A DNA stretch of 64,000 nt, taken from the NCBI GenBank assembly GCA_050011775.1, contig JBEKIL010000003.1, forward strand, positions 230,853-294,852. The letters are read 5' to 3'. The DNA is from Bacteroidota bacterium (GTDB lineage: Bacteria > Bacteroidota > Ignavibacteria > UBA10030 > CAVZMI01). Position numbers and translations under genes: made by a program. The notes beneath the pieces were generated by a model. It searched no databases and was not told the origin of the DNA. It was given only the letters and a program-made list of their open reading frames with translations. Below are positions 1-64,000 of the stretch, one piece after another; positions within the stretch are counted from its first letter, which is position 1; every line of letters starts with the position of its first letter.

Positions 1-1
1 A

Positions 2-751
2 CGTCGCTGGCTTTCTCCGGTTTTTTTCACGGCTTTGATTATCCTCTGGCAGGTCTTATATCAACTTCAACTCTGGCCCGTATATCTTTTTCCTTCACCG
101 GCCGATGTAATATCGACTCTTCTAAATGGTGTATCGAACGGGACGATCCTACAAGGTGTCGGTGCAAGTCTCTGGCGTCTCCTGATAGGTTATATGATCT
201 CGCTGGCTATCGGTATCCCGCTCGGGTTTGCATCCGGGCGAATCAAGAGATTTGATCAGACGGTAGGAAAGCTTCTCCTGGGACTCCAGACACTTCCGAG
301 CATTTGTTGGCTCCCGCTCGCACTTCTATGGTTTGGATTAAACGAACGTGCCATAGTGTTTGTCGTCGTTATGGGAGCTGTTCTCTCTATCGCACTCTCG
401 GCGCGCGACGGCGTCCAGAGAGTCAGTCCGCTTTATCTCAGAGCTGCAACCAACATGGGTGTAAAAGGATGGAATCTCCATGCCAGGGTTATATTTCCTG
501 CATCACTTCCCTCCATCGTCACCGGTATGAAACTCGGCTGGTCGTTCGCCTGGCGGTCGTTAATGGCAGGTGAGTTGTTATACGGTAATACCGGACTCGG
601 TCAACTCTTGATGATGGGGCGGGAACTTAATGACATGAGTCAGGTCATTGCCATTATGCTTGTAATTGTTCTCCTGGGAGTTCTAACAGACCGCATCGTG
701 TTTGCCCCGGTTGAACGTCGAATGCACGAACGGTGGGGACTTGGCCAATGA
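2..751 (+). CDS. ABC transporter permease, NitT/TauT (TauC/SsuC/NrtB-like) family; 5' end lies outside window
   Basis: Frame open from the window edge with no in-frame stop before the listed M at 35. Multi-TM MetI-like permease with conserved cytoplasmic loop 'LRAATNMGVKGWNLHARVIFPASLPSIVTGMKLGWSFAWRSLMAGEL'. Stop TGA (749-751) overlaps next start (ATGA). Confidence 0.7.
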   Translation, partial: RRWLSPVFFTALIILWQVLYQLQLWPVYLFPSPADVISTLLNGVSNGTILQGVGASLWRLLIGYMISLAIGIPLGFASGRIKRFDQTVGKLLLGLQTLPSICWLPLALLWFGLNERAIVFVVVMGAVLSIALSARDGVQRVSPLYLRAATNMGVKGWNLHARVIFPASLPSIVTGMKLGWSFAWRSLMAGELLYGNTGLGQLLMMGRELNDMSQVIAIMLVIVLLGVLTDRIVFAPVERRMHERWGLGQ

Positions 752-1872
752 ATGACCTTCATCTCTGTTTCATTCTCGATTCCTACCCTCCGGCGATCGG
801 TGGGGCAGAGACCGCTCTACAAAACATTTGCGAAGGACTCGCGCAGCGGAATTTTGATGTTACTGTAATCACCGCCTGGTTTGGTGGAAATGAACCGGTT
901 ATAGAGAAGAGCGAAGGTCTTACCGTCGTCCGTCTCAGGATTCCTCGACTCCTTCGCCGATTCTGGTTCGTTCAGCAGGCAATTCCCGCCATTCTCAGAT
1001 ATGCACGCAATTCTGATATCGTGGTTGGCAGCACTTACGGTGGTGTGCTCCCGGCTTTCCTTGGTTCTATTCTTCTGAAAAAAAAACGTGTGATGATGGT
1101 GCATGAAGTAATGAGGCACCGATGGTTCCGCTTTGAAAAAAATCCGCTGAAAGCCTTTTTTTATTATTTAACCGAGAAAATTCTCATACGGCTTCCGTTT
1201 CAGAGAGTAGTTGCTGTATCGGAATATACGCGGAATGAATTATTGCACATGGGTATGAATGATGAGGCTATCGATGTCATATACCATGGAATGCCAGACG
1301 GTGGAGCGAGACCTATTAGAAATCGCGATGAGGTTCGTACATCGCTTGGATTCGGAAAAGGCGATTTTCTCTACCTTGCCTTTGGCCGCTTGGGCGTTAC
1401 GAAGGGCTTTCAGTATCTTGCTCGTGCAATACCGGAGATAATACGACAAGTGCCTCAAGCCCGATTTTTATTGATTTTTTTTGACTATGATCGGCGGATC
1501 CGGCGTGAAATAGGGGAGGCTCTGGTAAAAGTCACATCGAACTCATACAAGCTATTTGATTCTGTCCCGCGTGAATTGTTAATTGATTATATCCATGCAG
1601 CAGATTGTGTGGTGATACCGTCGCTTTCAGAGGGATTTGGTTTTGCAGCGCTTGAAGCGTGCGCGGCAGGTACACCGCTCGTTGCGACAAAAGCCGGCGC
1701 TCTACCTGAGGTTGTGTACGGTCGCCATGTACTTGTTGAACCAGCTTCGGTCGAACAGCTTTCGGAAGGCTGCCGTCGGGTGTTCGAAGGCAGGACTTTG
1801 TATTCCGAACCGAAAGATTTTCGTTGGGAAACGTCGATTGAGAAATGGGAGATAATGTTTCGATCATTGTAA
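748..1872 (+). CDS. glycosyltransferase family 4 (retaining GT-B)
   Basis: C-terminal GT4 signature 'EGFGFAALEACAAGTPLVATKAGALPEVV'. Start ATG 748 forms an ATGA overlap with the upstream permease stop; the listed ORF start 733 is GTG. Confidence 0.8.
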   Translation: MNDLHLCFILDSYPPAIGGAETALQNICEGLAQRNFDVTVITAWFGGNEPVIEKSEGLTVVRLRIPRLLRRFWFVQQAIPAILRYARNSDIVVGSTYGGVLPAFLGSILLKKKRVMMVHEVMRHRWFRFEKNPLKAFFYYLTEKILIRLPFQRVVAVSEYTRNELLHMGMNDEAIDVIYHGMPDGGARPIRNRDEVRTSLGFGKGDFLYLAFGRLGVTKGFQYLARAIPEIIRQVPQARFLLIFFDYDRRIRREIGEALVKVTSNSYKLFDSVPRELLIDYIHAADCVVIPSLSEGFGFAALEACAAGTPLVATKAGALPEVVYGRHVLVEPASVEQLSEGCRRVFEGRTLYSEPKDFRWETSIEKWEIMFRSL

Positions 1873-1905
1873 CAAGACGGAAGATATATCATGATACAAA
1901 ATACA

Positions 1906-1988
1906 ATGCTGAGGAACAGGAAAAGGTAGAGGAAAAGTTTATCCCGAGCGAGTGAACGTAGTGAACGAGTCGAGGGGGTAAAGGGAAG
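1906..1988. repeat. purine-rich intergenic motif copies (AGGTAGAGG family), + orientation
   Basis: 'GGAAAAGGTAGAGGAAAAG' (1918-1937) and 'GGGGGTAAAGGGAAG' (1974-1988). Confidence 0.5.
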
Positions 1989-2345
1989 ATGTATAAATCT
2001 TTTAAAGAAATGCCGGTTTGGAAAGAGGCAATGTCGATTGCAGAGGAAGTGTTCCAGATTACAGAAGGACTTCCTAAGAAAGAAGATTATGGATTAACCT
2101 CGCAAATCCGAAGATCCACCTTGAGTATCTCCGCCAATATAGCAGAAGCATATGGGCGTAAACACACTCTTGATAAAAGAAAATTTTATTATACAGCCGG
2201 AGGGTCAACGACAGAAACACAAAACCACTTGGAATACGGATTGCGTGTTGGTTATTTTACTCGAATTCAAGTCGATGATTTTGATAAACGTTTAAATCAA
2301 ATATACAATGATCTCAATAAAATTATTGTGACAATAAAACCATAG
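1989..2345 (+). CDS. four-helix-bundle protein (23S rRNA intervening-sequence protein family, TIGR02436-like), copy 1
   Basis: 118 aa with '[59 protein letters not shown]'. Strong SD 'GGGGGTAAAGGGAAG' upstream. Paralog at 3873. Confidence 0.8.
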   Translation: MYKSFKEMPVWKEAMSIAEEVFQITEGLPKKEDYGLTSQIRRSTLSISANIAEAYGRKHTLDKRKFYYTAGGSTTETQNHLEYGLRVGYFTRIQVDDFDKRLNQIYNDLNKIIVTIKP

Positions 2346-2386
2346 CCTAAACCAAAACTTTTTTAACCTTAACCTTAACCTTTTCA

Positions 2387-2923
2387 ATGCCACCGAAACA
2401 GCGCTCTTTCGTCCTATGGTTCACAGGACTTCCCAGCTCGGGGAAGACTACGCTGGCTGACTCTGTCTATCGGTGGTTGAAGAGATACGGCTATAAGGTT
2501 GAGCGACTCGACGGCGATTCGATCCGTAAGGTATTTCCTCAAACCGGTTTTGACAAGAAATCACGTAATGAACATATCCGGAGAGTCGGATATATTGCCT
2601 CGATTCTTGAGCGAAACGGGATTACTGTCATCGCATCGTTTGTATCTCCTTATCGTGAGTCGAGAGATTTTGTCCGGGAGATCTGTAAACATTTTATCGA
2701 AGTCCATGTTGTCGCTCCAAACGAAGTCTGTGAGAAACGAGACGTGAAAGGATTATATCACCGGGCACGCAGCGGCGAAATCACGAATTTTACGGGCGTG
2801 AACGATCCTTTTGAAGAACCGCTCAAACCCGAATTGGTGGTGAGAACCGACACGAAATCGAAGAGAGCTTGTGTAAGAAAAATCACCGGATATCTCAGAC
2901 AACGTTATAAAATAAAACCTTAA
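2387..2923 (+). CDS. cysC: adenylyl-sulfate (APS) kinase
   Basis: P-loop 'FTGLPSSGKTTLA', 'LDGDSIRK' motif, ~180 aa, which is the typical size. Confidence 0.9.
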   Translation: MPPKQRSFVLWFTGLPSSGKTTLADSVYRWLKRYGYKVERLDGDSIRKVFPQTGFDKKSRNEHIRRVGYIASILERNGITVIASFVSPYRESRDFVREICKHFIEVHVVAPNEVCEKRDVKGLYHRARSGEITNFTGVNDPFEEPLKPELVVRTDTKSKRACVRKITGYLRQRYKIKP

Positions 2924-2949
2924 CCTTGATCTTTACCTCTACCTTTCCC
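2918..2949. repeat. pyrimidine-rich intergenic motif copy (CCTCTACCT, reverse orientation of AGGTAGAGG)
   Basis: 'CCTTAACCTTGATCTTTACCTCTACCTTTCCC' directly before cysD. A related (AACCTT)x3 tract sits at 2365-2382 before cysC. Confidence 0.5.
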
Positions 2950-2955
2950 TGACAC

Positions 2956-3837
2956 ATGAGCCATTTAGACAGATTAGAAAGCATTTCAATCTATATCCTT
3001 CGTGAAGCTTATGCAACGTTTCACAACCTCGGTATGCTGTGGTCGATTGGTAAAGATAGCACGGTTCTCCTCTGGTTGGTCCGGAAAGCGTTTTTCGGAC
3101 ATGTACCGTTTACATTGATTCATATTGATACCAGTTTCAAAATTCCAGAGATGATCCGATACCGCGATAAACTTGTTGAAGAACTCGGATTAAATCTGAT
3201 TTTTGGAATCAACGAAGAAGCGTTGAGAAAAAAACAAACGTTCCCCGACGGTCATGTAGACCACCTTGCATGCTGTAAAATCCTGAAGACCGACGCTCTC
3301 ATCAATACAATTAATGGTAACTGGACGCGATATCGCTTTAACCATACAACAAAAAGGTACGAACCAGAACATCATGGCGAGTCGTTCGATGGAATCATAG
3401 CCGGAGCACGGGCCGACGAAGAGGGCTCCCGATCGAAAGAGCGCTATTTTTCGGCACGCGATGAAAAAAGCCAGTGGGATATCGCCAGCCAGCCGCCTGA
3501 ATTCTGGAATTTTTATAAAACCGACTTTACCCCGGGGACACATGTCCGCATCCATCCGCTTCTTGATTGGACAGAACTGAACATCTGGGAATATATCAAA
3601 CGTGAAAATATCCCAACGGTATCGTTGTATTATAATAAAGGGGATGGGAAAAGATATCGTTCGCTCGGTTGTTATCCATGCACATTCCCGATCGACTCCG
3701 ACTCCAGAACAGTCGATGAGATCATCGAAGAACTTAAAAGTGGAAAGCTGAAAAACGTCGCTGAGAGAAGCGGGAGAGCTCAGGATAAGGAAGATCAGGG
3801 AGGTTTGGAAAGTTTGCGGAGAGACGGTTATATGTGA
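2956..3837 (+). CDS. cysD: sulfate adenylyltransferase subunit 2 (PAPS reductase-like fold)
   Basis: '[19 protein letters not shown]...HIDT...[18 protein letters not shown]', '[21 protein letters not shown]', 'LGCYPCT' align with CysD. Carries a ~25-aa insertion relative to the E. coli enzyme. Confidence 0.85.
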
Positions 3838-3872
3838 GGAAAAGGAAGAGGAAAAGGTTAAGGAGAGAAAAT

Positions 3873-4229
3873 ATGTTCAGATCTTTTAAGGAAATGCCGG
3901 TTTGGCAGGAGGCGATGTCGATTGCGGAAGAAATATTCCGGATCACCGAAACACTTCCGAAGAAAGAAGATTATGGTTTAACTTCTCAACTTCGACGAGC
4001 AGCCTCGAGTATTTCTGCAAATATAGCGGAAGCCTATGGCCGCAAACATTCTTTGGATAAGAAAAATTTTTATTATATAGCTCGAAGCTCTTCAACAGAG
4101 ACGCAAAGTCATCTTGAATATGGAATGCGGGTGGGATATTTTGAGAAGGAGCAAATCGATGTTCTTGACTCTCGTCTGGACCAACTATATAATGATATAA
4201 ATAAAATTATAATAACATTAAGATCATAG
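3873..4229 (+). CDS. four-helix-bundle protein (23S rRNA IVS protein family), copy 2
   Basis: '[60 protein letters not shown]', about 70% identical to copy 1. The listed ORF start 3834 gives an unlikely basic leader; ATG 3873 aligns with copy 1. Confidence 0.8.
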
Positions 4230-4230
4230 T

Positions 4231-4256
4231 CTCTACCTTTACCTATACCTTTACCT
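4231..4256. repeat. pyrimidine-rich intergenic motif copy (CTCTACCTTTACCT x2)
   Basis: 'CTCTACCTTTACCTATACCTTTACCT' directly before the cysN GTG start. The purine-rich mirror 'GAGGAAAAGGAAGAGGAAAAGGTTAAGGAGAG' lies at 3836-3867. Confidence 0.5.
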
Positions 4257-4261
4257 GTATT

Positions 4262-6067
4262 GTGTCTGATAGCCATCTAAATATCATCGTCGCCGGCCAT
4301 GTCGATCATGGAAAGAGCACAATAATCGGCCGTCTTCTCGCTGATACCGGCTCTTTACCTGATGGGAAGCTCGAGCAGGTGAAGGCCTTGTGCGAGCGCA
4401 ACTCTAAGCCGTTCGAATATGCATTTCTGATCGATGCTCTTAAAGATGAGCGTTCGCAGGGCATTACCATCGATGCCGCGCGCGTGTTTTTCAAGACTGA
4501 AAAAAGGCATTACATTATTATCGACGCGCCGGGACATATCGAATTTTTAAAAAATATGGTGACCGGGGCATCGCGGGCCGGGGCAGCAATACTGGTGATT
4601 GATGCTTCGGTAGGCGTTCAGGAAAATTCACGTGGGCACAGCTATTTACTTTCATTGCTGGGGATACGTCAGATTGCTGTCGTTATTAATAAAATGGACA
4701 TCGCCGGATACCGGAAAGAGGTGTTCGATAAACATGTGAAAGAGTTTTCGCAATTCCTTGAAACGATAGGAATTTGCGCTGTGAATTTCATCCCGGTCAG
4801 CGGCTGCAGGGGAGATAACATAGCAGCGAGAAGTGCCGCGATGAAATGGTACACAGGGGCGACAGTGCTTGAGACTCTTGATACATTCGAGGAATCAAAA
4901 ACTCCGCCGGATCTTCCGTTCAGGTTCCCGGTTCAGGATGTTTATAAGTTTACGAAATATAAAGACACCCGCCGGATTATCGCCGGCACGGTTTCTTCAG
5001 GTTCAATCCGTCCGGATGACGAAATAGTCTTTTATCCTTCGGGGAAGAGGAGCAGAGTAGCGACCATCGAGGAATTCAATGCTACTCCGCCTCAGCTCGC
5101 CTGCACAGATTCGGCAACCGGTTTCACTCTCAAGGAACAAATCTATGTCACACGCGGTGAAATAGCTGCAAAGGTTGGAGAACCGCCTCCACAGATTTCG
5201 TCACGACTGCGCGTCAGTCTCTTCTGGATGGCAAGACGCCCGCTTTCCGTCGGGAAACAATATATTTTGAAATGCGGAACGGCAAGGACTCATATGCAAA
5301 TAGAAGAACTGATAAAAGTGATCGATGCTTCCGATCTTCATACATTGTCCGTTCAGAACATTGTTGAGCGGCACGAGGTTGCCGAGTGTGTTATGAAATT
5401 GGAGAAGGCGATTGCGTTTGATCGTGTAGGCGATATAGCAGGGACGGGGCGGTTCGTCGTCGTAGATGAGTATGAGATAGCCGGAGGTGGTATAATTCTC
5501 GATACACTTGAGGATCAACAAGCTTTTGTACGCGAGAAAGTTCTCACCCGTAATATCAAGTGGGAAAAAAGTACTATCCCGTCAGAAGTTCGCGCCGAGC
5601 GATTTAAACAGAAACCCGGTTTGATTCTTATAACGGGTAAAAAGGACAGCGGTAAAAAGCCGCTCGCACGGGCGCTGGAGAAAAAATTGCTCGATGGTGG
5701 ATATCATGCATATTTCCTCGGGATCGGGAATATATTATACGGAGTCGATGCAGATATCAAAGGAATTCATGATGACAGGTACGAGCATATCCGGAGGCTG
5801 GCTGAAGTCTCGAACATTCTTCTCGACACCGGTATAATACTTATTGTCACTGCCATTGAGCTTCAAGTAGACGAAATCGATCTGATTCGAATGACGTGTA
5901 ATGAATATGGAATAATGACAATCTGGGTCGGTGAAAGTGGAACTCCCGTAGTAGACTTTGATATCACAGTTTCAAGCAGCACGCCGATCGATGCAGCTGC
6001 TGAAAAAATAATCCATGATATTCAAAAGAGGTTATTCAGCGCAGGGAAAGGAAATTACAATAGCTGA
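4262..6067 (+). CDS. cysN: sulfate adenylyltransferase subunit 1 (GTPase) fused to a degenerate APS-kinase-like C-terminal domain (CysNC-type)
   Basis: GTG start. G1 motif '[19 protein letters not shown]', 'DAPGH', 'NKMD' GTPase motifs. C-terminal ~160 aa resembles APS kinase ('[27 protein letters not shown]') but the P-loop S/T and the DGD motif are not conserved ('GIGN'). Confidence 0.85.
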
Positions 6068-6081
6068 ATGCAATTGAAAGG

Positions 6082-6888
6082 ATGTACGTATTGAGAATCG
6101 TGGCTATAATGACAATTAGAAATGAAGAACTCTATCTCCCGAGAGTGTTAGCGAATCTATATAATCAGGGAATTGAGGTTTGCCTGGTCGACAATGGATC
6201 AACGGATTCGAGTCCGGAGATCGCCCGCTCTTTTCTGGAAAAGGGGGTAGCGAGAATTGAACAATTGCCTTATAAGGGTTTTTATGATTTATTTTCAATC
6301 TTAGAAAATGAAAGAAAATTGGTAAAAGAGATCGATGCGGATTGGTTCATACATCACGATGCAGATGAAATCCGTGAAGCTCCTATGCCGCCTTATAAAA
6401 CTCTTTATGAAGGAATTCAGGATGTCGACCGGATGGGCTATAATGCGATTAACTTTGATGAATTCGTTTTTTTGCCGACGAGTGATGAAGAGCATTACGA
6501 AGGGACTGATTATATTAAAGAGATGCGTTATTATTATTTATTTGAACCCGGTCCATTACGGCGTGTAAATGCATGGAAGAATTTAAAGAAACCGATCGAC
6601 TTGAAAAGCTGGGGAGGGCATCAGGTTAATTTTACTGACCGGAGGATATTTCCAGGCAATTTTATTATGCGACATTATATTGCTCTAAGTAAAGTTCATA
6701 TTATTAAAAAATATGGAGAAAGGGTATATTCTAAATATGAGGTAAACGAATTGGGTTGGCATAAGTATCGTATCGGATTTCGGACCGATCGTTTGGTTTT
6801 CCCAAAAAAGGAAGATATTTGTTGTACTGACACGAATCATTGGGATAGATCGAAACCAAGGCATCAACATTTATTTCTGAAGCAGTAA
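6082..6888 (+). CDS. putative glycosyltransferase family 2 protein (Glyco_tranf_2_4-like)
   Basis: 'IVAIMTIRNEELYLPRVLANLYNQGIEVCLVDNGSTDSSPEIA' fits the GT2_4 pattern (RNE...DNgStD); 'HHDADE' acidic motif. Confidence 0.5.
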   Translation: MYVLRIVAIMTIRNEELYLPRVLANLYNQGIEVCLVDNGSTDSSPEIARSFLEKGVARIEQLPYKGFYDLFSILENERKLVKEIDADWFIHHDADEIREAPMPPYKTLYEGIQDVDRMGYNAINFDEFVFLPTSDEEHYEGTDYIKEMRYYYLFEPGPLRRVNAWKNLKKPIDLKSWGGHQVNFTDRRIFPGNFIMRHYIALSKVHIIKKYGERVYSKYEVNELGWHKYRIGFRTDRLVFPKKEDICCTDTNHWDRSKPRHQHLFLKQ

Positions 6889-7000
6889 TATATGGCTATG
6901 AAAAACCTTCCTGGTACAATCGATGTATTTTATTGTTCAGTCGATAACTTGCTACGTAGACTACTAGACGCTAATTCTCAAATATAAAAGCTACCTTCCC

Positions 7001-7894
7001 ATGAGCCAATGGTTAAGTAACGGGCCTGTAGTAATCGGCGGTGTAGGGGGCAGCGGTACCAGAGTCATCGCGGAGATATTACGCGAGGTCGGATTCTATC
7101 TGGGAGCCGATTTAAACTTGGCGTTGGATAATCTTTGGTTTACCCTGTTGTTGAAACGGCCCAGGTTGTTTCATAAAAAAAGCGCTTTGAAAGTCGAGGT
7201 ATGCCGGGGTTTTTCAATCCTGGAGAAAATAATGAAAGGCGAGTACGGATTATCATGGCGTGAGTATAAATTTTTAATCTCTGCGATCAGCGAAATGATG
7301 GTTTTTGGCCATGACTATCTTCGGGCTGGCCAAGGCTTCTGGCCTTTGAAGCGTGTAATATCCATGTTATCAAAGAATAAATTGGCCGTGAGGGATTATA
7401 TCGGTTGGGGTTGGAAAGAACCGAATACACATATTTTCATTGAGTATTTGGCTGAGTATTTCAGCAAATTAAAATATATCCATGTCATCAGACATGGTCT
7501 GGATATGGCTTATCACAATAATCAATCCCAGTTATACAATTGGGGAAATCTTTTTGGAGTAGAAAAGCCAAAGACTTTGAAAGATCTTCCAGTTGCATCT
7601 CTTGAATATTGGATTAAAGCGAATCAAAAAGCCATACGGCTGGGTAAAAATATTTTGAAGGAGCGATTTTTGTTAATTAACTTTGACCAGCTATGTGAAA
7701 TCCCTAAAATGGAGGTAGAAAAAATTTTTTCTTTTCTGGAATTTCAAACCAACGATATTGATTTTGTTGACAGAATATGCCTGATTCCTCGAAAACCATC
7801 ATCGATCGGACGATATAAAAATCACGATTTAGCATGCTTTCCCGAACGAAGTCTTGATGAAGTAAGGAAACTTGGATTTAATATTGAAGAATAG
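7001..7894 (+). CDS. putative sulfotransferase (Sulfotransfer_3-like)
   Basis: 5'-PSB-like P-loop 'PVVIGGVGGSGTRVIAEIL' and 3'-PB-like 'WGWKEPNTHIFIEYL'. The same pair of motifs occurs in the paralog at 16833. Confidence 0.55.
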   Translation: MSQWLSNGPVVIGGVGGSGTRVIAEILREVGFYLGADLNLALDNLWFTLLLKRPRLFHKKSALKVEVCRGFSILEKIMKGEYGLSWREYKFLISAISEMMVFGHDYLRAGQGFWPLKRVISMLSKNKLAVRDYIGWGWKEPNTHIFIEYLAEYFSKLKYIHVIRHGLDMAYHNNQSQLYNWGNLFGVEKPKTLKDLPVASLEYWIKANQKAIRLGKNILKERFLLINFDQLCEIPKMEVEKIFSFLEFQTNDIDFVDRICLIPRKPSSIGRYKNHDLACFPERSLDEVRKLGFNIEE

Positions 7895-7976
7895 TATTTT
7901 ATTTTCCTATTAAAACAGCTATTCATTATGATCTCCTCTGAATTTCTTATACTCTTTTTATTGCAGAATATTCGTT

Positions 7977-9656
7977 ATGAATAGAATCTTTCTATCCTTA
8001 AGAAATCCTTCTTGGAAAGAGCTTCTCTGCTTGTCTTTAATACTCAATATACTGCTTTTTGGAATATTTTTTTTGTGGATGAATCCCGCCTTTGAAACGG
8101 TGGACGATGTGGGAATGATGTTGACATCTTCAGGGGTGAGAACCGGGGAACCGAGTGAGTATCTTACATTTCCCAGCGTCGTTATTGGAAAAATATTAAA
8201 ACATCTCTATTTGCAGGTTCCACGCATTAACTGGTATCCCGTCTATCTATATTCGATTCATTTTTTATCAATGCTCGTCATTTTATATGCTATTTTAAAA
8301 CTGAGATTTAGCTGGTCACGAATATTTCAGTATGTTGTTCTATTTATTTTTTTCGAGTGCTCGCTTTTGATGCGATTACAATTTACATCGACCGCTATAG
8401 TAATAGCGATAGCCGGTTTCTGCCTGTTCCTGACATCGCTGAGTTTAAAAGACAAAGAAGTCTGGTTTTACCTGGGAGTATCAATCGTAATGATGGTGAC
8501 GGCGGGATTAATCAGGGAAAAGGTTTTTTACTATTTTTTATTGTTGATTGCTCCCTTAGTATTGTTGAAATTCTTCGAGGCAAAGAAGCTCAGGATACCG
8601 ATCTTCTTTGCTTTAACATTATCTCTCTTTTTTATATTCGTGCAATACAATAGTTCCTACTATTCCGGCGATCCGCTATGGAAAGAATTTATTGCGTATA
8701 ACAAAATTAGGGGTCAATTACATCTTTATCCTAAACTTGCTTACAATGAGCACACGAAACCGACGTTCAATAAAATCGGGTGGAGCGAAAATGATTTCTT
8801 GATGTTCCAAAATGTGTTTTTCCCCGACAAAAAAGTATATTCCAGTGAAAATCTGACATTTATTAATGAAAGCCTAAAAAATCAACGAGGCCTCAAAGAA
8901 ACACTCACTGTGCTTTTATATATAATATATCAAAATGTTTTACTCGTAGCTGTTAGTTTCATCTTTTTGTCTTTATCACTTCAATGGGCCGATAAAAGTG
9001 AAAGGAAATTTATTTATTGTATACTTGTTACAATCATCGTGATGTTTATCTATCTTTCGTTCGCCGCCCGGCTACCGTTTCGTATTTTTATGCCGACGTT
9101 ATTATTTTTTAATACTATGTTTCTTTTTGTGCATAAGGATTTTCAATTTTCTGTTTTTAAGGAAGGAAAGCCTACCAAAAAGCGTATGAGCATTGCGGCA
9201 CTATTGTTGGTAGTATTTTTATTATTGCCATTGCACCTATTAATTTTATATAATCAGGGGAAAGCTAACCAGGAGAAGTATCTATCTATGAAGAATGGGC
9301 TGCAATTATTATCTGCTGGAAAAGATAAATTGTATATAGTATGGGGATCGGACGCAATGAACCTTCAAGATACTTCGCCGTTTTCAGATCTAAAAGAATT
9401 TTCCAATTTGAACTTTGTGTTTGCAGGGAGATTACACGATCCCTTCAATAAAAGAATACTTGCAAATTTCGGAGTTGAAAATGTTTACCTCTCCTTCACC
9501 AGGGAGACGAATATATTTCTTATTATGTACAATGATCTAATGTACAAGGATATGTTGAGCAAGTTTATAATGGAGCATTTCCAAAAAAGTGTCGAGTTTA
9601 TAGTTGTCGATAAGTATAAGAACATGGGCATATATAAAATGGCTGTAGCCAATTAG
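7977..9656 (+). CDS. large polytopic membrane protein, possible GT-C-type glycosyltransferase or polymerase (family unassigned)
   Basis: 559 aa, >12 hydrophobic segments, acidic 'ETVDDVGMM' in the first loop, very AT-rich gene. No confident family assignment. Confidence 0.4.
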   Translation: MNRIFLSLRNPSWKELLCLSLILNILLFGIFFLWMNPAFETVDDVGMMLTSSGVRTGEPSEYLTFPSVVIGKILKHLYLQVPRINWYPVYLYSIHFLSMLVILYAILKLRFSWSRIFQYVVLFIFFECSLLMRLQFTSTAIVIAIAGFCLFLTSLSLKDKEVWFYLGVSIVMMVTAGLIREKVFYYFLLLIAPLVLLKFFEAKKLRIPIFFALTLSLFFIFVQYNSSYYSGDPLWKEFIAYNKIRGQLHLYPKLAYNEHTKPTFNKIGWSENDFLMFQNVFFPDKKVYSSENLTFINESLKNQRGLKETLTVLLYIIYQNVLLVAVSFIFLSLSLQWADKSERKFIYCILVTIIVMFIYLSFAARLPFRIFMPTLLFFNTMFLFVHKDFQFSVFKEGKPTKKRMSIAALLLVVFLLLPLHLLILYNQGKANQEKYLSMKNGLQLLSAGKDKLYIVWGSDAMNLQDTSPFSDLKEFSNLNFVFAGRLHDPFNKRILANFGVENVYLSFTRETNIFLIMYNDLMYKDMLSKFIMEHFQKSVEFIVVDKYKNMGIYKMAVAN

Positions 9657-9715
9657 GATTCCAAAGCTGCAGCCGCAAAAGGTAACTTAATAATAACCAA
9701 CGAGGAAAAGCCGCG

Positions 9716-10882
9716 GTGAGAATACCATTTAACAAACCTTATATAACGGGGAAAGAATTATCATATATTTACGATGCGATACAACGCGGTCATCTATCAG
9801 GAAACGGCGAGTATACAAAGAAATGTCAATCCTGGCTGATTGAGAACATCGGCAGTAAAAAAGCACTATTGACTAATTCCTGTACCGCGGCATTGGAGAT
9901 GACCGCCGTCCTCGCGGATATTCAGCCGCATGATGAAATAATCATGCCGTCCTATACTTTTGTTTCGACCGCCAATGCTTTCGTATTGCGGGGCGGAGTC
10001 CCGGTATTTGTCGATATTCGCCCGGATACTTTGAATATTGATGAGACAAAAATCGAAGCAGCCATTACGGAAAGAACAAAAGCCATCGTTCCGGTGCATT
10101 ATGCAGGAGTGGCCTGTGAGATGGATGCAATCATGGCGATTGCTGAAAAGTATAACCTGTTGGTTATCGAAGACGCTGCTCACAGCATCATGTCGCGATA
10201 TAAAGGTCGGCTACTGGGAAGTATCGGACATTTGGCCGCATTGAGTTTTCATGAAACGAAGAATATTATCTCCGGAGAAGGCGGAGCATTATTGATCAAC
10301 GATCTCCGTTTTGCAGAAAGAGCGGAGATTATTTGGGAAAAGGGGACGGACCGGAGCAAATTTTTTCGGGGCGAAGTCGATAAATATACCTGGCTCGATA
10401 TCGGTTCCTCATATCTGCCGAGTGAAATTATCGCTGCCTTCTTATGGGCTCAAATGGAACAGGCGGAATCATTGGTTGCATCCCGGCTTAATATTTGGAA
10501 CACCTATCACAAGGCTTTTCAAAAATTTGAGATGGATAAACTGATCAGGCGCCCGATCATTCCAATTGACTGTACTCATAACGGACATATGTATTTTTTA
10601 TTGCTACCCGATCTTCAATGCCGTAATGCATTTATTGCTTTTTTAAAAGAAAACGGGATCCATGCGGTTTTTCATTATATCCCGCTTGATAGATCGCCCG
10701 GAGGTACTAAATTCGGCAGGAAACATGGGGAAATGAAAATAACATATGAGATAAGCGATAGGTTGGTGAGATTACCGTTCTATCTTGAATTAGACGAAAT
10801 GTCCATCAATTATATTATAAATATAATCACCAGGGCATTGACGTGCCCCACAATAGTAAATACTTCTCCGCAGAGAGCCTGA
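9716..10882 (+). CDS. DegT/DnrJ/EryC1/StrS-family PLP-dependent sugar aminotransferase (WecE/ArnB-like)
   Basis: 'IPFNKPYITGKELSYIYDAIQRGHLSGNGEYTKKCQ...', 'SFHETKNIISGEGGALLIND' (PLP-lysine region), 388 aa. Confidence 0.9.
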   Translation: MRIPFNKPYITGKELSYIYDAIQRGHLSGNGEYTKKCQSWLIENIGSKKALLTNSCTAALEMTAVLADIQPHDEIIMPSYTFVSTANAFVLRGGVPVFVDIRPDTLNIDETKIEAAITERTKAIVPVHYAGVACEMDAIMAIAEKYNLLVIEDAAHSIMSRYKGRLLGSIGHLAALSFHETKNIISGEGGALLINDLRFAERAEIIWEKGTDRSKFFRGEVDKYTWLDIGSSYLPSEIIAAFLWAQMEQAESLVASRLNIWNTYHKAFQKFEMDKLIRRPIIPIDCTHNGHMYFLLLPDLQCRNAFIAFLKENGIHAVFHYIPLDRSPGGTKFGRKHGEMKITYEISDRLVRLPFYLELDEMSINYIINIITRALTCPTIVNTSPQRA

Positions 10883-10913
10883 GTAAAAACGAGTAATTTC
10901 AAAAGGAAATCGA

Positions 10914-12119
10914 ATGAAAATAAAGAACACATTTTTACAATTTATGAAAAAGGAAAAATTGAACTCGTATTTGAGTTTAATCACTAAGAAAAGTACTATC
11001 ACATTCTCTATTATCACATTATTAGCGTTTTGTATTTTTTTTAATCAAGCGAGTTGCAGGATAATTCGTTCTGACCTGGGTGCTCATATCAAGTTCATGA
11101 AACAACATTTTGAACAAGGAACGAGACTCGATCATCCATTTTTTCACTATGTTACTTACTATATATCACAGCTATTTTCCTTTAATCTGGTGGCCACGGC
11201 AATTGTTATCTTAACATTATCTGTCTTAATTAGTGCGATTATAATTTTTTTAATATTAAATGAATCTCTTCGGAATGACTATTCCGAAAATATTATTTTA
11301 TTTTTTACTTTTTGTCTGATGATCGTTTCGGCTATTTATTTGCCCTTTTTTAATAAAAATATTTACCTCGGACAAAGTTCACCGAATGTATGGCATAATC
11401 CAACCACGATAGTCGTAAAACCTTTTGCATTTTTATCGATTCTTTTATTCATCTATTTGTTGAATATAGAGAATACCAAGAAATTCATAATATTTTCTAT
11501 TCTAGAAGCGGCTTTGATTGCTATAAGTATATCTGTCAAACCAAATTTTTTTATGTCATTTTTCCCAGCAGCATATATTTTTTTATTGTTAAGGGTTAAT
11601 CTTTTCAAAAAGTATTTTTGGAAGTTTACCTTGATCTCGATACCGGCGTTGGCCGTTCTCGTATGGGAATATTTTATGAGATTCGGAGAGGGAGGAGAAA
11701 GCAAGATTATAATTGATTTTTTAGGAGTCTGGAGCCATTATACTCCAAATGTTTTGGTATCGTTGCTATTACTGATAGCTTTTCCAATTTCTGTGCTTAT
11801 TTTTTATTTTAAAAAGGTTATCAAGAATGATTATTTAGTTTTAAGTTGGCTGGTATTTTTCATTGCGTTGATTCAATACTCTATATTTGCCGAAGCAGGT
11901 CGGCACCATTATCACGGAAATTTTGGCTGGGGGAGGCAGATAATACTTCCAATGGTATTTACTTTTTCAGTAGTAGAATTTATGAAATTGATCAAGGAAC
12001 CACATGGAAACAAATGGGGCAAATATAAAAAATATTTTGTTTCGCTCTGTTTTTCCTTGCATGTAATTTCAGGTCTATGTTATTTGGTAATTATGTACAT
12101 CACGAGGAGTTTCCATTAA
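10914..12119 (+). CDS. polytopic membrane protein, possible O-antigen polymerase or GT-C-like (unassigned)
   Basis: 401 aa, ~11 hydrophobic segments, AT-rich; no recognisable soluble domain. Confidence 0.4.
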   Translation: MKIKNTFLQFMKKEKLNSYLSLITKKSTITFSIITLLAFCIFFNQASCRIIRSDLGAHIKFMKQHFEQGTRLDHPFFHYVTYYISQLFSFNLVATAIVILTLSVLISAIIIFLILNESLRNDYSENIILFFTFCLMIVSAIYLPFFNKNIYLGQSSPNVWHNPTTIVVKPFAFLSILLFIYLLNIENTKKFIIFSILEAALIAISISVKPNFFMSFFPAAYIFLLLRVNLFKKYFWKFTLISIPALAVLVWEYFMRFGEGGESKIIIDFLGVWSHYTPNVLVSLLLLIAFPISVLIFYFKKVIKNDYLVLSWLVFFIALIQYSIFAEAGRHHYHGNFGWGRQIILPMVFTFSVVEFMKLIKEPHGNKWGKYKKYFVSLCFSLHVISGLCYLVIMYITRSFH

Positions 12120-12121
12120 CG

Positions 12122-13081
12122 ATGAAACAAAAACTTTTTAATTTGTCGAAACTCCTTATTAGCGGGGCATTAATTTATTTTTTATTGAAAGTTCTCGATG
12201 TCAAGCGTATTTGGCTGACCTTACAAAATGTAAATATTGGATACACTGCCCTGGCCTTTCTTTGTTCCGGATTCGTCTTACCGATCCTAGCATTTCGTTG
12301 GAAACGGGTATTGAAAGCCTCTGAAATTCATGTTCCCGTTACCAGGGTTTTACGGATAAATCTCATAGGGATTTGTTCCAGTAATTTTTTCCCGGGTTTG
12401 TTTGGTGGAGATTTAATACGCCCCCTCTATTTGATTCAAGATTATCAGAATAAAAAAATTCCTTTATATGCTTCCGTTTTTTTTGAACGGATATGCGGAT
12501 TTATGGGGATACTGCTTCTGGGATTGATAAGCGGCAGCTGGTTGGCCTTTATGATAAAAGAGAGGTATTATATTTTGATAACCGGCGTAATCTGCGCAGG
12601 TCTTATTCTTACGTTTTTCTTTTTCAATTGGATAGATATATCTAAAATATCATTACCCCGATTCTTGAAACGGTTTCAATCTTTCGTGCATCGTTTTTAT
12701 TCGAGTTTCATACTGTATGCAAAGGACGGACGATTATTGGCGGAAACTGTCGGTTGGAGTTTATTGTCCCAAATCATCAGTATATTGATGTATTGGATAT
12801 TACTGGCCGGAACGGGGAGCGTTGTCAATCCGATGATGGTAATAATTGCCGTCTCTCTGGCATGGCTTGTAGCGTTAATCCCGGTTTCTCTGAACGGATT
12901 GGGTCTACGCGAGGGGAGTATGGTGTATTTACTGACCCGGTTCGGAGTGGCTCCCGATAGAGCTGGAATTGCGGTTCTGCTGGGTCTATTACCAACTGTT
13001 TTTTTTTCTATTATTGGAGCCGCGATGTTGACTTCCGGGATCAATCTCAAGAAAATAATGAAAGAAGTAAAATACCAGTAA
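12122..13081 (+). CDS. UPF0104 / LPG-synthase-TM 'flippase-like' membrane protein
   Basis: 'LISGALIYFLLKVLDVKRIWLTLQNVNIGYTALAFLCSGFVLPILAFRWKRVL' is typical of the lysylphosphatidylglycerol-synthase TM region family that accompanies GT2 enzymes. ATG 12122 chosen rather than listed 12077 to avoid a 42-nt overlap. Confidence 0.6.
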   Translation: MKQKLFNLSKLLISGALIYFLLKVLDVKRIWLTLQNVNIGYTALAFLCSGFVLPILAFRWKRVLKASEIHVPVTRVLRINLIGICSSNFFPGLFGGDLIRPLYLIQDYQNKKIPLYASVFFERICGFMGILLLGLISGSWLAFMIKERYYILITGVICAGLILTFFFFNWIDISKISLPRFLKRFQSFVHRFYSSFILYAKDGRLLAETVGWSLLSQIISILMYWILLAGTGSVVNPMMVIIAVSLAWLVALIPVSLNGLGLREGSMVYLLTRFGVAPDRAGIAVLLGLLPTVFFSIIGAAMLTSGINLKKIMKEVKYQ

Positions 13082-13146
13082 TGTCTGTGAATCCAGATGA
13101 GGTGCTGCACTGAAATATCGATGATAAAAAGCGAGGAGGATTAACT

Positions 13147-13986
13147 ATGAAAAGATTGATAATCAATCTTTCTCCTACCGGTATGGTTCCCACTAAGAAA
13201 ATGACGCCTCATGTTCCTGAGAGTCCGGCGGAAATTATCAAAGATGTGCTGAAATGTACAACTCTCGGAGTGTCGATGGCGCATTTGCACGCACGCGATG
13301 CCAATGGAGCCCCTACCTATAAAAAAGAAATTTATAATGAGATTATAACCGGGATTAAAGAAAAAAATAAAGATTTGGTGGTTGTAGTATCGACAAGCGG
13401 CAGGACTTTTACTGAATTCTGGCAGCGTTCGGATGTGCTTGACCTTGAAGGAGAAGTAAAACCGGATATGGCCAGTTTGACTTTGAGTTCATTGAATTTC
13501 ATAAAGACGGCCAGTATGAACAGTCCTGATATGGTCATCAAACTGGCTGAAAAGATGCAGGGAAATGGCATCAAACCCGAGCTGGAAGTTTTTGACTTCG
13601 GAATGGTTAATTTTGCGCATTATCTGATTAAGAAAGAAATAATACAGCCGCCATATTACTTTAATATTCTTTTAGGTAATATTGCAACGGCACAGGCTAA
13701 ATTATTACAACTGGGTTTGATCATATCGGAACTGCCGGAAAATTCTGTCTGGTCGATAGCCGGTATTGGTGAATGCCAATGTAGAATGAATGCGATCAGT
13801 ATTCTTGAGGGCGGAGGAGTACGCGTCGGACTTGAAGATAACATCTGGTATGACGAAGAGCGGACTACTCTGGCCACTAATTATGCTCTTGTTGAGCGCC
13901 TCGTTAAGATTGCAACGGCAATCGGACGTCCGATCGCCACTCCACTGGAAGTGCGGGAGTTGTTGAAATTACGGCCTCCCGGGTAA
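13147..13986 (+). CDS. BKACE-family (3-keto-5-aminohexanoate cleavage enzyme-like, DUF849) protein
   Basis: 'INLSPTGMVPTKKMTPHVPESPAEIIKDVLKCTTLGVSMAHLHARDANG' matches the BKACE TIM-barrel N-terminal signature. SD 'GAGGAGG' upstream. Confidence 0.75.
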   Translation: MKRLIINLSPTGMVPTKKMTPHVPESPAEIIKDVLKCTTLGVSMAHLHARDANGAPTYKKEIYNEIITGIKEKNKDLVVVVSTSGRTFTEFWQRSDVLDLEGEVKPDMASLTLSSLNFIKTASMNSPDMVIKLAEKMQGNGIKPELEVFDFGMVNFAHYLIKKEIIQPPYYFNILLGNIATAQAKLLQLGLIISELPENSVWSIAGIGECQCRMNAISILEGGGVRVGLEDNIWYDEERTTLATNYALVERLVKIATAIGRPIATPLEVRELLKLRPPG

Positions 13987-14052
13987 TTTACAACTAAAAG
14001 GTTAATATAAGCCAAAAATGATTATAACTATTCCTTTGTCTGGAGAGGATCG

Positions 14053-14997
14053 ATGACAACTAAACGTCCGGTCTTTTCGGTAGTAATTCCGGTGTATAAT
14101 AGTGAACGATCGTTAAACGAATTATCGAAAAGAGTGATCGAGGTCTTTAAGAAGGAGATCAAAGCTGATTATGAGATCATCTTTGTCGATGATGGATCGA
14201 ATGATCGATCCTGGGATGTTTTGAAAGGATTAAAACATAATAACACCCGAATAACCATCATTCAACTGTCGCGCAATTTTGGACAGCATAACGCAACTCT
14301 CTGTGGGTTCAATTTTTGCCGGGGTGATTATATTGTCACACTGGATGACGATTTGCAGCATCCCCCGGAAGAAATCCCAAAGTTATATCGTCGAATGATC
14401 GAGACGGGAACAGACGTCGTCATTGGACGGCCTGAAAAAAAGAAACATTCGTTGTTTCGAAATTTAGGCAGCTTGATTATTGATAAGGCATATCAGAAGA
14501 TTTTTGATAAGCCGGCCGGACTATATATCGGAAGTTTCCGGCTTTTGAAGGGCTGGGTAGTCAAAGAGATAATTCTCAACAAGTCCCCCAATCCAATGAT
14601 TGGCGGATTAATTCTCCAGACCACCGACAAGATTGTCAATGAAACTCTGCTTCATTGCAAACGGGTGTATGGACCTTCGAATTATAAAATAGGCAAGATT
14701 GTAAAATTGATTTTGGATCTTTTTGTGAATTATTCGACACTTCCGCTGAAAATCGTTTCCGGCTGTGGTTTTTTATTTTTCATCGTCAGCTTCGTCGCCG
14801 GAATTATTGTCGTCATACGAAAAATATTCGGTTTCATAACTGTACCGGGATGGGCATCCCTCATACTGTTGTTCTTGTTTTTTTCGGGAATGAATATGAT
14901 CGTCCTTGGAGTTGTAGGGGAATACGTGGCAAGGATAATCAAAGAAGTTATGTGTTCGAAGCAGTACTTAATCAGAGAAAAATTGAACGGGGATTGA
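14053..14997 (+). CDS. GT2 polyprenyl-phosphate glycosyltransferase (ArnC/GtrB-like) with C-terminal TM helices
   Basis: 'FSVVIPVYNSERSLNEL...EIIFVDDGSNDRSWDVL', 'IIQLSRNFGQHNATLCGF', 'GDYIVTLDDDLQHPPEEIPKL'; two C-terminal hydrophobic helices. Confidence 0.85.
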   Translation: MTTKRPVFSVVIPVYNSERSLNELSKRVIEVFKKEIKADYEIIFVDDGSNDRSWDVLKGLKHNNTRITIIQLSRNFGQHNATLCGFNFCRGDYIVTLDDDLQHPPEEIPKLYRRMIETGTDVVIGRPEKKKHSLFRNLGSLIIDKAYQKIFDKPAGLYIGSFRLLKGWVVKEIILNKSPNPMIGGLILQTTDKIVNETLLHCKRVYGPSNYKIGKIVKLILDLFVNYSTLPLKIVSGCGFLFFIVSFVAGIIVVIRKIFGFITVPGWASLILLFLFFSGMNMIVLGVVGEYVARIIKEVMCSKQYLIREKLNGD

Positions 14998-15133
14998 AAA
15001 CGGATGCCCTCCCCCGTTAAAAATGAAAGTAAAAAGGAATCTCCGGATCGATTCAATTTTGAATGTGAAAGAAAAAATCTGAGATTGTCACCTCGGCTCC
15101 CTTTTTAAATTGCTCTTAAAGGAGGGTGGAATT

Positions 15134-15772
15134 TTGAAGAAACTGTTTATCTATGGGGCATCCTTCGGCGATGTGATAAAATTAGTCGATGCAATCAACC
15201 GAGTGACTGTATCCTGGACAATATCGGGTTTTTTAGATGATACCAGGGAGTTGCTGGGAAAAACGCTTATGGGTTATAAAATCCTGGGAGGTCGGGAGCT
15301 ACTCCCCGAACTGGCCGGACAGGAAGGCAGCTATTTTTTTAATAATGTAAATGGCAGTCGATTGGGGAATCAACATATCGCCGAACTATTGAATTCATTT
15401 CACTGTAATATTCCAAGTTTGGTCCATCCATCGATTGATGTAAGTTACGTTGAAATCGGTCGAGGATGCATTATCCCGGATGGGTGTGTCATTGGAGCAA
15501 ATGTGACGATTGGTGATTTTGTGACGGTTCGATATGGAAGTGTTATCAGTCATGATGTTGAAATCGGAGAGAACGTGTTGCTGGGCCCGGGTGTTACTGT
15601 CGGCGGTCGGGTCAAGATTAAGAAAGGTTGCGTGATTGGAGCAGGAGCGACAATAATGATGGAGACAACGATCGGGGAATTCGCTACGGTCGGGGCTGGG
15701 ACCGTTGTCATACGGGATGTTCCTGCGCATAGCACTGTGGTGGGGGTACCGGGTAGGGAAATAAAAAGTTAA
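15134..15772 (+). CDS. PglD/NeuD-family sugar N-acetyltransferase (left-handed beta-helix hexapeptide acyltransferase)
   Basis: N-terminal Rossmann-like 'KKLFIYGASFGDVIKLVDAIN...ISGFLDD', C-terminal hexapeptide repeats 'IGENVLLGPGVTVGGRVKIKKGCVIGAGATI'. TTG 15134 follows SD GGAGGG by 7 nt; the listed ORF start 15110 is also TTG. Confidence 0.8.
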   Translation: MKKLFIYGASFGDVIKLVDAINRVTVSWTISGFLDDTRELLGKTLMGYKILGGRELLPELAGQEGSYFFNNVNGSRLGNQHIAELLNSFHCNIPSLVHPSIDVSYVEIGRGCIIPDGCVIGANVTIGDFVTVRYGSVISHDVEIGENVLLGPGVTVGGRVKIKKGCVIGAGATIMMETTIGEFATVGAGTVVIRDVPAHSTVVGVPGREIKS

Positions 15773-15838
15773 CGTATCGTTCGAGTGTTCCTCGGTAAAT
15801 GATTCGTAACGTGGAACATGGAGAAGGAATATTTAAGA

Positions 15839-16825
15839 ATGAAGATATCGGTAGCTTTATGTACATATAACGGTGAATCGTTCCTGAAAGACCAGCTCTC
15901 GAGTATAATCAATCAAAGCCTGCCGCCGGATGAACTGATCATTGGTGACGATCATTCAACCGATAGAACCAATGAAATTATCGACTCGTTCAAGATATCA
16001 TGTCCTTTTCCTGTCACGGTATATAGGAACCCTGTAAATTTGGGATCGACCAAGAATTTTGAAAAAGCCGTTCAACTTTGTCACGGTGATATTATTACCT
16101 TCGCCGATCAGGATGATGTCTGGAAGCCTCAGAAGCTCGAAATCATATCCAGAGTCTTTATAGCCTATCCAAATATCGGTTATGCCTTTTCGAATGCTGA
16201 ATTAGTTGATGCCGAACTTAAATCCTTAGGGATGAATTTATGGGAATCGCTGGGTTTTACAGATAAAGAACTTCAAGATTACCTCGGAGGCAGGCAGCTT
16301 GAGGTTTTATTGAAACAGAATGTGGTGACGGGCGCGACTATGGCTTTCCGTGCATTCCTTAAGGATTTGGTCTTGCCTTTCTCGGGAAATTGGATTCATG
16401 ATGGATGGATTGCCATGTTGGCTTCGATTGTTGGGATTCAGGGATTGCCCATTCCAGAATCATTGGTATTATACCGGCAGCATAGTAAGCAACAATTGGG
16501 AGAATATAGGCAAAGTTATTGGGATATCGTCAATAATTCTCTAAGAATCAGTGCGGATGATTTTGGGAAATTGGCTTCAGCCTGTCAGGAAGTTGAAGAA
16601 CGGATTATCGCGAGGCACCCCGGATTAAATCCGACCCAGTATGGCCGGATTGAATTACTGGAAAGAAAAATAAATCATTTTCTAAAACGTAAATTGATCC
16701 ATTCTTCTTCCGGCTTTCTAAGGTTTAAAACGATTCTTAATGAAGTCAAATTCAGAAATTATCAAAGCTTTTCTTGCGGATGGCTGAGTATCGGACGCGA
16801 CTTATTTTTTAAACATCGATATTGA
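15839..16825 (+). CDS. glycosyltransferase family 2
   Basis: 'ISVALCTYNGESFLKDQLSSIINQSLPPDELIIGDDHSTDRTNEII', 'TFADQDDVW'. ATG 15839 after SD-like GGAGAAGG. Confidence 0.8.
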   Translation: MKISVALCTYNGESFLKDQLSSIINQSLPPDELIIGDDHSTDRTNEIIDSFKISCPFPVTVYRNPVNLGSTKNFEKAVQLCHGDIITFADQDDVWKPQKLEIISRVFIAYPNIGYAFSNAELVDAELKSLGMNLWESLGFTDKELQDYLGGRQLEVLLKQNVVTGATMAFRAFLKDLVLPFSGNWIHDGWIAMLASIVGIQGLPIPESLVLYRQHSKQQLGEYRQSYWDIVNNSLRISADDFGKLASACQEVEERIIARHPGLNPTQYGRIELLERKINHFLKRKLIHSSSGFLRFKTILNEVKFRNYQSFSCGWLSIGRDLFFKHRY

Positions 16826-16832
16826 TACGAAA

Positions 16833-17597
16833 GTGATGAAGATGCCCGGGAATCAAAATATAATTGTTTTAGGAATGCACCGCAGTGGAACTTCATTAAT
16901 AGCAAGCATATTATACAAAATTGGATTTTTTATGGGGGAGGAACTTTTAGGGAAAAATATTTCCAACCCCCTGGGCCATTTCGAAGATCAAAATTTAATT
17001 GACTTGAATGATCAAATCCTTTCGGCGGCTGGCGGGACATGGTACGATCCCCCGGAGAGGGGAGCGATTCTCAATCAGTCCGGCAAATTTCAACAGGAAA
17101 TAGTTTCATCGGTAGCTGCGATGCCATCCGGATTATGGGGATGGAAAGACCCGCGATTGTGTTTGACCATCGAATTATTTTTACCATACTTAGACACTCC
17201 GGTGTTTATCATATGCCGTCGGGAACCATCATCGATTGCAGAGTCGCTTTATCGTCGGAATCGCATCGACTATAAACAAGGTTTGTCAGTTGTCGATATA
17301 TATCAAAAAAGGATTGACCTTTTTTTGGAAAAATATCCCGATCATCGCCGGATGATCATTCGCTACGAGGAAATTTGCTCCAATCCAGACCAAGCCGTAC
17401 GTCAGATCATCGATTTTCTCAAGCTGGAAATACAACCCAAAATATTCCGGGAAGCAGTGAAGTCTGTAGTATCAAGGACAAGAATCCATAGGATGGAAAG
17501 AAGAATAGAGAGAAATGATTTGATAAAAACCGCCTTCTTTCAATTTTTTAAAAATCCGAAAGTTTTTTTTATCAAACTTAAAAATTACCTGACCTAA
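16833..17597 (+). CDS. sulfotransferase family protein (Sulfotransfer_3-like)
   Basis: 'NIIVLGMHRSGTSLIASIL' (5'-PSB), 'WGWKDPRLCLTIELFLPYL' (3'-PB-like). Paralog of 7001. Confidence 0.65.
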   Translation: MMKMPGNQNIIVLGMHRSGTSLIASILYKIGFFMGEELLGKNISNPLGHFEDQNLIDLNDQILSAAGGTWYDPPERGAILNQSGKFQQEIVSSVAAMPSGLWGWKDPRLCLTIELFLPYLDTPVFIICRREPSSIAESLYRRNRIDYKQGLSVVDIYQKRIDLFLEKYPDHRRMIIRYEEICSNPDQAVRQIIDFLKLEIQPKIFREAVKSVVSRTRIHRMERRIERNDLIKTAFFQFFKNPKVFFIKLKNYLT

Positions 17598-17707
17598 AGT
17601 CATCTAGGGTCGATGGGGAAGTCTTGTTCGAAATGCTCTTTATCATTGATACTGCATTTGAATAGCGAAGTTGTATTTATTGATAAAGAAACGGTGCCAG
17701 GGAGATC

Positions 17708-19864
17708 GTGTTAATGAAAATGAATAGTGTTTCAATTGTTGTTCCCATATTCGAGAGTAATGAGCATCTGAGTCGATGTTTGACAAGTCTCCGTCGTCAT
17801 GCCCGACATGCCGAGAAAATCATCGTTATCAACGATACAAGCGCAGGTAGTGATATCGAGCAGGTAATTATCCGTCTTATAAAAGGAGAAAATCGATTCC
17901 AATATTTCCGAAATGAAAAGAAAATCGGCTTCATTCGTACATGCAACAAAGCCGTTTTTGAATTAGATAAATCATCCAACGACATCCTTCTGTTGAATGC
18001 CAACACGGAAGTCACAAAAGGTTTTTTGGAAGAAATGATGTATTGCCTGCACGAATTTGAAAAAAATGCCGTATGTTCTCCCCGGAGCAACAATGCGACT
18101 ATCATGACAATACCCCCGTTCTATTCAGATCGTCGTAACAATTTTTCAAAAGTGAGCTTTTCATGCTGGAAATCTCTCAGACATTCTTTTCGTCGGTATG
18201 AGGTTGTCCCGACTGCTGCAGGTTTTTGTATGTTAATTAAACGTCGGATGATCGACAATTTTGGCTTTTTCGATGAGCACTGTGAGTGTGATCATAATGC
18301 GGATAATGATTTTTGCGCCCGTATTAACCGGTATGGATATTCGTCTATTCGGGCAAACCGCGCTTTTGTATATCACTACGCTGAACAATCATCGGGTAAT
18401 AAGGAAAAAGATAGCGAAAAACGGGAATCTCAGGCTCTGATTAAAAGGTATCCGGAATACAAATCTGCCCTAGAAAATTATTGTGAATGGGGGCGAAATG
18501 CGATTGATCACTTCAGTGATATTCTCGGTGAATGCTATCCTCGAAAAAGAATTTATTACGACCTTACACGGCTTCAGCCTGTGTATAATGGAGCGAATGA
18601 ACAGGCGATCCATATATTACTCGAAGCCTACCCGATTCTTAGCAAGAAGTGCGATGTCACGATAGTCATTAATAAATACACTGATGATTTTCTGGGTCTT
18701 TCAAACCATATTCCCGCGGTCTCCTATCCCGATTCATTGTCCGCGGATATGCATTATGATCTCGCTTTTGTTCCGCATCAAATTTATGAATACGAACAAT
18801 TGTTTTACCTTAATAGAATTGCACTGCGTATTGCTGTAAACATACTCGATGTTATCTTGCTTCGCAGCAATTATTTACATGACATCTATCTAGAAAACCT
18901 ATACCGTCATGTCGTCAAATGGACAGACGGCATTTTATCGATAAGCAGGTCCTCAATGAGAGATATCGATAATTATTACGGGAAAGAGATTATTCGGCGT
19001 TATAAGCGCAGCGCACATCCGGTTCTCATTTCTAAGGCCGACAGGCGGTCGGATGTCTGGACCGATAAATCGGCTTTAATTCCGGAAAATTTTATTCTTA
19101 TCATAGGGAATAAATTTTATCACAAAGCCGTATCGAGAGCGCTGGAAGAAATCGATTCTTCCTATCCCGTGATTGTTATAGGAGATATTCCAACAAAAGA
19201 TATTCCGGGAAATGTACAGGTGTATCGAAGTGGGTATTTATCCAATGAATTTATCGAATCGCTTTATAGCCGTTGTAAGGTATTACTTTTTCCAAGTCAA
19301 TATGAAGGGTTTGGCTTACCGGTTTTAAATGCAATAACTTATGGGAAGCCCGTTATACTGTTTCGTTCATCGGTCTTTCGGGAAATGTACACGAAATTCG
19401 ATCACAAGAATGCATTTCATTTTATAGATCGTTTTTCTGAAATACCCCCGCTCCTTCGTTCCATTTATTCTTCGAAAAATTCAAGTGCCTCTTTTTATCC
19501 GTTATCCCGTACCTGGGCGCACGTCGGAAGGGAAACAGCCGAAGTATTTGAAAAGATTCTTTCACAAAGAGTCGATCCCGCGAAACTCGAGGAGAGATTC
19601 TTTGAATTGAAATCGCTCGAACATTTTAGAATTATCGGTGCACCCGCGGAGAATCTGAATGTTCACTCTGTTCCAGAGGCAATTTCACGACTCACAGCAA
19701 TCGAGCAGTCTCTTAGCTATCGTGTCGGGAAAGTAATAACGTATCCACTACGAAAGATCTATGATAAGATTGCTTTCCCTTTATTAATGTATATGGGCCG
19801 GAGTTCATCGGATACATTTCGCCGCATTCATTTGTGGTGGACAAAAAAATTTCAGGGGCAGTAG
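17708..19864 (+). CDS. bifunctional glycosyltransferase: N-terminal GT2 domain plus C-terminal GT4-like domain
   Basis: N-terminal 'SIVVPIFESNEHLSRCLTSL...IIVINDTS', 'DNDFCARINRYGY' (GT2). C-terminal 'LLFPSQYEGFGLPVLNAITYGKPVILF' (GT4 E-X7-E region). Confidence 0.75.
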   Translation: MLMKMNSVSIVVPIFESNEHLSRCLTSLRRHARHAEKIIVINDTSAGSDIEQVIIRLIKGENRFQYFRNEKKIGFIRTCNKAVFELDKSSNDILLLNANTEVTKGFLEEMMYCLHEFEKNAVCSPRSNNATIMTIPPFYSDRRNNFSKVSFSCWKSLRHSFRRYEVVPTAAGFCMLIKRRMIDNFGFFDEHCECDHNADNDFCARINRYGYSSIRANRAFVYHYAEQSSGNKEKDSEKRESQALIKRYPEYKSALENYCEWGRNAIDHFSDILGECYPRKRIYYDLTRLQPVYNGANEQAIHILLEAYPILSKKCDVTIVINKYTDDFLGLSNHIPAVSYPDSLSADMHYDLAFVPHQIYEYEQLFYLNRIALRIAVNILDVILLRSNYLHDIYLENLYRHVVKWTDGILSISRSSMRDIDNYYGKEIIRRYKRSAHPVLISKADRRSDVWTDKSALIPENFILIIGNKFYHKAVSRALEEIDSSYPVIVIGDIPTKDIPGNVQVYRSGYLSNEFIESLYSRCKVLLFPSQYEGFGLPVLNAITYGKPVILFRSSVFREMYTKFDHKNAFHFIDRFSEIPPLLRSIYSSKNSSASFYPLSRTWAHVGRETAEVFEKILSQRVDPAKLEERFFELKSLEHFRIIGAPAENLNVHSVPEAISRLTAIEQSLSYRVGKVITYPLRKIYDKIAFPLLMYMGRSSSDTFRRIHLWWTKKFQGQ

Positions 19865-19888
19865 AGAACAATCCTTTTAAGGTAAGTA

Positions 19889-20040
19889 ATGAAGACAATA
19901 TTAATAACAGTTATTACCGGACAGGATGGCTCGTATCTCGCAGAGTTATTGCTGTCGAAAGGATATCATGTCATCGATCAATGGAGACAAACGTCGCGAA
20001 CCTTTTACAATTGATGGAAACCGGAGCGATCGTTGCGAAT
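19889..20040 (+). pseudogene. gmd: 5' remnant of GDP-mannose 4,6-dehydratase (frameshifted and truncated)
   Basis: Unlisted 42-codon ORF '[28 protein letters not shown]...' matches the Gmd N-terminal Rossmann motif ([14 protein letters not shown].LL.KGY). A weak continuation 'GDKRREPFT' sits in the next frame. Only ~460 nt remain before the next gene. Confidence 0.6.
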
Positions 20041-20349
20041 TTTATGAAAGCAAAAAAGAATTATCAGGTGAATGCCTAAAAACATCGGTTCCGGAGATGC
20101 TGGCCAAGATTGTGGAAAATCATCTGACAACACTACGCGGCGGATCGAAATAGAAGGAAAAAGATAAAAAAGAAATTGCATATAATTGCCTAAATTTGTA
20201 TACATTCGTATTATTCGACCCGCACTGAGCGGATTGTTGGGCGAAGTTGAAGGAAAATCGTGCCAGTCGAAGTGTTATCTGTTTTCTTTTTTTCTTACAA
20301 ACTGGTTATATTTATAAAGAGGAATTCATCCGAAGGAGGTCATATATAA

Positions 20350-21414
20350 ATGTTTGTCAACGCACGATTCTTAACGAAGAGGATAACAGGCCTCGAACGA
20401 TACGCTATCGGTGTTTCTCTCCGTTTAAAAACTTTGTCACCCGAATCGGAATTTATCGCGCCACATGATATTATACACAAGGAACATGCGCGTACCTTGG
20501 GTGTGAAGACTGTGGGATACTCGACCGGTCATGTATGGGAACAAACCGAACTTCCCGTGTATCTCACCACCAAAAAAACGCCGCTCCTGCTGGGTTTGAC
20601 CAATACAGGCCCGCTGACATATACAAATCAAGTCGTGGTCATCCATGATCTTGCATTTCTACGTGAACCGGGATGGTTCTCAAAGAAGGCTGCGTTATCG
20701 TTTAAATATCTTGTCTCGGGTGTGGCAAAAATTGCACGGCGTATTATCACGAACAGCGAATTTACAAAAAAAGAAGTGGTTGAACTTCTTGGAGTCGCGC
20801 CTGAAAAAATATCTGTCGCATACCCTGCAGTCCCTGAAAATATTCTTCGCCTGGCTGCGGTACCACATGAGAATAAATACGGCGATTATATACTCACACT
20901 CTCCTCTCTGGATCCGCGGAAAAATCTGAAGAGTTTGATTAAAGCATACCGTCAGCTTGAGCTACGGGATGTAAAATTGGTCGTTTCAGGGGGGGAAAAT
21001 CAGGATGTATTCGGGAAACATGCATTTGATCTGCGGGCTATAACAAAGGAAGATGCAAATATTCAATTTACAGGATATTTGAGTGATGATCAGATCGTGG
21101 GTCTCTATCAAAATGCCCGCCTGTTTGTCTATCCATCGCTCTATGAAGGATTCGGCTTTCCGCCGCTCGAAGCAATGGCATGTGGTTGTCCTGTAGTTGC
21201 CTCAGAATCAAGTTCACTCCATGAAGCATTGGGATCAGCAGCACTCTATTCCGACACGCGGGATATCAACAGTCTGGCCGATACCATATCAAAAGCTTTG
21301 AACGAGCCGAAAACGGTACGTGCCGGCGCCCGGGCCGAACAGGTAAAGAAATTCTCCTGGGAGAAAACAGCGACAGCAATCCTGGATGCGGTGAAGATGA
21401 TCGAGAAGAGTTAA
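20350..21414 (+). CDS. glycosyltransferase family 4
   Basis: 'YPSLYEGFGFPPLEAMACGCPVVASESSSLHEALG'. SD GGAGG 7 nt upstream. Confidence 0.8.
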   Translation: MFVNARFLTKRITGLERYAIGVSLRLKTLSPESEFIAPHDIIHKEHARTLGVKTVGYSTGHVWEQTELPVYLTTKKTPLLLGLTNTGPLTYTNQVVVIHDLAFLREPGWFSKKAALSFKYLVSGVAKIARRIITNSEFTKKEVVELLGVAPEKISVAYPAVPENILRLAAVPHENKYGDYILTLSSLDPRKNLKSLIKAYRQLELRDVKLVVSGGENQDVFGKHAFDLRAITKEDANIQFTGYLSDDQIVGLYQNARLFVYPSLYEGFGFPPLEAMACGCPVVASESSSLHEALGSAALYSDTRDINSLADTISKALNEPKTVRAGARAEQVKKFSWEKTATAILDAVKMIEKS

Positions 21415-21467
21415 TCTCGAAGGGAATAAATCAGTCAGCATATTCTAAGGAAAAGGAAAAATTAAAT

Positions 21468-21556
21468 CCTTCGACTCGCACTACCTTCCTTCGACTCGTA
21501 CTACCTTCGGTAGTACTCGCTCAGGATAAGTCGGTAGTGCTTGCTCAGGACAAGAA
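21468..21556. repeat. compound direct plus inverted repeat hairpin element upstream of nadE
   Basis: 'CCTTCGACTCGCACTACC' (21468-21485) and 'CCTTCGACTCGTACTACC' (21488-21505), followed by 'GGTAGTACTCGCTCAGGA' and 'GGTAGTGCTTGCTCAGGA'. GCACTACC pairs with GGTAGTGC and GTACTACC pairs with GGTAGTAC. Confidence 0.7.
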
Positions 21557-21707
21557 TTAAAAAGTAAGAAGTATTCATTCGCCAGGGAATGTCATATATT
21601 TTTTAAAGAACGACTAAACACTTTTTCTTTTTCCTTTTTCCTTTTTACTTCATCAACAGCCATTGAGAAGTTGTAGCTACAGCCATTGAAAAGGGAAATA
21701 TCAAACG

Positions 21708-23360
21708 ATGCGCGTCGGACTATTACAACTGAATTTCGTCGTTGGTGATCTTGAAGGAAATGCAGAAAAGATTGCCAGCGCGGTGAAAAATACTCTCGGG
21801 GGGAAGGCCGACCTGTACGTTACCTCGGAGCTTTCGCTTCTGGGCTATCCCCCGCGCGACTTGTTGTTACAGAAAAGCTTTATCGAGCGCGGACTGCGGG
21901 TTCTGGAAGAACTTGCACGTAACGTGGCCAATGGACCGCCGGTACTGGTGGGGACGGCAATTCCCAATACCAGTCTGGCAGGCCGGCCTCTTTTCAACAG
22001 CGCCGTTTTGCTGCATAAGGGAAGAGTGGGTGTGAGTTTTGCAAAAGCCCTTCTTCCTACTTATGATGTATTCGATGAGGATAGGTATTTCGAGCCGTCA
22101 CAATCACCCGGGATCCTCATTATGGAAAGATTACGAATCGGTGTAACGATCTGTGAAGACATCTGGAACGATAAAGATTTTATGTCGCACCAGCTGTATG
22201 TCAGCGATCCAGTTGAACAGATCATGGAAGCAGGTAACATCGATTTCTTTGTTAACCTTTCCGCCTCTCCCTTTACGGTCGGAAAACAATCTTTTCGTGA
22301 ATTGATGTTCTCCAGTATTGCAAAAAAATATAAGGTTCCGATCATTTATGTAAATCAGGTGGGTGGGAATGACGATCTCGTTTTTGATGGTCGAAGCTGC
22401 ATCTTCGATCGGGAAGGTGTGTTGATTACCCGGGCGAATTCATTTAAAGAGGATGTCATCATCGCCGATGTCACGAAACGTGGCAGGGTGGAAGAGGATG
22501 ATTTTACGCCCGAATCAGAAATCTGGCGGGCACTGGTTCTCGGGACCCGTGACTACGTCCATAAATGCGGATTCAAGAGCGTTCTGGTGGGATTATCGGG
22601 AGGGGTCGACTCGGCGTTAACAGCGGCTATAGCTGTTGAAGCTGTTGGAAAAGAAAATGTCCTCGGTGTTATGATGCCCTCCCCATATTCGAGTGGGGGA
22701 AGCATCGATGATGCGACCGAATTTACCCGACGGTTTGGGATTCGTACAATAACACTTCCGATTGTTTTAATCATGGGTGCGTACGCGACAACATTAAAGG
22801 AAGTATTCCGGGATTATCCGGAGGATGTCACGGAAGAAAATATTCAATCGCGAATCCGGGGAAATCTTCTGATGGCTCTTTCAAATAAGTTTGGTTCACT
22901 TCTTTTAACGACGGGAAATAAATCGGAGCTGGCAGTCGGGTATTGTACGATCTATGGCGACATGTCGGGCGGACTCGCCGTTATTGCCGATGTCCCCAAG
23001 ACAATGATCTATCGGATAGCCCGGTGGGTGAATCTGACTAAAGGACATCTGATCCCAGAAGAAATCATTAAGAAGCCGCCGTCGGCCGAGCTTCGGCCAA
23101 ACCAGACCGATCAGGATAGTCTGCCGCCTTATGATATTCTTGACGAGATTCTTCAACGCTTTATTGAATTACATCAAGGGTATGGAGAGATTATCAGAGC
23201 TGGATTCGATCCGGAGATTGTCAACAAAGTTCTTCATCTCGTTCGTATCGCAGAATTCAAACGAAGGCAGGCTGCCCCGGGATTGAAAGTCACAGATCAG
23301 GCGTTTGGTACCGGATGGCGGATTCCTATAGCGCGTGCCGATCATGAGAGGATTTTCTGA
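21708..23360 (+). CDS. nadE: glutamine-dependent NAD+ synthetase (nitrilase-like glutaminase domain plus NAD synthetase domain)
   Basis: Nitrilase triad context ('YVTSELSLLGY', 'KALLPTYDVFDE', 'IGVTICEDIW'); PP-loop 'LVGLSGGVDSALTAAIA'; 550 aa. Confidence 0.9.
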   Translation: MRVGLLQLNFVVGDLEGNAEKIASAVKNTLGGKADLYVTSELSLLGYPPRDLLLQKSFIERGLRVLEELARNVANGPPVLVGTAIPNTSLAGRPLFNSAVLLHKGRVGVSFAKALLPTYDVFDEDRYFEPSQSPGILIMERLRIGVTICEDIWNDKDFMSHQLYVSDPVEQIMEAGNIDFFVNLSASPFTVGKQSFRELMFSSIAKKYKVPIIYVNQVGGNDDLVFDGRSCIFDREGVLITRANSFKEDVIIADVTKRGRVEEDDFTPESEIWRALVLGTRDYVHKCGFKSVLVGLSGGVDSALTAAIAVEAVGKENVLGVMMPSPYSSGGSIDDATEFTRRFGIRTITLPIVLIMGAYATTLKEVFRDYPEDVTEENIQSRIRGNLLMALSNKFGSLLLTTGNKSELAVGYCTIYGDMSGGLAVIADVPKTMIYRIARWVNLTKGHLIPEEIIKKPPSAELRPNQTDQDSLPPYDILDEILQRFIELHQGYGEIIRAGFDPEIVNKVLHLVRIAEFKRRQAAPGLKVTDQAFGTGWRIPIARADHERIF

Positions 23361-23395
23361 AGTAACCCGATAATGGAATAATTTTATTTGACTAG

Positions 23396-24208
23396 TTGTC
23401 GAGAGTGATAATTCTGAATACACGACAAAAAAATCATCGCCGCCCGTGGCTTGCCGCCTTTATCTCCTATCGGGATATTATTCGTGAATTTGCAGTTGCC
23501 GACTTTCGACTCAGGTATCATGATTCGGTGCTGGGGTATGTCTGGTTTTTGTTGAGTCCCGCACTGATGTTCAGTATATATTATCTTATTTTCACTAGGG
23601 TAATATTTGTCAGAATTCCGGATTATGCTCTGTACTTATTGCTCGGAATCATAGGTTATAATTTTTTTAAAGATTGCACATTCAGCGCAATGTACAGTTT
23701 GCATTCAAAAGCATCCATCATTAAAAAAGTCTATTTTCCCCGTTACCTGATTGTGTACTCGTCCACGCTCACGGCTTTTTTCTCGCTTTTTGCAAATTTT
23801 TGCATTGTGTTGACTGTATGCTTTATTATCCATGGTGTTTCGCCGCTTGTTTTCCTGATTCCTATTCCTGTAATCTGTCTGATTCTTTTTTCAGCGGGAG
23901 TAGGTTTTTTGCTGACGATACTTTATGTGCACTTCCGGGACCTCGGTCAAATCTGGGATGTCCTCGTACTTGCAATTTTTTGGATTACGCCTGTCGTCTA
24001 TAATATTGACGCCCTGCCGGAATCAACCCAGATCATCGTATTCCTGAATCCACTTGCACGGATTTTCATGCTCTTTCGCCATTACCTTTTATATGATTAT
24101 TTCGATCTCCGATTTTTGCTGATAACAATCGGTATTTCCCTGTTGATATATGTTGTTGGATTTTATGTATTTCGAAAATATCAGGACCAGATAGCGGAAT
24201 ATATTTAA
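23396..24208 (+). CDS. wzm: ABC-2 type polysaccharide/O-antigen export permease (Wzm/TagG/KpsM family), pair 1
   Basis: 'RDIIREFAVADFRLRYHDSVLGYVWFLLSPALMFSIYYLIF', 6 TM, ~260 aa. Confidence 0.8.
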   Translation: MSRVIILNTRQKNHRRPWLAAFISYRDIIREFAVADFRLRYHDSVLGYVWFLLSPALMFSIYYLIFTRVIFVRIPDYALYLLLGIIGYNFFKDCTFSAMYSLHSKASIIKKVYFPRYLIVYSSTLTAFFSLFANFCIVLTVCFIIHGVSPLVFLIPIPVICLILFSAGVGFLLTILYVHFRDLGQIWDVLVLAIFWITPVVYNIDALPESTQIIVFLNPLARIFMLFRHYLLYDYFDLRFLLITIGISLLIYVVGFYVFRKYQDQIAEYI

Positions 24209-24220
24209 TCGGTATAAATC

Positions 24221-24943
24221 ATGATCGTTCTGGACGACATAACAAAGATATTTAAGATACCGCATGAGCGGAAGAGAACACTCTATCATCGGTTGGTTTC
24301 AATCGTGAAAAGACGATATGATTTTGAACCGCTCCATGCACTCCGCAATATTTCACTCTCTATAGCCGACGGAGAATTCATCGGAATCATCGGGAGAAAT
24401 GGATCCGGGAAGTCGACGCTTCTCAAAATAATTTCACGGATTTATTGCCCGAGCAGCGGAAAAGTCCATGTGAAAGGTGATGTATTTCCGATGTTGGAGC
24501 TGGGCATCGGTTTTCAACCGGAATTCTCATGTCGCGAGAATGTCTTTCTTCAGGGTGTGGTGCTCGGTTTCACGCGAAAAGAAATCGTGAAACGGTTTGA
24601 CGAGATAATTGCGTATGCAGAATTGGAACGATTTGTCGACGCCAAATTGGGCACACTGTCTTCGGGAATGCTTATGAGACTGGGCTTTTCGATCGCCGCG
24701 CAGTCTGATGCTTCAATTTTTCTTGTCGATGAGGCTTTTGCCGTCGGCGATCGGGCGTTCGGTGCTAAATGCGAACAGAAGTTCAGGCAATTCAAATCGG
24801 AAGGAAAAACGGTCTTACTTGTTAGTCACGATCTTCACACAGTTCAGCATTTTTGCTCACGGGTGATTGTTCTTCAAGACGGACAAATCGTCAATGAAGG
24901 AGATCCGCAAGCAATGATCGCCTGGTACAGCGCAAAATTATGA
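24221..24943 (+). CDS. wzt: polysaccharide ABC exporter ATP-binding protein (Wzt/TagH-like, short form without C-terminal binding domain), pair 1
   Basis: Walker A 'GIIGRNGSGKSTLLKII', signature 'LSSGMLMRLGFSIAA', Walker B 'IFLVDEAFAVGD'; 240 aa. Confidence 0.85.
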   Translation: MIVLDDITKIFKIPHERKRTLYHRLVSIVKRRYDFEPLHALRNISLSIADGEFIGIIGRNGSGKSTLLKIISRIYCPSSGKVHVKGDVFPMLELGIGFQPEFSCRENVFLQGVVLGFTRKEIVKRFDEIIAYAELERFVDAKLGTLSSGMLMRLGFSIAAQSDASIFLVDEAFAVGDRAFGAKCEQKFRQFKSEGKTVLLVSHDLHTVQHFCSRVIVLQDGQIVNEGDPQAMIAWYSAKL

Positions 24944-25163
24944 CGGTAAGGAAGATGGAAATTATGTGTCCGTACGGGCTTATGGATTATTTTGATTAAA
25001 AGAGATTCTTTGAGAACCAGAAGTACCCAATATCTTTGACCAGCCAAACAGAACCAGACATGAATGGCTAAATTTTTTCTTCTGCCGCGGCAATGCCCTT
25101 TGCCATCCCGGCGTCCTTATCCGCAGGGAGTGTTATGAAAGCTGCAGTCTTTACAGGTTAGGG

Positions 25164-25691
25164 GTGGCCCAAACCGGCGATTTTGATATGTGGGTGAGGC
25201 TTTGCCTGAAATATGAAATTCGTGTGCCACCCGAAAAGCTGGTGCGCTTTTGCGTGCTTGCCAATGAAGCCAATGCGAGTGGCAGCAGGCCTGAATCCCG
25301 CATCCGCAGCACAATGGAGTTATATAGCCTTATTAATAATTATCCGGCGATAGAATCATTTGAAAAGATGGTTGCCGTATTTCCTGAAGCAACCAAATAT
25401 TATCGGGCAGACGGCCTTGATCTGAAATTTGTTCTTGTAATAGTCGCGCCTGAAAAGAAACCCTTCCCTTTTACCAGTTTTTTCGGCATTGAACTGCTGT
25501 TTGAGACGATTGCTGATCCTGCTCGCGCGAAAGCAATTAAAGACATTTATGAATTTGATTATTTCGATTTGATCAATCTTACAGGAAAGCATGATGGCTT
25601 TTCTTTCGAACGCTTATTTTCTAATAATCAGTCACTTTCTGGCGAACGAGCAACTGTCGATAAAATAAAAAAGCATTGGCAGAATCTCTAG
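25164..25691 (+). pseudogene. C-terminal fragment of a GT2 glycosyltransferase (N-terminal catalytic half missing)
   Basis: Begins inside the conserved GT2 C-motif 'GDFDMWVRLCLKYEIRVPPEKLVRFCVLANEANASGS' (compare 'EDYDLWLRL...PE.LV.YR.H..s.S'). No DxD-containing N-domain in any frame upstream (24944-25163). Confidence 0.5.
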
Positions 25692-27280
25692 ATGCGAAGC
25701 GTTCTATAGGAGAATGTTTGCAGCGTCAATCTTGTCATATTTCGTTTAGGAGGGTTGCTTTGCCAATTGCCAAGAAAATATTTTTTCTTATTTTAACAGG
25801 ACGGATTTTTAGAGCGTGGCAATTGCTTAATTCCTATGTCGCCGTTCGCCGTGCCGACTTATTTGATCCAATTTATTATCTGGAACAATACAGAGACGTT
25901 TCGTCCGCACATATTGATCCGATGCTTCACTATCTTTTAAGTGGGAGTTCTGAGCGGCGTAATCCAAGTGCACTTTTTGATACTGCTTTTTATGTTGAAC
26001 AACACCCTGAGGCGGGAAAAAAGGGCACAGACCCATTGCTTCACTATATTCGACATGGTCGGGACGCCGGCTTCAATACATTGCCGAAGCTTAATCCGTC
26101 CTCATCCGAAAAGACAAATCCTCGATCATTTTCTTCTGTCCCGCATTTATATCCTCCAAGGATAAGCATCATTATTCCCACGTATAACGGCGGTCCGTTA
26201 TTTAAAAGCGTGCTCGATGCCATTTCCGATCAGGACTTTAGAGGATCGCGGGAGTTGATCGTTGTTGATTCCGGATCCACCGATGGTACAGATAAACTTG
26301 CCGAGCGTTACGGAGCCATTGTCAAACGTATTTCCAGGGAAGAGTTTCACCACAGTCGCACTCGTCAATGGGCTTTATCTTTTGCGCAATTTGACCGTGT
26401 CGTGTATATGGTTCAAGACGCAATTCCAGTTAATAAAACATGGTTACAGGCAACCAATAGCGCTTTAGATGAAAAGGTTGCTGCGGCTTATGGGCGTCAA
26501 ATCCCCCATAAAGACGCAGATCTTTATGCACGTTTCGAAATTGAAAGACATAGTGAATATCTGGGCAATGTTTCCCGTATCCAATGTCTTCCACCTGAGC
26601 ATCGCGAATTTTCATATAAGGATGAGCTTTACCGTTATCGTTTTGACAATGTATGTTCTATCTTTTGGCGTGAAGCACTTGACGAAATTCCGTTTCCAGA
26701 TACTCCATACGCCGAAGACATAGCGTGGGCCCGAACTGCAATACGTAATGGGATAAGCATACGGTATGCTCCGGAAATTCAAATCTATCATTCACATAAC
26801 CGTTCGCCTGATTATCGATTTAAGCGGGCAATAGTCGATATAGTTATGTGCGCCAAGATTCTAAATAAGCTTGAGCAGGATTTACGGCCTGCCGGAATAT
26901 CGGAAATCAAGGGATTAGAAGAATCTTGTAAACAGCTACTTGCCGAGAAAATGTTAAAATTTGATTCTTTCTCACGTCCACGTATCAAGTCTTTTAAAAA
27001 GACTTTTTTTGAACGAGTTTTTGCTAAGCGCTTGAAATATATTGGTAAGCCCGGTTCTCAAATTGTCTCCATTGTAGAATCTCATGTTGACTTTTTATTA
27101 GATTTAATTGCCCAACGGTACACCGAAGCGACTGATACCGAAATCCGCGGATGTATTCCTCATGTCATTGCAGTATCGCAGGGGGCAATAATTGGGCAAA
27201 TCTACGCGAGTTATCTTCTTAACGATGGGGTGCCTGTAGAATTGGAAGAATATGTCCGACCTTTAATGACGGGGGTGTAA
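25676..27280 (+). CDS. GT2 glycosyltransferase with N-terminal tandem 'FDxxYY...DPLLHY..G' repeat region
   Basis: Repeats 'LFDPIYYLEQYRDVSSAHIDPMLHYLLSGSSERRNPSALFDTAFYVEQHPEAGKKGTDPLLHYIRHG', then 'ISIIIPTYNGGPLFKSVLDAISDQ', 'ELIVVDSGSTDGTDKLAE' (GT2). Confidence 0.75.
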   Translation: MAESLDAKRSIGECLQRQSCHISFRRVALPIAKKIFFLILTGRIFRAWQLLNSYVAVRRADLFDPIYYLEQYRDVSSAHIDPMLHYLLSGSSERRNPSALFDTAFYVEQHPEAGKKGTDPLLHYIRHGRDAGFNTLPKLNPSSSEKTNPRSFSSVPHLYPPRISIIIPTYNGGPLFKSVLDAISDQDFRGSRELIVVDSGSTDGTDKLAERYGAIVKRISREEFHHSRTRQWALSFAQFDRVVYMVQDAIPVNKTWLQATNSALDEKVAAAYGRQIPHKDADLYARFEIERHSEYLGNVSRIQCLPPEHREFSYKDELYRYRFDNVCSIFWREALDEIPFPDTPYAEDIAWARTAIRNGISIRYAPEIQIYHSHNRSPDYRFKRAIVDIVMCAKILNKLEQDLRPAGISEIKGLEESCKQLLAEKMLKFDSFSRPRIKSFKKTFFERVFAKRLKYIGKPGSQIVSIVESHVDFLLDLIAQRYTEATDTEIRGCIPHVIAVSQGAIIGQIYASYLLNDGVPVELEEYVRPLMTGV

Positions 27281-27478
27281 TGAATGATCGCTCCCCGGAA
27301 AAGTGGATACACAAAGAGTCTGTGATGGCATGAAAGCCATGCCCAGCATGTGGTGATGTCCAACAGAAGGGTGATGTGTCGGTTTGAATATGCGAAATGT
27401 ATTACAATCGCAGAAGGTCTCATTTATGAATAGGGGAAGGTCAACACACAATTTTGTAAATCAGAGGGCCTCAAGCCC

Positions 27479-28882
27479 GTGCCAGAATCATTTTGGGTAC
27501 GATGTATGGCGAAATTAAAGTTATTATGGACAGTTCTTCTTTTAATGAAAAGACCTGTCAGCAACATAAAAAAAACGATCGATAAGTCATTAAGGGGCAC
27601 TCGTTTCTACCGTACCAAGGCTCCTATTGAAAGAACAACTATGGGAGCCGAAATAAAAACAAATGGAAGCACATTTCGTGGTTCTACCTCCATTTTATTT
27701 ATCGGACATGATGCCTTGCTGGCAGGAGCGCAAGTTTTACTTCTTAGTTTAATCAAATGGCTTAGCGAAAATACGGGGATAGAAATTAAAATAATACTTC
27801 TCCGTGGCGGTGTGCTTCTTGGCAGGTTTAAAAAAATTGCACCTGTTTTGATATGGAAAGATTTTATTGGCAAATATCCTGACGAAGAAAAAAGGAGAAG
27901 GATCTTAAATAAATTTGTCGGAAAGCCTGATTTGATTTATGGAAATACCGTGCTTTCATCAGCTATTTATGATGAGTTGAAGTATCTTCATGTTCCTTAT
28001 GTGACGCATGTTCATGAGCTTGAAAAGTCGATAGAAAGGTATGTTGAAAAAACCACTATTGAAAAAATGCGACTATTTACCCATAACTTTATCGCTTGTT
28101 CGAATCCGGTCGGATTGAATCTGAAAAACAATCACAATATTGACCCTGGAAAAATCACAACGATTCACGAATTCATAGAAGAGAGGGAAATAGATTTCAC
28201 TCATCCCAAGAAAGATCTTCAAAAAAAACTGGGCTTAATTAAAAACGGATTGATTGTTCTTGGTTGCGGCACAATATATTGGAGGAAAGGTGTTGATCTT
28301 TTCATTGAAACCGCCTTGATTTTAAAACGAAAAGGCCTCTCAAACTTCCATTTTTATTGGATAGGAGAACAAGTTTGGGATTCAGATCCTGCCTCTCAAA
28401 TGATTTGTTCCTGGGATGAACTCGAACTCAAGATGCTTCATAATGGACTAAAGAGCCACATTACTTTCCTTGGAGTGAAAGATAATGTCTTTGATTATTT
28501 CCTTGCAGGTGATCTGTTTTATTTGCCTTCCAGGGAGGATCCATTCCCACTGGCTTGTCTTGAAGCGGCTCAATGCAGTATTCCTGTTATTTGTTTTAAA
28601 AATGCAGGGGGAATGCCCGATTTTGTCGAAGATGACGCGGGGTTTGCTGTCTCCTACGAAGACGTCAATGAAGCGGCCGAAAAAATAATTTACTTGAATA
28701 ACAATCGTGGCAGATTAAGAGAGCTTGGTGCGACAGCAAGGGAAAAATTTCTTTTACGCCATCGTTTGGATATCGCCGCTCCTAAAATTCTCGATTTTTG
28801 CCAAAAAGTTGTAAACCTGCAACCGGCTATTTCAACTATCGTCCCGAATTGTAATCGCCAAAAGTACTTCGAAAAAAAATGA
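27479..28882 (+). CDS. glycosyltransferase family 4 (start uncertain; possibly ATG near 27644)
   Basis: 'ILFIGHDALLAGAQVLLLSLIKWL', 'GDLFYLPSREDPFPLACLEAAQCSIPVICFKNAGGMPDFV'. Confidence 0.75.
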   Translation: MPESFWVRCMAKLKLLWTVLLLMKRPVSNIKKTIDKSLRGTRFYRTKAPIERTTMGAEIKTNGSTFRGSTSILFIGHDALLAGAQVLLLSLIKWLSENTGIEIKIILLRGGVLLGRFKKIAPVLIWKDFIGKYPDEEKRRRILNKFVGKPDLIYGNTVLSSAIYDELKYLHVPYVTHVHELEKSIERYVEKTTIEKMRLFTHNFIACSNPVGLNLKNNHNIDPGKITTIHEFIEEREIDFTHPKKDLQKKLGLIKNGLIVLGCGTIYWRKGVDLFIETALILKRKGLSNFHFYWIGEQVWDSDPASQMICSWDELELKMLHNGLKSHITFLGVKDNVFDYFLAGDLFYLPSREDPFPLACLEAAQCSIPVICFKNAGGMPDFVEDDAGFAVSYEDVNEAAEKIIYLNNNRGRLRELGATAREKFLLRHRLDIAAPKILDFCQKVVNLQPAISTIVPNCNRQKYFEKK

Positions 28883-28923
28883 AACGGTTTCCTAAATAAG
28901 ACATTCAAATGCGTATGGTGAAA

Positions 28924-29001
28924 GACAGTCTATTTATAGTAATCAGGGATTGATTGGGACTGTTCTATAAAAGTTAATTACGGGACAGACTATAAATGTC
29001 C
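28924..29001. promoter_or_regulatory. three copies of a GACWGWCTATWWA motif; the last lies in a GGACA-N9-TGTCC dyad
   Basis: 'GACAGTCTATTTATAG' (28924), 'GACTGTTCTATAAAAG' (28958), 'GGACAGACTATAAATGTCC' (28983-29001), all in the 223-bp gap before the methyltransferase genes. Confidence 0.3.
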
Positions 29002-29143
29002 GTGGTAATGGCGAAGCCCTGGGTGATTATAAATATATTGCCGATGCTGTATCGACACTATCTGGATATCTCGAGTTTCGCTTGAAGAAGGTGTCGCTCG
29101 CACCGTGAAGTGTTGGTGTTCGAAAAAGGGAGAAAGGCGATAT

Positions 29144-30073
29144 ATGGAAAACGATAATATAATAAAAGCTGCGCAATACTGGGATAAGAATGTGCATATA
29201 CGCGATAAAGCCTCTACACAGATGATTAATTGGTTGAACTCTCCACTTGTCGGAAAATACTGCCTCAATAAACTCAAGGTTGGAGATAAGATTATGAGCG
29301 TTTTCCAGTGGTTGCCGTGGGTCAAAGAAAAATACATACCGGAAGTTTTGGATTATGGGCTTTCTTTTGGGTGCGGTGATGGCACGCTTGAGCGGCAGGG
29401 ATTATCAATGAATATATGTAAAGAGTTTGACGCCTTTGATATATCTAAACGATCCATAAGCATCGCTGTGGAGGAAGCTAAGAAGAAGGGGGTATCCAAC
29501 AGATTACATTATCAGGCTGCAGATATAAATCATATTAAACTCGAAACCGATAAATACAATATTGTTTTTTTTAACTCTGCTATGCATCATTTTCATAATT
29601 TAGAACATGTGATAAAGGAGACTCAAAAAAGCCTGGGAAAAAATGGATTGCTTGTCGCTAACGAGTTTATCGGGCCATCACAGTTTCAATGGACAGAAAA
29701 ACAACTGCAAATCATGAATGAGCTTTTACAATTATTACCGCTAAGACTTAGATATGAGGTTACAACAGGTCGAACAAAATTGACGATTGACAAGCCGACT
29801 GTTGAGCATATGAATACGAATGATCCGTCCGAAGCAATACGTTCTGCGGAGATAATAACTTTTCTTGAAAACTCATTTGAGATTATTGAGAGGGTTGACT
29901 TTGGCGGAACCATCCTACATTATTTATTGCATGGAATTATTGATAATTTTGATGCATCCAGGGAGGATGATATTGATATTCTAAAAATGTTGGGCTATAT
30001 AGAAGATATTTTGATTAGAGAGAGTGTGTTGTCGAGCGATTTTACGATTATAGTCGCAAGAAATAAAAAGTAG
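29144..30073 (+). CDS. class I SAM-dependent methyltransferase
   Basis: Motif I 'VLDYGLSFGCGDGTLE', 'FFNSAMHHFHNLEHV'. ATG 29144 after SD 'AAAGGGAGAAAGG'. Confidence 0.75.
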   Translation: MENDNIIKAAQYWDKNVHIRDKASTQMINWLNSPLVGKYCLNKLKVGDKIMSVFQWLPWVKEKYIPEVLDYGLSFGCGDGTLERQGLSMNICKEFDAFDISKRSISIAVEEAKKKGVSNRLHYQAADINHIKLETDKYNIVFFNSAMHHFHNLEHVIKETQKSLGKNGLLVANEFIGPSQFQWTEKQLQIMNELLQLLPLRLRYEVTTGRTKLTIDKPTVEHMNTNDPSEAIRSAEIITFLENSFEIIERVDFGGTILHYLLHGIIDNFDASREDDIDILKMLGYIEDILIRESVLSSDFTIIVARNKK

Positions 30074-30193
30074 GTGTCTGTTTACTGTCCAAGTTTCGAA
30101 AAGGATTGCGGCACAGGTGACGTGTGATATAATAATACATTCGAAAGGTATGCGATTATTCAACACTATCAATGATGCGACGGTGGAGTTACT

Positions 30194-31000
30194 ATGCAGG
30201 AGTTGTATATGAATTCAGAATACATAGATTTAAGCGCTGAAAAAGAGAAATTAATGCTGGAGTATCCGGAGGAATCGTTAGAGTTCAATTTGCTTAAGAA
30301 GGTCAAAGGCACGATATCTAAAAAAGATGATATGTACTTTGGGAATGCCGATCATTATTTAAAGGTTGGTTTGTCGGCGATTCAGTGTATTAACGATTCC
30401 ATCAGTAACGTTGAGAATCCCAAGATTATTAATATTCTTGATATGCCTTGTGGTTATGGAAGGGTGCTGAGGTTCTTATGCCAACGATTTCCAAATGCAA
30501 ATCTCGCTGCTATGGATATAGTTGAAGAAGGGGTCGATTTCTGTACGCATACGTTTGGGGTTCAGGGAATCTATTCTAAAAAGAGACTAGACTTATTAAC
30601 ATTCGGGAGTAAATTCGATCTAATCTGGTGCAGTTCATTAATAACACATCTAAACGCAATATTTGCGGTTGACCTGCTTAATTTTTTCAACCGACACCTT
30701 TCTGTTGGCGGGCTTCTCATTTTCTCTTCGCACGGTAAGTTTGTCTGGGAAAATATTAAAGATGGCAAAAATACCTATGGTCTGGAAAAAGGAGGGGTCT
30801 CGCAATTAATCTGTTCTTATACAGAATCAGGATATGGCTACGCCAATTATCCGGGGCAGGTGGACTACGGTATTTCCGTCACCTCAACAGAATGGCTGCG
30901 AGGTCGATTCAATAAAATACAAGGCTGGAAAGAGATTTATTGTAAAGAACAAGGATTGGATAACAATCAGGATATTTTCTGTATTCAGAAAAACTGTTGA
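30194..31000 (+). CDS. class I SAM-dependent methyltransferase
   Basis: 'ILDMPCGYGRVLRFLCQRFPNANLAAMDIVEEGVDFC'. Confidence 0.75.
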   Translation: MQELYMNSEYIDLSAEKEKLMLEYPEESLEFNLLKKVKGTISKKDDMYFGNADHYLKVGLSAIQCINDSISNVENPKIINILDMPCGYGRVLRFLCQRFPNANLAAMDIVEEGVDFCTHTFGVQGIYSKKRLDLLTFGSKFDLIWCSSLITHLNAIFAVDLLNFFNRHLSVGGLLIFSSHGKFVWENIKDGKNTYGLEKGGVSQLICSYTESGYGYANYPGQVDYGISVTSTEWLRGRFNKIQGWKEIYCKEQGLDNNQDIFCIQKNC

Positions 31001-31019
31001 ATGCTTCTTAATATATAGA

Positions 31020-32771
31020 ATGCTAAAAAGATTCCTTGCTATATTTATTCGTCGGTTCAATCTGATAAAGCGATTGTCCGTTCCTTTTCCGGAAACACGA
31101 TTTATCTTTCCTTTATGGTTTTGGGTAATCTTGTTTGTGTCAGCGATGATAAAGTTATGGTTGGTAAGTGCGCAAACAATGCCTGCTTATTATTCACCGC
31201 ATGATGATGAGCTTTTCTTAAAACTTGCGCGACACATAGCTTCGGGCGGGTGGCTTGGAGAGTATAATAATGTAACATTAGCAAAAGAACCGTTCTATCC
31301 CTTCTGGATAGCTGTAATGTTTTGGTCGGGAGTGCCGCTTTCCCTTTCCCAACATCTTCTCTATGTTTGTACCTGCGTGGTATTCATAATCGCAATACGG
31401 CCATTACTTCGAAATATGGCGCTGCCTTTTCTTTTTATCTACTTCGCGCTATTGTTCCATCCAATCAGCTATGATACCGCTGTCATGGCAAGAGTGATTC
31501 GTGAAGGAATTTATGTATCGCTTGCGTTATTGGTGTCGTCATTTGCGATAGGCATTTTATTAAGAAAAGATGTATCCTTAAAAGTGCTCATAAAGTGGAA
31601 TATCGGTCTGGGGCTTTCCTTTGCTGCTTTATGGTTGACCAGAGAAGAAGGTGTATTGATATTGCCTTCTTTGTTTCTTTTGTCGGGCGCTTCGTTTGTT
31701 TCTATCCTGTTATTTTCTAAGAATAAAATAAGGCGTATTATAATATACTGTATTCCAATAATTCTTTTTATTGGCATAATAACTTTGGTGGCAGGAGTAA
31801 ATAAATTATATTATGGTGTTTTTACTACCTGTGAAGAGAAACAACAGGATTTTGTCGATGCGTATGGTTCTTTGTTGCGTGTCCAGCCGAGACAGTTTCA
31901 GCAATATCTTCAAGTTCCTCGTGAGACCCGGGAACGCATTTATGCCGTAAGCCCTGCGTTTATGGAACTGCGTCAATTTTTAGAAGGAGACCTTGGGAAA
32001 GCATGGGGGAAATATGGTCCCTATGCCGGGAAAGATATTAGTACTCATTTTAATTGGGCATTGCGAGACGCGGTCGTGCTGGCAGGATACGGCTCGTCCG
32101 GGGATGTCGCAGCGAGGTATTACCACCGCCTATCTTCAGAGGTAAACAACGCATGTGATAAAGGTTTACTCGAGTGTTATGGACGACATAATTCTTTAGT
32201 GCCTATATGGCGCACAGAATACCTTAAACCTCTACTTTCTACTTCCGTAAGGACGGCGTTTTCAGTTATTCGTCTGGATAATTTTGTAGTTGGGCCATGC
32301 ACGCCAAGCAATGGTCCGGATGAAATAATTTATTTATTTGAGGATATTATGCGAAGCAGAATCTCACCAAGGCAGAATGATCTTCCGGTGTTGCCTTATC
32401 TACAGCGGGTAGATTCATTAAAAATGAGCGCATTGAATTTATTACTTTCGTGCTTTCGTTTTTTTATGTTTATTTTTACTTCATTAGGAATTGTTTCATA
32501 CGTCTGTCATATAGTAATAATTTTTATGAAGCGTAAGGTTAGTTTTACATTTATCATAATGACGGCATTGTTACTTTATGTCCTCGCTAGAATCTTTTTG
32601 GTTTCACTGCTTGATGTAACCACATGGCCAAATATAGCACAGGATTTGACCTATCGCGCATCACTCTACCCTTTGTTTACGGCTTTTTCTTCGTTATCAA
32701 TATTAGCTCTAATTTTAAAAAATGGAGAAAAATATACTTTTTCATTTAGTTCGTTTAAGTTAAAAAGATGA
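31020..32771 (+). CDS. GT-C-fold membrane glycosyltransferase (ArnT/PMT-like, GT39/GT83-like)
   Basis: 'YYSPHDDELFLKLARHIASGGWLG' resembles the DE..F/Y...A..I..G.W first-loop motif of ArnT/PMT enzymes, followed by >10 TM segments. ATG 31020 chosen; the listed ORF start 30834 overlaps the upstream gene. Confidence 0.5.
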   Translation: MLKRFLAIFIRRFNLIKRLSVPFPETRFIFPLWFWVILFVSAMIKLWLVSAQTMPAYYSPHDDELFLKLARHIASGGWLGEYNNVTLAKEPFYPFWIAVMFWSGVPLSLSQHLLYVCTCVVFIIAIRPLLRNMALPFLFIYFALLFHPISYDTAVMARVIREGIYVSLALLVSSFAIGILLRKDVSLKVLIKWNIGLGLSFAALWLTREEGVLILPSLFLLSGASFVSILLFSKNKIRRIIIYCIPIILFIGIITLVAGVNKLYYGVFTTCEEKQQDFVDAYGSLLRVQPRQFQQYLQVPRETRERIYAVSPAFMELRQFLEGDLGKAWGKYGPYAGKDISTHFNWALRDAVVLAGYGSSGDVAARYYHRLSSEVNNACDKGLLECYGRHNSLVPIWRTEYLKPLLSTSVRTAFSVIRLDNFVVGPCTPSNGPDEIIYLFEDIMRSRISPRQNDLPVLPYLQRVDSLKMSALNLLLSCFRFFMFIFTSLGIVSYVCHIVIIFMKRKVSFTFIIMTALLLYVLARIFLVSLLDVTTWPNIAQDLTYRASLYPLFTAFSSLSILALILKNGEKYTFSFSSFKLKR

Positions 32772-32989
32772 TATTATGGCAGGAGGCAATTATGCCTGTG
32801 AATTACTTTACATTACTTACAGAAGAAAGAATGCACGCGTGATTATTTATGATAGTTTTACTTCAGGTAAAATACGGCAACTTGAAGGCTTAAAGATATT
32901 AGAATACATATTCTGAGGAAAAAATAATCGTCATCATGAGAAAATCTCAGTACCGGCGACGGGGAAATTATAGGTACTAGGAGTCACAG

Positions 32990-34144
32990 ATGAGTAAAAT
33001 TGAACTGACAATTTTGATGCCCTCACTTAATGAGTCGGCAACTATTGCTAAGTGTATACGAAAGGCGCGTGGGTTTCTTGATCGGGAAGGAATTCATGGA
33101 GAGGTTTTAGTTGCAGACAACGAGAGCACCGATGGATCGCAGTCAATTGCCGAACAATCGGGCGCTCGAGTCATCCATGTCGAACAAAAAGGGTATGGAA
33201 GTGCGCTGCTTGGGGGGATTCAGGCAGCAAGGGGCACCTTCGTAATCATGGGAGATGCTGACGATAGTTATGATTTCGCTAATCTTAAACCCTTTGTCGA
33301 TCGACTGCGAGAAGGGTATGACCTGGTAATGGGGAACCGTTTTAGAGGAGGCATTGCCCCGGATGCTATGCCTTTTCTCCATCGCTATCTCGGCAATCCG
33401 GTTCTTACCTGGCTTGGAAAGATATTATTCCACAGTCCATGCGGTGATATTTATTGCGGACTTAGGGGATTTAAGCGGGAGAGTATATTGGACCTCGATT
33501 TACGGACAACGGGAATGGAATTTGCAATCGAAATGATTGTAAAAGCACCGCTTCGTGGAATGAAAATAACTGAAGTTCCCACAATGTTATCACCGGACGG
33601 GCGGGGCCGACCACCTCATCTCCTGACGTGGAGAGACGGGTGGCGGAGTCTCCGCTTTCTCATCTTATATAGCCCCACGTGGTTATTCCTGTATCCCGGA
33701 TTTGCACTCATGGCGCTGGGTATCGTCGGCGGGTCTGTGTTGATTTTTGCCGGACCTCTAAAAATCGGCTCTGTGTATCTGGATATTCATTCGCTGCTCC
33801 TTTCAAGTCTTTTGGTTATTCTTGGTTTTCAATCTATTTCATTTGCTTTTATAAGCAAATTATTTGCTATAACGGAAAAACTGTTGCCACAGAGCCAACG
33901 ATTTACAAAGCTGTTTAGGTTTTTTACATTGGAAAAAGGATTAATAACGGGATTTATCGAGGTATTTTTTGGTTTCGCGGGAATGGCCTATGCGGTGATC
34001 TTATGGGGTGAGCGATCTTTTGGTGAGCTCAACGCTTCCCAGATGATGCGTGTGGTGATCCCGGCATTCACTTTTTTGGCTCTTGGCGTTCAAACAATTC
34101 TAACAAGTTTTCTCTTAAGTTTCATTGGACTAAAAAGGCGATGA
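32990..34144 (+). CDS. GT2 polyprenyl-phosphate sugar synthase (DPM1/GtrB-like) with C-terminal TM domain
   Basis: 'LTILMPSLNESATIAKCI...EVLVADNESTDGSQSIAEQSGARVIHVEQKGYGSALLGGIQAARGTFVIMGDADDSYDF'; four C-terminal hydrophobic helices. Confidence 0.85.
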   Translation: MSKIELTILMPSLNESATIAKCIRKARGFLDREGIHGEVLVADNESTDGSQSIAEQSGARVIHVEQKGYGSALLGGIQAARGTFVIMGDADDSYDFANLKPFVDRLREGYDLVMGNRFRGGIAPDAMPFLHRYLGNPVLTWLGKILFHSPCGDIYCGLRGFKRESILDLDLRTTGMEFAIEMIVKAPLRGMKITEVPTMLSPDGRGRPPHLLTWRDGWRSLRFLILYSPTWLFLYPGFALMALGIVGGSVLIFAGPLKIGSVYLDIHSLLLSSLLVILGFQSISFAFISKLFAITEKLLPQSQRFTKLFRFFTLEKGLITGFIEVFFGFAGMAYAVILWGERSFGELNASQMMRVVIPAFTFLALGVQTILTSFLLSFIGLKRR

Positions 34145-34761
34145 AGATTATTGATCTGCTGCACGAGAAATTTATTTACCAGCGGCGCATAAAAATCCTT
34201 GCCTGTCATCTTGCGAAACTCATCCCTCAAAATGCCAGTGTGTTGGATGTCGGTTGTGGCGATGGCCTGCTTGACCGGACGATAATGACTCTCCGTACCG
34301 ATATAACAATCTGTGGAATAGATGTTCTCATACGCGGGAATTCACATATCGCCATCAGGGAGTTTGATGGAAAAAACATTCCGTTCGATAGTTCAAGATT
34401 TGATGTCGTAATGTTTATCGATGTGCTTCATCATACAAAAAATCCTGAGGATTTACTAAAAGAAGCAGTGAGAGTGTCGCGGGGAATACTTGTGTTGAAA
34501 GATCATCTCAAGCACGGAATATTTGCAGGAACAATACTGAAATTAATGGATGATATCGGCAATTATCGACATGGTATTAATCTGGTCTATAATTACTTCA
34601 CAAAAAAAGAATGGGATAAAACATTTGCATCGCTTGGATTATCTGTAACCGATTGGGACACCATGGTCCGTTTGTATCCTTGGCCGTTGAGTTTAGTTTT
34701 TGGTCGAATTCTCCATTTCATTGCGAGGTTGAATCTTCCACAGAAATATTATTTACAATAA
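34141..34761 (+). CDS. class I SAM-dependent methyltransferase (small)
   Basis: 'VLDVGCGDGLLDRTIM', 'VVMFIDVLHHTKNPEDLL'. Confidence 0.7.
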   Translation: MKIIDLLHEKFIYQRRIKILACHLAKLIPQNASVLDVGCGDGLLDRTIMTLRTDITICGIDVLIRGNSHIAIREFDGKNIPFDSSRFDVVMFIDVLHHTKNPEDLLKEAVRVSRGILVLKDHLKHGIFAGTILKLMDDIGNYRHGINLVYNYFTKKEWDKTFASLGLSVTDWDTMVRLYPWPLSLVFGRILHFIARLNLPQKYYLQ

Positions 34762-34775
34762 CAGGGATATCAACA

Positions 34776-35324
34776 GTGCGAAAGCTGGATCGAGCAATAC
34801 AGCTGTTGCGTATAAAAAAAGCTATTCAATTCATACCTGACGGAGCATCTGTCCTGGATATAGGTTGCATGGAAGGCGAATTGTTTAAGTATCTTGGTGA
34901 TCGCATTGGATCGGGTATTGGTGTGGATCCGAGACTTCCGTTCCCTGTTTATACACCTCACTATGAACTTATCCCCGGACGATGGCCCGAAGATGTACCT
35001 CCGGCTATGGCGTTCGACGTGGTAACCCTCCTTGCGGTCATCGAGCACTTGCCCGAAGATATACTTGCAATCTTCAATTCGCGGTGTGCTCGGATGATGA
35101 AACCGGGAGGTCGATTGATCCTCACGGTTCCTTCCCCATTTGTTGATGTTTTGTTGCGTGTCCTTATGACTTTGAGGCTCATGGATGCTATAGCGTTTGA
35201 AGAACATCATGGTTTTGTTCCGGAAAATATTTTTGAATTTATTGGTCCGCCATATTTTCGTCTATATCATCATGAACGTTTTGAATTTGGGTTTAATAAT
35301 ATATTTGTATTCGCAAGAATCTGA
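34776..35324 (+). CDS. class I SAM-dependent methyltransferase (small)
   Basis: 'VLDIGCMEGELFKYLGDRIGSGIGVDP', 'VVTLLAVIEHLPEDILAIF'. GTG 34776 with GGGA 11 nt upstream; the listed ORF start 34653 overlaps the previous gene. Confidence 0.65.
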   Translation: MRKLDRAIQLLRIKKAIQFIPDGASVLDIGCMEGELFKYLGDRIGSGIGVDPRLPFPVYTPHYELIPGRWPEDVPPAMAFDVVTLLAVIEHLPEDILAIFNSRCARMMKPGGRLILTVPSPFVDVLLRVLMTLRLMDAIAFEEHHGFVPENIFEFIGPPYFRLYHHERFEFGFNNIFVFARI

Positions 35325-35398
35325 ATTCTAAATTGTAAATTCTTTGAAAACGAGTTTACCGCAGCGCTTTGAATTCTAATCACTAATCGATTTAAATC

Positions 35399-35464
35399 AT
35401 GATTGTTCTTCAAGACGGACAAATTGCCAATGAAGGAAATGCTGAAGAGATGATTTCCTGGTAA
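35399..35464 (+). pseudogene. orphan 3' fragment of a wzt-like ABC ATPase gene
   Basis: 'MIVLQDGQIANEGNAEEMISW*' versus the Wzt-1 C-terminus 'VIVLQDGQIVNEGDPQAMIAWYSAKL'. DNA 'TGATTGTTCTTCAAGACGGACAAAT' (25 nt) is identical to 24864-24888. Confidence 0.5.
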
Positions 35465-35465
35465 A

Positions 35466-35729
35466 GTGGAAGGAGCTGAATGCCAACAATGGGAGATGAT
35501 TTTTATGGGCCATTTTGAAAAAATCTGCTCCTCTTTGTTTGATGGATTACTCGATAGAGGTTCCCATGGCCCGCTCTGGCTTAGAGAACCGGAGATTGCA
35601 AAAATAGTACAGGATGCACTTCTTTTTAGAGATAGGAAAGTGTTTACTCTTATCGCACATAGTATAATGCCGAACCATGTGCACATGGTATTTGAGCCGA
35701 CGAATGTAGGTCGACTCGCCCGCCTTTAG
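35466..35729 (+). mobile_element. truncated IS200/IS605-type (REP-associated Y1/HuH) transposase fragment
   Basis: 'KVFTLIAHSIMPNHVHMVFEPT' carries the HuH motif (H-V-H-M-V) of the Y1 transposase family. The ORF ends 13 codons later, before any catalytic Tyr region, and runs into a palindromic cluster. Confidence 0.55.
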
Positions 35730-35810
35730 GCGAGGTCTCGTTCCGCGATAACGGAACGGACTGAGTCGACCTCGACCAAAGAAGGTCGAGACGGCGTCTC
35801 GACCTACATT
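35703..35810. repeat. REP/BIME-like nested inverted-repeat cluster
   Basis: Outer 12-bp IR 'AATGTAGGTCGA' (35703-35714) / 'TCGACCTACATT' (35799-35810). Inner hairpins: 'CGCCTTTAGGCG', 'CGTTCCG-CGATAA-CGGAACG', 'CTCGACC-AAAGAA-GGTCGAG', 'GAGACGGCGTCTC'. Confidence 0.7.
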
Positions 35811-36063
35811 ACTTTCATATAGCATCTACGCATCATGAAGTTCGCCGGAATGAGGTCCTGGTTTAAATCAGTCTAAATATTAGTGCTTTAATATTAATTA
35901 AGAAATCATTATATTTATAAAAGAATTTACGACTTGTAAATTCTTTATTAAAATCTATTTTAGTAATATACAAGGATGCCGGGTACTGAAGATACTCCAC
36001 TGTAAGAGTATAACTGCCCTGAATTCCGATCAGCAATAATGGTTTTTATAGTAAGGATGGAAA

Positions 36064-38862
36064 ATGTACAGTCTTGCCGCCTTCATTCATATTGTCGTGC
36101 TTTTAGTGATTACGTGGTATTCCTTACGATCATACGATGAATGCTGGCTCCATAAGAGTTTCGCCGTACTGATTCTTATTTGGTCAAATTTAGTTATTAC
36201 GGCTTTGTTTCTGAGCCTCTTCTCAGCACTCGGTTCTCTACCCCTTTATTTCTTCGTCTCAATTATTCTTGCGATTGTAACGGCTCTCGTAGTGCCGCAT
36301 TTTACAAGATCAATAGCTGCCAATTATTCCTGTACGATAATGCAGGGGAAAAGTGCCCGGTCATGGTTAATGACAACGTCATTGATTCTTCTGCTCATTT
36401 GCTTTATTTGTTCAAGTGTCATTTGCTTGTTATACTATCCAAACAACTGGGATACTGAAGCGTATCGCTTTGGACGGGTATTTCTTTATTTAGGACAGGG
36501 AAACTTGAACCATATCCCGTGTGGAGATTCAAGACTCTCGATGTATCCATTTAACGGCACACTTGCCTATCTGTACTTTGCAGAATATGCACTCGATGGA
36601 AGATGGTTCAATTTTCTCAGCCTGATATTTTGGAGTTTCGGTGTTGCCGGTTGTTTTGCATTCGCACGCGATTTGGGTGCTTCGAAAACAGGTTCATTGA
36701 TTGCGGCGGCAATTTTTGGGACAACCCCGATCGTTGCAACCGTGGCGGCTTCGACAAACGACGAAATTATCGCAGCCGTACCGCTTCTTCTTGGGCTCAT
36801 ATTTCTTTTTCGCTGGTGGAAGTCCCGGAATCGATTCGATTCGATCGTCAGCGGGCTTGCCCTGGGCTTGTGTGCAGGAACAAAACTACACATCGTTTTC
36901 TTCATACCGATCATAGCTGTAGTGGCAATAATTCTCCTTCTTATCCTTATCCGAAAGAAGATGGTTCGTACCGTCATCCGTGAGCGCGGTAAAGGTGCAT
37001 TGGTCATCATAATAATCGCTATCTTCCTTTTTGTACCGTTTATGATTGTCAACATATCACAGGGAGGTTTTACATTTTTCAGTTCCAAATGGATCAATCC
37101 TATGTTAAATAAGCCCTTCGATGCAGGTATGGCACTCAAAAACACAACGCTTTTTTCATCTCAATTATTTCTCAGCCCGATTCCCGATCTGATTATTTCA
37201 CCGGATGACGACTTTAAACGTAAGTGTTATCAAAATTTTAATGACTTTTTCAACAAATTGGTTTTTACTGATGTGAATAACGATAAGAATTATTCATTCG
37301 CTCATTATCACTTCAGGGGTGTCGCAAATCCGGATGGTTTTTACTCGTTTGAACAAACCTTCTGGCTTGGTTTCATTCCTTTCCTTTTTGTATACGGACT
37401 GATCACCCTTTATCGAAACAGGAAATATGTTACTTTTGTGCCTTTTCTTCTTATAATATTTTTCTTCTCATGGCACTTTGCCCGCAGTATGCTGACAAAA
37501 TATATTGAAACGACGGGAGTATATTATGTATATCCATTTACAATTGCGGCAATGGCGATTGCAGTGATCTGGGATCTTCGTGAACATCAGGGAAGAATTG
37601 GTCGAAAAATCACTCTGATTGGTTTTTCCATAATTATTCTCAGTAATGGAATATTTCTTTCGAACTTGTTCCTATATAATATTCAAAGAAATTTAAGTCG
37701 GCTTTATCAATCACATTTTATTCCGCAGCAGAAATATATGTCAAGAGAAGTCGTCAAGGCGATGCAGGAATCACCAAAAGTGAATTTTATTTATACAAGG
37801 AGGGAATTTCCTTACTTCCAGTTTGCAGCTCGAAGTCCGGAAACACGTTTCATTACAGAGACACAACTTGATCCCCAAAAAGTCGATATCCTGAATCTTA
37901 TGATTTATCCTTTCAGAAGCGAGTACGGTCACATACCTATTAAAGTACCCCATCCTCAAAATAATTTATTGACACTCATGGGCTATCTGGAAAATGTTTA
38001 CGGAAGAGAAGGAATTTTTGGATTTGGTGGAAATAGCCGTGAGTATAATACCTATGGAACGGACTATAACCTTTTACATTATAAACCAATTTATGATGAA
38101 AACTCCTCGATCCCTAAAGCACTGGTTTTCTCTCCAAAGTTGGAGGTGCCGCTCGATTCTTCATACGAATTTCGATTGCTGGTTGTAGAGCCTTCCGGTT
38201 TTTATCTTAATCTGACAGAATGGATCGGGAAGGAGCGTATGGGGATGCGAATTCCTCTTCCTTTGATTCCTGAGGGGTCGAAGTTGAATGTACAAACGCG
38301 GCTTCGGTCTGCGCCTCTGGATATTACTGAAACTCTGTTTCCGCTTGATCGAGGTATTGAGTGGGATATATCGCAAAAAAGTATAAAGCCGACTGAGTTA
38401 GATATCGGTAAAAGGAATATACTGGAGGGCGTGGTCTTTCAATGTGATTTGATCGAAAATGTCGTACAGAATGGTTTCTCAGTGAATGGAATGCGGGAAC
38501 CGGAGGGCCCGTATGAAAAATGGCAATTGCCACGTGTCCGCTGGGCGAACAATCCTGTTGTAACGCTTACGGTTTCGGATGAACTGTCAAGGTCGATAAA
38601 TACTCTTTCATTGATATTCAGCATTAGGCCGCAAATCCGGCCGTCGTCTTCATTTTCCGTTCGTCTCAATAATAAGATCATAAAGAAGTATGAGCTGAAT
38701 GATCCGACCACATGGGTTGATGATGTAATCGAATTGCATCTTTTGAAAGGATTGAATAAGATTGAACTCATCAGCCGGAGTAAATCCAAGGGGGCTGCAC
38801 CATCGGAAAATCTTCACATGTTATTCCGTTCTCTTATGGTAACGGGTAAAAGAAAACACTAG
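36064..38862 (+). CDS. large membrane protein, paralog A: N-terminal polytopic GT-C-like domain plus ~400-aa C-terminal soluble domain
   Basis: 932 aa. Shares 'PNNWDTEAY', 'YLGQG', 'PFN', 'ND..IAAVPLL.G', 'GL.AG.KL' and C-terminal 'PEGPYEKWQLPRVRWAN...IRPQIRP' with the ORFs at 48226 and 53548. Confidence 0.5.
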   Translation: MYSLAAFIHIVVLLVITWYSLRSYDECWLHKSFAVLILIWSNLVITALFLSLFSALGSLPLYFFVSIILAIVTALVVPHFTRSIAANYSCTIMQGKSARSWLMTTSLILLLICFICSSVICLLYYPNNWDTEAYRFGRVFLYLGQGNLNHIPCGDSRLSMYPFNGTLAYLYFAEYALDGRWFNFLSLIFWSFGVAGCFAFARDLGASKTGSLIAAAIFGTTPIVATVAASTNDEIIAAVPLLLGLIFLFRWWKSRNRFDSIVSGLALGLCAGTKLHIVFFIPIIAVVAIILLLILIRKKMVRTVIRERGKGALVIIIIAIFLFVPFMIVNISQGGFTFFSSKWINPMLNKPFDAGMALKNTTLFSSQLFLSPIPDLIISPDDDFKRKCYQNFNDFFNKLVFTDVNNDKNYSFAHYHFRGVANPDGFYSFEQTFWLGFIPFLFVYGLITLYRNRKYVTFVPFLLIIFFFSWHFARSMLTKYIETTGVYYVYPFTIAAMAIAVIWDLREHQGRIGRKITLIGFSIIILSNGIFLSNLFLYNIQRNLSRLYQSHFIPQQKYMSREVVKAMQESPKVNFIYTRREFPYFQFAARSPETRFITETQLDPQKVDILNLMIYPFRSEYGHIPIKVPHPQNNLLTLMGYLENVYGREGIFGFGGNSREYNTYGTDYNLLHYKPIYDENSSIPKALVFSPKLEVPLDSSYEFRLLVVEPSGFYLNLTEWIGKERMGMRIPLPLIPEGSKLNVQTRLRSAPLDITETLFPLDRGIEWDISQKSIKPTELDIGKRNILEGVVFQCDLIENVVQNGFSVNGMREPEGPYEKWQLPRVRWANNPVVTLTVSDELSRSINTLSLIFSIRPQIRPSSSFSVRLNNKIIKKYELNDPTTWVDDVIELHLLKGLNKIELISRSKSKGAAPSENLHMLFRSLMVTGKRKH

Positions 38863-38936
38863 AATTATTATTTCATAACAAAAAAGGATTAATTATATTT
38901 ATAATGTCGTTAAATGATGAATATCAAAATTGATGA

Positions 38937-39665
38937 TTGCATATGAATATTCCGACACTATTTCACATCACGCATTGGAAAGCTGGATCGCAATGGGTTG
39001 CAAAAGTACTCAAGGAGCTTTTCCCTGATGAAATCATTCCACCAAGAATTGCGGCTGCCCAGGTTCTCCAGATGCCGATACAAGAACACAAAATCTATTT
39101 GTGTGTCTATATTGCGAAAGGACAATGGGACCGAATCCAACTTCCAAAAGAGACACGACGGTTTCTTATTATTCGCGATCTCCGGGATACACTGGTCTCG
39201 GCATATTTCTCAATGCGATATAGCCATCCCATCATGATAAATCAAATGGAAGAATGGCGTAATTTTTTAAGGACAAATAGTTTGCGTGATGGCATGGTGT
39301 ATTTAATGGAAAATTGGCTTCCGGACAGCGCGAATATACAGCGATCCTGGTTGAAAGCAGGGGAGAAATTTTTCCGTTTTGAAGATATTTTAAAAAGCGA
39401 TATTTTTTACTTCGAGAAAATACTTATTGACCATTGTCAGTTACCCATTGAAAAAGCAATGCTCCGGGATGTAGTTCAACGAAATAGATTCATCACGTTA
39501 AGTAAAGGCCGGAATCCGGGTGCAGAAGATCGGTTGTCGCATTATCGAAAAGGACTTCCGGGCGATTGGCAGAACTATTTCAGTGAAGAAACAAAAAAGG
39601 AATTCAAGAAACGTTTCAATGATGTTCTCAATCTGACCGGGTATGTGGACAACGATACCTGGTGA
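38937..39665 (+). CDS. putative sulfotransferase (Sulfotransfer_1-like)
   Basis: 'HITHWKAGSQWV' resembles 5'-PSB 'PKSGTTWL'; 'RDLRDTLVSAYF' resembles 3'-PB 'R.P.D..VS.Y'; 242 aa. Confidence 0.55.
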   Translation: MHMNIPTLFHITHWKAGSQWVAKVLKELFPDEIIPPRIAAAQVLQMPIQEHKIYLCVYIAKGQWDRIQLPKETRRFLIIRDLRDTLVSAYFSMRYSHPIMINQMEEWRNFLRTNSLRDGMVYLMENWLPDSANIQRSWLKAGEKFFRFEDILKSDIFYFEKILIDHCQLPIEKAMLRDVVQRNRFITLSKGRNPGAEDRLSHYRKGLPGDWQNYFSEETKKEFKKRFNDVLNLTGYVDNDTW

Positions 39666-39693
39666 AAAGTATTTCGATAAAGATAATGGGAAG

Positions 39694-40488
39694 ATGACTA
39701 AACTATTCGTATGTTTCCGTGAGTTATGGAATAGGCGCGAATTATTATTTTCGCTTACAAAGCGGGATATTAAATCGCGATATCAACAGACTTTTTTTGG
39801 AATGGGCTGGTCTTTGTTTCAGCCGGTAATGCAGGCTGTAGTCTATACAGTTGCCTTCTCGTTGATACTTAAAGTGCCGATCCGCGAAGGAATACCGTAC
39901 ATGAATTTTGTGTTCTGTAATCTCACACTCTGGACCTATTTTGCATCAACAACCCTCAGCGCAATGAACAGCATACGTATGAATTCCGCTTTGATAACAC
40001 GGGTAGCGTTCCCGCGTGAAATCATTCCTTTTTCGACCATTCTGTCAGGACTATTCGATTTCATAATTATGTTTATCGTCCTGGTTATTCTAAACGCTTT
40101 TGTCGGCTTTTATCCAAATATCCGATTTCTGTATTTGCCCACGATTATCTTAATTGAAATTCTTTTCATTCTGAATATTTCATTAGTATTAAGTGTGATT
40201 TCGATTGTACGTCGTGATATTACCCATGTCGTGAATTATTTTATTATGCTTTATATGTTTATATCGCCGGTCTTTTTTCCGTTCTCGGCACTACCGGCTG
40301 AAATACAGCGATATTATTTTCTTAATCCGATGGGGACTCTTCTTGAAGGATTTAAGAATATTATATTTCTTGACAAAGAACCCCGCTGGTTTGCATTGAT
40401 GATGGTGATCATAATACTGATCGTTCTTTTTTTCCCCTGTTATATTTTTTTCAAAAAAGCTGAACGTTCCTTCACGGATGTACTATGA
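39694..40488 (+). CDS. wzm: ABC-2 type polysaccharide export permease (Wzm family), pair 2
   Basis: 'KRDIKSRYQQTFFGMGWSLFQPVMQAVVYTVAFSLIL', 6 TM. ATG 39694 avoids overlap with the upstream gene. Confidence 0.8.
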   Translation: MTKLFVCFRELWNRRELLFSLTKRDIKSRYQQTFFGMGWSLFQPVMQAVVYTVAFSLILKVPIREGIPYMNFVFCNLTLWTYFASTTLSAMNSIRMNSALITRVAFPREIIPFSTILSGLFDFIIMFIVLVILNAFVGFYPNIRFLYLPTIILIEILFILNISLVLSVISIVRRDITHVVNYFIMLYMFISPVFFPFSALPAEIQRYYFLNPMGTLLEGFKNIIFLDKEPRWFALMMVIIILIVLFFPCYIFFKKAERSFTDVL

Positions 40489-41885
40489 TTGCACTCCGTT
40501 TCAATAATGTCACGAAAATTTATGACCTGCAGGCGGGTCGGGACACTTTTCTCACGACTCTCAGGTTCACTCTGGGCAATGTTAAGCGGAATGATTTCTT
40601 CCATGCCGTTCGTGATATAAATATTGAAATAAAAAAAGGCGAAGCAGTCGGTATCATCGGACGTAATGGAGCGGGGAAAAGTACACTGCTGAAACTTGCG
40701 GTCGGGATTACCTATCCGACATATGGATCGGTTGAAGTGAACGGTTCGATTGCCGCACTCATAGGACTTGGGGCAGGATTCAATCCCGATTTCACAGGTC
40801 GGGAAAATATTTTCCTTAATGCTTCGCTATTGGGCGTTCCAAGGAAGAGAGTGGAGGAACGTTTTTCCGAGATTGTCGCCTTTGCAGAATTAGAAGATTT
40901 TATCGATGTTCCGGTTAAGCGTTACTCTTCGGGGATGTACGCGCGGCTCGGATTTGCCATCGCGACTCACGTCGATGCCGATATCATTGTCATCGATGAA
41001 GTACTGGCTGTAGGAGACATATATTTTCAACAAAAATGCTTTTTATTTTTAGAATCGCTTCTTCAAAAAGGGAAAACTCTTCTATTTGTGAGTCATGATG
41101 TAGGCAGTGTGCGTGAACTTTGCAATTCTGTAATATTGCTTGAGAAGGGCGTGAATATATTTCATGGAGATCCAAGAGAAGGTGTAAATAGATACCTGCT
41201 ATTACAACAGAAAAAGGATACTGCAAAGGATTCCGAGAATGAAATTCGCGTGGAATCGAAGACTAGTACTGCATCAAATGCGGATATTACGGTTGATAAT
41301 AAATCGCAGGAAGGGAAGAGGAAATTCCTGCCGCGCCAATGGTCCGACATCGATGCACTGGATCTTTCTTCCTCTGCTGTTCTTATTGGTGAGAGAGATG
41401 TTCATTGGAAGGGCGTCGCGATCTATGATAAGGACGGAAGTCGCTGCAATTCTTTTTCCATGGGGGATGAAGCGTGGTTCTATTATGAGTTTGAGGTTCT
41501 GCGCGATATACTTACTCCGTTTGCCGGCGTTGCGATTTATGATAGGAAAGGAATTCTTGTTCACGGAAAGACGACATATCAGCATGGAATACAGCCGTGC
41601 CGTACAGTTGGAAAAAACGCGACGATCCGGGTTATTCAATCGATAAAGTTTCCATTGTCACCCGATACGTATACTTTTGAGCTATGGCTCAGCATGATGG
41701 AGCCGGAGACTCATGAACAGCTTCAACATCTTACAGCAGAACAAATTCAGGCAGGTGTTACCAAACTGATGCATATAAGCAGAGCAGGTTCGATCATTAT
41801 TACCCCTAATCCGAACAATATTGCTATCAATAATTTTGGTATAGTCGACTTGCCGGGGAGTGGAGATCTGACAATACTCCCCTGA
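40485..41885 (+). CDS. wzt: polysaccharide ABC exporter ATP-binding protein with C-terminal Wzt_C-like carbohydrate-binding domain, pair 2
   Basis: Walker A 'GIIGRNGAGKSTLLKL', signature 'YSSGMYARLGFAIAT', 'IIVIDEVLAVGD'. Extra ~200-aa C-terminal beta-rich domain ('HWKGVAIYDKDG...VAIYDRKGILVHG'). Confidence 0.85.
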   Translation: MIALRFNNVTKIYDLQAGRDTFLTTLRFTLGNVKRNDFFHAVRDINIEIKKGEAVGIIGRNGAGKSTLLKLAVGITYPTYGSVEVNGSIAALIGLGAGFNPDFTGRENIFLNASLLGVPRKRVEERFSEIVAFAELEDFIDVPVKRYSSGMYARLGFAIATHVDADIIVIDEVLAVGDIYFQQKCFLFLESLLQKGKTLLFVSHDVGSVRELCNSVILLEKGVNIFHGDPREGVNRYLLLQQKKDTAKDSENEIRVESKTSTASNADITVDNKSQEGKRKFLPRQWSDIDALDLSSSAVLIGERDVHWKGVAIYDKDGSRCNSFSMGDEAWFYYEFEVLRDILTPFAGVAIYDRKGILVHGKTTYQHGIQPCRTVGKNATIRVIQSIKFPLSPDTYTFELWLSMMEPETHEQLQHLTAEQIQAGVTKLMHISRAGSIIITPNPNNIAINNFGIVDLPGSGDLTILP

Positions 41886-41933
41886 TAAGTTTTTCCTAAA
41901 AAGAATCTGATAATATTATCATAGAAGAGTTAT

Positions 41934-44900
41934 ATGATCACGAAAGCCGGAAAAAATCTTGCCTATATTTATTCAACTCCCCGCTCTGGCTCGACATTGC
42001 TTGCGGCGATGCTCGGCGGTCACGATGACGTCTATGTCCCTCCCGAACCATGGTTTCTACTTCTGCTTCATTCTCTTCTCTCTTCCGATGATGCGATTGT
42101 TGCACATTATGACGAAAATCTGGCACGCCGCGCATTTCGGGAATTGTCTCCGGAGAATATCATCACAGAAGCCTCGCAAAACTATGCATTGACGGTATAT
42201 AATAGTCTGTTGGAGAAAAACAAAAAAAAATATTTTGTCGATAAAACTCCCCGATATTACCATGTCCTTGAATGGATCGATGCGCTATTCCCTGAAGCCA
42301 AAAAAATACTCTTAGTCCGAAATCCACTCGATGTCTTTGCATCATATAAAGATGTGTGGGGAATCGAAGTAGAGGAAATGATCGGTGAACAGCTCTCTCC
42401 ATTTTCATTCGATGCCACGATAGCATATTTCAGATTTCAGGATTTTTATAAGCGATCGCATACAAATATGATCCGGATTTCCTATGAGAATCTTGTGATT
42501 GATCCCCATACCGTGATGCACGGGGTATGCGGTTTTTTAGGATTGGCATTTAACGAGAGGATGATATCCTATGGAGAGAATAAAGAACTATTGACACGGT
42601 ACGCAAATTCCAGCATGGGCGATCGAAAGGTGCTTTCCGAAATAACTCCGCATCGAAAATCATGCGGAAAATGGAAAACAATCCTGACCCCCTTAGAAAC
42701 TCAGAAGATTGTGACGACGCTTGGGACAAGGATATTCGAAGAGAACGGTTATAAGACCGAATTACAGGAAGCTCTGTCATTTGCTTCGCTGCAATATGAG
42801 AAGGTCGACCGCGAAGGAAGAAAGGAAGAACTCTTTAAACAGTATCAGACCTATGTCGAGACGCGGCTTTCATCATCTGCAGCTCTTTCCAATGTGGCTC
42901 TCACAAGGAAGAATGAAGAGCTCTTAAAATATATAACTACAATAGAGAAGGATCGGCAGGATCGACTCGAGGCAATCCTACGTTATCAGGAAAAACTGGA
43001 TAACTCTCATAATGCAATTGAGCAAAAGGAAATACGAAATCAACAACTTCTTGAGGAATCACTCAGGATTCAGGATCAACTGGTAGACTCTCGTAATGCA
43101 ATTAAGCAAAAAGAAGTACGAATTCGACAACTTCTGGAGGAATCACGTGGGTTTCAGAATCAACTGGCAGACTCTCGTGATGCAATTGGGCAAAAAGAAA
43201 TACGAATTCAACAACTTATGGCGGGAACGTACGGGTTTCAACATCAACTGACGGAACTCCGGGATGTCATAGCACAAATCGAAAAAGACAGACAGGCCAG
43301 ACTCGATTCGATACTCTATTACCAAAAAGAACTGGCGGAAGTACAGCGGAGGAATCAGGAACTTATCGATACGATTTCTTCGATTGAAAACGACAGGCGG
43401 GCCAGACTTGAGTCGATACTCTATTACCAAACAGTATTGTCGGATTTACAACATCGGTACGATGTGATCGAAAAAGATCATGCAAATCTTTTGATGTTAG
43501 TCGAAACATTGAATGGTCATATTGCCGAACTCGGGACATTGGAAACATCGTTACGCCGGTTCATTGAGTTGTCGTTACGCAGCATCGGTCTCTATGAATT
43601 TATTTTACGCCACCGAAAAAAGCTTAACCGGGTTTTTCTGTTCGTATTGCACGCGGGGGCCGGATTAGCTTCTGTTATCCGCAAATTCCATCGCAAAAGG
43701 GAGCTTGGTGTAGTGAAAGCAGACACCGCTCCTTTACAAAAACAGACTCTTAAAGAAACATTAAACTCACCCGAGGTCAATGCTTATGTCAATTCACGGT
43801 TAATTCAGGGTGATCTGGAAGACAGTGTAATACACCATTTCCTCGATAATAATTCTTCGTTTTCATCCGTAATCTGTCTCATGCCGGACCCAAATGATCT
43901 TCAATTACTGATTTTTCTTAAAGAACTCGGGAAATCTGTATTTGTTCTTCATTCTCCATCCGAAAATTTAAGTCTCATTAAACCGAATATTTCTTTTACA
44001 GCATGCATCGCCGATGAATGGTTCATGAAATATGGACGGTTGGAACTTTCAAAATATGATGTTCTTTTCATAGGAAAGAATTGTTCAGGTTCGTATTTCC
44101 GACTATTAAAAAATTATGTATCACCTCGAACAGCGATAATTCTTCATAATACCAGTTTTTCGGAAGAGTTATTTTTACTTGAGGGTAGGATTAAAGTGAC
44201 AATCGGCAGCTTTGTTTCTCTGTCTCCTTGCTCCGATTCAAAGGTATTATTCAAGGTATGCGAAGAACGCCGAACAATCGATAATGCACAATGGCCGTGG
44301 AAGCAGTTCAAGTCTGAAATCCCATCGAACATGCCCTCCGGCAGGCCCTGGCCGAGAATATCGGTCGTTACGGCCACACTCAATCAGGGCGATTTCCTTG
44401 AAGAGACAATTCGCTCGGTGCTGCTGCAACGTTATCCGAACCTTGAGTACATTCTCCTCGATGGGGGTTCCACCGATACAACACCGGAGATTCTCAACCG
44501 GTATAAAAATGAGTTCGCAGTGTGTCTAAGTCAAAAGGATAAAGGTCAGGCCGATGCGTTGAACAGGGGTTTCAATCATGCAACCGGAGAAATTCTTGCA
44601 TGGCTGAATAGCGACGACCGATATCTTCCCAACACATTTCTTGATGTTGCGCTGGCATATGATTTGTATGCCTGTGATATGGTTGCAGGGGGATGTGCTC
44701 TTGTCAATGATAACGAAGCAATTCCCTGGAGTGTACATCACACTTTATTACCTCTGGGGGAAAAAGTCCGGCTTCCACTCGATAATCTTCTCGATATCGA
44801 TGGTTCCTGGCAAAAAGGCGATTTCTTTTATCAACCGGAGGTGTTCTGGAGCAGGAACATCTGGGAAAAATCCGGGAGACGAATTGATAGTACTCTCCAT

Positions 44901-45086
44901 TACAGCATGGATTATGAGCTCTGGGTAAGAATGGCGATCGCTGAAGCATCCATTGTTCATATTCCCGAGACGCTTGCGTATTTTCGAATGCATCAACAGC
45001 AAAAAACAAGCGGTAAGGATTTACCGTTTCTTCCGGAGTTACGAAAGTTGAATAAAAGGCTTCTTAAAGAATTGAGAAAAAAATAA
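41934..45086 (+). CDS. multidomain protein: N-terminal sulfotransferase, central tandem coiled-coil repeats, C-terminal GT2 glycosyltransferase (candidate chain-length regulator and terminator)
   Basis: N-terminal 'IYSTPRSGSTLLAAMLGG' (5'-PSB) and 'DKTPRYYHVLEWIDALFPEAKKILLVRNPLDVFAS'. Residues ~335-520 are heptad-like 20-aa repeats ('DSRNAIKQKEVRIRQLLEESRGFQNQLA' x3; 'IEKDRQARLDSILYYQKEL' x3). C-terminal 'ISVVTATLNQGDFLEETIRSVLLQRYPNLEYILLDGGSTDTTPEIL', 'LNSDDRY' (GT2). Confidence 0.7.
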   Translation: MITKAGKNLAYIYSTPRSGSTLLAAMLGGHDDVYVPPEPWFLLLLHSLLSSDDAIVAHYDENLARRAFRELSPENIITEASQNYALTVYNSLLEKNKKKYFVDKTPRYYHVLEWIDALFPEAKKILLVRNPLDVFASYKDVWGIEVEEMIGEQLSPFSFDATIAYFRFQDFYKRSHTNMIRISYENLVIDPHTVMHGVCGFLGLAFNERMISYGENKELLTRYANSSMGDRKVLSEITPHRKSCGKWKTILTPLETQKIVTTLGTRIFEENGYKTELQEALSFASLQYEKVDREGRKEELFKQYQTYVETRLSSSAALSNVALTRKNEELLKYITTIEKDRQDRLEAILRYQEKLDNSHNAIEQKEIRNQQLLEESLRIQDQLVDSRNAIKQKEVRIRQLLEESRGFQNQLADSRDAIGQKEIRIQQLMAGTYGFQHQLTELRDVIAQIEKDRQARLDSILYYQKELAEVQRRNQELIDTISSIENDRRARLESILYYQTVLSDLQHRYDVIEKDHANLLMLVETLNGHIAELGTLETSLRRFIELSLRSIGLYEFILRHRKKLNRVFLFVLHAGAGLASVIRKFHRKRELGVVKADTAPLQKQTLKETLNSPEVNAYVNSRLIQGDLEDSVIHHFLDNNSSFSSVICLMPDPNDLQLLIFLKELGKSVFVLHSPSENLSLIKPNISFTACIADEWFMKYGRLELSKYDVLFIGKNCSGSYFRLLKNYVSPRTAIILHNTSFSEELFLLEGRIKVTIGSFVSLSPCSDSKVLFKVCEERRTIDNAQWPWKQFKSEIPSNMPSGRPWPRISVVTATLNQGDFLEETIRSVLLQRYPNLEYILLDGGSTDTTPEILNRYKNEFAVCLSQKDKGQADALNRGFNHATGEILAWLNSDDRYLPNTFLDVALAYDLYACDMVAGGCALVNDNEAIPWSVHHTLLPLGEKVRLPLDNLLDIDGSWQKGDFFYQPEVFWSRNIWEKSGRRIDSTLHYSMDYELWVRMAIAEASIVHIPETLAYFRMHQQQKTSGKDLPFLPELRKLNKRLLKELRKK
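42936..43494 (+). repeat. in-frame ~60-nt tandem DNA repeats encoding the coiled-coil segment of the 41934 protein
   Basis: For example 'GACTCTCGTAATGCAATTAAGCAAAAAGAAGTACGAATTCGACAACTTCTGGAGGAATCA' versus 'GACTCTCGTGATGCAATTGGGCAAAAAGAAATACGAATTCAACAACTTATGGCGGGAACG'. Confidence 0.7.
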
Positions 45087-46327
45087 TGGAGTGGAAGATC
45101 GGAGAATACCTCCATTCTGGAAAACGGCTTCGTGTGCTTTTCCTTAATGACGTTGGCTTTCAATATGGAGCGGGAATAGCGCAAATGCGGCAGATTCAAT
45201 CGTTCCTGCTGATGGGGTGTGAAGTGGCAGGGTTGTGCTGGAGTCACGGAGTTGAAGCGCAGATCCCGTTCATACCTCACGATGCATCGGGCACATGGTT
45301 GGGATTACGGCAAGTGCCTCATCTTCATCACAGCAGAGGTAGCGATGATGAAATGATTATTAGAGGCCTTCTGGAAGAAATATACGACATTTCTCCCGAT
45401 CTTATTGTTGTCGGAAATCTCCATGGAGCACGCTGGCCTTTGGAATTACTCTCTGTTTTGCGGGAACAGGGAATCCCCATGGTTGTATATATGCATGATT
45501 TGTTCTGGCTGAGTGGACGCTGTGCATACCCGGGGGAATGCCTCAAATTTATTTCCGGATGTGATGCCTCCTGTCCTACAGCACATGAATATCCGGAACT
45601 TGAGCCGTCGAAAATCGAGGACGCATGGAAATTACGCCGTTCACTTTTTTGTGGTCCCGACGGCATTCCGTTCGCAACGAACAGCGACTGGATCACACGC
45701 CTGGCTCACGATGCACTTACACCGGCTACGAAATCGGAAACGATATATCTCGGTCTGGACACCTGTTTCTATCGTCCGATCGATAAAAAACTTGCCCGTC
45801 GTTTGCTTCGCCTATCGCAGGATGAATTCATCATTCTTAGCGGTGCCGTTAATGTGTCCGAAAACAGAAAAGGAGTAAAATATTTACAGGAAATAATACA
45901 TTATTTTGATTCTTCTGCGACGTTCATCGTCTTTGGAGAGAATTCGCTCACGATGAATGGAGTCTATTCTTCCGGTCTCCTGCGGGATTACCGGAAGATG
46001 ATTCTATTATATAATGCAGCAGATGTCTTTATAGGCACAGCCCTGCAAGAGGCTTTCGGCCAGACATTTTGCGAAGCTTCGGCATGCGAGCTCCCTGTCG
46101 TCGCATTTAATATCGGAGGTGTATCCGAAGTCATTACTGATGCAAAGACAGGAATTCTTGTCCCGCCCGGTGATAATAATGAAATGATTAAAGCGATTGA
46201 GACGCTTCGAAACGATCGTGCATTTCGCGAAGTACTGGGCCGTGCCGGACGGCAACGGATTGAAGAAAGATTTTCGCTGGAAAAACAGAAAGAACGCTGG
46301 GTCAATTTTTTATTGAATATCAATTAA
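45086..46327 (+). CDS. glycosyltransferase family 4
   Basis: 'EAFGQTFCEASACELPVVAFNIGGVSEVI'. ATG overlaps the preceding stop (TAATGG). Confidence 0.8.
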   Translation: MEWKIGEYLHSGKRLRVLFLNDVGFQYGAGIAQMRQIQSFLLMGCEVAGLCWSHGVEAQIPFIPHDASGTWLGLRQVPHLHHSRGSDDEMIIRGLLEEIYDISPDLIVVGNLHGARWPLELLSVLREQGIPMVVYMHDLFWLSGRCAYPGECLKFISGCDASCPTAHEYPELEPSKIEDAWKLRRSLFCGPDGIPFATNSDWITRLAHDALTPATKSETIYLGLDTCFYRPIDKKLARRLLRLSQDEFIILSGAVNVSENRKGVKYLQEIIHYFDSSATFIVFGENSLTMNGVYSSGLLRDYRKMILLYNAADVFIGTALQEAFGQTFCEASACELPVVAFNIGGVSEVITDAKTGILVPPGDNNEMIKAIETLRNDRAFREVLGRAGRQRIEERFSLEKQKERWVNFLLNIN

Positions 46328-46343
46328 AGAAAAAAGATAGAAG

Positions 46344-47207
46344 ATGCTTAAAGTCTCTCCATCGCCGACATTATATTATAACGACCGCTCACTTAATAGC
46401 ATGCGTCCGAGCTATAACCGTGATAATGTATTTCTTAATGAAGAACACAGGAGGATTTTCGAGACGACAAAGTATATCCCGGGATGGCAGATGGAAGCCG
46501 ACTCGTATAAATTATACGAACTCGGGTATTATGCCGGTGATGTTATCCTGGAAATCGGTACATACGGGGGACGTTCGGCGGTTATCGAGCTGCGTGGGGC
46601 ATTGAGCAATCCGGATAGGCTGGGACCACCCCAATTCTTTGGTGTTGACGTTGATCGTAAATCCATTCGTCGTACATTCTACACGTTGAACAGGTTCGGT
46701 GTATTAGAAAACGCATTTCTCTTTCATGGTACTCTCTACCGGTTTGTTCATAGGTACCAGATATCACCGACAATGGTGTTTATGGATGCAAACCATCGTT
46801 ATGAAGATATCGTGGAGGATATTCGTCGACTGACGACGATTCTTCCTGCCGGTGTTCCTGTTTTATTCCATGATTTTTTAAATCCGGAAAATGATACAGG
46901 TGAATACGGTGTCCGGCGAGCAGTAACTGAGTGGGAAAATGATGGATACGGAACTTTCATCGGTGCATTCGGTTGTTCGGCATTGTTCGTCAGCGGACAG
47001 CGTTGTTGTGGTAACGGGAATTCATTATCCCGTGATGAATTCGATCAATCCCGACATAGACTATTCAGATCGTATAAATTGATGGAAAAAAAGGGGGATA
47101 AAACAATCATAGTTCCTGAAGAGAAAAGAATCTGGTCTTTCCATGATGATATTTCACTGCTGTCGAGAATAAAGACAAGAATACTTCATATGTTGAGACC
47201 GAGGTAA
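46344..47207 (+). CDS. putative O-methyltransferase (TylF/MycF, Methyltransf_24-like)
   Basis: 'GDVILEIGTYGGRSAVIE' resembles the TylF-family 'GDIVE.GV..GGS' motif; 'FMDANHRYEDI', 'LFHDF'. Confidence 0.55.
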   Translation: MLKVSPSPTLYYNDRSLNSMRPSYNRDNVFLNEEHRRIFETTKYIPGWQMEADSYKLYELGYYAGDVILEIGTYGGRSAVIELRGALSNPDRLGPPQFFGVDVDRKSIRRTFYTLNRFGVLENAFLFHGTLYRFVHRYQISPTMVFMDANHRYEDIVEDIRRLTTILPAGVPVLFHDFLNPENDTGEYGVRRAVTEWENDGYGTFIGAFGCSALFVSGQRCCGNGNSLSRDEFDQSRHRLFRSYKLMEKKGDKTIIVPEEKRIWSFHDDISLLSRIKTRILHMLRPR

Positions 47208-48178
47208 TGGATATCAATTCATGGTTAAAGCAATGGCGGGAGAAGGCAGGGATTATTTATGTCTCCCAACCACACCGTTTTGCTCATGACGAAACCAAGT
47301 ATGATGAACAATATAAGATCGATCCGAAGGATATACAGGCGGGGAAGGGGTTGGTCTCGTTGTTGCGGCGCTGTGATGCTTCATTCACGGGCCCTGCGTT
47401 GGAAATCGGTTGCGGTACCGGCCGTTTATCATTGGGTCTGGTCCAGGAAAATGTGTACCCCGTAACACTTCTGACCGATCCGTCGGTTAAATTCCTCAAA
47501 ATTGTGCAGGAGAAGATGACACGGTTATCCATAAATCAGAATTCAATACGATATGCGGTTCTGTCCGCCGAAGAAATCGGCGTATTACCAGAAAATACAT
47601 TTTCGCTAATTGCACTGCGCTCGACATTACATCATGTCCTCGATGTATCGAAATTTATTCATGAAGCCGCCCGGGCATTGTTGCCCGGGGGAATATTGAC
47701 GTTCGAGGAGCCATGCCGCGAAGGATTTATAATAATGGGGATGATGGCGCAATTCATGATTCCGATGTTAGAGGCAAAAGGAATCGGTATTTCCGGTAAG
47801 CATCAGTCACAGATAAAGACGTTTGTTGATGTGATGAAATTTTATTCCCGTTACGATGTCGATAAAACATCGAGTGAGGATAAACATGTCTTTCGAGTCG
47901 ATGACGTAATGAAACAGGGTCAATCAGCCGGATTGAAAGTGGAGTTTCTGCCGAACCGTGCGTTCGATGAGTTTATTTATCAGCCCGTGTCTCCTCACGA
48001 TAGAAAATTTTTTAATGTTTTTTTTAAAAAATACCTCTCTTACTGTATGTCATTTGATAACGAGCTGATAGATGTTCTTGATAAACACTTCTTTGAATAT
48101 TTTTCATTTATAGAAGATATATCGGAGGGAGATAACGCCCCATATATGCATGGTGTTTTTATTTGCATAAAATTATAA
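47207..48178 (+). CDS. class I SAM-dependent methyltransferase
   Basis: 'ALEIGCGTGRLSLGL', 'LIALRSTLHHV', 'GGILTFEEP'. Confidence 0.75.
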   Translation: MDINSWLKQWREKAGIIYVSQPHRFAHDETKYDEQYKIDPKDIQAGKGLVSLLRRCDASFTGPALEIGCGTGRLSLGLVQENVYPVTLLTDPSVKFLKIVQEKMTRLSINQNSIRYAVLSAEEIGVLPENTFSLIALRSTLHHVLDVSKFIHEAARALLPGGILTFEEPCREGFIIMGMMAQFMIPMLEAKGIGISGKHQSQIKTFVDVMKFYSRYDVDKTSSEDKHVFRVDDVMKQGQSAGLKVEFLPNRAFDEFIYQPVSPHDRKFFNVFFKKYLSYCMSFDNELIDVLDKHFFEYFSFIEDISEGDNAPYMHGVFICIKL

Positions 48179-48225
48179 ACAACAACACCATGAATATTTT
48201 TGGTCTCATAATTGATCCATACCCC

Positions 48226-50964
48226 ATGATAATATTCTTGATTCATCTTTTTCTTATTTCCTTTGTTTCATACAAGATCACACAGCGGTTTCTGCCGGAT
48301 GTGCTCGAGAGGGTACTGGCCGCTTTCATCCTCGTGTGGGCGAATCTTGTCGTTACCGCCCTTCTTCTTTCTTGTTTTATTCTCTTAGGAAACCGTTATT
48401 TCTATTTTAGTCTCTCGGTTCTGATGACGCTCGTAGGATATGGAATTGTATATAAGAAGAATCCATATCCATCAATAGAGTGGAAAAGTATCATACGACA
48501 ATTCTTCCAGTATTCGTATTCACTCTGGGATATTTTTCTATTTCTGACATTTCTATTCTTTATATGCGTTAACATCGTGATTGCATTTTCCTTCAGACCA
48601 AATGGTTGGGATTCATTGGCTTATCACCTCCCACGCATTTATTTTTATTTGGGGCAGGGGCATCTGGGCCATTTTACAACCGGTGATTTCCGGATGATTT
48701 TCTTTCCATTTAATTATGAATTATTACAACTGCTGTGTGTGACATACGGGCAGCCGGACTGGCTGTTGAATTATACAAATCTCTTTTGCTGGATATTTGC
48801 CGGAATTGCACTTTTTGTCATATGTCGTAGAATTGGCCTGAAAACCGGTACAGCACTTCTTTCGAGCTGGATTGGATTAACTGCGACACTGGTACTTGCT
48901 TATGCAACAATAACATATAATGATCTTCCAACAGCAGTACCGCTTCTCATCGGTGTTGTATTTGCACTTCGATGGTTTGATGATCAACATTGGAAGAACG
49001 TGGTGTTCGCTGGAATTGCGTTTGGACTCTCGGCAGGGAGTAAGCTTACAATATTTTTTTTCTGGCCGATGGGGATCATCATTCCTGGATTCATACTTTA
49101 TCGCATTATTAAAAAGAAGATCACGCTACAACAGGCCTTTCAAGGAGTACGGCATTGGATTGTCGGTGCTCTCATCGCATTTATTCTCACGGCACCGTTT
49201 ATGATGATAAACTACTACTATGCGAAGCAATTGATAACACCAGGAAGCGATTTCATGTTAAATAGACCGTTTAATTGGCGAAGCCCGGGGAAAACCCTTT
49301 ATACCTATGGCCTGCAATTGGTATTTGATCCTTTTCAAAGAGTGGCGATCGATATGCCCGGGAAAAACGTCACGGCAGGAGCGAGAAATTTTTTAGAGCC
49401 GCGAGTCCGGAAATATCTTCTTCCGGATTGGGACCTTAATTACACAGCTTCGAATTTATCTATTTTGTATTCAGGTTTGAGCGAAGATTTTGTTTGGTTC
49501 GGATTTGCCGGTCCTCTTGTTGTGCTTTCAGTGCTCTGGACATTGGTGTCTCGACCAACCCGAAAATCAAATGTTACCTGGTTAGGTCTCGCGAGTATGA
49601 TCTGGATCATTACGTATTGCATTCAGTTTAAGTGGTATTACGGCATTCAACGCTATTTTATTGGGGCATTCCTTCTAGGTATTCCTTGTACCGGTTATTT
49701 TATTGAGACCTTGATTGAGCGATCTTCCATCATTAAATATGTTATCAAGTTTTGTATCGTATCTATCGTTCTGACGTCGGCACTCTTTGGTTACATTTAC
49801 GTAATGAATAAGGCACTACTACTTTTAGTTGATCCGGCATATTACAGCGAGTCACGACAACGCTCACCCCGAATACGCCAGGAGTTATCGCATCAGAAAA
49901 ATATAAATATTGTATTCGGTCAGGAATACCTCAATTTTAGCCAGGAGCATTTCGGCGAAAAATTATATCATCTTATGGATATAGGCAGAGCGCAAACGTT
50001 CCGATTGGATACGGTGACAAGGAAAGGTTGGTATAACATATATTCATGTCCGTCAGCATCGAAAGAAATTCTATATTCAAACAGACCTTCGACATCGTCG
50101 TATGTAACGATTGCTATCCCGGATAAGAAAACACCCGGAGTGGAGTTCCTTGACTCTATATACTTTATTGGGTCATTATATTTTCATTACTATGGGTATG
50201 ACGATGGGATTAAAGCTGCGGATTCATTGAAGAATAACAATTTAATTATGATCAAAGTGGTATTTGATGGAATTACCGGAGACGGCTTTTCGAAACTTCG
50301 ATTGAGTCTGAATGGTTGTCGTGATGCTGACAGCTTTACAACTGAAGTATATTATAAAGATATCATCGGGAATAGAACACTTGGATGCACATTTACAAAA
50401 GATTCGATACAGTCACTGGTCGTCCCCCAATTTTTTACCGGCCTCTACGTTCTTGTCCATGAAAAGCAGACCGGCCTCTTGAAGGGAGAGGGAGAAATAA
50501 AGGTGAGAGAATTTAATTCCGGACAGACTACAACATCGGGTACTATAACTAAAGAAGATCTTATTAAAGTGGCATTGCCCCACAGAGTATTGCTTGATGG
50601 TTTTCGCCTACCGGAAGGTCCGTATCCCCAATGGGATTTGCCCGCTGTACGTTGGGCGAATAGATCGAGGGTGCGATTAGCTTTTTATAGTCAGGAGGAT
50701 GCACCCGGCAAACCAATATTGCTTTCAATGAGTTTCAGACCTCATATACGCCAGACGGCGTTGATGGTTGTAAGCTTTAACGGGAAAAAGCTCAAAGAGT
50801 ACACACTAACGAGTGGAAATTCTTGGAGGAATGACGAATTGCAGCTCACTCCAAAGGGTGGGGCAAATACTCTTGAGTTCGAATTTCCATTAATGAAAAA
50901 TGAAAAACCCTTGCCGGACTCACTCTTTATGCTCTTTAAAACGCTTTCTGTTAGTGGTTTTTAG
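48226..50964 (+). CDS. large membrane protein, paralog B (GT-C-like N-domain plus C-terminal soluble domain)
   Basis: 'MIIFLIHLFLISFVSYKITQRFLPDVLERVLAAFILVWANLVVTALLLSCF' is nearly identical in pattern to the 53548 N-terminus. C-terminal 'PEGPYPQWDLPAVRWAN...EKPLPDSLFMLFKTLSVSGF'. Start 48226 chosen by alignment with paralog C; the listed ORF start is 48163. Confidence 0.5.
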   Translation: MIIFLIHLFLISFVSYKITQRFLPDVLERVLAAFILVWANLVVTALLLSCFILLGNRYFYFSLSVLMTLVGYGIVYKKNPYPSIEWKSIIRQFFQYSYSLWDIFLFLTFLFFICVNIVIAFSFRPNGWDSLAYHLPRIYFYLGQGHLGHFTTGDFRMIFFPFNYELLQLLCVTYGQPDWLLNYTNLFCWIFAGIALFVICRRIGLKTGTALLSSWIGLTATLVLAYATITYNDLPTAVPLLIGVVFALRWFDDQHWKNVVFAGIAFGLSAGSKLTIFFFWPMGIIIPGFILYRIIKKKITLQQAFQGVRHWIVGALIAFILTAPFMMINYYYAKQLITPGSDFMLNRPFNWRSPGKTLYTYGLQLVFDPFQRVAIDMPGKNVTAGARNFLEPRVRKYLLPDWDLNYTASNLSILYSGLSEDFVWFGFAGPLVVLSVLWTLVSRPTRKSNVTWLGLASMIWIITYCIQFKWYYGIQRYFIGAFLLGIPCTGYFIETLIERSSIIKYVIKFCIVSIVLTSALFGYIYVMNKALLLLVDPAYYSESRQRSPRIRQELSHQKNINIVFGQEYLNFSQEHFGEKLYHLMDIGRAQTFRLDTVTRKGWYNIYSCPSASKEILYSNRPSTSSYVTIAIPDKKTPGVEFLDSIYFIGSLYFHYYGYDDGIKAADSLKNNNLIMIKVVFDGITGDGFSKLRLSLNGCRDADSFTTEVYYKDIIGNRTLGCTFTKDSIQSLVVPQFFTGLYVLVHEKQTGLLKGEGEIKVREFNSGQTTTSGTITKEDLIKVALPHRVLLDGFRLPEGPYPQWDLPAVRWANRSRVRLAFYSQEDAPGKPILLSMSFRPHIRQTALMVVSFNGKKLKEYTLTSGNSWRNDELQLTPKGGANTLEFEFPLMKNEKPLPDSLFMLFKTLSVSGF

Positions 50965-51073
50965 TGATTGTGCATCGTGCTCAAATTAGAGCCGTAGTAT
51001 ATTGGAAGACAATAGAAATTGGGCAATAAAAATGAGATTCTGGGAATTGATCCTATTTGAGCACATTTAAAAA

Positions 51074-51952
51074 ATGGTGATAAGCATAATACCGTTCTAT
51101 AAGCAAATCCCTTTCACTCGAATAAAAATTGCTATTGCAAAAATACTTTATCGACTGGTGAAAATCTTTTATCATTCCGATCAACAGATTATTGTGAGGA
51201 ACGGTCTCAACTATCAGGTTGATCTAAGCGAGGGGATTGATCTTTCGATATTTCTATTTGGAGATTTTCAGAAATGGGTTCATGATTGCAAAAATGTACG
51301 CATTCCCCCTGACGGTGTTATACTTGACGTCGGGGCGAACATCGGGACAATGAGTCTTCAATTAGCAGTAAGAGTCCCTCACGGTCTCGTGTATGCGTTT
51401 GAACCGACCGATTATGCATTTGCGAAACTCATTCGGAATATTTCTTTGAATCCTGATATAGCAGGGAGGATTCGTCCATTTCAGATTTTTATATCCGATC
51501 ATGATCGTGCAGTTCATACTATCAAGGCGTATTCAAGCTGGAAAATTGATGGGTCGGGGATTTCCGTACATCCCCTCCACGGCGGCTCAATTAAACCGGC
51601 TGCTTCAATTCCTTCGGTTACTATTGATCATTTCTGTGAAATTAACAACATCTACAGAATCGATTTTATCAAAATTGACACTGATGGGCATGAATATCAA
51701 GTCTTAAAGGGTGCAGAAAAGACGTTAAAAAACTATCATCCATATATCGTTTTCGAAATCGGTTTCTATCTCATGAAAGAATCGGGAGTAAATTTTGAAG
51801 AATATTACAATTACTTATCAGCTTTAAACTATTATTTAGTAAATAGTAAAAACGATCAAATTGTTTCAAAGGAAAATTACCATCGTCAGATCCCATACAA
51901 TTCAACGACGGATCTTATCGCTATTCCGACAGTTCGTGGTTCTGGAACATGA
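51074..51952 (+). CDS. FkbM-family methyltransferase
   Basis: 'VILDVGANIGTMSLQLA', 'YAFEPTDYAFAKL', 'IDFIKIDTDGHEYQVLKGA'. Confidence 0.8.
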   Translation: MVISIIPFYKQIPFTRIKIAIAKILYRLVKIFYHSDQQIIVRNGLNYQVDLSEGIDLSIFLFGDFQKWVHDCKNVRIPPDGVILDVGANIGTMSLQLAVRVPHGLVYAFEPTDYAFAKLIRNISLNPDIAGRIRPFQIFISDHDRAVHTIKAYSSWKIDGSGISVHPLHGGSIKPAASIPSVTIDHFCEINNIYRIDFIKIDTDGHEYQVLKGAEKTLKNYHPYIVFEIGFYLMKESGVNFEEYYNYLSALNYYLVNSKNDQIVSKENYHRQIPYNSTTDLIAIPTVRGSGT

Positions 51953-51983
51953 GATTAGCGGGACTGGATCATAATAATGATCC

Positions 51984-53477
51984 GTGATTTTAAGTGAAGG
52001 AATATCATTGGTTTTTACGATAACCAGAGACCAGCCAGTCGAGGCCATGGTATTATCTAAAAGAAAACAATCGATCCGGGAGCTATCGGATGCATTGGCA
52101 CCGATGCGTGATCGATGGATTGCGCGCAACAGGTATTTTCATGAGTCGGATTTTCGATACATGCGATTCCTTATACCCGAAGAATCGAATGTTCTCGATC
52201 TGGGATGCAGTACAGGACGGCTTTTGTCGGAATTGCGGCCGAAAAGGGGAGTCGGTATCGACATCAGCGACCGGATGATTAAAATTGCACAACGAAATTA
52301 TCCGGCATACGAATTTTATCAGGGTGACGTTGAAGATAAAACGTTCATAGAAACGATCCAGGGGCCGTTTGATTATATCATACTCTCAGATACGATCGGG
52401 TCTCTCGATGACTGTGAATCGACTCTTCAGCAGCTGCACCCCTTATGCACGCCGGAAACACGAATTGTAATTTCGTATTATTCCGCTCTCTGGGAACCCA
52501 TTCTCGTATTTGGAGAATTGGTGAAGTTGAGAATGCGCCAGGCGAAACAGAATTGGTTATCGACAGACGATATCATGAATATCCTTTTTCTGGCGGGGTA
52601 CGAGACTATTAAGAGGGAATGGAGGCAATTGATACCCAGACGCCTTTTAGGATTAGGTTCGCTTATTAACCGCTATTTGGCTCCTCTCGCAATAATCCGC
52701 CGGCTCTGTCTGCGGAATTATATCGTGGCCCGTCCGACAACAGGAGCTATTGATAGATTACACTCGGCCTCGATCATTATACCATGTCGTAATGAGAAAG
52801 GGAATATCGAGACAACTGTTCAACGCATCCCGCGTTTTTGTGGTAGTTGTGAAATCATTTTTGTTGAAGGACACAGCGATGATGGTACTCTTGACGAGAT
52901 TTATAGGATCATCGACAAATATATGGAGAAAGAAATTAGAGTTTTCGTGCAGGATGGAAAAGGGAAGGGAGATGCAGTTCGGAAGGGATGTGCAAATGCA
53001 AGGGGAGATATCCTCATTATCCTCGATGCCGATTTAACAGTACCGCCGGAGGCGCTGCCAAAATTTTATGACGCGATTATCTCCAGGAAGGGAGAGTTCG
53101 TCAACGGGACGCGGCTTGTGTATCCAATCGAGAAGGATTCGATGCGATGGTTGAATTTTATTGCCAACAGGATGTTTTCCTTGATGTTTAGCTGGCTTTT
53201 AAACCAGCGATTTACCGATACACTGTGTGGTTCAAAAGCATTACCAAGAATTTATTATAATAAGATTGCACAGAATCGAAGTTATTTTGGCGAATTCGAT
53301 CCATTCGGGGACTTTGACCTCATCTTTGGAGCGGCTAAGCTTAATATGAAGATTGTCGAGATACCTATCAAGTATGCTCAACGAACATATGGCGAGACCC
53401 AGATATCGCGGTTTCGCCATGGATGGCTCTTGCTTCGAATGGTTGCGTTTGCATTGAAAAAATTTAAAATGTTTTAA
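51984..53477 (+). CDS. bifunctional class I SAM methyltransferase (N-terminal) plus GT2 DPM1-like glycosyltransferase (C-terminal)
   Basis: N-terminal 'VLDLGCSTGRLLSEL...VGIDISDRMIKIAQ'. C-terminal 'ASIIIPCRNEKGNIETTVQRIP', 'GDILIILDADLTVPPEALPKF'. GTG 51984; alternative ATG 52047. Confidence 0.75.
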   Translation: MILSEGISLVFTITRDQPVEAMVLSKRKQSIRELSDALAPMRDRWIARNRYFHESDFRYMRFLIPEESNVLDLGCSTGRLLSELRPKRGVGIDISDRMIKIAQRNYPAYEFYQGDVEDKTFIETIQGPFDYIILSDTIGSLDDCESTLQQLHPLCTPETRIVISYYSALWEPILVFGELVKLRMRQAKQNWLSTDDIMNILFLAGYETIKREWRQLIPRRLLGLGSLINRYLAPLAIIRRLCLRNYIVARPTTGAIDRLHSASIIIPCRNEKGNIETTVQRIPRFCGSCEIIFVEGHSDDGTLDEIYRIIDKYMEKEIRVFVQDGKGKGDAVRKGCANARGDILIILDADLTVPPEALPKFYDAIISRKGEFVNGTRLVYPIEKDSMRWLNFIANRMFSLMFSWLLNQRFTDTLCGSKALPRIYYNKIAQNRSYFGEFDPFGDFDLIFGAAKLNMKIVEIPIKYAQRTYGETQISRFRHGWLLLRMVAFALKKFKMF

Positions 53478-53547
53478 TAAAAGCATCAGTATAATAAAGA
53501 CAATAGTGTTTTTAAAAACGTCAATGAATTAAATTGGATCGTGTGCC

Positions 53548-56274
53548 ATGGTAATTTTTATTATTCATCTTCTTTTTGTTTCCTTTTTCTCGTACAAAAT
53601 CGCGCAGCGATTTGTACCGGAAGTCCTCGAGAGAATACTGGCAGCATACCTCATCGTCTGGACGAATCTCGTCGTTACTGCCCTTTTGCTTTCATGCTTT
53701 TCTCTCCTGGGAGACCGCCAACTTTATTTTCGCTTTTCGGTACTGGCGACGCTTTTGGTTTTTGGGATTGTGTATAAAAAGAATCCATATCCATCCCTTG
53801 ATTTGAGAAATAATGTAGTTAAATTCTTCCGGCGCTCCTTTTCTCTCTGGGAAACTTTTCTCCTTGTAACAATTCTTTTCTTTCTCTGTGCCAATATCGT
53901 GATCGTATTTTCTTTCAGTCCCAACAACTACGATTCATTGACTTATCACCTTCCACGCATTCACTTTTATCTTTCACAAGGTCATCTGGGTCATTTTACG
54001 ACTATTAATACCCGTATGACATTTTTCCCATTTAATTATCAGCTGCTTCAATTGTTCTGCATAACATACGGCCAGCCCGATTGGTTGATCAACTTTCCGA
54101 ACCTACTTTCGTGGGTTCTTGCAGGGCTTGCACTCTTTGTGTTATGCAGAAGGGTCGGATTATCAGTATCGACCGCATTTCTTTCAAGCTGGATTGGATT
54201 GACATCGACGCAGGTGCTCGCGCAGGCAACAACGACGACCGTCGATCTCCCTGTCGCGGTTCCCCTGCTTATTGGCGTAATCTTTACAATTCGATGGCTG
54301 AACGAACGAAAATTGAAAAATATCGTGTTTGCGGGTCTTGCCTTCGGGTTATCAGCCGGCAGCAAGATGACAATATTTTTTTACTGGCCGGTCGTATTTG
54401 CCATAGCCGGTTTCATCATCTTCCGTATTTTTCAAAAGAAAATTTCTCTACAGCAAGCCTTTCAGGGAATCAGGCACTGGTTAGTTGCCGGACTCATTGC
54501 AGTCAGCCTTTCAGCACCATTCTTGATGATAAATTATTATTATTCGAAGCAATTGATGACATCGGAATATGATTTCCTTCTCAATAAGCCGTTCAATTGG
54601 AAGTGTGCTGTTCAGACAATATATACCTACAGTTTACAATTGGCTGTTGAACCCTTGCAGCGTACGGCGATTGACATACCGGGGATAAACATCAGCGGAG
54701 CAGCGAGAAGTTATTTGGAACCGCGAGTCCGGAAATATTTTCTTCCTGCATGGAACCCAAATTACGCGGTATCTGATTTATATGTCTTCCCCCCGGATTT
54801 AAATGAGGATCATGTCTGGTTCGGATTTGCAGGCCCATGTATCATGCTCTCCGTGCTCATGGTAATCGTGCTACGTTCGCCCCGTAAAACAGTCATTTTC
54901 TGGCTGGGTCTTGCCAGTATAATGTGGCTTCTCACATATTGTACTCAAAACAAATGGTCACTCTATACTCAACGCTATTTCGTGGGGGCATTTCTCCTGA
55001 GCATTCCGTGTGCCGGCTTTTTCATTGAGAACCTGACAAATCGAATTTCTGTTTTAAGGCATTTCGTCAATATTGGTATTGTATTTCTTGTGACAACTTC
55101 GGCGCTCTTTGGCTACATCTATGTTATGACGAACACTACACGGGCTCTTCCGCTTATATTTGATCCGGCACAATTGCGCGGATTCCCGCAACGCCCACGT
55201 CAGATACTCGAGACATTATCACAATACAAAAAAATTAATATAGTCTATGCCGGAAAGGAACACGGGAACGAACGTTTATATTGTCTCATGAACACGGGGA
55301 GATCGCAGGAATTCCGGATTGACACGACGACAAGGCCGGATTGGTATAATGTCTATTCGCATTGGTCTCCATCGAAGGAAGCCCTCTATGTAAATATACC
55401 GTCCACATCATCGTATCTTACTCTTACTATCCCGGATAAAAAAACACCCGGGTTGAATTATCTCGGTTCAATTGGCACCGGACTGACCGGCTATGATTAT
55501 TATGGATATGATGCGACAAGCAACGCGACGGATTCGCTAAAACTAAGCAATTTAATCATGATGACAGCGGTGTTTGATGGATTTGCGGACAACAGGCTGT
55601 CAGATCTCCAATTACACCTCAACGGTATTCGAGAAGCCGATAGCCTTTATGTAAAAATATATTCTGACGATGGAATGGGGAATAGAACAGATCTAGCGAC
55701 TTTTTCAAAGGATGCAATGCAGCATGTTGTTGCCCCCAAAACATATAAGTATCTACTTATTATGGTGCATGAAAAATTGACTCACAATATGGTAGCGGAG
55801 GGACAATTTCTGGTAAAAAATTATGAAGGAGAAAAAGGCATTGCCTCAAACACGACTCAGACCGTCGATCTGATAGCCGAGCGGAAATCCGTTAAGGTAT
55901 CGCTCGATGGTTTTAAAAATCCTGAAGGACCATACCCGCAATGGAACTTGCCTCTGGTGCGGTGGGCAAATAAATCAATCGCACAATTTACCTTCAAGAA
56001 TGATATAATATCATCTGCCCGTCCCGTCATACTCTCGTTGAGTTTCCGGCCGCAGATACGGCCGGCAGCCACCATGGTTGTTCAATTCAATGATAAGATA
56101 ATGAAGACATATCAACTTACAAATACCACTGCATGGAATAATGACGAGTTAAAATTATACCCTATAAAAGGTATGAATACAATCGAGTTCTCATTTCCTA
56201 TGATGAAGGGGGAGAAACCCTTGCCGGATTCTCTCTATATGCTTTTTAAAACACTTTCTTTTAGCGGTCTGTAG
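53548..56274 (+). CDS. large membrane protein, paralog C (GT-C-like N-domain plus C-terminal soluble domain)
   Basis: 908 aa. 'PNNYDSLTYHLPRIHFYLSQGHLGHFTT', 'PFNYQLLQ', 'GLSAGSKMTIFFYWP'. C-terminal 'PEGPYPQWNLPLVRWAN...EKPLPDSLYMLFKTLSFSGL'. Confidence 0.5.
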   Translation: MVIFIIHLLFVSFFSYKIAQRFVPEVLERILAAYLIVWTNLVVTALLLSCFSLLGDRQLYFRFSVLATLLVFGIVYKKNPYPSLDLRNNVVKFFRRSFSLWETFLLVTILFFLCANIVIVFSFSPNNYDSLTYHLPRIHFYLSQGHLGHFTTINTRMTFFPFNYQLLQLFCITYGQPDWLINFPNLLSWVLAGLALFVLCRRVGLSVSTAFLSSWIGLTSTQVLAQATTTTVDLPVAVPLLIGVIFTIRWLNERKLKNIVFAGLAFGLSAGSKMTIFFYWPVVFAIAGFIIFRIFQKKISLQQAFQGIRHWLVAGLIAVSLSAPFLMINYYYSKQLMTSEYDFLLNKPFNWKCAVQTIYTYSLQLAVEPLQRTAIDIPGINISGAARSYLEPRVRKYFLPAWNPNYAVSDLYVFPPDLNEDHVWFGFAGPCIMLSVLMVIVLRSPRKTVIFWLGLASIMWLLTYCTQNKWSLYTQRYFVGAFLLSIPCAGFFIENLTNRISVLRHFVNIGIVFLVTTSALFGYIYVMTNTTRALPLIFDPAQLRGFPQRPRQILETLSQYKKINIVYAGKEHGNERLYCLMNTGRSQEFRIDTTTRPDWYNVYSHWSPSKEALYVNIPSTSSYLTLTIPDKKTPGLNYLGSIGTGLTGYDYYGYDATSNATDSLKLSNLIMMTAVFDGFADNRLSDLQLHLNGIREADSLYVKIYSDDGMGNRTDLATFSKDAMQHVVAPKTYKYLLIMVHEKLTHNMVAEGQFLVKNYEGEKGIASNTTQTVDLIAERKSVKVSLDGFKNPEGPYPQWNLPLVRWANKSIAQFTFKNDIISSARPVILSLSFRPQIRPAATMVVQFNDKIMKTYQLTNTTAWNNDELKLYPIKGMNTIEFSFPMMKGEKPLPDSLYMLFKTLSFSGL

Positions 56275-56305
56275 TGACATGCCAATAGTGTAAAGAAAAA
56301 AACGA

Positions 56306-57466
56306 ATGAATGAAAATAGGATGGCAAATCCGCAACAGAAGCGGCAGTACGATAATCGTATTGATTTACTGAAAGGTATAGCAATTTTTGGTGTTGCATG
56401 TATCCATTTCGGAGGGAGTTTTGTCGGCGATTCCGTAGTTTTATGGACTGCTCCTTTTTACGTCGGATTATTTCTCAACCAATTTTTTAGCTTCTCCGTG
56501 GCGTTGTTTATTTTTCTTTCAGGATGGCTTCTTGAGTATCAATATACCTCGAGGCCTTTCCATGTGTCGACATTTTATCGCCGTCGTCTCATTCGCATTT
56601 TGATCCCTTATACTGTTGTTGTGGGCGCATATTTTGTGTTATTACCGGAGTCGGAAATCATCAAAGCCGTTACTCCATCGAACTTTTTAATTAAATTCTT
56701 CTATTATGGCGTCCAAGGAACACAATATTTCATATCGCTTATCCTCCAGCTCTATATCGTATATCCGGTACTGCGGTGGATAAAAAATAAAATTTCTTCA
56801 ACCGGTATACGCTGGCTATCTTTCGTACCAATGTTAGTCTTAATCGCTATTCATGGAACGCTTGGTTTTATGACATATTCAAACAAACTCGATTACTATA
56901 CATGGTGCAGACCCTTTTCTCTCTTTTGGATGGTATTTTTTTATGGGGGAATGGTGGCATATTCATCTCGTCAGTCAATGAAACAGCCGGTCAGCATGTA
57001 TTTATTTTTGGGTGCGGTGTTTTCTTTTTTGATCGGAATGTTCATCCTTATCATGAGTCGTCTCTTGAATCCGGCGATTGTGGGGATGGATTTTGGGAAA
57101 TCAATGATCGATTATGCCTATTCGCGGCCGGAGATTATGTTCTACAACATCATATGGATCATTATCATAGCGTTTGTTCTGCGACTCCAGTGGTCTTTTC
57201 GTGCCGCCTTACTCGAGCAATGGGGAAAAAATTCTTACACAATCTATCTCTGGCATATTTTGTTCATTTATTACATTGCATGGAATCAGCCGGTGGTCCT
57301 TGAGACATGCAGAAATTTCCCCGAAGTGATCGTTTTTGTGTGTATATTTGCATGCATGGTGATCTCGGCGGCAAGCCGCTGTATCGATTACGCTCAGGCA
57401 TTTCTTCTGATTCAGTGGAAATCTTTGCGGGCAAGGCTGGTGCCCTCCAAAGTAGAAGGATCGTAG
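56306..57466 (+). CDS. acyltransferase family 3 (OatA/WecH-like membrane O-acyltransferase)
   Basis: 'YDNRIDLLKGIAIFGVACIHF' N-terminal signature, ~10 TM, 386 aa. Confidence 0.8.
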   Translation: MNENRMANPQQKRQYDNRIDLLKGIAIFGVACIHFGGSFVGDSVVLWTAPFYVGLFLNQFFSFSVALFIFLSGWLLEYQYTSRPFHVSTFYRRRLIRILIPYTVVVGAYFVLLPESEIIKAVTPSNFLIKFFYYGVQGTQYFISLILQLYIVYPVLRWIKNKISSTGIRWLSFVPMLVLIAIHGTLGFMTYSNKLDYYTWCRPFSLFWMVFFYGGMVAYSSRQSMKQPVSMYLFLGAVFSFLIGMFILIMSRLLNPAIVGMDFGKSMIDYAYSRPEIMFYNIIWIIIIAFVLRLQWSFRAALLEQWGKNSYTIYLWHILFIYYIAWNQPVVLETCRNFPEVIVFVCIFACMVISAASRCIDYAQAFLLIQWKSLRARLVPSKVEGS

Positions 57467-57475
57467 AAGTAACTT

Positions 57476-58225
57476 ATGACAGGTACTCCGGTAGACAGCG
57501 GTGATATCGTCTATGACGTCTCGGGCGATCCATACTACGTTGAAGATCTTCAGATGATGGCGAAAGCGGTCCGTTATAGGCAATGGCTCTATGATCTTCT
57601 TCATCCTTTCCTGGGGACGCAAATTCTGGAAGTAGGAGGAGGAATTGGAAATTACACATTGATGTTTGTCGGGAATGCAGAATCAGTGGTGAGCATCGAA
57701 CCGAATGCATATTGTTTTGACAGGCTGTCCGAAGCCACGAAAGATGATCCAAAAATACAAATCTTGAAGACAGACCTGGAACACCTGCATTTTTCACTGC
57801 TGGATTCGAAAGAGTTCGATACGGTAGTCTCGATTAATGTTTTGGAGCATATCGCGGATGATATGAAGGCTGTCGAAAAGATGAAGTCGTACCTTCTTCC
57901 CGGCGGGAGACTTGTCCTGATCGTTCCGGCTGTCCCTGCGGCTTTTGGTGGTATCGACCGGAAGGTAGGCCACTACCGACGCTACTCCCGTAAGATGATC
58001 CGGGAATTATTTCGGAAGGCAGGGATGGAGAGCGAAATTATACGATATTTCAATTTCGCTGGCCTTCTTGGGTGGTTCTGGAACGCAAAAATCTGGCCGA
58101 GGAATACACAGAGCGAACGGCAAATTATGATTTTTGACACCTATCTCGTCCCTCTGATCTCGCGCCTTGAATATGTCGTGCCAGCCCCCGTCGGGCAATC
58201 GCTTCTGGCTGTAGCGCGAAAATGA
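57476..58225 (+). CDS. class I SAM-dependent methyltransferase
   Basis: 'ILEVGGGIGNYTLMFV', 'VVSINVLEHIADDMKAVEKM', 'PGGRLVLIVP'. Confidence 0.75.
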   Translation: MTGTPVDSGDIVYDVSGDPYYVEDLQMMAKAVRYRQWLYDLLHPFLGTQILEVGGGIGNYTLMFVGNAESVVSIEPNAYCFDRLSEATKDDPKIQILKTDLEHLHFSLLDSKEFDTVVSINVLEHIADDMKAVEKMKSYLLPGGRLVLIVPAVPAAFGGIDRKVGHYRRYSRKMIRELFRKAGMESEIIRYFNFAGLLGWFWNAKIWPRNTQSERQIMIFDTYLVPLISRLEYVVPAPVGQSLLAVARK

Positions 58226-58282
58226 TATGTATGGAAAATAGTAATCAGGGAAATTTCACCGGATAGATTCCTAGAAACGGAG

Positions 58283-59236
58283 TTGAACGCTATGGATATA
58301 GCCATTCTCATCCCATGCTACCAGGAAGAACTCACAATCGGCAAAGTCGTTGCGGATTTCCGTCGCGAACTGCCGAAAGCGAAGATTTACGTCTACGATA
58401 ATAATTCCACGGATGCGACATATGCGAAAGCACGGAAAGCCGGTGCCATCGTATGCCGTGAGAAGAAACAGGGGAAGGGGTATGTGGTTGCCTCGATGTT
58501 CGAGAATATTGATGCAGACATCTATGTTCTGGTCGACGGCGACGACACCTACGATGCTCAATCTGTTCATCAGCTGATTGCGCCGTTGAAAAACGAAGAG
58601 GCAGATATGGTGGTCGCAAATCGGCTGGGAAATCATCGGGGTAGTGGTTTCAGAAAGTTCCATGTGTTCGGAAACCGGCTGGTCTGTTTTTTTATCAATA
58701 TGATATTCCGCTCATCTATAAAGGATCTTTTTTCGGGATACCGTGCGATGACGAAAGAATTGGTGAAAACGATCCCGGTGATAGCATTCGGTTTCGATAT
58801 TGAAACGGAGTTGACGCTGCAAACACTCTATCGCAGATTCGTCATCAAAGAAATTGATGTGCCGTACGGTGAGCGTCCGTCCGGCAGCGAATCAAAATTA
58901 AGAACGGTGCGTGATGGCATCCGGGTTCTCGTGAGGGCGTTCTTCATTTTCACATCATACAAGCCGTTGACGTTTTTCGGTAGTATCGGTATCATACTCT
59001 GTATTCTGGGATTACTGGCTGGATATCAGCCGGTGATGGAATACATCAGGTATCACTATGTCTTCAGTGTTCCCCGTGCCGTTCTTGCCACTGCGTTCAT
59101 GATCTTATCATCAGGCGCCGTTGCGTTGGGACTTTTGCTTCACAGCGTCAATTTTCGGCTTTTGGAAATCGAAAAAGCGCTGATAAAACGCACACTGAAT
59201 TCAAGCAAAAGCCGGTCAAAGCGATCCGGGAATTAA
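58283..59236 (+). CDS. GT2 polyprenyl-phosphate sugar synthase (DPM1/GtrB-like) with C-terminal TM helices
   Basis: 'IAILIPCYQEELTIGKVVADFRRELPKAKIYVYDNNSTDAT', 'YVLVDGDDTYD'; two C-terminal hydrophobic helices. Confidence 0.8.
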   Translation: MNAMDIAILIPCYQEELTIGKVVADFRRELPKAKIYVYDNNSTDATYAKARKAGAIVCREKKQGKGYVVASMFENIDADIYVLVDGDDTYDAQSVHQLIAPLKNEEADMVVANRLGNHRGSGFRKFHVFGNRLVCFFINMIFRSSIKDLFSGYRAMTKELVKTIPVIAFGFDIETELTLQTLYRRFVIKEIDVPYGERPSGSESKLRTVRDGIRVLVRAFFIFTSYKPLTFFGSIGIILCILGLLAGYQPVMEYIRYHYVFSVPRAVLATAFMILSSGAVALGLLLHSVNFRLLEIEKALIKRTLNSSKSRSKRSGN

Positions 59237-59450
59237 AAATGAATTTCGGAACGATAATCGTTCTCATTACGTCATCTTTATGAGTCGTTACTTCATTACC
59301 GTCGTTATGCTATTTGATATACAAAACACAAGAATACTCTTCGCTTCGAATAAGTTCGGTAAAAAGCGATGATAAGTAAAAAGAGAGATATTCCCTCTAT
59401 CGGGCCATCGGACACATTTTACTTTTTTTAAAACAAAATTAAAATTACAA

Positions 59451-60368
59451 ATGATCAGCATCGTCACTCCGTCATCCAACAGCGGGAAATATATTCAACA
59501 GGCGATCCGAAGCGTTCTTGAACAGGAAGGAATTAAGTTAGACTATATTATTGTCGACGATGGTTCCACAGATGAAACTCTCGATATTATACGCTCATTC
59601 GGAAATAGACTGCGCTACATCTCGGAACCAGATCGGGGACAGTCGGAAGCCATCAACAGGGGCATCAGGATGTCGTACGGAGATATTATCGGATGGCTTA
59701 ATGCAGACGATTACTATCACCCCGGAACGCTTCGATTTATTAATGATTATTTTGCGAAGAATCCGGAAGTGATGCTTTTATATGGCGACGGTACGTTGGT
59801 GAAAGAAGATGGAACGGTTATGAAACCATTTCCGACAGAGGAGTACTCCCTTGAGAGATTAGCGTATCGGTGCATTATATGTCAGCCGGCGGCGTTTTGG
59901 CGGCGGTCGCTATGGGAAAAAGTCGGACCATTGGATATCTCGCTTCATTATGCTATGGATCTCGATTTCTGGATCCGTGCAGGTAAAGCTCTTAAACGGC
60001 ATCCGGAGTGGCGGTTCGTTTATATTCCAAAAGTCTTTGCATATTCTCGAATGCATCGGCACACAAAAACAATGACCCAGCATCGGGAAGTTTTGCACGA
60101 AGTTGTCAGCGTAATGAAAAAGCATTTTGGCTATGTGTCTTTTCCCTGGGTATATGGAATCGAAGAGGTTCGCGATCCGCGATACGACGGGATCATCAAA
60201 AAAAGTCCGGTTTCCTTCTCTTTGATCGCAAGGAGCCTTATGAAATGGATATGGCAGAACAGGATGCGGCCCGATCACATTATTCGCTTTATCGGCATGG
60301 TCCTATTTTCGCCCCGAAAGAGCTGGCAGAAAATGAAGGAGAGAACGGGAGATGAAGAGATAGGTTAA
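59451..60368 (+). CDS. glycosyltransferase family 2
   Basis: 'MISIVTPSSNSGKYIQQAIRSVLEQEGIKLDYIIVDDGSTDETLDIIRSF', 'GWLNADDYY'. Confidence 0.8.
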   Translation: MISIVTPSSNSGKYIQQAIRSVLEQEGIKLDYIIVDDGSTDETLDIIRSFGNRLRYISEPDRGQSEAINRGIRMSYGDIIGWLNADDYYHPGTLRFINDYFAKNPEVMLLYGDGTLVKEDGTVMKPFPTEEYSLERLAYRCIICQPAAFWRRSLWEKVGPLDISLHYAMDLDFWIRAGKALKRHPEWRFVYIPKVFAYSRMHRHTKTMTQHREVLHEVVSVMKKHFGYVSFPWVYGIEEVRDPRYDGIIKKSPVSFSLIARSLMKWIWQNRMRPDHIIRFIGMVLFSPRKSWQKMKERTGDEEIG

Positions 60369-60382
60369 GGTAGAGGTAGAGG
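60362..60382. repeat. purine-rich intergenic motif copy (AGGTTAAGGTAGAGGTAGAGG)
   Basis: Same 9-mer AGGTAGAGG twice in tandem, about 40 kb from the other copies. Confidence 0.5.
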
Positions 60383-60500
60383 ATGAGATCAAGATTGAGA
60401 TTTTTTAGAGATGGTTGTACATAAGCAGCCGTACAGATATTATATAGATCTTTTATCGTTGCTCTGTCAATACATTTGTTCTGTTTGGAAATAATCAAAG

Positions 60501-63116
60501 TTGCGCGTCGGATTCCTACGACCGAATTTCATCATAGAAGACATTATGATTTTATTGAAAGAAGCCTTACGGGTATTAATTGAAGAAGGAATCGGCAGTT
60601 TTTACAGGAAGTCGGTACGCTACGGAAAGCTGAAATTCCATGGAATACTCTTTAAGCTTAAAATGCTTGCGAGAAAACGAAAAGCCGTGATATTCCCGTA
60701 TGACGCAATGATGATGCCCGAAGTTAACGAGGGAAAAAATATAGCTTTTACTATCGGAACAAAAAATCATCTGCATCGTTCATTGACACTCCGGGACTCG
60801 TTCCTGAAGCATAATCCCGATTGGAAATTTGTAATCTTTATATCAGACATGCTGCAGAGCAACGATGAAATGATATATTGCAAAAACCTGATCGAGAAAG
60901 GTGTTGACATTATTTTTGTTCATGCACTCAAAAACAGGATACGTATCGACACACTGGAAGAAATGTTTTTTAAATATACCGTATTTGAGATGAGTACGTC
61001 CTTAAAACCATTCCTGCTGGAATATTTTTTGCAGCAGGGTTGCGAAAGGGTAATATATTTCGATTCCGATATCTACTGCCTCAATTCCATCGAGCAGGTT
61101 ACGGCTCTTTTAGACAATTACGATATTATCCTGACACCTCATATACTGAAGCCGTATGACGATGACAGGAATCCGGACGAGATAAAAATTCTCCTTTCGG
61201 GTTCATTTAATCTCGGGTTCATAGCCGTAAGGAATTCCGGCGAGACACTGCAATTCTGCCGTTGGTGGCAGCAGCGTCTTTTTAAGCATTGTTTTATGGA
61301 TGTGCATAATGGAATCCATGCCGATCAAAAATGGATCGATCTGATTCCCTCATTTTTCAATAATTATTATATCTTAAAAAATCCGGGATATAACGTCGCT
61401 TATTGGAATCTTCATGAGAGAAAAATCCGCCAGGAAAGAGGAACCTGGTATGTCAATGACGAAAAATTGGTTTTATTCCATTTTAGCGGATTAGATATCA
61501 ACGATCCGTTTGCGATTTCGATACATCAAAATCGGTATACGCTTTATGATGTGCCGTCGTTGGATCCGCTGTTTGAGGAATACAGGGAGGAGATTTTCAA
61601 ACACGGTTATGATATTGATAGGAATTGGAAATACTATTTCGACTATTTACCGACGACGACGATACGAATTCCGGATTCTGTCCGGCGCTTATTCTATAAG
61701 GAAGTACTACAGGAAACGAAAAATCCGTATACCCCTGATGCTGAAATTCTAAATAAAACGATAAATTCACTGACACGTGAGGTCGAAAGCGGGAGCGGTA
61801 TTAATCGGATCGCCTATTCTCTCTGGAACACGAGGAATGATCTCCGCCAAACCTATCCGAATCTCAGCGATAGAAATGAGCAACAACGTTTCAGAGATTG
61901 GTATCTCGGCTCGGCGTATCGCGAAAATCATATCGATAAAATATTTATTCGGGAGGACCCGGATGTAAAAGAAATTGCACCACCTAATAATGGAATGCCT
62001 GGGATTAACATCATAGGATATTTCCCCTACGATTTTGGGAATGCCATAACAACGCGAATATTCGTCAAGAAGGTGTATGAAACCGGGATACCATTCACAC
62101 TATTTCCGTTGCAGACGGGTGAACATGCGTTGATAAATCCGGAAGAACAGGCTGAATTTAAGATGTATTATGCACAACAACCGCTCTTCAAAAAAAATAT
62201 TTTTTTTGTGAATGCGGATATCATAAAGTTTGTCAGGAGAAATTATCCGGCGCTATTCAAAGGAAAGCAGAACTCGGCTGTGTGGTGGTGGGAGTTTGAG
62301 AATGATTTTCCGTTTTCCGATTCCTTTCAGTATATCGACGAGGTGATCGTTTTTTCAGATTTTGTATACTCTGCGATCGCCAAATACGCGCCTCCGCATG
62401 TGAGCGTGAATAAGATGCGATATCCTTTTATTCAGGACTGGAAGATAGTGACGTCACCGCACAGGGTGCGAGAGGCGTTGGGGTTTTCCGACGATAATTT
62501 TATTTTTATTTTTAATTTTGATTTTTTGAGTTCGTATGAGCGTAAAAACCCGGAAGCAGTTGTACGTGCATTCGCTCAGGCATGCCGGGAACGGAAGGAA
62601 GCCCGCCTGATAATCAAGACGTTGCACGGGTATGCGTTTCCGGAAAGATATGCTCAATTAAAAAAATGCATAGCCAATTCCACAATATCTAATCAGATTG
62701 TTCTGATTGAAGATATATTCCCCCGGAACGAGTTTATGAATTTGATGAACGCGGTTGATTGTTATGTTTCATTGCATCGCTCCGAGGGTTTCGGGCTCGG
62801 TATGTTCGAGGCGATGGTTATGGGGAAGCCCGTGATCGCGACAGCCTATGGCGGAAATTGCGAATATATGCACGACACCCATTCGCTGCTTGTAGATTAT
62901 GAATTGACCACATCGAAGGATACACTTTTTGATGTTTATCAAAAGGGATGGGTGTGGGCCGAGCCAAAGATTTCACCTGCTGTTGAATATATGCACGAGC
63001 TGTGCGTTAATCCCTCACGGGCGCGGGAGATTGGAAAACGCGGGAAGGTGTTTGCGGATGCGTTTTGCAGCAGCGCCACATTTTCAAACGATTTCTACAA
63101 TTATGTAGGACGATGA
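60501..63116 (+). CDS. bifunctional glycosyltransferase: N-terminal GT-A-like (DxD 'YFDSDIY') domain plus C-terminal GT4 domain
   Basis: N-terminal 'VIYFDSDIYCLNSI', 'GSFNLGFIAV'. C-terminal 'VSLHRSEGFGLGMFEAMVMGKPVIATAYGGNCEYM'. True start may be ATG ~60546. Confidence 0.65.
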   Translation: MRVGFLRPNFIIEDIMILLKEALRVLIEEGIGSFYRKSVRYGKLKFHGILFKLKMLARKRKAVIFPYDAMMMPEVNEGKNIAFTIGTKNHLHRSLTLRDSFLKHNPDWKFVIFISDMLQSNDEMIYCKNLIEKGVDIIFVHALKNRIRIDTLEEMFFKYTVFEMSTSLKPFLLEYFLQQGCERVIYFDSDIYCLNSIEQVTALLDNYDIILTPHILKPYDDDRNPDEIKILLSGSFNLGFIAVRNSGETLQFCRWWQQRLFKHCFMDVHNGIHADQKWIDLIPSFFNNYYILKNPGYNVAYWNLHERKIRQERGTWYVNDEKLVLFHFSGLDINDPFAISIHQNRYTLYDVPSLDPLFEEYREEIFKHGYDIDRNWKYYFDYLPTTTIRIPDSVRRLFYKEVLQETKNPYTPDAEILNKTINSLTREVESGSGINRIAYSLWNTRNDLRQTYPNLSDRNEQQRFRDWYLGSAYRENHIDKIFIREDPDVKEIAPPNNGMPGINIIGYFPYDFGNAITTRIFVKKVYETGIPFTLFPLQTGEHALINPEEQAEFKMYYAQQPLFKKNIFFVNADIIKFVRRNYPALFKGKQNSAVWWWEFENDFPFSDSFQYIDEVIVFSDFVYSAIAKYAPPHVSVNKMRYPFIQDWKIVTSPHRVREALGFSDDNFIFIFNFDFLSSYERKNPEAVVRAFAQACRERKEARLIIKTLHGYAFPERYAQLKKCIANSTISNQIVLIEDIFPRNEFMNLMNAVDCYVSLHRSEGFGLGMFEAMVMGKPVIATAYGGNCEYMHDTHSLLVDYELTTSKDTLFDVYQKGWVWAEPKISPAVEYMHELCVNPSRAREIGKRGKVFADAFCSSATFSNDFYNYVGR

Positions 63117-63303
63117 ACCGGTGCAATTTCAATGAAGGATTTTCAAAATTGATAAATTATCCGAATATCGAACTGATAGGGGCAAGTCCGCATGAATTGT
63201 TTAATTTTTTTTTAAGCAGACGATATTGGGTGCCATATCATCGAGAGACTGTTATTTCTATTAATTCACATTCGAGATCATATTATCATCTTTTAGAATA
63301 TCT

Positions 63304-64000
63304 ATGAAATCCGAACTCCGCTCTAAAATCGAAAACAAACAAGCTGTTGTTGGCGTTGTCGGACTTGGCTACGTCGGACTGCCGCTCTTGCTCTGCTTCG
63401 TCGAAAAAGGCTTCCATACCATTGGCCTCGATATCGATTACCGAAAAACCGAAGCGCTGATGAAGGGCGATTCATATATCAAACACATTCCCGCATGGAG
63501 AATTCACAATGCGGTGAAGTCAGGTTTATTTCAAGCGACGACAGATTTTTCTACGGCATCATCATGTGACGCGATCCTCATTGCCGTACCGACGCCGTTG
63601 AACAAAAACCGCGAGCCGGATATGACGTATATAACCTCGACATGCGAATCGCTTGTTCCATATATCCATCGGAATCAGGTGATCGTCCTTGAATCCACAA
63701 CATATCCCGGAACTACGGTCGAGGTTGTGATCCCCATCCTTGAAAAAAGCGGATTGAAAGTCGATAAGGATTTCTATGTATCATTTTCTCCGGAGCGGGA
63801 AGACCCTAACCGATCAGATTACTCCACGGAGACGATTCCGAAAGTGGTCGGTTCGACATCGGCCGACGGCTTGGAGATGACCGACTTATTATATCGACAG
63901 ATCGTTGTACGAACGGTCCTCGTCTCTTCAACGCAAATTGCGGAAGCCACTAAGCTTATGGAAAATATTTTCAGATCAGTGAATATTGCCCTCGTGAATG
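63304..64000 (+). CDS. nucleotide-sugar dehydrogenase (UDP-glucose/GDP-mannose dehydrogenase family; UDP-N-acetylhexosamine 6-dehydrogenase-like), 3' end outside window
   Basis: 'VVGLGYVGLPLLLCF' NAD-binding fingerprint, 'VILESTTYPGTTVEV' family motif; no stop before the window end. Confidence 0.8.
   Translation, partial: MKSELRSKIENKQAVVGVVGLGYVGLPLLLCFVEKGFHTIGLDIDYRKTEALMKGDSYIKHIPAWRIHNAVKSGLFQATTDFSTASSCDAILIAVPTPLNKNREPDMTYITSTCESLVPYIHRNQVIVLESTTYPGTTVEVVIPILEKSGLKVDKDFYVSFSPEREDPNRSDYSTETIPKVVGSTSADGLEMTDLLYRQIVVRTVLVSSTQIAEATKLMENIFRSVNIALVN

Follow-up and report, generated by a model that had tools for sequence, protein, structure and literature searches.

The 64-kb stretch of DNA analysed here (positions 1-64000, the window), from an uncultured member of the Ignavibacteriota, probably covers the greater part of a mosaic super-locus for cell-envelope glycans. 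In our reading a dedicated supply of PAPS serves two or more glycans that are sulfated, methylated and exported, a sulfotransferase may act as a ruler of chain length, and further decoration takes place in the periplasm. Gene content, motifs, folds and conserved neighbourhoods are observed; the substrates, the sequence of steps, the cap and what the importer carries are our interpretation of them.

All 50 of the substantial plus-strand ORFs in the window are backed by Pfam or NCBIfam HMMs, and non-nested ORFs of at least 100 aa lie on the + strand without exception; the ten minus-strand ORFs (115-192 aa) gave no Pfam match. Coding sequence takes up ~94% of the window, the median intergenic gap is 45 nt, and 26 of the 49 junctions are 50 nt or shorter or overlap, bearing out the single-orientation run with short or overlapping junctions described in an initial annotation of this DNA. 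The gene counts given there also hold, and the profiles support the sulfotransferase and PAPS assignments: besides the PAPS genes there are four sulfotransferase domains from two families (Sulfotransfer_3 at 7001-7894, 16833-17597 and the N-terminus of 41934-45086; Sulfotransfer_1 at 38937-39665), nine SAM methyltransferase domains (starting at 29105, 30194, 34141, 34653, 46344, 47207, 51074, 51984 (N-terminus) and 57476), two acyltransferases (hexapeptide/VioB-like, 15110-15772; Acyl_transf_3, 56306-57466), 20 GT domains that take in three GT-C-like proteins of ~900 aa, and two Wzm/Wzt ABC exporters (23396-24943 and 39643-41885). Three GtrB/ArnC/AglJ-like polyprenyl-phosphate GT2s start at about 14053, 32990 and 58283. 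GC content per 2-kb window ranges from 0.357 to 0.483, the difference between blocks that had been noted before. No initiating transferase or ligase was found in the 64-kb window, and the locus begins upstream of it, with an SsuABC-like importer.

Central to our reading is a 1050-aa protein encoded directly after the second wzm-wzt pair:

38937-39665, +, sulfotransferase ST1 (Sulfotransfer_1, 32.7 bits against a cut-off of 22)
39643-40488 and 40485-41885, +, Wzm2 and Wzt2, ABC exporter of pathway B
41934-45086, +, sulfotransferase-coiled coil-GT2 protein (Pfam), candidate chain terminator/ruler and glycosyltransferase

The protein consists of an N-terminal PAPS-type sulfotransferase, a coiled coil of ~240 residues and a C-terminal GT2 module, and its PAPS-binding motifs PRSG(S/T) and RNPxDxxxS are invariant in 31 homologues. 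An AF2 model places the sulfotransferase domain (residues 1-290) and a GT-A domain (809-1050) at a pLDDT of about 90, with helices at 297-410 (114 residues) and 435-532 (98 residues) between them; the coiled coil has a pLDDT of 50-69 in this monomer model, and the mask that delimits it is crude. Foldseek matched the model to the CurM sulfotransferase (4gbm) and WrtF (9omm), and the sulfotransferase domain itself matches the CurM and OLS sulfotransferases. At E<=1e-30 the family counts no fewer than 196 representative clusters. The sulfotransferase is N-terminal in every one, and among the 78 members that reach 450 aa, 72 carry a coiled-coil-like segment straight after it. Where GT modules are lacking, the protein ends in an aromatic/basic helix; many members also carry methyltransferase domains, and in P0008 a domain homologous to ST1 is fused to a sulfotransferase-coiled-coil protein.

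A wzm-wzt pair adjoins the family gene in 7 of 9 contexts looked up, five of these with Wzt_C; one of these contexts, in the cultured Rhizobium sp. AAP43, comes with cysD-cysNC as well. Among 46 metagenome loci of the family, at least 20 have a same-strand wzt within 4 kb upstream (abutting in 13), its product being of CBM length in 19 of the 20; counted by hand, some 21 of the 25 long forms had this upstream wzt, and short forms without it fell mostly among the 26 wzt-less loci. Compared across loci with a linked sulfotransferase, the binding domains of the Wzt proteins showed no detectable kinship with one another. In the present locus Wzt2 carries a C-terminal Wzt_C carbohydrate-binding domain (53.8 bits against a cut-off of 30.4), the best solved match of its nucleotide-binding domain is the Aquifex O-antigen Wzt (8dku, 8e-65), and the gene order is that of wzm-wzt-wbdD. 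As a rule the terminator of such systems resides in the coiled-coil protein (PMC11231755).

The sulfotransferase-coiled-coil-GT2 protein is seemingly an enzyme type that has not been described before, and by analogy with known terminators we see an even chance that this type ends sugar chains by a sulfate cap. Its GT2 module would sit at the membrane with the polymerase while the coiled coil would keep the sulfotransferase at a fixed distance, so that a chain that had grown long enough would be sulfated at its non-reducing end, possibly with methylation too; the cap would halt growth and would be the one needed by the Wzt2 binding domain for export. In two relatives, L084 and L092, the sulfotransferase-coiled-coil gene comes after a Wzt without a carbohydrate-binding domain, and the cap-reading step is therefore not universal. 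The same pairing would fit a serious, if somewhat less probable, alternative, namely that the protein sulfates internal residues and its coiled coil has no role beyond oligomerising or scaffolding the assembly complex, the sulfate being neither terminator nor export signal; the methyltransferase domains of many family members could then be the real terminators, and a sulfate-capped glycan was not found in the literature searched. Against this, the order of modifying domain, long coiled coil and membrane-proximal helix or GT modules is that of all characterised terminators, as is the place directly after wzm-wzt(CBM), the coiled-coil-only members with their C-terminal helix mirror WbdD, and other sulfotransferases in the same loci could carry out internal sulfation.

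Once exported, the glycans may be modified further by a set of membrane-associated and sugar-supplying enzymes:

7977-9656, +, polytopic membrane protein, ~10 TM, no family match, candidate GT-C or polymer-modifying enzyme
9716-10882, +, WecE-type dTDP-4-amino-4,6-dideoxyhexose transaminase (NF008687, 612.6 bits against a cut-off of 375)
10914-12119, +, polytopic membrane protein, ~11 TM, no family match
12077-13081, +, flippase-like membrane protein, LPG_synthase_TM (PF03706, 2.8e-38; TIGR00374 above cut-off)
14053-14997, +, ArnC/GtrB-like polyprenyl-phosphate sugar synthase (GT2 with C-terminal TMs)
15110-15772, +, NeuD/PglB/VioB-family sugar N-acetyltransferase (TIGR03570, 165.1 bits against a cut-off of 160.8)
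30834-32771, +, polytopic membrane protein, ~10 TM, no family match; real start probably downstream of 30834
32990-34144, +, AglJ/Dol-P-hexose-synthase-like GT2 with 4 C-terminal TMs
36064-38862, +, GT-C-like membrane glycosyltransferase 1, 932 aa, ~14 TM (PMT_2, 21.7 bits, below cut-off)
48190-50964, +, GT-C-like membrane glycosyltransferase 2 (PMT_2, 22.7 bits)
53548-56274, +, GT-C-like membrane glycosyltransferase 3 (PMT_2, 31.2 bits against a cut-off of 26.1)
56306-57466, +, Acyl_transf_3 membrane O-acyltransferase (PF01757, 9.5e-29)
about 58283/58292-59236, +, AglJ/GtrB-like polyprenyl-phosphate sugar synthase

GT-C-like proteins 2 and 3 are 57.5% identical and protein 1 is 25-30% identical to both; two of the three have PMT_2 scores below the Pfam cut-off, which makes their assignment to GT-C a weak one, and no solved relative of these ~900-aa proteins was found by sequence. 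We propose that the three synthases, the flippase-like protein and the three GT-C-like enzymes would add side-chain sugars after export, perhaps together with the three unclassified polytopic proteins, and that the Acyl_transf_3 enzyme would add O-acyl groups; the WecE and VioB homologues suggest that one side-chain sugar is probably a 4-acetamido-4,6-dideoxyhexose. Gtr/Arn-type three-component systems likewise combine a polyprenyl-phosphate sugar synthase (GT2 with C-terminal TMs), a flippase candidate and a GT-C enzyme, and they also act on ABC-transporter-dependent O antigens (PMC11127046). Here the GT-C proteins are ~900 aa long with weak PMT_2 similarity only, and the flippase-like LPG_synthase_TM protein stands in a locus where no GtrA, SMR or MATE flippase was detected. 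The GT-C-like and GtrB-like enzymes might instead glycosylate proteins, in the manner of PMT-like O-glycosylation, or lipid A/core, in that of ArnT, since the sole family signal, PMT_2, also spans ArnT-like enzymes and protein mannosyltransferases, the product of 14053-14997 resembles ArnC most closely, and the adjacent transaminase and N-acyltransferase follow an Arn-like logic; we consider this unlikely, as the genes are interleaved with methyltransferases and polymer GTs, and side-chain addition to ABC-exported O antigens is an established role of such systems.

The remaining glycan genes fall to either side of a transposon-like seam:

6091-6888, +, GT2 glycosyltransferase
7001-7894, +, sulfotransferase ST3a (Sulfotransfer_3, 43.4 bits against a cut-off of 27; GGSGTR loop)
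13147-13986, +, BKACE (beta-keto acid cleavage enzyme family; PF05853, 4e-81)
15818-16825, +, GT2 glycosyltransferase
16833-17597, +, sulfotransferase ST3b (Sulfotransfer_3, 46.7 bits; HRSGTS and REPSSIAES motifs)
17708-19864, +, two-module GT2-GT4 glycosyltransferase, polymerase candidate
20350-21414, +, GT4 glycosyltransferase
21708-23360, +, nadE, glutamine-dependent NAD+ synthase (NF010588, 703.9 bits against a cut-off of 479)
23396-24208 and 24221-24943, +, Wzm1 and Wzt1, ABC exporter of pathway A (ABC2_membrane, ABC_tran)
25164-28882, +, 175-aa ORF without assignment, GT2 (25676-27280) and GT4 (27479-28882)
29105-31000, +, two SAM methyltransferases (29105-30073, 30194-31000)
34141-35324, +, two SAM methyltransferases (34141-34761, 34653-35324)
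35466-35810, +, seam: shortened IS200/Y1-transposase-like ORF (Y1_Tnp, E=0.039), then REP-like palindromes
45086-46327, +, GT1/GT4-type glycosyltransferase
46344-48178, +, methyltransferase pair: Methyltransf_24 (46344-47207), class I (47207-48178)
51074-51952, +, FkbM-family methyltransferase (PF05050, 6.6e-21)
51984-53477, +, methyltransferase-GT2 fusion
57476-58225, +, SAM methyltransferase
59451-60368, +, GT2, 33% identical to the GT2 module of 41934-45086
60546-63116, +, two-module GT8-like/GT4 glycosyltransferase
63304-64000, +, UDP-glucose/GDP-mannose dehydrogenase, running past the window end

The BKACE gene has no evident place in the glycan scheme, and nadE is a gene of housekeeping type amid the glycan genes. 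Taken together, the two exporters, a carbohydrate-binding domain in only one of them, the IS200-like seam with its REP-like hairpins and the cysN-wzm1/wzt1 order of relatives indicate that two or more glycan pathways have been joined in a mosaic locus, which would then not be the source of one polymer. The seam sits in a 739-nt gap (35325-36063) and includes a 10-bp hairpin at 35783-35805; the Wzm1/Wzt1 orthologues of L084 and L092 come directly after cysN, and the ~17-kb block that separates cysN from wzm1 here is missing from relatives with cysCDN-wzm1-wzt1. The mosaic origin first suggested in the initial annotation is supported; its single glycan is not. From the exporters and the one seam we infer a boundary between pathway A (about 733-28882), with ST3a, ST3b and a Wzt1 that lacks a carbohydrate-binding domain, and pathway B (about 29105-63116), with ST1, the sulfotransferase-coiled coil-GT2 protein and Wzt2. 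The GT2 and GT4 enzymes would build at least two polyprenol-linked glycans on the cytoplasmic face, where the four PAPS-type sulfotransferases would sulfate them and up to nine SAM methyltransferases would O-methylate them; since both donors, PAPS and SAM, are cytoplasmic, these two steps are placed ahead of export, and the two Wzm/Wzt transporters would then export the finished glycans. A single polymer, heavily sulfated, methylated and acylated and made by all 64 kb, with both exporters serving that product or its precursor, would suit the uninterrupted co-oriented run with its short junctions, the failure to find a convincing intergenic terminator and the presence of sulfotransferases and methyltransferases in both halves, but we judge it improbable, given that the two complete Wzm/Wzt pairs differ in type (nucleotide-binding domains 44% identical, a binding domain in one only), that the seam and the relatives' gene order intervene, and that the halves differ sharply in Shine-Dalgarno (SD) use: a core SD precedes 13 of 49 starts, 12 of these 13 lie before 36064, and the second half as a whole makes little use of SD sites.

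The donor for these sulfotransferases would come from genes at the start of the window:

2-751, +, permease of an SsuABC/TauABC-like ABC importer (BPD_transp_1)
748-1872, +, GT4 glycosyltransferase (Glyco_transf_4 and Glycos_transf_1; gene call in L001)
2387-2923, +, cysC, APS kinase (TIGR00455, 202.7 bits against a cut-off of 138.7; canonical P-loop and LDGD motif)
2956-3837, +, cysD, ATP sulfurylase small subunit (NF003587, 345.9 bits against a cut-off of 195)
4262-6067, +, cysN, ATP sulfurylase GTPase subunit (TIGR02034, 347 bits against a cut-off of 336.1)

CysN has a degenerate C-terminal APS-kinase-like domain in which the P-loop [12 protein letters not shown] is replaced by LGIGN. CysD/CysN would convert sulfate to APS and CysC would convert APS to PAPS, giving a dedicated cytoplasmic sulfate donor. 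The importer, whose binding protein (NMT1/SsuA_fam, above cut-off) and ATPase are encoded just upstream of the window, and which in L084 sits between cysC and cysD, is probably a candidate supplier of sulfate or a sulfur compound to this module. No cysH, cysI or sir was found in the window (61 kb downstream of the cys genes) or in the 7.6-kb upstream flank, so that the assimilatory neighbours that would have argued against a role in sulfation did not appear, and the PAPS genes seem to be reserved for that role. We surveyed 80 GTDB loci of the closest CysD relatives, 46 of them well flanked (at least 15 kb of sequence). One to five sulfotransferase genes lie within 10 kb in 21 of these 46, and 57 of 60 sulfotransferase ORFs in the whole set were confirmed by Pfam; cysC is adjacent in 65 of the 80 loci and a cysH-like gene in four, all four without cysC, the two adjacencies being mutually exclusive. 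This kind of locus is known already and common, and the rarity in bacteria first claimed for cysDNC with sulfotransferases in an ABC-exported locus is contradicted by this survey and by a Vibrio capsule locus (PMC11641403). We hold it improbable that cysC-cysD-cysN serve general assimilation beside the glycan genes, with a CysH encoded elsewhere reducing PAPS and the sulfotransferases sharing the pool, for although our evidence covers one contig region and CysC is also needed in PAPS-reductase-type assimilation, the local lack of cysH/cysI/sir, the survey, the second, dedicated cys set of the Vibrio precedent, and the bracketing of the cys genes by a GT4 on one side and GT2/sulfotransferase genes on the other, kept within glycan genes in the closest relatives L004 and L005 (with wzm/wzt and sulfotransferases), L084 and L092, all speak against it.

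Small gene cassettes lie beside the cys genes:

1910-2385, +, IVP cassette 1: left arm 1910-1937, ORF 2010-2345, right arm 2356-2385 (23S_rRNA_IVP, 3.6e-31; TIGR02436)
2913-2951, +, solo pyrimidine-rich arm between cysC and cysD
3835-4258, +, IVP cassette 2: left arm 3835-3863, ORF 3873-4229, right arm 4219-4258 (23S_rRNA_IVP, 2.6e-34)

Cassette 1 has a purine-rich left arm, a pyrimidine-rich right arm and an ORF for a four-helix bundle; cassette 2 shares 77% nt identity with it, the arms of each pair in the predicted fold, and a conspecific strain holds an IVP ORF at the cysC-cysD junction. No core SD was found at the cysC, cysD or cysN starts, as first reported; this lack had been taken as a sign of mosaic origin, but it is explained by the pyrimidine-rich arms of these '23S-rRNA-IVP' cassettes, which abut the start codons.

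A dedicated ATP sulfurylase/APS kinase set beside a carbohydrate sulfotransferase, feeding one sulfated glycoconjugate, is familiar from rhizobial NodPQ/NodH. Such systems sulfate a lipo-chitooligosaccharide signal rather than an ABC-exported polymer, use one sulfotransferase against four here, and differ in phylum and gene organisation. The synechan (xss) cluster has a Wzx/Wzy-type, OPX/PCP export system and is not known to contain an embedded cysDNC. The sulfotransferases of this Synechocystis PCC 6803 cluster yield a sulfated extracellular polysaccharide, and the likeness is that of a bacterial polysaccharide cluster with sulfotransferases (PMC8205485). Vibrio sp. KMM 8419 has a sulfated capsule locus, likewise large, that carries second copies of cysC/N/D, several sulfotransferases, glycosyltransferases, an acyltransferase and ABC export; its authors regard PAPS genes together with sulfotransferases as the hallmark of a pathway to sulfated polysaccharides (PMC11641403), and Cobetia marina KMM 1449 offers a similar genomic insight. 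The Vibrio locus is gammaproteobacterial, uses a Kps-type (KpsMTED) exporter instead of Wzm/Wzt, and is reported without a coiled-coil sulfotransferase fusion, nine methyltransferases or GT-C modules; its product is chemically defined, whereas that of the present locus is predicted from genes. For the 1050-aa protein the nearest parallels are WbdD (E. coli O9a/Klebsiella O3), WbbB (Klebsiella O12) and ORF6 (Klebsiella O7). Neither WbdD nor WbbB showed detectable sequence homology to it, and for the catalytic domains none is expected. What is shared is the layout, with a chain-modifying catalytic domain at the N-terminus, a long coiled coil and, close to the membrane at the C-terminus, a helix or GT2 modules, as well as a gene directly after wzm-wzt and a Wzt with a C-terminal carbohydrate-binding domain; the difference is that the catalytic domain here is a PAPS-type sulfotransferase, where the known proteins have a kinase/methyltransferase or a Kdo transferase.

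We found that every non-nested ORF of at least 100 aa in the 64-kb window lies on the plus strand, as the initial annotation had described, with coding sequence occupying ~94% of the window, a median gap between genes of 45 nt, and 26 of 49 junctions either overlapping or no longer than 50 nt. Ten minus-strand ORFs (115-192 aa) gave no Pfam match and were rejected as genes. GC skew is positive over the whole window, and the GC content of 2-kb windows lies between 0.357 and 0.483. Annotation with Pfam and NCBIfam HMMs reproduced each of the gene counts first made from the sequence alone: four sulfotransferase (ST) domains from two Pfam families, nine SAM methyltransferase domains, one hexapeptide N-acetyltransferase and one Acyl_transf_3 O-acyltransferase, 20 GT domains, two Wzm/Wzt exporters, three GtrB/ArnC/AglJ-like GT2s and three GT-C-like proteins of ~900 aa. 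Sequence 100% identical to the window is contained in the 306-kb metagenome contig ENA ERZ27250059 k141_214204 and in two Logan contigs, and the closest GTDB genome is a MAG of the Ignavibacteriota (FCB group), whose CysD is 97% identical. With this match we discarded a cyanobacterial, Leptospira or anammox source, which GC content, the 23S_rRNA_IVP genes and the sulfated polymers had at first brought to mind. A scan of the whole window at Rfam gathering thresholds returned zero RNA families. Scans of positions 1-60000 for sigma-70 promoters and intrinsic terminators gave counts at the level of shuffled sequence, the one exception being a modest terminator excess in 1-20000 that is located mainly within ORFs, and such scans are thus unfit for delimiting operons.

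The genes for PAPS synthesis, each scoring above its NCBIfam cut-off, are:

2387-2923, plus strand: cysC (TIGR00455, 202.7 bits versus 138.7)
2956-3837, plus strand: cysD (NF003587, 345.9 bits versus 195)
4262-6067, plus strand: cysN (TIGR02034, 347 bits versus 336.1)

The stand-alone CysC is canonical, possessing both the Walker A motif GLPSSGKTT and LDGD. CysN carries an additional APS-kinase-like domain in its C-terminal part (5530-6067) that is degenerate, its P-loop being altered and LDGD gone, and this tail may be a regulatory or PAPS-binding remnant. The ST assignments also hold at gathering scores, with Sulfotransfer_3 matches of 43.4, 46.7 and 99 bits (versus 27) for the genes starting at 7001, 16833 and 41934, and a Sulfotransfer_1 match of 32.7 bits (versus 22) for the gene starting at 38937. 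Of the motifs expected for STs, a PKxGTT-like 5'-phosphosulfate loop and a 3'-phosphate motif RxxxDxxxS, 16833 has HRSGTS and REPSSIAES, 38937 has WKAGSQ and RDLRDTLVS, and in 7001 only the first loop is clear.

An alternative entertained at the outset was that the cys genes belong to an assimilatory operon with cysH or cysI alongside. However, neither these genes nor sir (PAPS/APS reductase, sulfite reductase) occur in the window or in its 7.6-kb upstream flank, and reductase genes are likewise absent beside the cys genes of the relatives compared. Instead, the cys genes are bracketed by a GT4 on one side and a GT2 and an ST on the other, and their embedding in glycan genes is kept in a conspecific MAG locus (L004), in a more distant relative (L005, with wzm/wzt and STs), and in two unrelated metagenome loci (L084 and L092). 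Together with the survey of GTDB loci described below, these observations argue against an assimilatory operon at this locus and for a PAPS supply probably dedicated to sulfation, on the NodPQ pattern. The sequence preceding the window carries thrA and genes for a T9SS-tailed cohesin protein and for an SsuA-family binding protein with an ABC ATPase. The binding protein and the ATPase begin an SsuABC-like importer (5783-8365 of the upstream-extended sequence, L001), the last gene of which is the permease at window 2-751; since the window opens within this permease gene, the co-oriented run starts ~1.8 kb before the window. An importer of the same type sits between cysC and cysD in L084 (1008-3569), and a TauE/SafE-family permease occupies the importer's place in L092 (436-1260). 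It may be that the PAPS module has a transporter of its own, bringing in sulfate or an organosulfur compound.

The cys operon includes two cassettes (1910-2385 and 3835-4258), each with a small four-helix-bundle ORF of the 23S_rRNA_IVP/Avd-like type (IVP) flanked on the left by a purine-rich arm and on the right by a complementary pyrimidine-rich arm of 6-nt period (CCTTTA/CCTATA). Solo arms are found at 2913-2951 and 60360-60381, and the motif of the arms was counted 15 times where 1.6 copies would be expected. The start codons of cysC, cysD and cysN each have a right arm directly in front of them, and MFE and centroid folds both predict that the arms pair. In this they look like the stem of an rRNA intervening sequence, and the cassettes could accordingly serve as sites of RNase III processing within the cys operon. 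At the junction of cysC and cysD (2924-2955 in the window), where the window shows no more than a solo arm, the locus of L004 (~94% nucleotide identity) carries a distinct IVP ORF; its cysD/cysN junction (window counterpart 3838-4261) holds a further IVP ORF together with an rve-type IS. In L004 coordinates these are:

9593-9940, minus strand: IVP ORF
10919-11266, minus strand: IVP ORF
11302-12303, minus strand: rve-type IS

These differences indicate that IVP cassettes have been gained and lost between strains. IVP genes were also found in or beside the cys operons of L084, L092, L007 (Calditrichaceae), L006 (Pirellulales) and L055 (Chloroflexi).

The initial annotation regarded a dedicated cysCDN set next to STs as rare in bacteria, a view that our survey and a precedent from Vibrio contradict. 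Among the 80 GTDB loci encoding the closest CysD relatives, cysC was adjacent in 65, and a cysH-like paralogue was adjacent in only 4, all of them without cysC. An iterated ST profile found ST ORFs no more than 10 kb away in 26 of the surveyed loci (57 of 60 ORFs being confirmed by Pfam), and at least one ST was present in 21 of the 46 loci having at least 15 kb of sequence. ST-bearing loci belong mostly to Gemmatimonadales (with up to five STs), Anaerolineae and Pirellulales. In the sulfated capsule locus of Vibrio sp. KMM 8419, second copies of cysC/N/D accompany three STs and ABC export, a combination that its authors term a hallmark (PMC11641403). The window, taken as a locus that makes a sulfated glycan and also encodes PAPS synthesis for it, is therefore of a kind already known and evidently common, in uncultured Gemmatimonadota, Chloroflexota, Planctomycetota and Ignavibacteriota, which implies that the capacity for sulfation is far broader than the few characterised cases. 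Sulfated bacterial glycans are wanted as glycosaminoglycan-like materials, and are invoked to explain the sulfated polymers of sludge granules, mats and sediments.

Rather than the single glycan first proposed, the evidence favours at least two ABC-transporter-dependent pathways. Each of the two Wzm/Wzt pairs encodes permease and nucleotide-binding protein together. The pair of pathway A spans 23396-24943; its Wzt1 is 240 aa long and has no C-terminal carbohydrate-binding domain, which places this pathway in the cap-independent subclass. The pair of pathway B spans 39643-41885; its Wzt2 is 466 aa long and carries a Wzt_C domain (53.8 bits versus 30.4), and the best solved relative of its nucleotide-binding part is the Aquifex O-antigen Wzt (8e-65). 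We found no WecA/WbaP-type initiating enzyme and no WaaL ligase family in the window or upstream flank; as initiation and ligation genes are often encoded elsewhere, this does not exclude a Wzm/Wzt pathway. In L084 and L092 the wzm1/wzt1 orthologues (63-67% nucleotide identity) directly follow cysN, so the ~17 kb that separates them in the window, from a GT2 through nadE, is extra. The nadE-type gene itself (21708-23360, 35 nt 5' of wzm1) encodes a full-length glutamine-dependent NAD+ synthase, and is missing from the corresponding place in relatives. The largest non-coding gap (35325-36063, 739 nt) holds a truncated IS200/Y1-transposase-like ORF (35466-35810, motif MPNHVHMV) followed by REP-like palindromes, GTAGGTCGAC...GTCGACCTAC, with a hairpin at 35783-35805. 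A core Shine-Dalgarno sequence precedes 12 of the first 32 starts (733-36064) versus 1 of the last 17 (38937-63304), a contrast that would fit if the blocks differ in origin, or if the donor lineages differed in how they initiate translation. The mosaic origin suspected earlier is thus supported by two exporter types, the ~17-kb extra block, the transposase remnant, the Shine-Dalgarno contrast and the IS and cassette differences from L004; on these data the locus would be pieced together from two or more ABC-transporter-dependent pathways, along with modules for periplasmic decoration.

The decoration genes fall in both halves of the locus. A WecE-type dTDP-4-amino-4,6-dideoxyhexose transaminase (9716-10882) and a VioB/PglB/NeuD-type N-acetyltransferase (15110-15772), both above cut-off, neighbour an ArnC-like GT2, a flippase-like protein and two unclassified polytopic proteins, and could together provide an Arn/Gtr-like route adding 4-acetamido-4,6-dideoxyhexose outside the cytoplasm. 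Between the flippase-like gene and the ArnC-like GT2 lies a beta-keto acid cleavage enzyme (BKACE, 13147-13986, 4e-81); to our knowledge BKACE has no known role in glycan synthesis, and it might make an unusual N-acyl group. In the second half are two AglJ/GtrB-like synthases, three GT-C-like paralogues and the O-acyltransferase. All three polyprenyl-phosphate sugar synthases (GT2 with C-terminal TM segments) score below equivalog cut-offs (ArnC 2e-56; AglJ 3e-38 and 6e-65), and among the GT-C-like proteins, which have 9-14 TM segments, PMT_2 is above its cut-off for 53548-56274 only (31.2 versus 26.1; the others 21.7 and 22.7). The proteins of 48190-50964 and 53548-56274 are 57.5% identical over their full length and each gene is followed by methyltransferase genes; by this measure the pair looks to be a fairly recent duplication. 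PDB sequence searches with a GT-C-like protein and the three unclassified membrane proteins gave no match, and a lenient Pfam search (E up to 5) of the same proteins was empty. Three-component periplasmic glycosylation is established for ABC-exported O antigens (PMC11127046). In place of the GtrA, SMR or MATE flippase of the Gtr/Arn systems, none of which was detected in the window, the locus has an LPG_synthase_TM flippase-like protein. Sulfation and methylation have to come before export, given that PAPS and SAM are cytoplasmic.

An unexpected gene of the locus (41934-45086) starts 48 nt after wzm2-wzt2 and encodes a protein of 1050 aa. Residues 1-290 are a Sulfotransfer_3 domain whose motifs PRSGST and RNPLDVFAS are invariant in 31 homologues. 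In the AlphaFold model, this domain and a C-terminal GT-A domain (809-1050) both have pLDDT of about 90, and between them are two long helices built of sequence repeats (297-410, 114 residues; 435-532, 98 residues), then shorter helices and a small weak domain. Among the four STs of the window, it is for this one that the fold was checked by model, and Foldseek matched the N-domain to the STs of CurM (4gbm, 3e-12) and OLS (4gox), and the C-domain to GT-A enzymes. The same ST subfamily also occurs as a domain in NRPS/PKS-type proteins with condensation, adenylation and carrier domains (P0037-P0063) from Chloroflexota, Acidobacteriota and Verrucomicrobiota MAGs, an occurrence that parallels the structural match to the CurM and OLS STs. 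A further ST (38937-39665) lies 5' of wzm2, and in one protein (P0008) its homologue is fused to a member of the ST-coiled-coil family.

This family is large. Among 1.84 billion proteins, the N-domain matched at least 196 representative clusters (50% identity, E<=1e-30), throughout which the ST domain is N-terminal, and of the 78 members that reach 450 aa, 72 have a coiled-coil-like stretch immediately following it (background 3.4%). Members having only the coiled coil end in an aromatic/basic tail of the W[WG][FY]RLA type (e.g. WWFRLARR or SYRLGRILL), and others have added GT2+GT4, GT4 or GT2+methyltransferase modules. The class was seen in Ignavibacteriota, in Rhizobium sp. AAP43, in Ca. Nitrosacidococcus (another of the contexts fetched) and in many metagenomes. 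In 7 of 9 individually fetched contexts wzm-wzt lies within three genes, with Wzt_C present in 5 of those 7. A Wzt with the binding domain accompanies the family in the window and in L086, L087, L088 and L091. Where 2.5 kb or more of sequence preceded the ST gene (46 metagenome loci), a wzt on the same strand no more than 4 kb upstream was found in at least 20, abutting the ST gene in 13, and Wzt is at least 380 aa long in 19 of these 20. Going by our own count over the per-locus table, an upstream wzt accompanies about 21 of 25 long forms, and the short forms (343-430 aa), counted as lacking it, are mostly among the 26 wzt-less loci. The helical tail of the short forms is only 30-50 aa (L117, L129-L132, L134, L137, L139, L141, L165, L167-L169), and wzm-wzt was not found beside them in these loci where sequence was available; the short form seems to be a separate functional subgroup.

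From this arrangement we infer a capping role for the ST at the end of the chain, with the coiled coil determining how long the chain grows. Extended to the whole class, the reading would be that N-terminal ST/coiled-coil proteins are widespread, undescribed ruler terminators of ABC-dependent glycans, placing sulfate (often with methylation) at the non-reducing end, with the cap as an export signal read by the carbohydrate-binding domain of Wzt and an SsuABC-like or TauE-type transporter as the dedicated sulfate supply. We hold this full reading only tentatively, judging it somewhat more likely to fail than to stand. Against capping and length control, in two relatives the Wzt found with the family has no binding domain. 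The Wzt C-terminal domains of the ST-linked loci proved, on comparison, too divergent to judge a shared ligand. Termination by these proteins is directly testable, since a compact module (gmd/rmd-GT2-cysD-cysNC-wzm-wzt-[ST-GT2-MT]-GT2-GT2), one of the 7 contexts with wzm-wzt, is present in the cultured Rhizobium sp. AAP43, at about 176.9-189.7 kb of LJHS01000004.1 in GCA_001296045.1.

In every characterised case examined, the terminator resides in a coiled-coil protein (PMC11231755). No Pfam or PDB match to WbdD or WbbB was obtained from 41934-45086, so that its relation to these proteins is one of architecture, not homology. An ST linked to termination, or a sulfate-capped O antigen, was not found in the open-access literature, a scope outside which most subscription journals fall. 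WbdD joins a kinase/methyltransferase through a coiled coil to a membrane helix, where 41934-45086 has an ST, a coiled coil and a GT2; WbbB (Kdo transferase, coiled coil, GTs) and ORF6 of Klebsiella O7 (methyltransferase-kinase, coiled coil, two GT2s) match it in order. The chance that the ST-ruler architecture is a variation on the Wzm/Wzt termination paradigm is even at best, or a little lower. If these proteins are terminators, sulfate would join methyl, methyl-phosphate and Kdo as a further cap by which Wzm/Wzt-dependent chains are ended.

Follow-up and report, generated by a model that had tools for sequence, protein, structure and literature searches.

Two genes for four-helix-bundle (4HB) proteins were found inserted in the spacers of a cysC-cysD-cysN operon (PAPS synthesis, sulfate activation) that is ordinary in other respects, each lying between a G-rich array and a C-rich array of short tandem repeats. 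By analogy, these elements, of which the cys spacers contain two copies, probably (though with considerable doubt) correspond in an operon to the ORF-bearing intervening sequence (IVS) of 23S rRNA. The window (the whole 64,000-nt stretch analysed) contained only these two 4HB genes. The cys/4HB region was flanked by GT4 (733-1872), GT2 (6082-6888) and sulfotransferase (7001-7894) genes, in a surrounding locus of glycosyltransferase/sulfotransferase genes. On the plus strand, 4HB-1 (1989-2345; 118 aa; PF05635 E 3.6e-31, TIGR02436 E 7e-31) was followed by cysC (APS kinase; 2387-2923; PF01583 E 1.6e-52), cysD (sulfate adenylyltransferase small subunit, PAPS_reduct-type; 2956-3837; PF01507 E 3.6e-40), 4HB-2 (3873-4229; 118 aa; PF05635 E 1.9e-34) and cysN fused to an APS-kinase-like C-terminal domain (4262-6067; PF00009, PF22594 and a partial PF01583 match); the three cys genes are host genes outside the elements. 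This gene set and order agreed with the sequence-only reading, as did the paralogy that it had put at ~70%, the two 4HB genes being 72-73% identical in protein and 77% at the DNA level. No rRNA match was present in 1700-4500, and both 4HB copies lay between protein-coding genes.

The tracts quoted in the sequence-only reading were all located (purine at 1912-1937 and 3835-3866; pyrimidine at 2359-2385, 2918-2951 and 4230-4258) and consist of hexamers in tandem, with (AGGTNN)n ahead of each 4HB gene and (NNACCT)n behind it; TRF called period 6 at 2363-2382, 3837-3857, 4234-4256 and 60368-60382. The unit consists of a G-rich array of approximately 4-5 hexamers with the core AGGT, the 4HB ORF and the reverse-complement C-rich array; it lies in the same orientation as the host gene upstream of it, and no promoter belonging to it was obvious. 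In element 1 the G-rich upstream arm (1912-1937, plus strand; sequence reading and repeat comparison) had ~4.5 hexamers (GAGGAA CAGGAA AAGGTA GAGGAA AAG) and was 79% alike to that of element 2 over 28 nt. The leader from this arm to the 4HB-1 start codon (1938-1988, plus strand) carried a 48-nt insert (CGAGCGAGTGAACGTAGTGAACGAGTCGAGG) and the SD-like GAGGGGGTAAAGGGAAG; it was kept in a sister locus (L003) and missing in element 2. The C-rich downstream arm of element 1, (TTAACC)3.3 (2359-2385, plus strand; TRF period 6, 100% matches), stopped 1 nt short of the cysC start codon. In element 2 the G-rich arm (3835-3866, plus strand; TRF period 6) began on the cysD stop codon with ~5 hexamers (TGA GGAAAA GGAAGA GGAAAA GGTTAA GGAGAG), and the C-rich arm, (TACCTT)3.8 (4230-4258, plus strand; TRF period 6), stopped 3 nt short of the cysN start codon. 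The tracts are arms of the 4HB genes and not signals of the cys genes; those before cysC and cysN are the downstream arms of the preceding 4HB genes. Both 4HB genes had SD-like sequences (GAGGGGGTAAAGGGAAG-ATG and AAGGAGAGAAAAT-ATG) and the three cys starts had none, as was claimed earlier.

When up to 1 mismatch was allowed, the 9-mer AGGTAGAGG had 18 matches in the window against 5.6 +/- 2.6 expected, and 18 was reached in 0 of 100 shuffles. Since the tracts are tandem hexamers, this "9-mer" corresponds to one and a half repeat units. Nine matches were in 1900-4260 and two at 60368-60382, and the remaining 7 were at chance level; all 4 exact matches in the window were outside annotated coding regions. 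The motif is non-random and oriented by strand, as had been supposed, with the excess found only in the spacers concerned. Arrays without a 4HB gene were also observed on the plus strand. A solo C-rich array (CCTTAACCTT GATC TTTACCTCTACCTTTCCCTG; 2918-2951; sequence reading and repeat comparison), with no adjoining 4HB gene, overlapped the cysC stop codon and was 90% complementary to 1917-1937. The further motif copy anticipated near 60362 was present as a solo G-rich array at 60362-60402 (AGGTTA AGGTAG AGGTAG AGGATG AGATCA AGATTG AGATT), which began on the stop codon of ORF 59451-60368; neither a complementary array nor a 4HB gene was found downstream of it, and its second half resembled the upstream arm of the L083 4HB gene. 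Between a glycosyltransferase-like ORF (20350-21414) and ORF 21708-23360, an ORF-less arm pair (AAGGAAAAGGAAAAATTAAA ... CACTTTTTCTTTTTCCTTTTTCCTTTTTAC; 21447-21651) enclosed ~150 nt with a hairpin of its own. No 4HB remnant was detected in this pair, and its arms matched those of the second 4HB type of L003 (88% over 33 nt).

Both window proteins belong to PF05635 (108 and 118.5 bits, cut-off 33.8) and TIGR02436 (106.6 and 114.3 bits, cut-off 24). The closest solved homolog of 4HB-2 was XCC0516 (PDB 2gsc, 5 chains in the entry; E 3e-19), a homopentameric toroid (PMC4990558). A total of 831 homologs of 4HB-2 were retrieved at E <= 0.001, the closest being 65-87% identical and from several phyla, and a distant similarity to Avd of diversity-generating retroelements (DGR) was detected (PHROG 3206, E 1e-4). 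The dN/dS was 0.12 for 4HB-1 against 4HB-2 and 0.34 for 4HB-1 against its L003 ortholog, values that point to a functional 4HB protein under purifying selection.

A survey of 83 4HB ORFs from 80 genome loci showed that the arms are a family-wide property; no published account of such an architecture was found in a literature search. The upstream 120 nt were scored against the reverse-complemented downstream 120 nt, with 300 non-adjacent ORFs as controls. Flank complementarity exceeded the control 95th percentile in 61/83 4HB ORFs and the 99th in 49/83, and the median score was 28 against 15 for control ORFs of the same loci; about a quarter of the 4HB genes lacked clear arms. The tandem period was 6 or 7, with ~3.8 units per side and a copy number of 2 to 9 that was weakly matched between sides (rho 0.30). 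The unit differed by 4HB subfamily, with more than 12 classes (AGGTAA, AGGTTA, GGGAGTC, GAGGTGA, TGGTAAT, CAGTGAT, GGCTGAA and others), and two 4HB genes with different units occurred in one locus in L017 and in L029. The units of both sides were concordant within 1 mismatch in 36/49 cases. G exceeded C in 57/63 upstream arrays and C exceeded G in 57/60 downstream arrays; the upstream neighbour was co-oriented in 77/82 cases (background 0.75, p 8e-6) at a median gap of 50 nt. Across phyla the AGGT core was kept in both arms and 2 spacer positions of the hexamer were free. The design of gene plus arms recurred in about 18 bacterial phyla and in unrelated operons (thiC-type, nucleotide-sugar epimerase, conjugation genes and others). 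Independent sets concurred, namely 4HB genes beside cysD (L083 and others) and 4HB genes on Nostoc, Calothrix and Trichormus plasmids, where heptamer (STRR-like) arrays flanked the gene in inverted orientation. A lack of the repeats at 4HB genes elsewhere would have spoken against the association first proposed; equivalent arms were found at other loci and in other phyla.

Among 80 metagenomic cysD relatives, cysC-cysD-cysN were usually contiguous with short spacers, and a 4HB gene was beside cysD in only 4/80. In L003 the host proteins were 94-97% identical to those of the window, while the slot after cysD was occupied by a 4HB gene from a distinct subfamily (23% identity), whose arms also differed. 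Because most relatives were contiguous and the L003 slot differed, the 4HB genes appear to have the character of insertions in the cys operon. The L003 counterpart of the 2918-2951 spacer contained an extra 4HB gene and a truncated cysD copy.

The anatomy of a G-rich array, a 4HB ORF and a C-rich array inserted in operon spacers resembles the 23S rRNA IVS of Coxiella burnetii and Leptospira, in which complementary termini bound an insert with a PF05635 ORF (S23p). In Coxiella, S23p belongs to the same protein family and is directly preceded by tandem heptamers (GACAGAT) and an AG-rich SD-like tract (PMC4990558). In both systems the element has the look of a selfish insert, carried in a host RNA that is highly transcribed. 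The systems differ in that the host here is a protein-coding operon spacer and not an rRNA gene helix, the termini are imperfect hexamer arrays and not a 28-bp near-perfect stem, and the 4HB ORF is under purifying selection while decay has been reported for the Coxiella ORF. Termini able to close a stem were nevertheless present family-wide (61/83), with imperfect helices. On transcription of the operon, base pairing between the arms would give an imperfect long-range helix, with the 4HB ORF looped out and the end of the host gene before it drawn up to the beginning of the host gene behind it. By analogy with the 23S IVS, where RNase III cuts the terminal stem and the insert is removed from a host RNA that stays functional, the helix might be processed; RNase III excision of an IVS has been shown for Coxiella only (PMC4990558). 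SD-like sequence for the 4HB ORF is also provided by the G-rich arm, so that arm pairing would mask it and make 4HB translation depend on the stem being unfolded or processed.

Predicted folds were partly in line with such a helix. In MFE and centroid structures, 1912-1937 paired with 2359-2385 and 3835-3866 with 4230-4258, the stem closing the ORF. However, whole-element fold energies were unexceptional (z -1.1 and -1.3); the cognate arm duplex of element 2 reached -25.4 kcal/mol and that of element 1 was no better than shuffles (z -0.7). The strongest duplexes in the window were non-cognate, enclosing cysD or 4HB-1 plus cysC: the 2918-2951 array gave -33.5 kcal/mol with arm 1 and -37.7 kcal/mol (z -5.9) with arm 2. 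As neither G-rich arm has a better partner than this 4HB-less array, one transcript could also pair in alternative ways, with cys genes enclosed. ORF-less pairs folded significantly (window 21440-21660, z -4.3, arms paired; L086, z -2.7). Arm helices had interruptions at intervals of 4-6 bp, hexamer positions 5-6 being unmatched, and thus fall short of an ideal RNase III substrate. No excess of G.U-compatible over A.C arm mismatches was observed (21 vs 30), so nothing pointed specifically to selection on RNA pairing; only a weak G excess was seen at hexamer position 6 of the upstream arm. Pairing alone does not require conservation of the AGGT core in both arms.

Core conservation and subfamily-specific units suggest that the 4HB protein or another factor reads the repeats. 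It is possible, though not likely, that the 4HB protein itself binds the repeats on RNA or DNA, with one repeat for each subunit of its ring, and in this way regulates its own gene or controls the flanking host genes; arm complementarity would then be secondary. This account is compatible with the IVS-counterpart reading and does not exclude it. In their core-plus-spacer layout the arrays resemble the sites of ring RNA binders such as TRAP, and Avd itself binds nucleic acid. The flanks are tandem arrays (~3.8 units each side) and not arbitrary complementary sequence, AGGT is fixed with 2 free spacer positions alike in both arms, the unit varies with protein subfamily, and the pentameric toroid of XCC0516 (PMC4990558) offers a ring. 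The distant relative Avd works together with the DGR reverse transcriptase (10.1101/2023.10.23.563531). However, covariation of unit and subfamily is equally explained by co-inheritance, copy number ranges from 2 to 9 and matches weakly between sides, and on a single RNA strand AGGU and its complement cannot both be read by one protein. A DGR itself was not indicated: PF05635 resembles Avd (PMC10053308), but the repeats here are short tandem arrays, and neither a reverse transcriptase nor a template/variable repeat pair occurred within +/-10 kb: the Pfam content of all called genes there included no RVT domain, and the only long direct repeat in 1800-4400 was the pair of 4HB paralogs.

A role of the arms at the DNA level is rather unlikely. 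On this view a mobile but non-autonomous cassette would use them as terminal inverted repeats or as substrates for recombination. The 4HB gene would be moved either by an enzyme acting in trans or through recombination (homologous or illegitimate) of one array with another, and ORF-less pairs would represent vacant landing pads or copies that have decayed. This would fit the sporadic presence in one operon type, the different 4HB types in one slot, the 65-87% identical proteins in different phyla, the symmetric mismatch spectrum of the arms, and the single core in both arms, as for a duplex-DNA site read in two orientations. The solo arms and ORF-less pairs of the window, one with arms of a sister-genome 4HB type, and the L003 duplication that took cysD fragments along with the element also agree with it. 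Nevertheless, no transposase, integrase or recombinase was consistently adjacent, and no target-site duplication was recognised at the window, L003 and cysD-relative junctions read. One 4HB protein was found on 13 contigs, always with the same neighbours and invariant arms, so that nothing suggested recent transposition. In nearly all cases the G-rich arm was upstream and a co-oriented gene preceded the element, neither of which would be needed by ends that act purely at the DNA level. Terminal inverted repeats as in MITEs are present, though as tandem arrays of variable length and not defined termini, and the window copies were only 77% identical. RAYT/REPIN systems likewise have a single gene flanked by inverted short repeats that also occur gene-less in other spacers. 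RAYT has the known DNA-cleaving fold of a Y1 transposase, and REPs form palindromic hairpins in place of the hexamer arrays seen here. The gene flanked here is a PF05635 gene and not an IS200/IS605-type Y1 transposase, and its protein has no recognisable catalytic domain.

The proposal that 4HB genes and repeats delimit a transferable PAPS cassette, or that the cys genes are regulated by the pyrimidine tracts in an orientation-dependent way, is largely refuted and very improbable. Each operon spacer does consist of one array of 32-41 nt, the 4HB-less tract before cysD pairs best with the arm after cysD, and the cys genes have no SD sequences. By contrast, most of the 80 relatives had cysC-cysD-cysN without 4HB genes or such tracts, the recurring unit is arms plus 4HB gene, which enters unrelated operons, cysN lies outside the bracket, and slot content differs between sister genomes whose cys genes are 94-97% identical. 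What stood of the sequence-only interpretation was that the repeats do not occur at random, have a strand orientation and go with 4HB genes, and also, through the solo tract before cysD, the possibility of pairings around cys genes; the cassette and the cys signals did not stand.

Like the STRR of heterocystous cyanobacteria, the window arrays are tandem, lie in intergenic operon spacers and can form hairpins, but their period is 6 nt where STRR units have 7; period 7 occurs in other 4HB subfamilies and in the cyanobacterial copies. The units here presumably differ from the three classical STRR consensus sequences. The arrays flank one gene family in about 18 phyla, the window itself being from a Bacteroidota/Ignavibacteriota-type MAG and not a heterocystous or filamentous cyanobacterium. 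Transcript stabilisation or translational coupling has been proposed for STRR (PMC2670836); the papers searched described STRR for cyanobacteria only and linked them to no gene. That the arrays are generic low-complexity intergenic filler, incidentally next to 4HB genes, is extremely improbable: ORF-less and solo arrays do occur in the window and relatives, and STRR-type repeats are common in filamentous-cyanobacterial intergenic regions (PMC2670836), but control ORFs away from 4HB genes had no arrays, the 9-mer was at chance level outside the elements of the window, and the two 4HB genes of one locus carried different units.

At this locus an ordinary PAPS operon has been colonised by an element resembling both the intervening sequences (IVS) of 23S rRNA and the STRR repeats of cyanobacteria, present in two copies and as relics. 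Its genes encode, in order, a GT4 glycosyltransferase (733-1872), the 118-aa four-helix-bundle PF05635 protein 4HB-1 (1989-2345), the APS kinase CysC (2387-2923), the sulfate adenylyltransferase small subunit CysD, of PAPS_reduct type (2956-3837), another PF05635 protein, 4HB-2 (3873-4229), a CysN GTPase with a fused APS-kinase-like domain (4262-6067), a GT2 protein (6082-6888) and a sulfotransferase (7001-7894). Gene calls and domain matches bore out this content and order as given by the sequence-only reading, and the exact 4HB-2 protein in the same gene order was found on an ENA metagenome contig and a Logan contig. Judged from sequence, both window proteins are bona fide PF05635/TIGR02436 members and old paralogs under purifying selection, with 72-73% protein identity, a dS of about 1.4 and a dN/dS of 0.12. 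The surrounding 10 kb contained no mobile-element gene, reverse transcriptases included, PADLOC returned no defence-system match, and no Rfam family was matched over 1700-4500. The C-terminal APS-kinase-like domain of CysN (residues 454-554) aligned to just positions 4-105 of the 152-position profile, and a full-length, separate cysC (2387-2923) lies upstream; the fused domain may have degenerated or may serve in regulation.

The motif AGGTAGAGG, allowing at most one mismatch, had 18 matches in the window versus 5.6 expected, and none of 100 shuffles reached 18. Eleven of the 18 were in the cys operon spacers or at 60368-60382 and the remainder were at chance level; the observation made from the sequence alone was confirmed, with the excess confined to these places. 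The tracts were tandem hexamers, AGGTNN where purine-rich and NNACCT where pyrimidine-rich, with a TRF period of 6 at 2363-2382, 3837-3857, 4234-4256 and 60368-60382. Each 4HB gene had a G-rich array upstream and a C-rich, reverse-complementary array downstream, together called its arms (element 1, 1912-1937/2359-2385; element 2, 3835-3866/4230-4258). The four operon spacers (2346-2386, 2924-2955, 3838-3872 and 4230-4261) were 32-41 nt each and almost wholly one array, and host start codons lay 1-5 nt past the C-rich arrays, without an SD. A window-wide scan for inverted repeats was swamped by chance pairs and was uninformative for single loci; a family-wide statistic was needed.

A single search with 4HB-2 returned 831 relatives from several phyla, with up to 87% identity; cultivable carriers include Citrifermentans bemidjiense (Gbem_0596) and Nostoc punctiforme. 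Flanks were inspected at 80 genome loci encoding such relatives, from Ignavibacteriota, Bacteroidota, Desulfobacterota, Nitrospirota, Nitrospinota, Omnitrophota, Planctomycetota, Elusimicrobiota, KSB1, Kryptoniota, Fidelibacterota, Acidobacteriota, Chloroflexota, Gemmatimonadota and Actinomycetota. At almost every locus a tandem array preceded the 4HB start and its reverse complement followed the stop. The unit was AGGTAA/AGGTAG in the closest relatives of 4HB-2, AGGTTA/AGGTTG in relatives at 53-60% identity, and a heptamer in distant subfamilies (GGGAGTC, GAGGTGA, TGGTAAT, GATATTG, CAGTGAT or GGCTGAA); for each unit type, hexamer or heptamer, the downstream array complemented the upstream one. 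Two loci (L017 and L029) each held two 4HB genes of differing subfamilies, each with its own unit.

An HMM built from the matches identified 88 4HB ORFs in the 80 loci and the window, and the 83 with full flanks were scored by local alignment of the upstream 120 nt with the reverse-complemented downstream 120 nt. The median score was 28, versus 15 for 300 control ORFs from these loci, none of which adjoined an HMM-defined 4HB gene; the score exceeded the 95th percentile of the controls in 61 of the 83 and the 99th in 49. The arms had a tandem period of 6 or 7 and about 3.8 units per side; median distances were 21 nt from the upstream array to the start codon and 13.5 nt from the stop codon to the downstream array. 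Consensus units of the two sides were within one mismatch of each other in 36/49 elements, with more than 12 distinct concordant unit classes. Of 63 upstream arrays 57 were of the G-rich version, and of 60 downstream arrays 57 were of the C-rich one. A co-oriented upstream neighbour was present for 77 of 82 4HB genes (background 0.75, p 8e-6; median gap 50 nt); no significant orientation bias was observed for the downstream neighbour. Independent samples agreed, since 4HB genes beside cysD in metagenomic relatives and on plasmids of Nostoc punctiforme, Calothrix brevissima and Trichormus variabilis were also armed, the plasmid copies with the heptamers AGTCAGG/CCTGACT and GGGTGTA/TACACCC. The sequence-only reading had made the repeats at 4HB genes of other loci its test, and equivalent arms were present both among the 80 loci and in these samples. 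On sequence grounds, the repeats are assigned to the 4HB genes. The plasmid 4HB genes of Nostoc, Calothrix and Trichormus (L173-L178) lay directly 3' of genes for integrases, conjugation functions or hypothetical proteins; in Nostoc PCC 7120 an ISL3 transposase adjoins the gene, and there the upstream arm was absent.

The operon itself was only the host of the elements. In 80 metagenomic loci with close cysD relatives (70-85% identity), cysC-cysD-cysN were normally contiguous with short spacers, and a 4HB gene adjoined cysD in only four. The sequence-only reading was wrong as to a PAPS cassette or cys signals and right as to the link between the repeats and the 4HB genes. The closest genome locus, the sister locus L003 (labelled Ignavibacteriota), encoded host proteins 94-97% identical to those of the window and a 4HB-1 ortholog with 85% identity and a dN/dS of 0.34. 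However, its slot after cysD held a 4HB gene just 23% identical to 4HB-2 with differing arms (AAAAAGG-type), showing that within a conserved operon the slots change their content. The cysC-cysD spacer of L003 (its positions 4946-5540) contained, in order, a truncated cysD copy in which the first ~110 nt are joined directly to the final ~45 nt, another 4HB gene (5133-5480) of the same type as the post-cysD copy, and the C-rich arm of that gene; an intact cysD follows. The arrangement amounts to a tandem duplication, internally deleted, at the element; it took host sequence along and looks like unequal recombination rather than transposition. Recent mobility was not seen for protein P0046, which occurred on 13 contigs always with the same neighbours and identical arms, and no target-site duplications were recognisable at the elements because the array ends are fuzzy. 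A 48-nt insert, CGAGCGAGTGAACGTAGTGAACGAGTCGAGG (1938-1985), separating the upstream arm from the SD of 4HB-1, was kept in L003 and missing from element 2; it had a weak reverse-strand likeness (15 nt, 93%) to the interior of the repeat at 21467-21554.

Arrays were also found without an ORF. At 21447-21651, the complementary arrays AAGGAAAAGGAAAAATTAAA and CTTTTTCTTTTTCCTTTTTCCTTTTTAC enclosed two short tandem duplications (a 20-nt unit at 21467-21508 and a 24-nt unit at 21507-21554) with a hairpin of their own, and the region folded with paired arms (z -4.3). These arms matched those of the second 4HB type of L003 (88% over 33 nt), a type absent from the window. A purine-rich tract at 20147-20175 and a pyrimidine-rich tract at 20278-20296, ~100 nt apart in the spacer ahead of a glycosyltransferase-like ORF at 20350, are possibly another such pair, with a weak duplex (z -1.2). 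Solo arrays comprised a C-rich one before cysD (2918-2951) and a G-rich hexamer array (60362-60402) beginning on the stop codon of ORF 59451-60368; no partner array or 4HB gene was found for the latter, and its second half (GATGAGATCAAGATTGAGATT) resembled the upstream arm of a cysD-adjoining 4HB gene in a relative locus (L083). In one relative (L086), heptamer arrays directly 3' of the cysD stop codon made up a hairpin without an ORF (z -2.7). Neither tblastn nor HMM searches found 4HB remnants in 21447-21651, 2918-2951, 60362-60402 or 20100-20350.

The closest relative studied by experiment is the 23S rRNA IVS of Coxiella burnetii, which encodes S23p, a protein of the same family. Upstream of its ORF lie an SD-like tract rich in A and G and two or three tandem heptamers (GACAGAT), and its termini form a 28-bp stem that RNase III cleaves mid-stem (PMC4990558). 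The window elements had the same parts in the same order, and in RNAfold both the MFE and the centroid structure showed an arm-arm stem closing each 4HB ORF; by this analogy and modelling, an RNA-level model of the arms is favoured. In a polycistronic transcript the arms would pair and loop out the 4HB ORF, juxtaposing the ends of the host genes, and the helix would mask the SD-like G-rich arm and offer a potential RNase III site. A role in the transcript would agree with the strand asymmetry and with the requirement that the upstream gene be co-oriented. Whole-element folding was weak (z -1.1 and -1.3) and was kept out of the evidence, and the cognate arm duplex of element 1 was no better than shuffles. 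The strongest window duplexes were non-cognate, pairing the pre-cysD tract with the post-cysD arm (-37.7 kcal/mol) or with the arm before 4HB-1 (-33.5 kcal/mol), so several alternative pairings are possible in one transcript. No asymmetry of G.U versus A.C arm mismatches, a signature of RNA-level selection, was found (21 vs 30; 5 vs 9), and a weak excess of G at upstream hexamer position 6 was not decisive. In the hexamer class, all phyla shared a fixed A-G-G-T core in either arm while positions 5-6 floated uncompensated, which points to a sequence-specific reader (a protein, the ribosome or a DNA-binding factor) besides, or in place of, pairing. Binding of the arms by a putatively pentameric 4HB protein is a live alternative compatible with the RNA-level model; the closest solved homolog, XCC0516 (PDB 2gsc), is described as a homopentameric toroid (PMC4990558). 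Action of the arms at the DNA level is a further live alternative.

Compared with rRNA IVS, the window elements had the anatomy without the defining rRNA location. They were not components of a DGR, with no RT and no TR/VR pair, and their proteins were just distantly like Avd. The heptamer arrays around cyanobacterial 4HB copies were of the same kind as STRR, which the literature describes as 7-bp repeats that form hairpins in the operon spacers of filamentous cyanobacteria and have no known function (PMC2670836). Genes for 4HB proteins have been noticed between cmr2 and cmr3 in cas operons (PMC3936711), and also in rRNA insertions of CPR bacteria, in both cases without mention of flanking repeats. 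In the full-text literature searched, arms were described only in the Coxiella IVS paper, and nowhere were inverted arms of tandem repeats presented as general to the family; the family-wide architecture appears to be undescribed so far.

TIGR02436/PF05635 is a very common family of small uncharacterised bacterial proteins, recurrent odd passengers in operons. A 4HB gene within co-varying inverted arms is a design common to RNase III-processed rRNA IVS and STRR-type repeats, giving the family a concrete, testable anatomy that predicts processing sites within many operons and makes the arm repeats a candidate ligand for the 4HB protein. For annotation, purine or pyrimidine tracts ahead of host genes may be part of an adjoining insert. 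A speculative and rather unlikely extension is that PF05635 genes and inverted 6-7-nt arrays form one self-contained, horizontally spreading module, whose pentamer reads its own subfamily repeat and which settles, with its ORF-less derivatives, in transcribed operon spacers and structured-RNA helices. If true, one mechanism would cover ORF-bearing rRNA IVS, the STRR hairpins of cyanobacteria and the numerous Avd-like proteins that stand alone, all three long without explanation.

Two sigma-70-type -35/-10 pairs were observed 36 nt ahead of the 4HB stop codons, one at 4165-4193 (TTGACT-17-TATAAT, 11/12 near-consensus) pointing at cysN and one at 2281-2309 (TTGATA-17-TACAAT, 10/12) pointing at cysC. 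Among the 83 4HB ORFs, nine of ten such matches sat 36-66 nt ahead of the ORF end; they could be an outward promoter or a mere by-product of a conserved L-D...Y-N coding motif. A further tandem repeat, an 84-nt unit in about three copies at 42986-43250 (81-84% matches), was apparently unrelated to the 4HB elements.

Follow-up and report, generated by a model that had tools for sequence, protein, structure and literature searches.

A catalytic "terminator" domain combined with a long coiled coil, and a Wzt ATPase with a C-terminal carbohydrate-binding module (CBM), are features of ABC-transporter-dependent pathways producing capped glycans. Their prototypes are WbdD (E. coli O9a and Klebsiella O3) and WbbB (Klebsiella O12 and Raoultella terrigena), terminators whose coiled coil serves as molecular ruler and which operate with CBM-bearing Wzt (PMC11231755). 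The terminator is there a kinase/methyltransferase or a beta-Kdo transferase, and WbbB carries polymerase glycosyltransferase (GT) modules on the same polypeptide. Sulfated capsules are described in marine Gammaproteobacteria: Cobetia marina KMM 1449 possesses a very large cluster with GTs, ABC exporter, in-cluster cysNC and cysD and sulfotransferases (STs) (PMC11766843), and a cluster of this kind is reported for Vibrio sp. KMM 8419 (PMC11641403). In the wb(salmo) O-antigen cluster of Aeromonas salmonicida, Wzt is followed by a small ST-domain protein (ORF19, "Hyp") and then by WbbB; this ST was left unexplained by its authors, as no sulfate was seen in the bulk O-antigen structure (PMC4483657). 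This is how a sub-stoichiometric cap would look.

Here, we analysed a 64-kb stretch of DNA (the window) from an uncultured Ignavibacteriota bacterium, in which approximately 49 glycan-assembly genes form a supercluster on a single strand. Besides two Wzm/Wzt exporters and three GT-C enzymes, it contains numerous glycosyltransferases and methyltransferases, the latter with at least 11 domains. The features underlying the analysis are as follows.

2387..2923, + strand: CysC, adenylyl-sulfate (APS) kinase making the sulfate donor PAPS (Pfam APS_kinase 1.6e-52; NCBIfam TIGR00455 202.7 bits, cut-off 138.7)
2956..3837, + strand: CysD, sulfate adenylyltransferase small subunit (PAPS_reduct 3.6e-40; NF003587 CysD 345.9 bits, cut-off 195)
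4262..6067, + strand: CysN GTPase subunit fused to a truncated APS-kinase-like domain (TIGR02034 CysN 347 bits, cut-off 336)
7001..7894, + strand: sulfotransferase A (ST-A), 297 aa (PSB loop G16-GSGTR21, Lys strand W136-GWKEP141, 3'-PB R164)
16833..17597, + strand: sulfotransferase B (ST-B), 254 aa, distant paralogue of ST-A (PSB loop H16-RSGTS21, E51, K105, 3'-PB R130 and S138)
23396..24943, + strand: Wzm1 and Wzt1, ABC-2 glycan exporter (ABC2_membrane and ABC_tran matches; ATPase 240 aa)
38943..39665, + strand: sulfotransferase C (ST-C, ORF 38937), ~240 aa, SULT-like (K15/S18 PSB loop, R80...S88 3'-PB, RKGLPGDW signature)
39643..40488, + strand: Wzm2, ABC-2 permease (ABC2_membrane 1.3e-15)
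40485..41885, + strand: Wzt2, ATPase with C-terminal CBM (ABC_tran 4e-18; Wzt_C 2.7e-14, aa 302-412, nt 41388-41720)
41934..42788, + strand: sulfotransferase D (ST-D), N-terminal domain, aa 1-285, of ORF 41934 (R17, E38, K104, R129, S137)
42801..43568, + strand: predicted coiled-coil region of ORF 41934, aa ~290-545 (three (E/N)DRxxRLxxIL repeats)
44352..44975, + strand: GT2 domain of ORF 41934, aa 807-1014 (Glycos_transf_2 6.8e-27, Pfam aa 810-937)
45086..46327, + strand: GT4 glycosyltransferase, its start overlapping the stop of ORF 41934

The window encodes its own PAPS pathway, with APS formed by CysD and CysN and PAPS by CysC; rhizobia, too, keep a dedicated NodPQ (CysDN/C) PAPS supply beside the ST. 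The kinase-like part fused to CysN covers only profile positions 4-105 of 152, has the Walker A GKKDSGKK and is probably inactive. The layout is repeated around a 7001 homologue in locus L013, where sulfur-compound permeases, CysD, CysNC, GT, ST and a second ST precede an ABC-2 exporter. GTs, an ABC exporter, cysNC with cysD and STs are also what the window shares with the Cobetia and Vibrio clusters, though these use Kps-type group-3 capsule export and backbone sulfation, while the window, from Ignavibacteriota, combines its four STs with two Wzm/Wzt pairs, a CBM and a coiled-coil fusion. The locus joins this already known class of sulfated-glycan clusters, and what its context adds is the link to capping and export. 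Our best explanation of the whole, to which we assign a probability of about 0.55, is that the window directs the synthesis of sulfated, heavily methylated surface polysaccharide(s) via an ABC-transporter-dependent route, with PAPS made on site and the STs shared between a decoration and a capping module.

The initial annotation, made from the letters of this DNA, had proposed four ST domains from at least two families and suggested Pfam searches as a check, naming kinases and AAA proteins as the contrary outcome. All four ORFs exceed the gathering cut-offs for sulfotransferase families, not for kinases or AAA proteins, and the window encodes four genuine PAPS-dependent ST domains. No further ST was found by Pfam families among window ORFs of at least 150 aa, nor any extra copy by 7001- and 38937-family HMMs among six-frame ORFs of at least 60 aa. 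"At least two families" was right: by sequence the four domains, all of one fold, divide into three lineages, namely the distantly paralogous 7001 and 16833, the NoeE/CurM-ST/TPST-like N-terminal domain of 41934, and the cytosolic-SULT-like 38937. In the family alignments the PSB loop, the Lys strand and the 3'-PB Arg/Ser do not vary, and homologues of every ST family whose context was examined are set in polysaccharide clusters. Each quoted motif was found at its ORF: GGSGTRVI and WGWKEP in 7001, HRSGTSLI and WGWKDP in 16833, HWKAGSQWV and RDLRDTLVSAYF in 38937, PRSGST and RNPLDVFAS in 41934. Their interpretation had to be amended, since SGT..I is common to the 7001/16833 pair whereas the literal G.SGT fits 7001 only (16833 has H-R-S-G-T), and WGWK(D/E)P, taken for a 3'-PB-like element, is the catalytic-Lys strand, aligned to (N/D)K(D/T/S)P in TPST and CurM ST, the true 3'-PB elements being R164 in 7001 and R130...S138 in 16833. 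From the label "Sulfotransfer_3/Stf0-like" given to this pair the former half holds, but Stf0 (PF09037) matches neither ORF and scores 12.9 bits with 41934 against a cut-off of 22. The assignment of 38937 as Sulfotransfer_1-like agrees with Pfam (6.6e-8), the match covering only the C-terminal 60% of the profile.

In the first module, whose product Wzm1/Wzt1 would export, ST-A and ST-B are surrounded by genes for sugar synthesis and glycosyltransferases; a custom-built CBM HMM detected no CBM in Wzt1. ORF 7001 matches Sulfotransfer_3 (6e-11) and Sulfotransfer_1 (1e-5), and its AlphaFold model (pLDDT 92) retrieved only sulfotransferases from the PDB, tyrosylprotein sulfotransferases being closest in fold. 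For ORF 16833 these Pfam values are 6e-12 and 4e-9, comparison with the profile of the 7001 family gives a probability of 97%, and all 30 relatives aligned and tested belong to Sulfotransfer_3. We consider it fairly probable that both enzymes sulfate repeat-unit or side-chain sugars in the cytoplasm. One point against our explanation is His at position 172 of 7001, instead of the family-consensus 3'-PB Ser.

The second module runs in the order ST-C, Wzm2, Wzt2 with CBM, the ST-D–coiled coil–GT2 protein and GT4. The ORF tool had ST-C begin at TTG 38937, and the true start is probably ATG 38943 because homologues open with MNIP...; the last 23 nt of the ST-C gene are shared with the start of wzm2. 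The AlphaFold model (pLDDT 90, complete ST fold) retrieved exclusively sulfotransferases from the PDB and superimposes on SULTs with Foldseek 3e-7 and TM about 0.6. Cytosolic SULTs (SULT1E1, SULT7A1) share with 38937 the 3'-PB motif, at which the HHalign alignment begins, and the RKGxxGDWxNxF signature; they differ in that 38937 has a divergent N-terminal half devoid of the catalytic K-T-H strand (K-x-H) and represents a bacterial type of ~240 aa that as a rule is fused with a Wzt CBM or lies beside one. This fusion or adjacency was recorded for 50 out of the 80 metagenomic loci: 34 encode CBM and ST within a single ORF, 4 have an NBD-CBM-ST ORF, and 12 place the CBM directly next to the ST. 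In Methylocaldum and Paraburkholderia the homologues directly adjoin wzm-wzt(CBM). No CBM was scored beside the ST in 11 loci offering 1.5 kb or more in each direction; one of them (L031) nonetheless contains a CBM ORF overlapping the end of the ST ORF. There, a single polypeptide unites a domain of ST-D type (40% identity, 4e-86) with one of ST-C type, and a CBM and coiled-coil ORF follows. Elsewhere, the gene behind the ST-C-type gene encodes a methyltransferase (MT)-coiled coil-GT4 protein of ~1130-1230 aa, and 41934 carries an ST where these proteins have the MT.

ORF 41934-45086 (1050 aa) adjoins Wzt2, which carries the sole CBM of this kind within the window and is most closely related, among solved structures, to the A. 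aeolicus Wzt chains (8e-65). The ST domain of 41934 matches Sulfotransfer_3 at aa 12-208 (6e-28), and the best family model is NoeE (1.9e-39), though at 135 bits with an equivalog cut-off of 500. NoeE/NodH-type rhizobial enzymes are likewise PAPS-dependent but act on lipo-chitooligosaccharide, while ST-D is fused to coiled coil and GT2 and would have a polymer as acceptor. Closest among solved structures by sequence are the CurM and OLS ST domains (PDB 4GBM, 4GOX; 4e-18 and 1e-22), with TPST1/2 at 1.5e-5; the PSB loop PRSGST, Glu base E38, DK(T/S)P lysine and VR(N/H)P...S 3'-PB are aligned, but those enzymes transfer sulfate to a polyketide beta-hydroxyl or peptide tyrosine and the window enzymes belong to a glycan cluster. 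The same proteins are nearest in fold to the 7001 model. The ~250-aa coiled coil is predicted from composition (aa 254-599 proline-free, Pro+Gly 2.7%, charged 43%), heptad periodicity (z = 5.5) and an SMC-model match at aa 283-523; its repeat motif is common to the MT-coiled coil-GT proteins of related loci. A hydrophobic/basic segment follows (aa 564-582, nt 43623-43679); it may be a genuine membrane-spanning helix, in which case the topology would be less simple. The GT2 domain is presumed to be a polymerase module, and the pair with GT4 is also kept in one related locus (L006). ST-D homologues (n = 181) are mostly 340-510 aa long and located in Wzm/Wzt clusters; most of the 12 inspected terminate in a coiled coil built of "SEADRAARLEVI"-type repeats plus an amphipathic tail, and the Nitrotoga cluster runs Wzm, Wzt with CBM, ..., ST-coiled coil, MT, GT2/GT4. 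Some bear the JGI name "protein-tyrosine sulfotransferase".

By analogy with WbdD/WbbB, whose pathway type, CBM-bearing Wzt, terminator-coiled coil architecture and, for WbbB, polymerase GT modules on one polypeptide are repeated here, the second module with ST-C and ST-D may work as a capped-glycan system, a tentative proposal whose chances we place somewhat below even. GT2 and GT4 would polymerise the chain on a lipid carrier, the ST at the end of the coiled-coil spacer would modify the non-reducing terminus at a set chain length, and the Wzt2 CBM would recognise this terminus and admit the chain for export; ST-C, whose relatives are usually CBM-fused, would act on the same terminus as ST-D. 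Capping, ruler function and CBM specificity are putative here, and the window deviates from the prototypes by a PAPS sulfotransferase in the terminator position and by the second ST (38937) beside the exporter. The similarity seen with A. salmonicida is one of gene order, the coiled-coil protein there being a WbbB homologue with no ST fusion. With two of the four STs placed in the putative capping and export module, sulfate could belong to a "stop and export" tag on the surface glycan. The initial annotation had envisaged multiple sulfation positions, or sulfation of both backbone and cap: for the latter idea, 38937 and the ST domain of 41934 gained comparative support, while any assignment of the sulfated hydroxyls would be conjecture. 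We infer that ST-A/ST-B decorate the chain and ST-C/ST-D sulfate its capped terminus.

Several observations count against such a cap, namely CBM-less Wzt paired with ST-coiled-coil homologues (L016, L017), the loci with no CBM, CBM-ST fusions frequently having no ABC transporter within 7 kb and the MT carried by the coiled-coil protein in most related loci, where capping may fall to the methyl group and the ST-C-type enzyme may just decorate. An alternative explanation is that all four are ordinary decorating STs acting on internal repeat-unit sugars of one or two polysaccharides, with the coiled coil only a scaffold or oligomerisation element and any cap being methyl. Where sulfated capsule clusters combining PAPS genes, STs and ABC transporters are known, it is backbone residues that bear the sulfate (e.g., Rha2S in Cobetia marina KMM 1449; PMC11766843), the abundance of methyltransferase domains and the MT next to ST-C-type genes fit as well, and 7001-type STs are present in both Wzx-type and ABC-type clusters. 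Nevertheless, this leaves unaccounted for the frequent association of ST-C with the terminus-binding Wzt CBM, or fusion with whole Wzt, and the regular WbdD-like coiled coil of ST-D homologues, and we regard it as unlikely, though a serious contender.

Glycan sulfation also has to be weighed against a non-glycan acceptor (protein tyrosine, lipid or small metabolite) for one or more STs, the ST-D sulfate being perhaps an activating leaving group as for CurM/OLS. The kinship of ST-D with activating STs of curacin and olefin synthases, the TPST-like fold of 7001 and the tyrosine-related JGI names speak for it; however, all neighbours of the four STs in the window are glycan-assembly genes, no PKS, lipid or peptide-precursor gene was found there, homologues of the families examined for context reside in polysaccharide clusters, and ST-D is covalently linked to GT2 with a carbohydrate sulfotransferase, NoeE, as its best family model, which makes this improbable. 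Even less credit is given to some STs being catalytically dead PAPS/PAP-binding adaptors or regulators, as ST-C might be for the Wzt CBM; the partial Sulfotransfer_1 match and missing K-x-H strand of ST-C and the Ser-to-His replacement in 7001 would suit it, but 27 ST-C sequences (41-50% identity) keep invariant PSB-loop Lys/Ser, 3'-PB Arg/Ser, RKGxxGDW and several His, and the model has the full fold. Comparison with a 95%-identical MAG gave dN/dS of 0.25 for 38937, which further argues against a dead domain, and 0.23 for 41934, indicating purifying selection on both genes.

When all ORFs of 150 aa or more in the window are compared with Pfam and NCBIfam, a glycan-assembly supercluster of about 49 genes emerges, all located on a single strand across 64 kb. 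The products of ORF 7001 and nadE recur unchanged on the 306-kb ENA metagenome contig ERZ27250059 k141_214204, which places the window there; an identical protein for ORF 41934 was not on record. The order of the genes and their products is as follows (forward strand; coordinates where the text refers to them; GT, glycosyltransferase; ST, PAPS-dependent sulfotransferase; CBM, carbohydrate-binding module):

SsuC/TauC-type permease (35-751), GT4, CysC (2387-2923), CysD, CysN fusion (4262-6067)
GT2, ST-A (ORF 7001), 10-TM protein (7977-9656)
WecE-like dTDP-4-amino-4,6-dideoxyhexose transaminase (9716-10882), second 10-TM protein (10914-12119), flippase-like protein (12077-13081)
BKACE enzyme (13147-13986), ArnC-like GT2 (14053-14997), NeuD/VioB-type acetyltransferase (15110-15772)
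GT2, ST-B (ORF 16833), GT2-GT4 protein, GT4, NadE (21708-23360)
Exporter permease Wzm1 and ATPase Wzt1 (no CBM), then GTs and four methyltransferases
GT-C protein (36064-38862), ST-C (ORF 38937), Wzm2, Wzt2 with Wzt_C CBM
ORF 41934 (ST-D, coiled coil, GT2), GT4, methyltransferases
Two more GT-C proteins (48163-50964 and 53548-56274), acyltransferase, further GTs

This glycan cluster contains its own PAPS pathway, CysC, CysD and CysN being all present with scores above or near the curated cut-offs. In the CysN fusion, the kinase-like tail (aa ~454-601) carries a degenerate Walker A motif (GKKDSGKK versus GxxGxGK[ST]) and is truncated: the final ~65 positions of the CysNC model are missing, or ~47 when counted on the Pfam kinase profile of 152 positions; judged by these features, the APS-kinase-like tail is probably non-catalytic, which fits the presence of a separate cysC gene. 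Interleaved with cysC, cysD and cysN inside the PAPS operon is a pair of paralogous genes for a "23S rRNA intervening-sequence protein" (PF05635, four-helix bundle) at 1989-2345 and 3834-4229 (3.6e-31 and 2.6e-34, respectively). The first gene of the window encodes an ABC permease of SsuC/TauC/SaoP type (sulfonate, taurine or nitrate family), not the sulfate permease CysW, with partner genes lying upstream of the window. This raises the possibility that the cluster draws on organosulfonates.

The four sulfotransferase domains proposed in the initial annotation are all recovered by Pfam HMMs above curated gathering cut-offs: PF13469 scores 43.4, 46.7 and 99 bits for ORFs 7001, 16833 and 41934 (cut-off 27), and PF00685 scores 32.7 bits for ORF 38937 (cut-off 22), the start of which is most likely ATG 38943. 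The motifs quoted for them are all present in the respective ORFs, and the expected "at least two families" prove to be three sequence lineages of one fold, sulfate transfer itself being predicted from sequence. The 5'-phosphosulfate-binding (PSB) loops—GGSGTR (7001), HRSGTS (16833), HWKAGSQW (38937) and PRSGST (41934)—are invariant or nearly so in the alignment of each family and occupy the strand-1/helix-1 position in the predicted models. The 3'-phosphate-binding motif (3'-PB), taken as Arg at a strand end and Ser eight residues on in the next helix, is found in 16833 (R130/S138), 38937 (R80/S88) and 41934 (R129/S137). Some of the earlier labels have to be revised. SGT is indeed common to 7001 and 16833, but the literal "G.SGT" pattern does not fit 16833, which reads HRSGT; WGWK(D/E)P, regarded as 3'-PB-like, is in fact the lysine-bearing strand equivalent to NKDP of tyrosylprotein sulfotransferases (TPSTs) and DKSP of CurM, the true 3'-PB elements being R164 in 7001 and R130/S138 in 16833; and the "Stf0-like" designation of these two ORFs is abandoned, neither giving a PF09037 match at E <= 0.1. 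Stf0 was rejected for ORF 41934 as well (12.9 bits, E = 0.078, 17 P-loop residues only; cut-off 22 bits). No further sulfotransferase was detected with Pfam among other ORFs of the window or among ORFs without a Pfam match, nor were extra copies found in any frame with HMMs built from two of the ST families.

ST-A has more than 3,000 database relatives, in which GGxGGSGTR, WGWKEPNxH and RxGxDxA are invariant. Its R164, also invariant, aligns with VRHP of the OLS sulfotransferase domain, while the residue eight positions further is His in 7001 and Ser in the family consensus only. The top 50 PDB matches of the AlphaFold model (pLDDT 92) are all sulfotransferases, including TPSTs, the OLS and CurM domains, Stf9 and Stf1. 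ST-B is distantly related to ST-A (BLASTP 4e-6; HHalign 97% probability, E = 1e-10) and belongs to a family of 20,626 cluster representatives at E <= 1e-3 with invariant G19, S21, E51, K105, R130 and S138; all 30 aligned relatives are Sulfotransfer_3 members, and the family profile matched ~39 PDB sulfotransferases. Designed repeat proteins, the top matches of 7001 and 16833 in single-sequence PDB searches, were discarded as they show many weak repeats with no significant stretch, profile searches leading to sulfotransferases; a phycobilisome linker-like protein, top match of the A3 profile, was dropped for lack of a significant stretch. As for genomic context, one locus with an ST-A homologue (L013) reproduces the layout of the window—permeases, CysD, CysNC, GT, ST, second ST, then ABC-2 exporter—and in another (L014) the homologue adjoins both another ST and a flippase of Wzx type, so that the ST-A family looks like a general polysaccharide decorator. 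ST-A and ST-B would sulfate first-module sugars of the repeat unit or side chain.

Both physical and evolutionary ties bind ST-C and ST-D closely to the CBM-bearing exporter and the coiled-coil polymerase protein. The ST-C family comprises compact, ~240-aa proteins with invariant HxTHWKAGSQW, IRDLRDTLVSAYF and RKGxxGDW. The predicted model (pLDDT 90) can be superposed on cytosolic SULTs, and each of its top 50 PDB matches is a sulfotransferase; the family profile matches human SULT1E1 with 96% probability over the 3'-PB and region-IV motifs; R80 and S88, both invariant, align with the RNAKDVAVS motif of this enzyme. Purifying selection is indicated by dN/dS of 0.25 for ST-C and 0.23 for ORF 41934 in comparison with the Ignavibacteriota MAG MFD04408.bin.2.180. 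Wzm2 and Wzt2 are both present, and the Wzt_C domain is recognized at 2.7e-14 and 53.8 bits (cut-off 30.4). Relatives of ST-C are encoded directly 3' of wzm-wzt(CBM) in Methylocaldum and Paraburkholderia, and among the database relatives there is one Wzt_C-ST fusion. Scanning of metagenome contigs gave 308 relatives and 80 loci, the loci being scored by HMMs for Wzm, the nucleotide-binding domain (NBD) of Wzt and its CBM.

Arrangement of the ST-C-type domain relative to Wzt modules in 80 metagenomic loci
CBM and ST sharing an ORF (linkers of 1-35 aa): 34 of 80
NBD, CBM and ST in one ORF: 4 of 80
Wzt with CBM, or CBM fragment, directly 5' of ST: 8 of 80
CBM ORF immediately downstream of ST: 4 of 80 (3 scored plus L031)
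NBD in the ST flank, no CBM: 3 of 80
No CBM, with 1.5 kb or more available on either side of ST: 10 of 80 (11 scored, less L031)
No CBM, flank too short for judging: 17 of 80

Architectures confirmed by Pfam are Wzt_C+Sulfotransfer_1 and ABC_tran+Wzt_C+Sulfotransfer_1, along with ST-GT2 and ST-methyltransferase (MT) fusions. The locus L031 combines in one polypeptide a domain of ST-C type with one of ST-D type (40% identity over 300 aa, E = 4e-86); the next ORF encodes a CBM plus coiled coil. A further arrangement is seen in L025, L033, L023, L024 and L097, in which the gene right after that for a CBM-bearing Wzt encodes the sulfotransferase fused to another CBM; some loci thereby have two terminus-binding modules in tandem genes.

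ST-D occupies aa 1-285 of ORF 41934, a product 95% identical to a protein of the same Ignavibacteriota MAG. Among its matches are the structurally solved ST domains of OLS (1e-22) and CurM (4e-18) as well as TPSTs (~1e-5), and by alignment R17 falls into the PSB loop, E38 into the catalytic-base position of PPE(L/P), K104 into DKTP and R129...S137 into the 3'-PB, the latter pair aligning with both CurM and OLS. The model of the rhizobial carbohydrate sulfotransferase NoeE was matched at 1.9e-39, yet orthology was rejected: 135.5 bits against the 387-position NF052394 equivalog, for which at least 500 bits are expected, with the best stretch at model positions 10-145, mark ST-D as a relative only. 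Further along ORF 41934, no proline occurs within aa 254-599, and aa 291-545 are 43% charged with 2.7% Pro+Gly, show heptad periodicity (z = 5.5) and match an SMC model; the predicted architecture is an ST, then a ~250-aa coiled coil, then a GT2. The 181 homologues of the ST-D domain are nearly all 340-510 aa long, and 10 of the 12 inspected possess a C-terminal extension of tandem "SEADRAARLEVI..." repeats, with a tail that is basic or hydrophobic; three copies of this motif occur in ORF 41934. Three homologues on long contigs all reside in Wzm/Wzt clusters, and in that of Nitrotoga a GT2-GT4 polymerase accompanies a Wzt that bears a CBM. In relatives matching the C-terminal 570 aa of ORF 41934, the place of the ST is taken by a GT4, which shows modular exchange at the N-terminus. 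In 14 loci the same coiled-coil repeat is encoded in the gene 3' of the ST-C-type gene, and seven of ten such proteins examined were of the MT-coiled coil-GT4 type or truncated versions of it, six being full-length (~1130-1230 aa).

Written as (S/E)x(A/N)DRxARLxxI, the repeat is located at 42951, 43287 and 43392 of the window and is shared by coiled coils of ST-, MT- and GT-bearing proteins. It is present in 2-7 copies in the loci L006, L007, L010, L015 and L017 and in 14 of L018-L097, covering several phyla and ABC-type glycan clusters, and may represent a conserved, copy-number-variable "ruler" module.

Recurrent fusion of CBM with ST and the placement of an ST on a coiled-coil spacer lead us to predict a sulfate-based stop-and-export signal. 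By analogy with the mechanism of capped glycans and from the genomic association, ST-C and ST-D would sulfate the non-reducing terminus, the coiled coil of ORF 41934 would set the chain length, and the CBM of Wzt2 would read the modified terminus. Sulfate would then be a chain-terminating, export-licensing cap in ABC-transporter-dependent assembly, installed by two widespread uncharacterised enzyme families and read by the Wzt CBM, a tentative reading to which we assign a probability of about 0.35. One family would be ST-coiled-coil "rulers", with ORF 41934 as a version fused to its polymerase, and the other small SULT-like STs, usually joined to a Wzt-type CBM and in some cases even to the entire Wzt ATPase. 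The predicted design resembles that of the chain terminators WbdD and WbbB, to which the MT-coiled coil-GT4 proteins of related loci are similar, whereas the window has an ST where the MT stands; a Wzm/Wzt exporter with a C-terminal CBM borne by the ATPase, as in the WbdD/WbbB-type system, is found in the window too.

The main rival explanation holds that all four sulfotransferases are internal decorators and that caps are methyl groups. It is consistent with the methyltransferase residing on the coiled-coil protein in most of the related loci and with those ST-coiled-coil proteins that accompany a Wzt devoid of CBM; the CBM-ST fusions and the ST borne on a coiled-coil spacer point to the sulfate cap. 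A methyl-sulfate cap, considered by analogy with methyl-phosphate of O9a, was ruled out on chemical grounds, alkyl sulfate diesters being reactive alkylating agents.

In Cobetia, large clusters for sulfated capsules that combine cysNC and cysD with sulfotransferases and ABC exporters have been described (PMC11766843), so that the bare finding of four sulfotransferases with a PAPS pathway belongs to a known class and by itself adds one more sulfated bacterial polysaccharide locus; the comparative results turn it into a testable proposal on how surface glycans are measured and exported in bacteria. No relevant report on Ignavibacteriota sulfotransferase loci was found in the literature searched, the window being the first that we find described. 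Sulfate caps, ST-coiled-coil terminators and CBM-ST fusions were likewise not found described in the literature searched, which reached neither the 2020 JBC O-antigen review nor the terminator census (Mann, Kimber and Whitfield 2019, Glycobiology 29:822), so that priority is uncertain. If the sulfate-cap proposal is true, sulfate would be a fourth capping chemistry besides methyl, methyl-phosphate and beta-Kdo, distributed across several phyla, and a terminal signal of this kind would escape structural analyses made in bulk. Orphan sulfotransferase genes of O-antigen clusters could be accounted for in this way, for instance in A. salmonicida, in which a small ST gene between wzt and wbbB is unexplained and no sulfate is seen in the O-antigen (PMC4483657). 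The proposal, if correct, would also offer enzymes for site-specific terminal sulfation in glycoengineering.

Several other features of the locus deserve mention. At least 11 SAM-methyltransferase domains (29105-35324 and 46344-58225), including one of FkbM type and an MT-GT2 fusion, suggest that the glycan is probably heavily O-methylated besides being sulfated. The three polytopic proteins of ~910-930 aa with weak PMT_2 (GT-C) matches are accompanied by the ArnC-like polyprenyl-phosphate sugar synthase and the flippase-like protein, which is the parts list of "three-component" systems for extracytoplasmic side-chain glycosylation. Four ORFs (7977-9656, 10914-12119, 30834-32771 and 25164-25691) have no match in Pfam or NCBIfam; the first three, polytopic with ~10 membrane helices predicted in each, are candidates for a polymerase, a ligase or GT-C-like proteins, and the fourth is a soluble protein of 175 aa encoded just 3' of wzt1. 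A separate CBM polypeptide for Wzt1 was not found in the window. The sole large intergenic gap (740 nt, 35324-36064) contains a perfect, GC-rich 10-bp hairpin with a weak T tail at 35783-35805, AGGTCGAGAC-GGC-GTCTCGACCT, which may mark the boundary of transcription units between the two exporter modules. Scanning of 33-46.5 kb for sigma-70 promoters and terminators gave no enrichment versus shuffles, and Rfam had no match over the whole window. The BKACE gene (beta-keto-acid cleavage enzyme, 4e-81) adjoins those for the WecE-like transaminase and the NeuD/VioB acetyltransferase, and its product may provide an unusual N-acyl substituent for the amino sugar. NadE, a full-length glutamine-dependent NAD+ synthase (704 bits), is encoded between GT genes and wzm1, and on two JGI contigs carrying P0066 an unrelated gene for a CBM-sulfotransferase fusion directly follows another NadE gene; this may be a coincidence or a recurring linkage.
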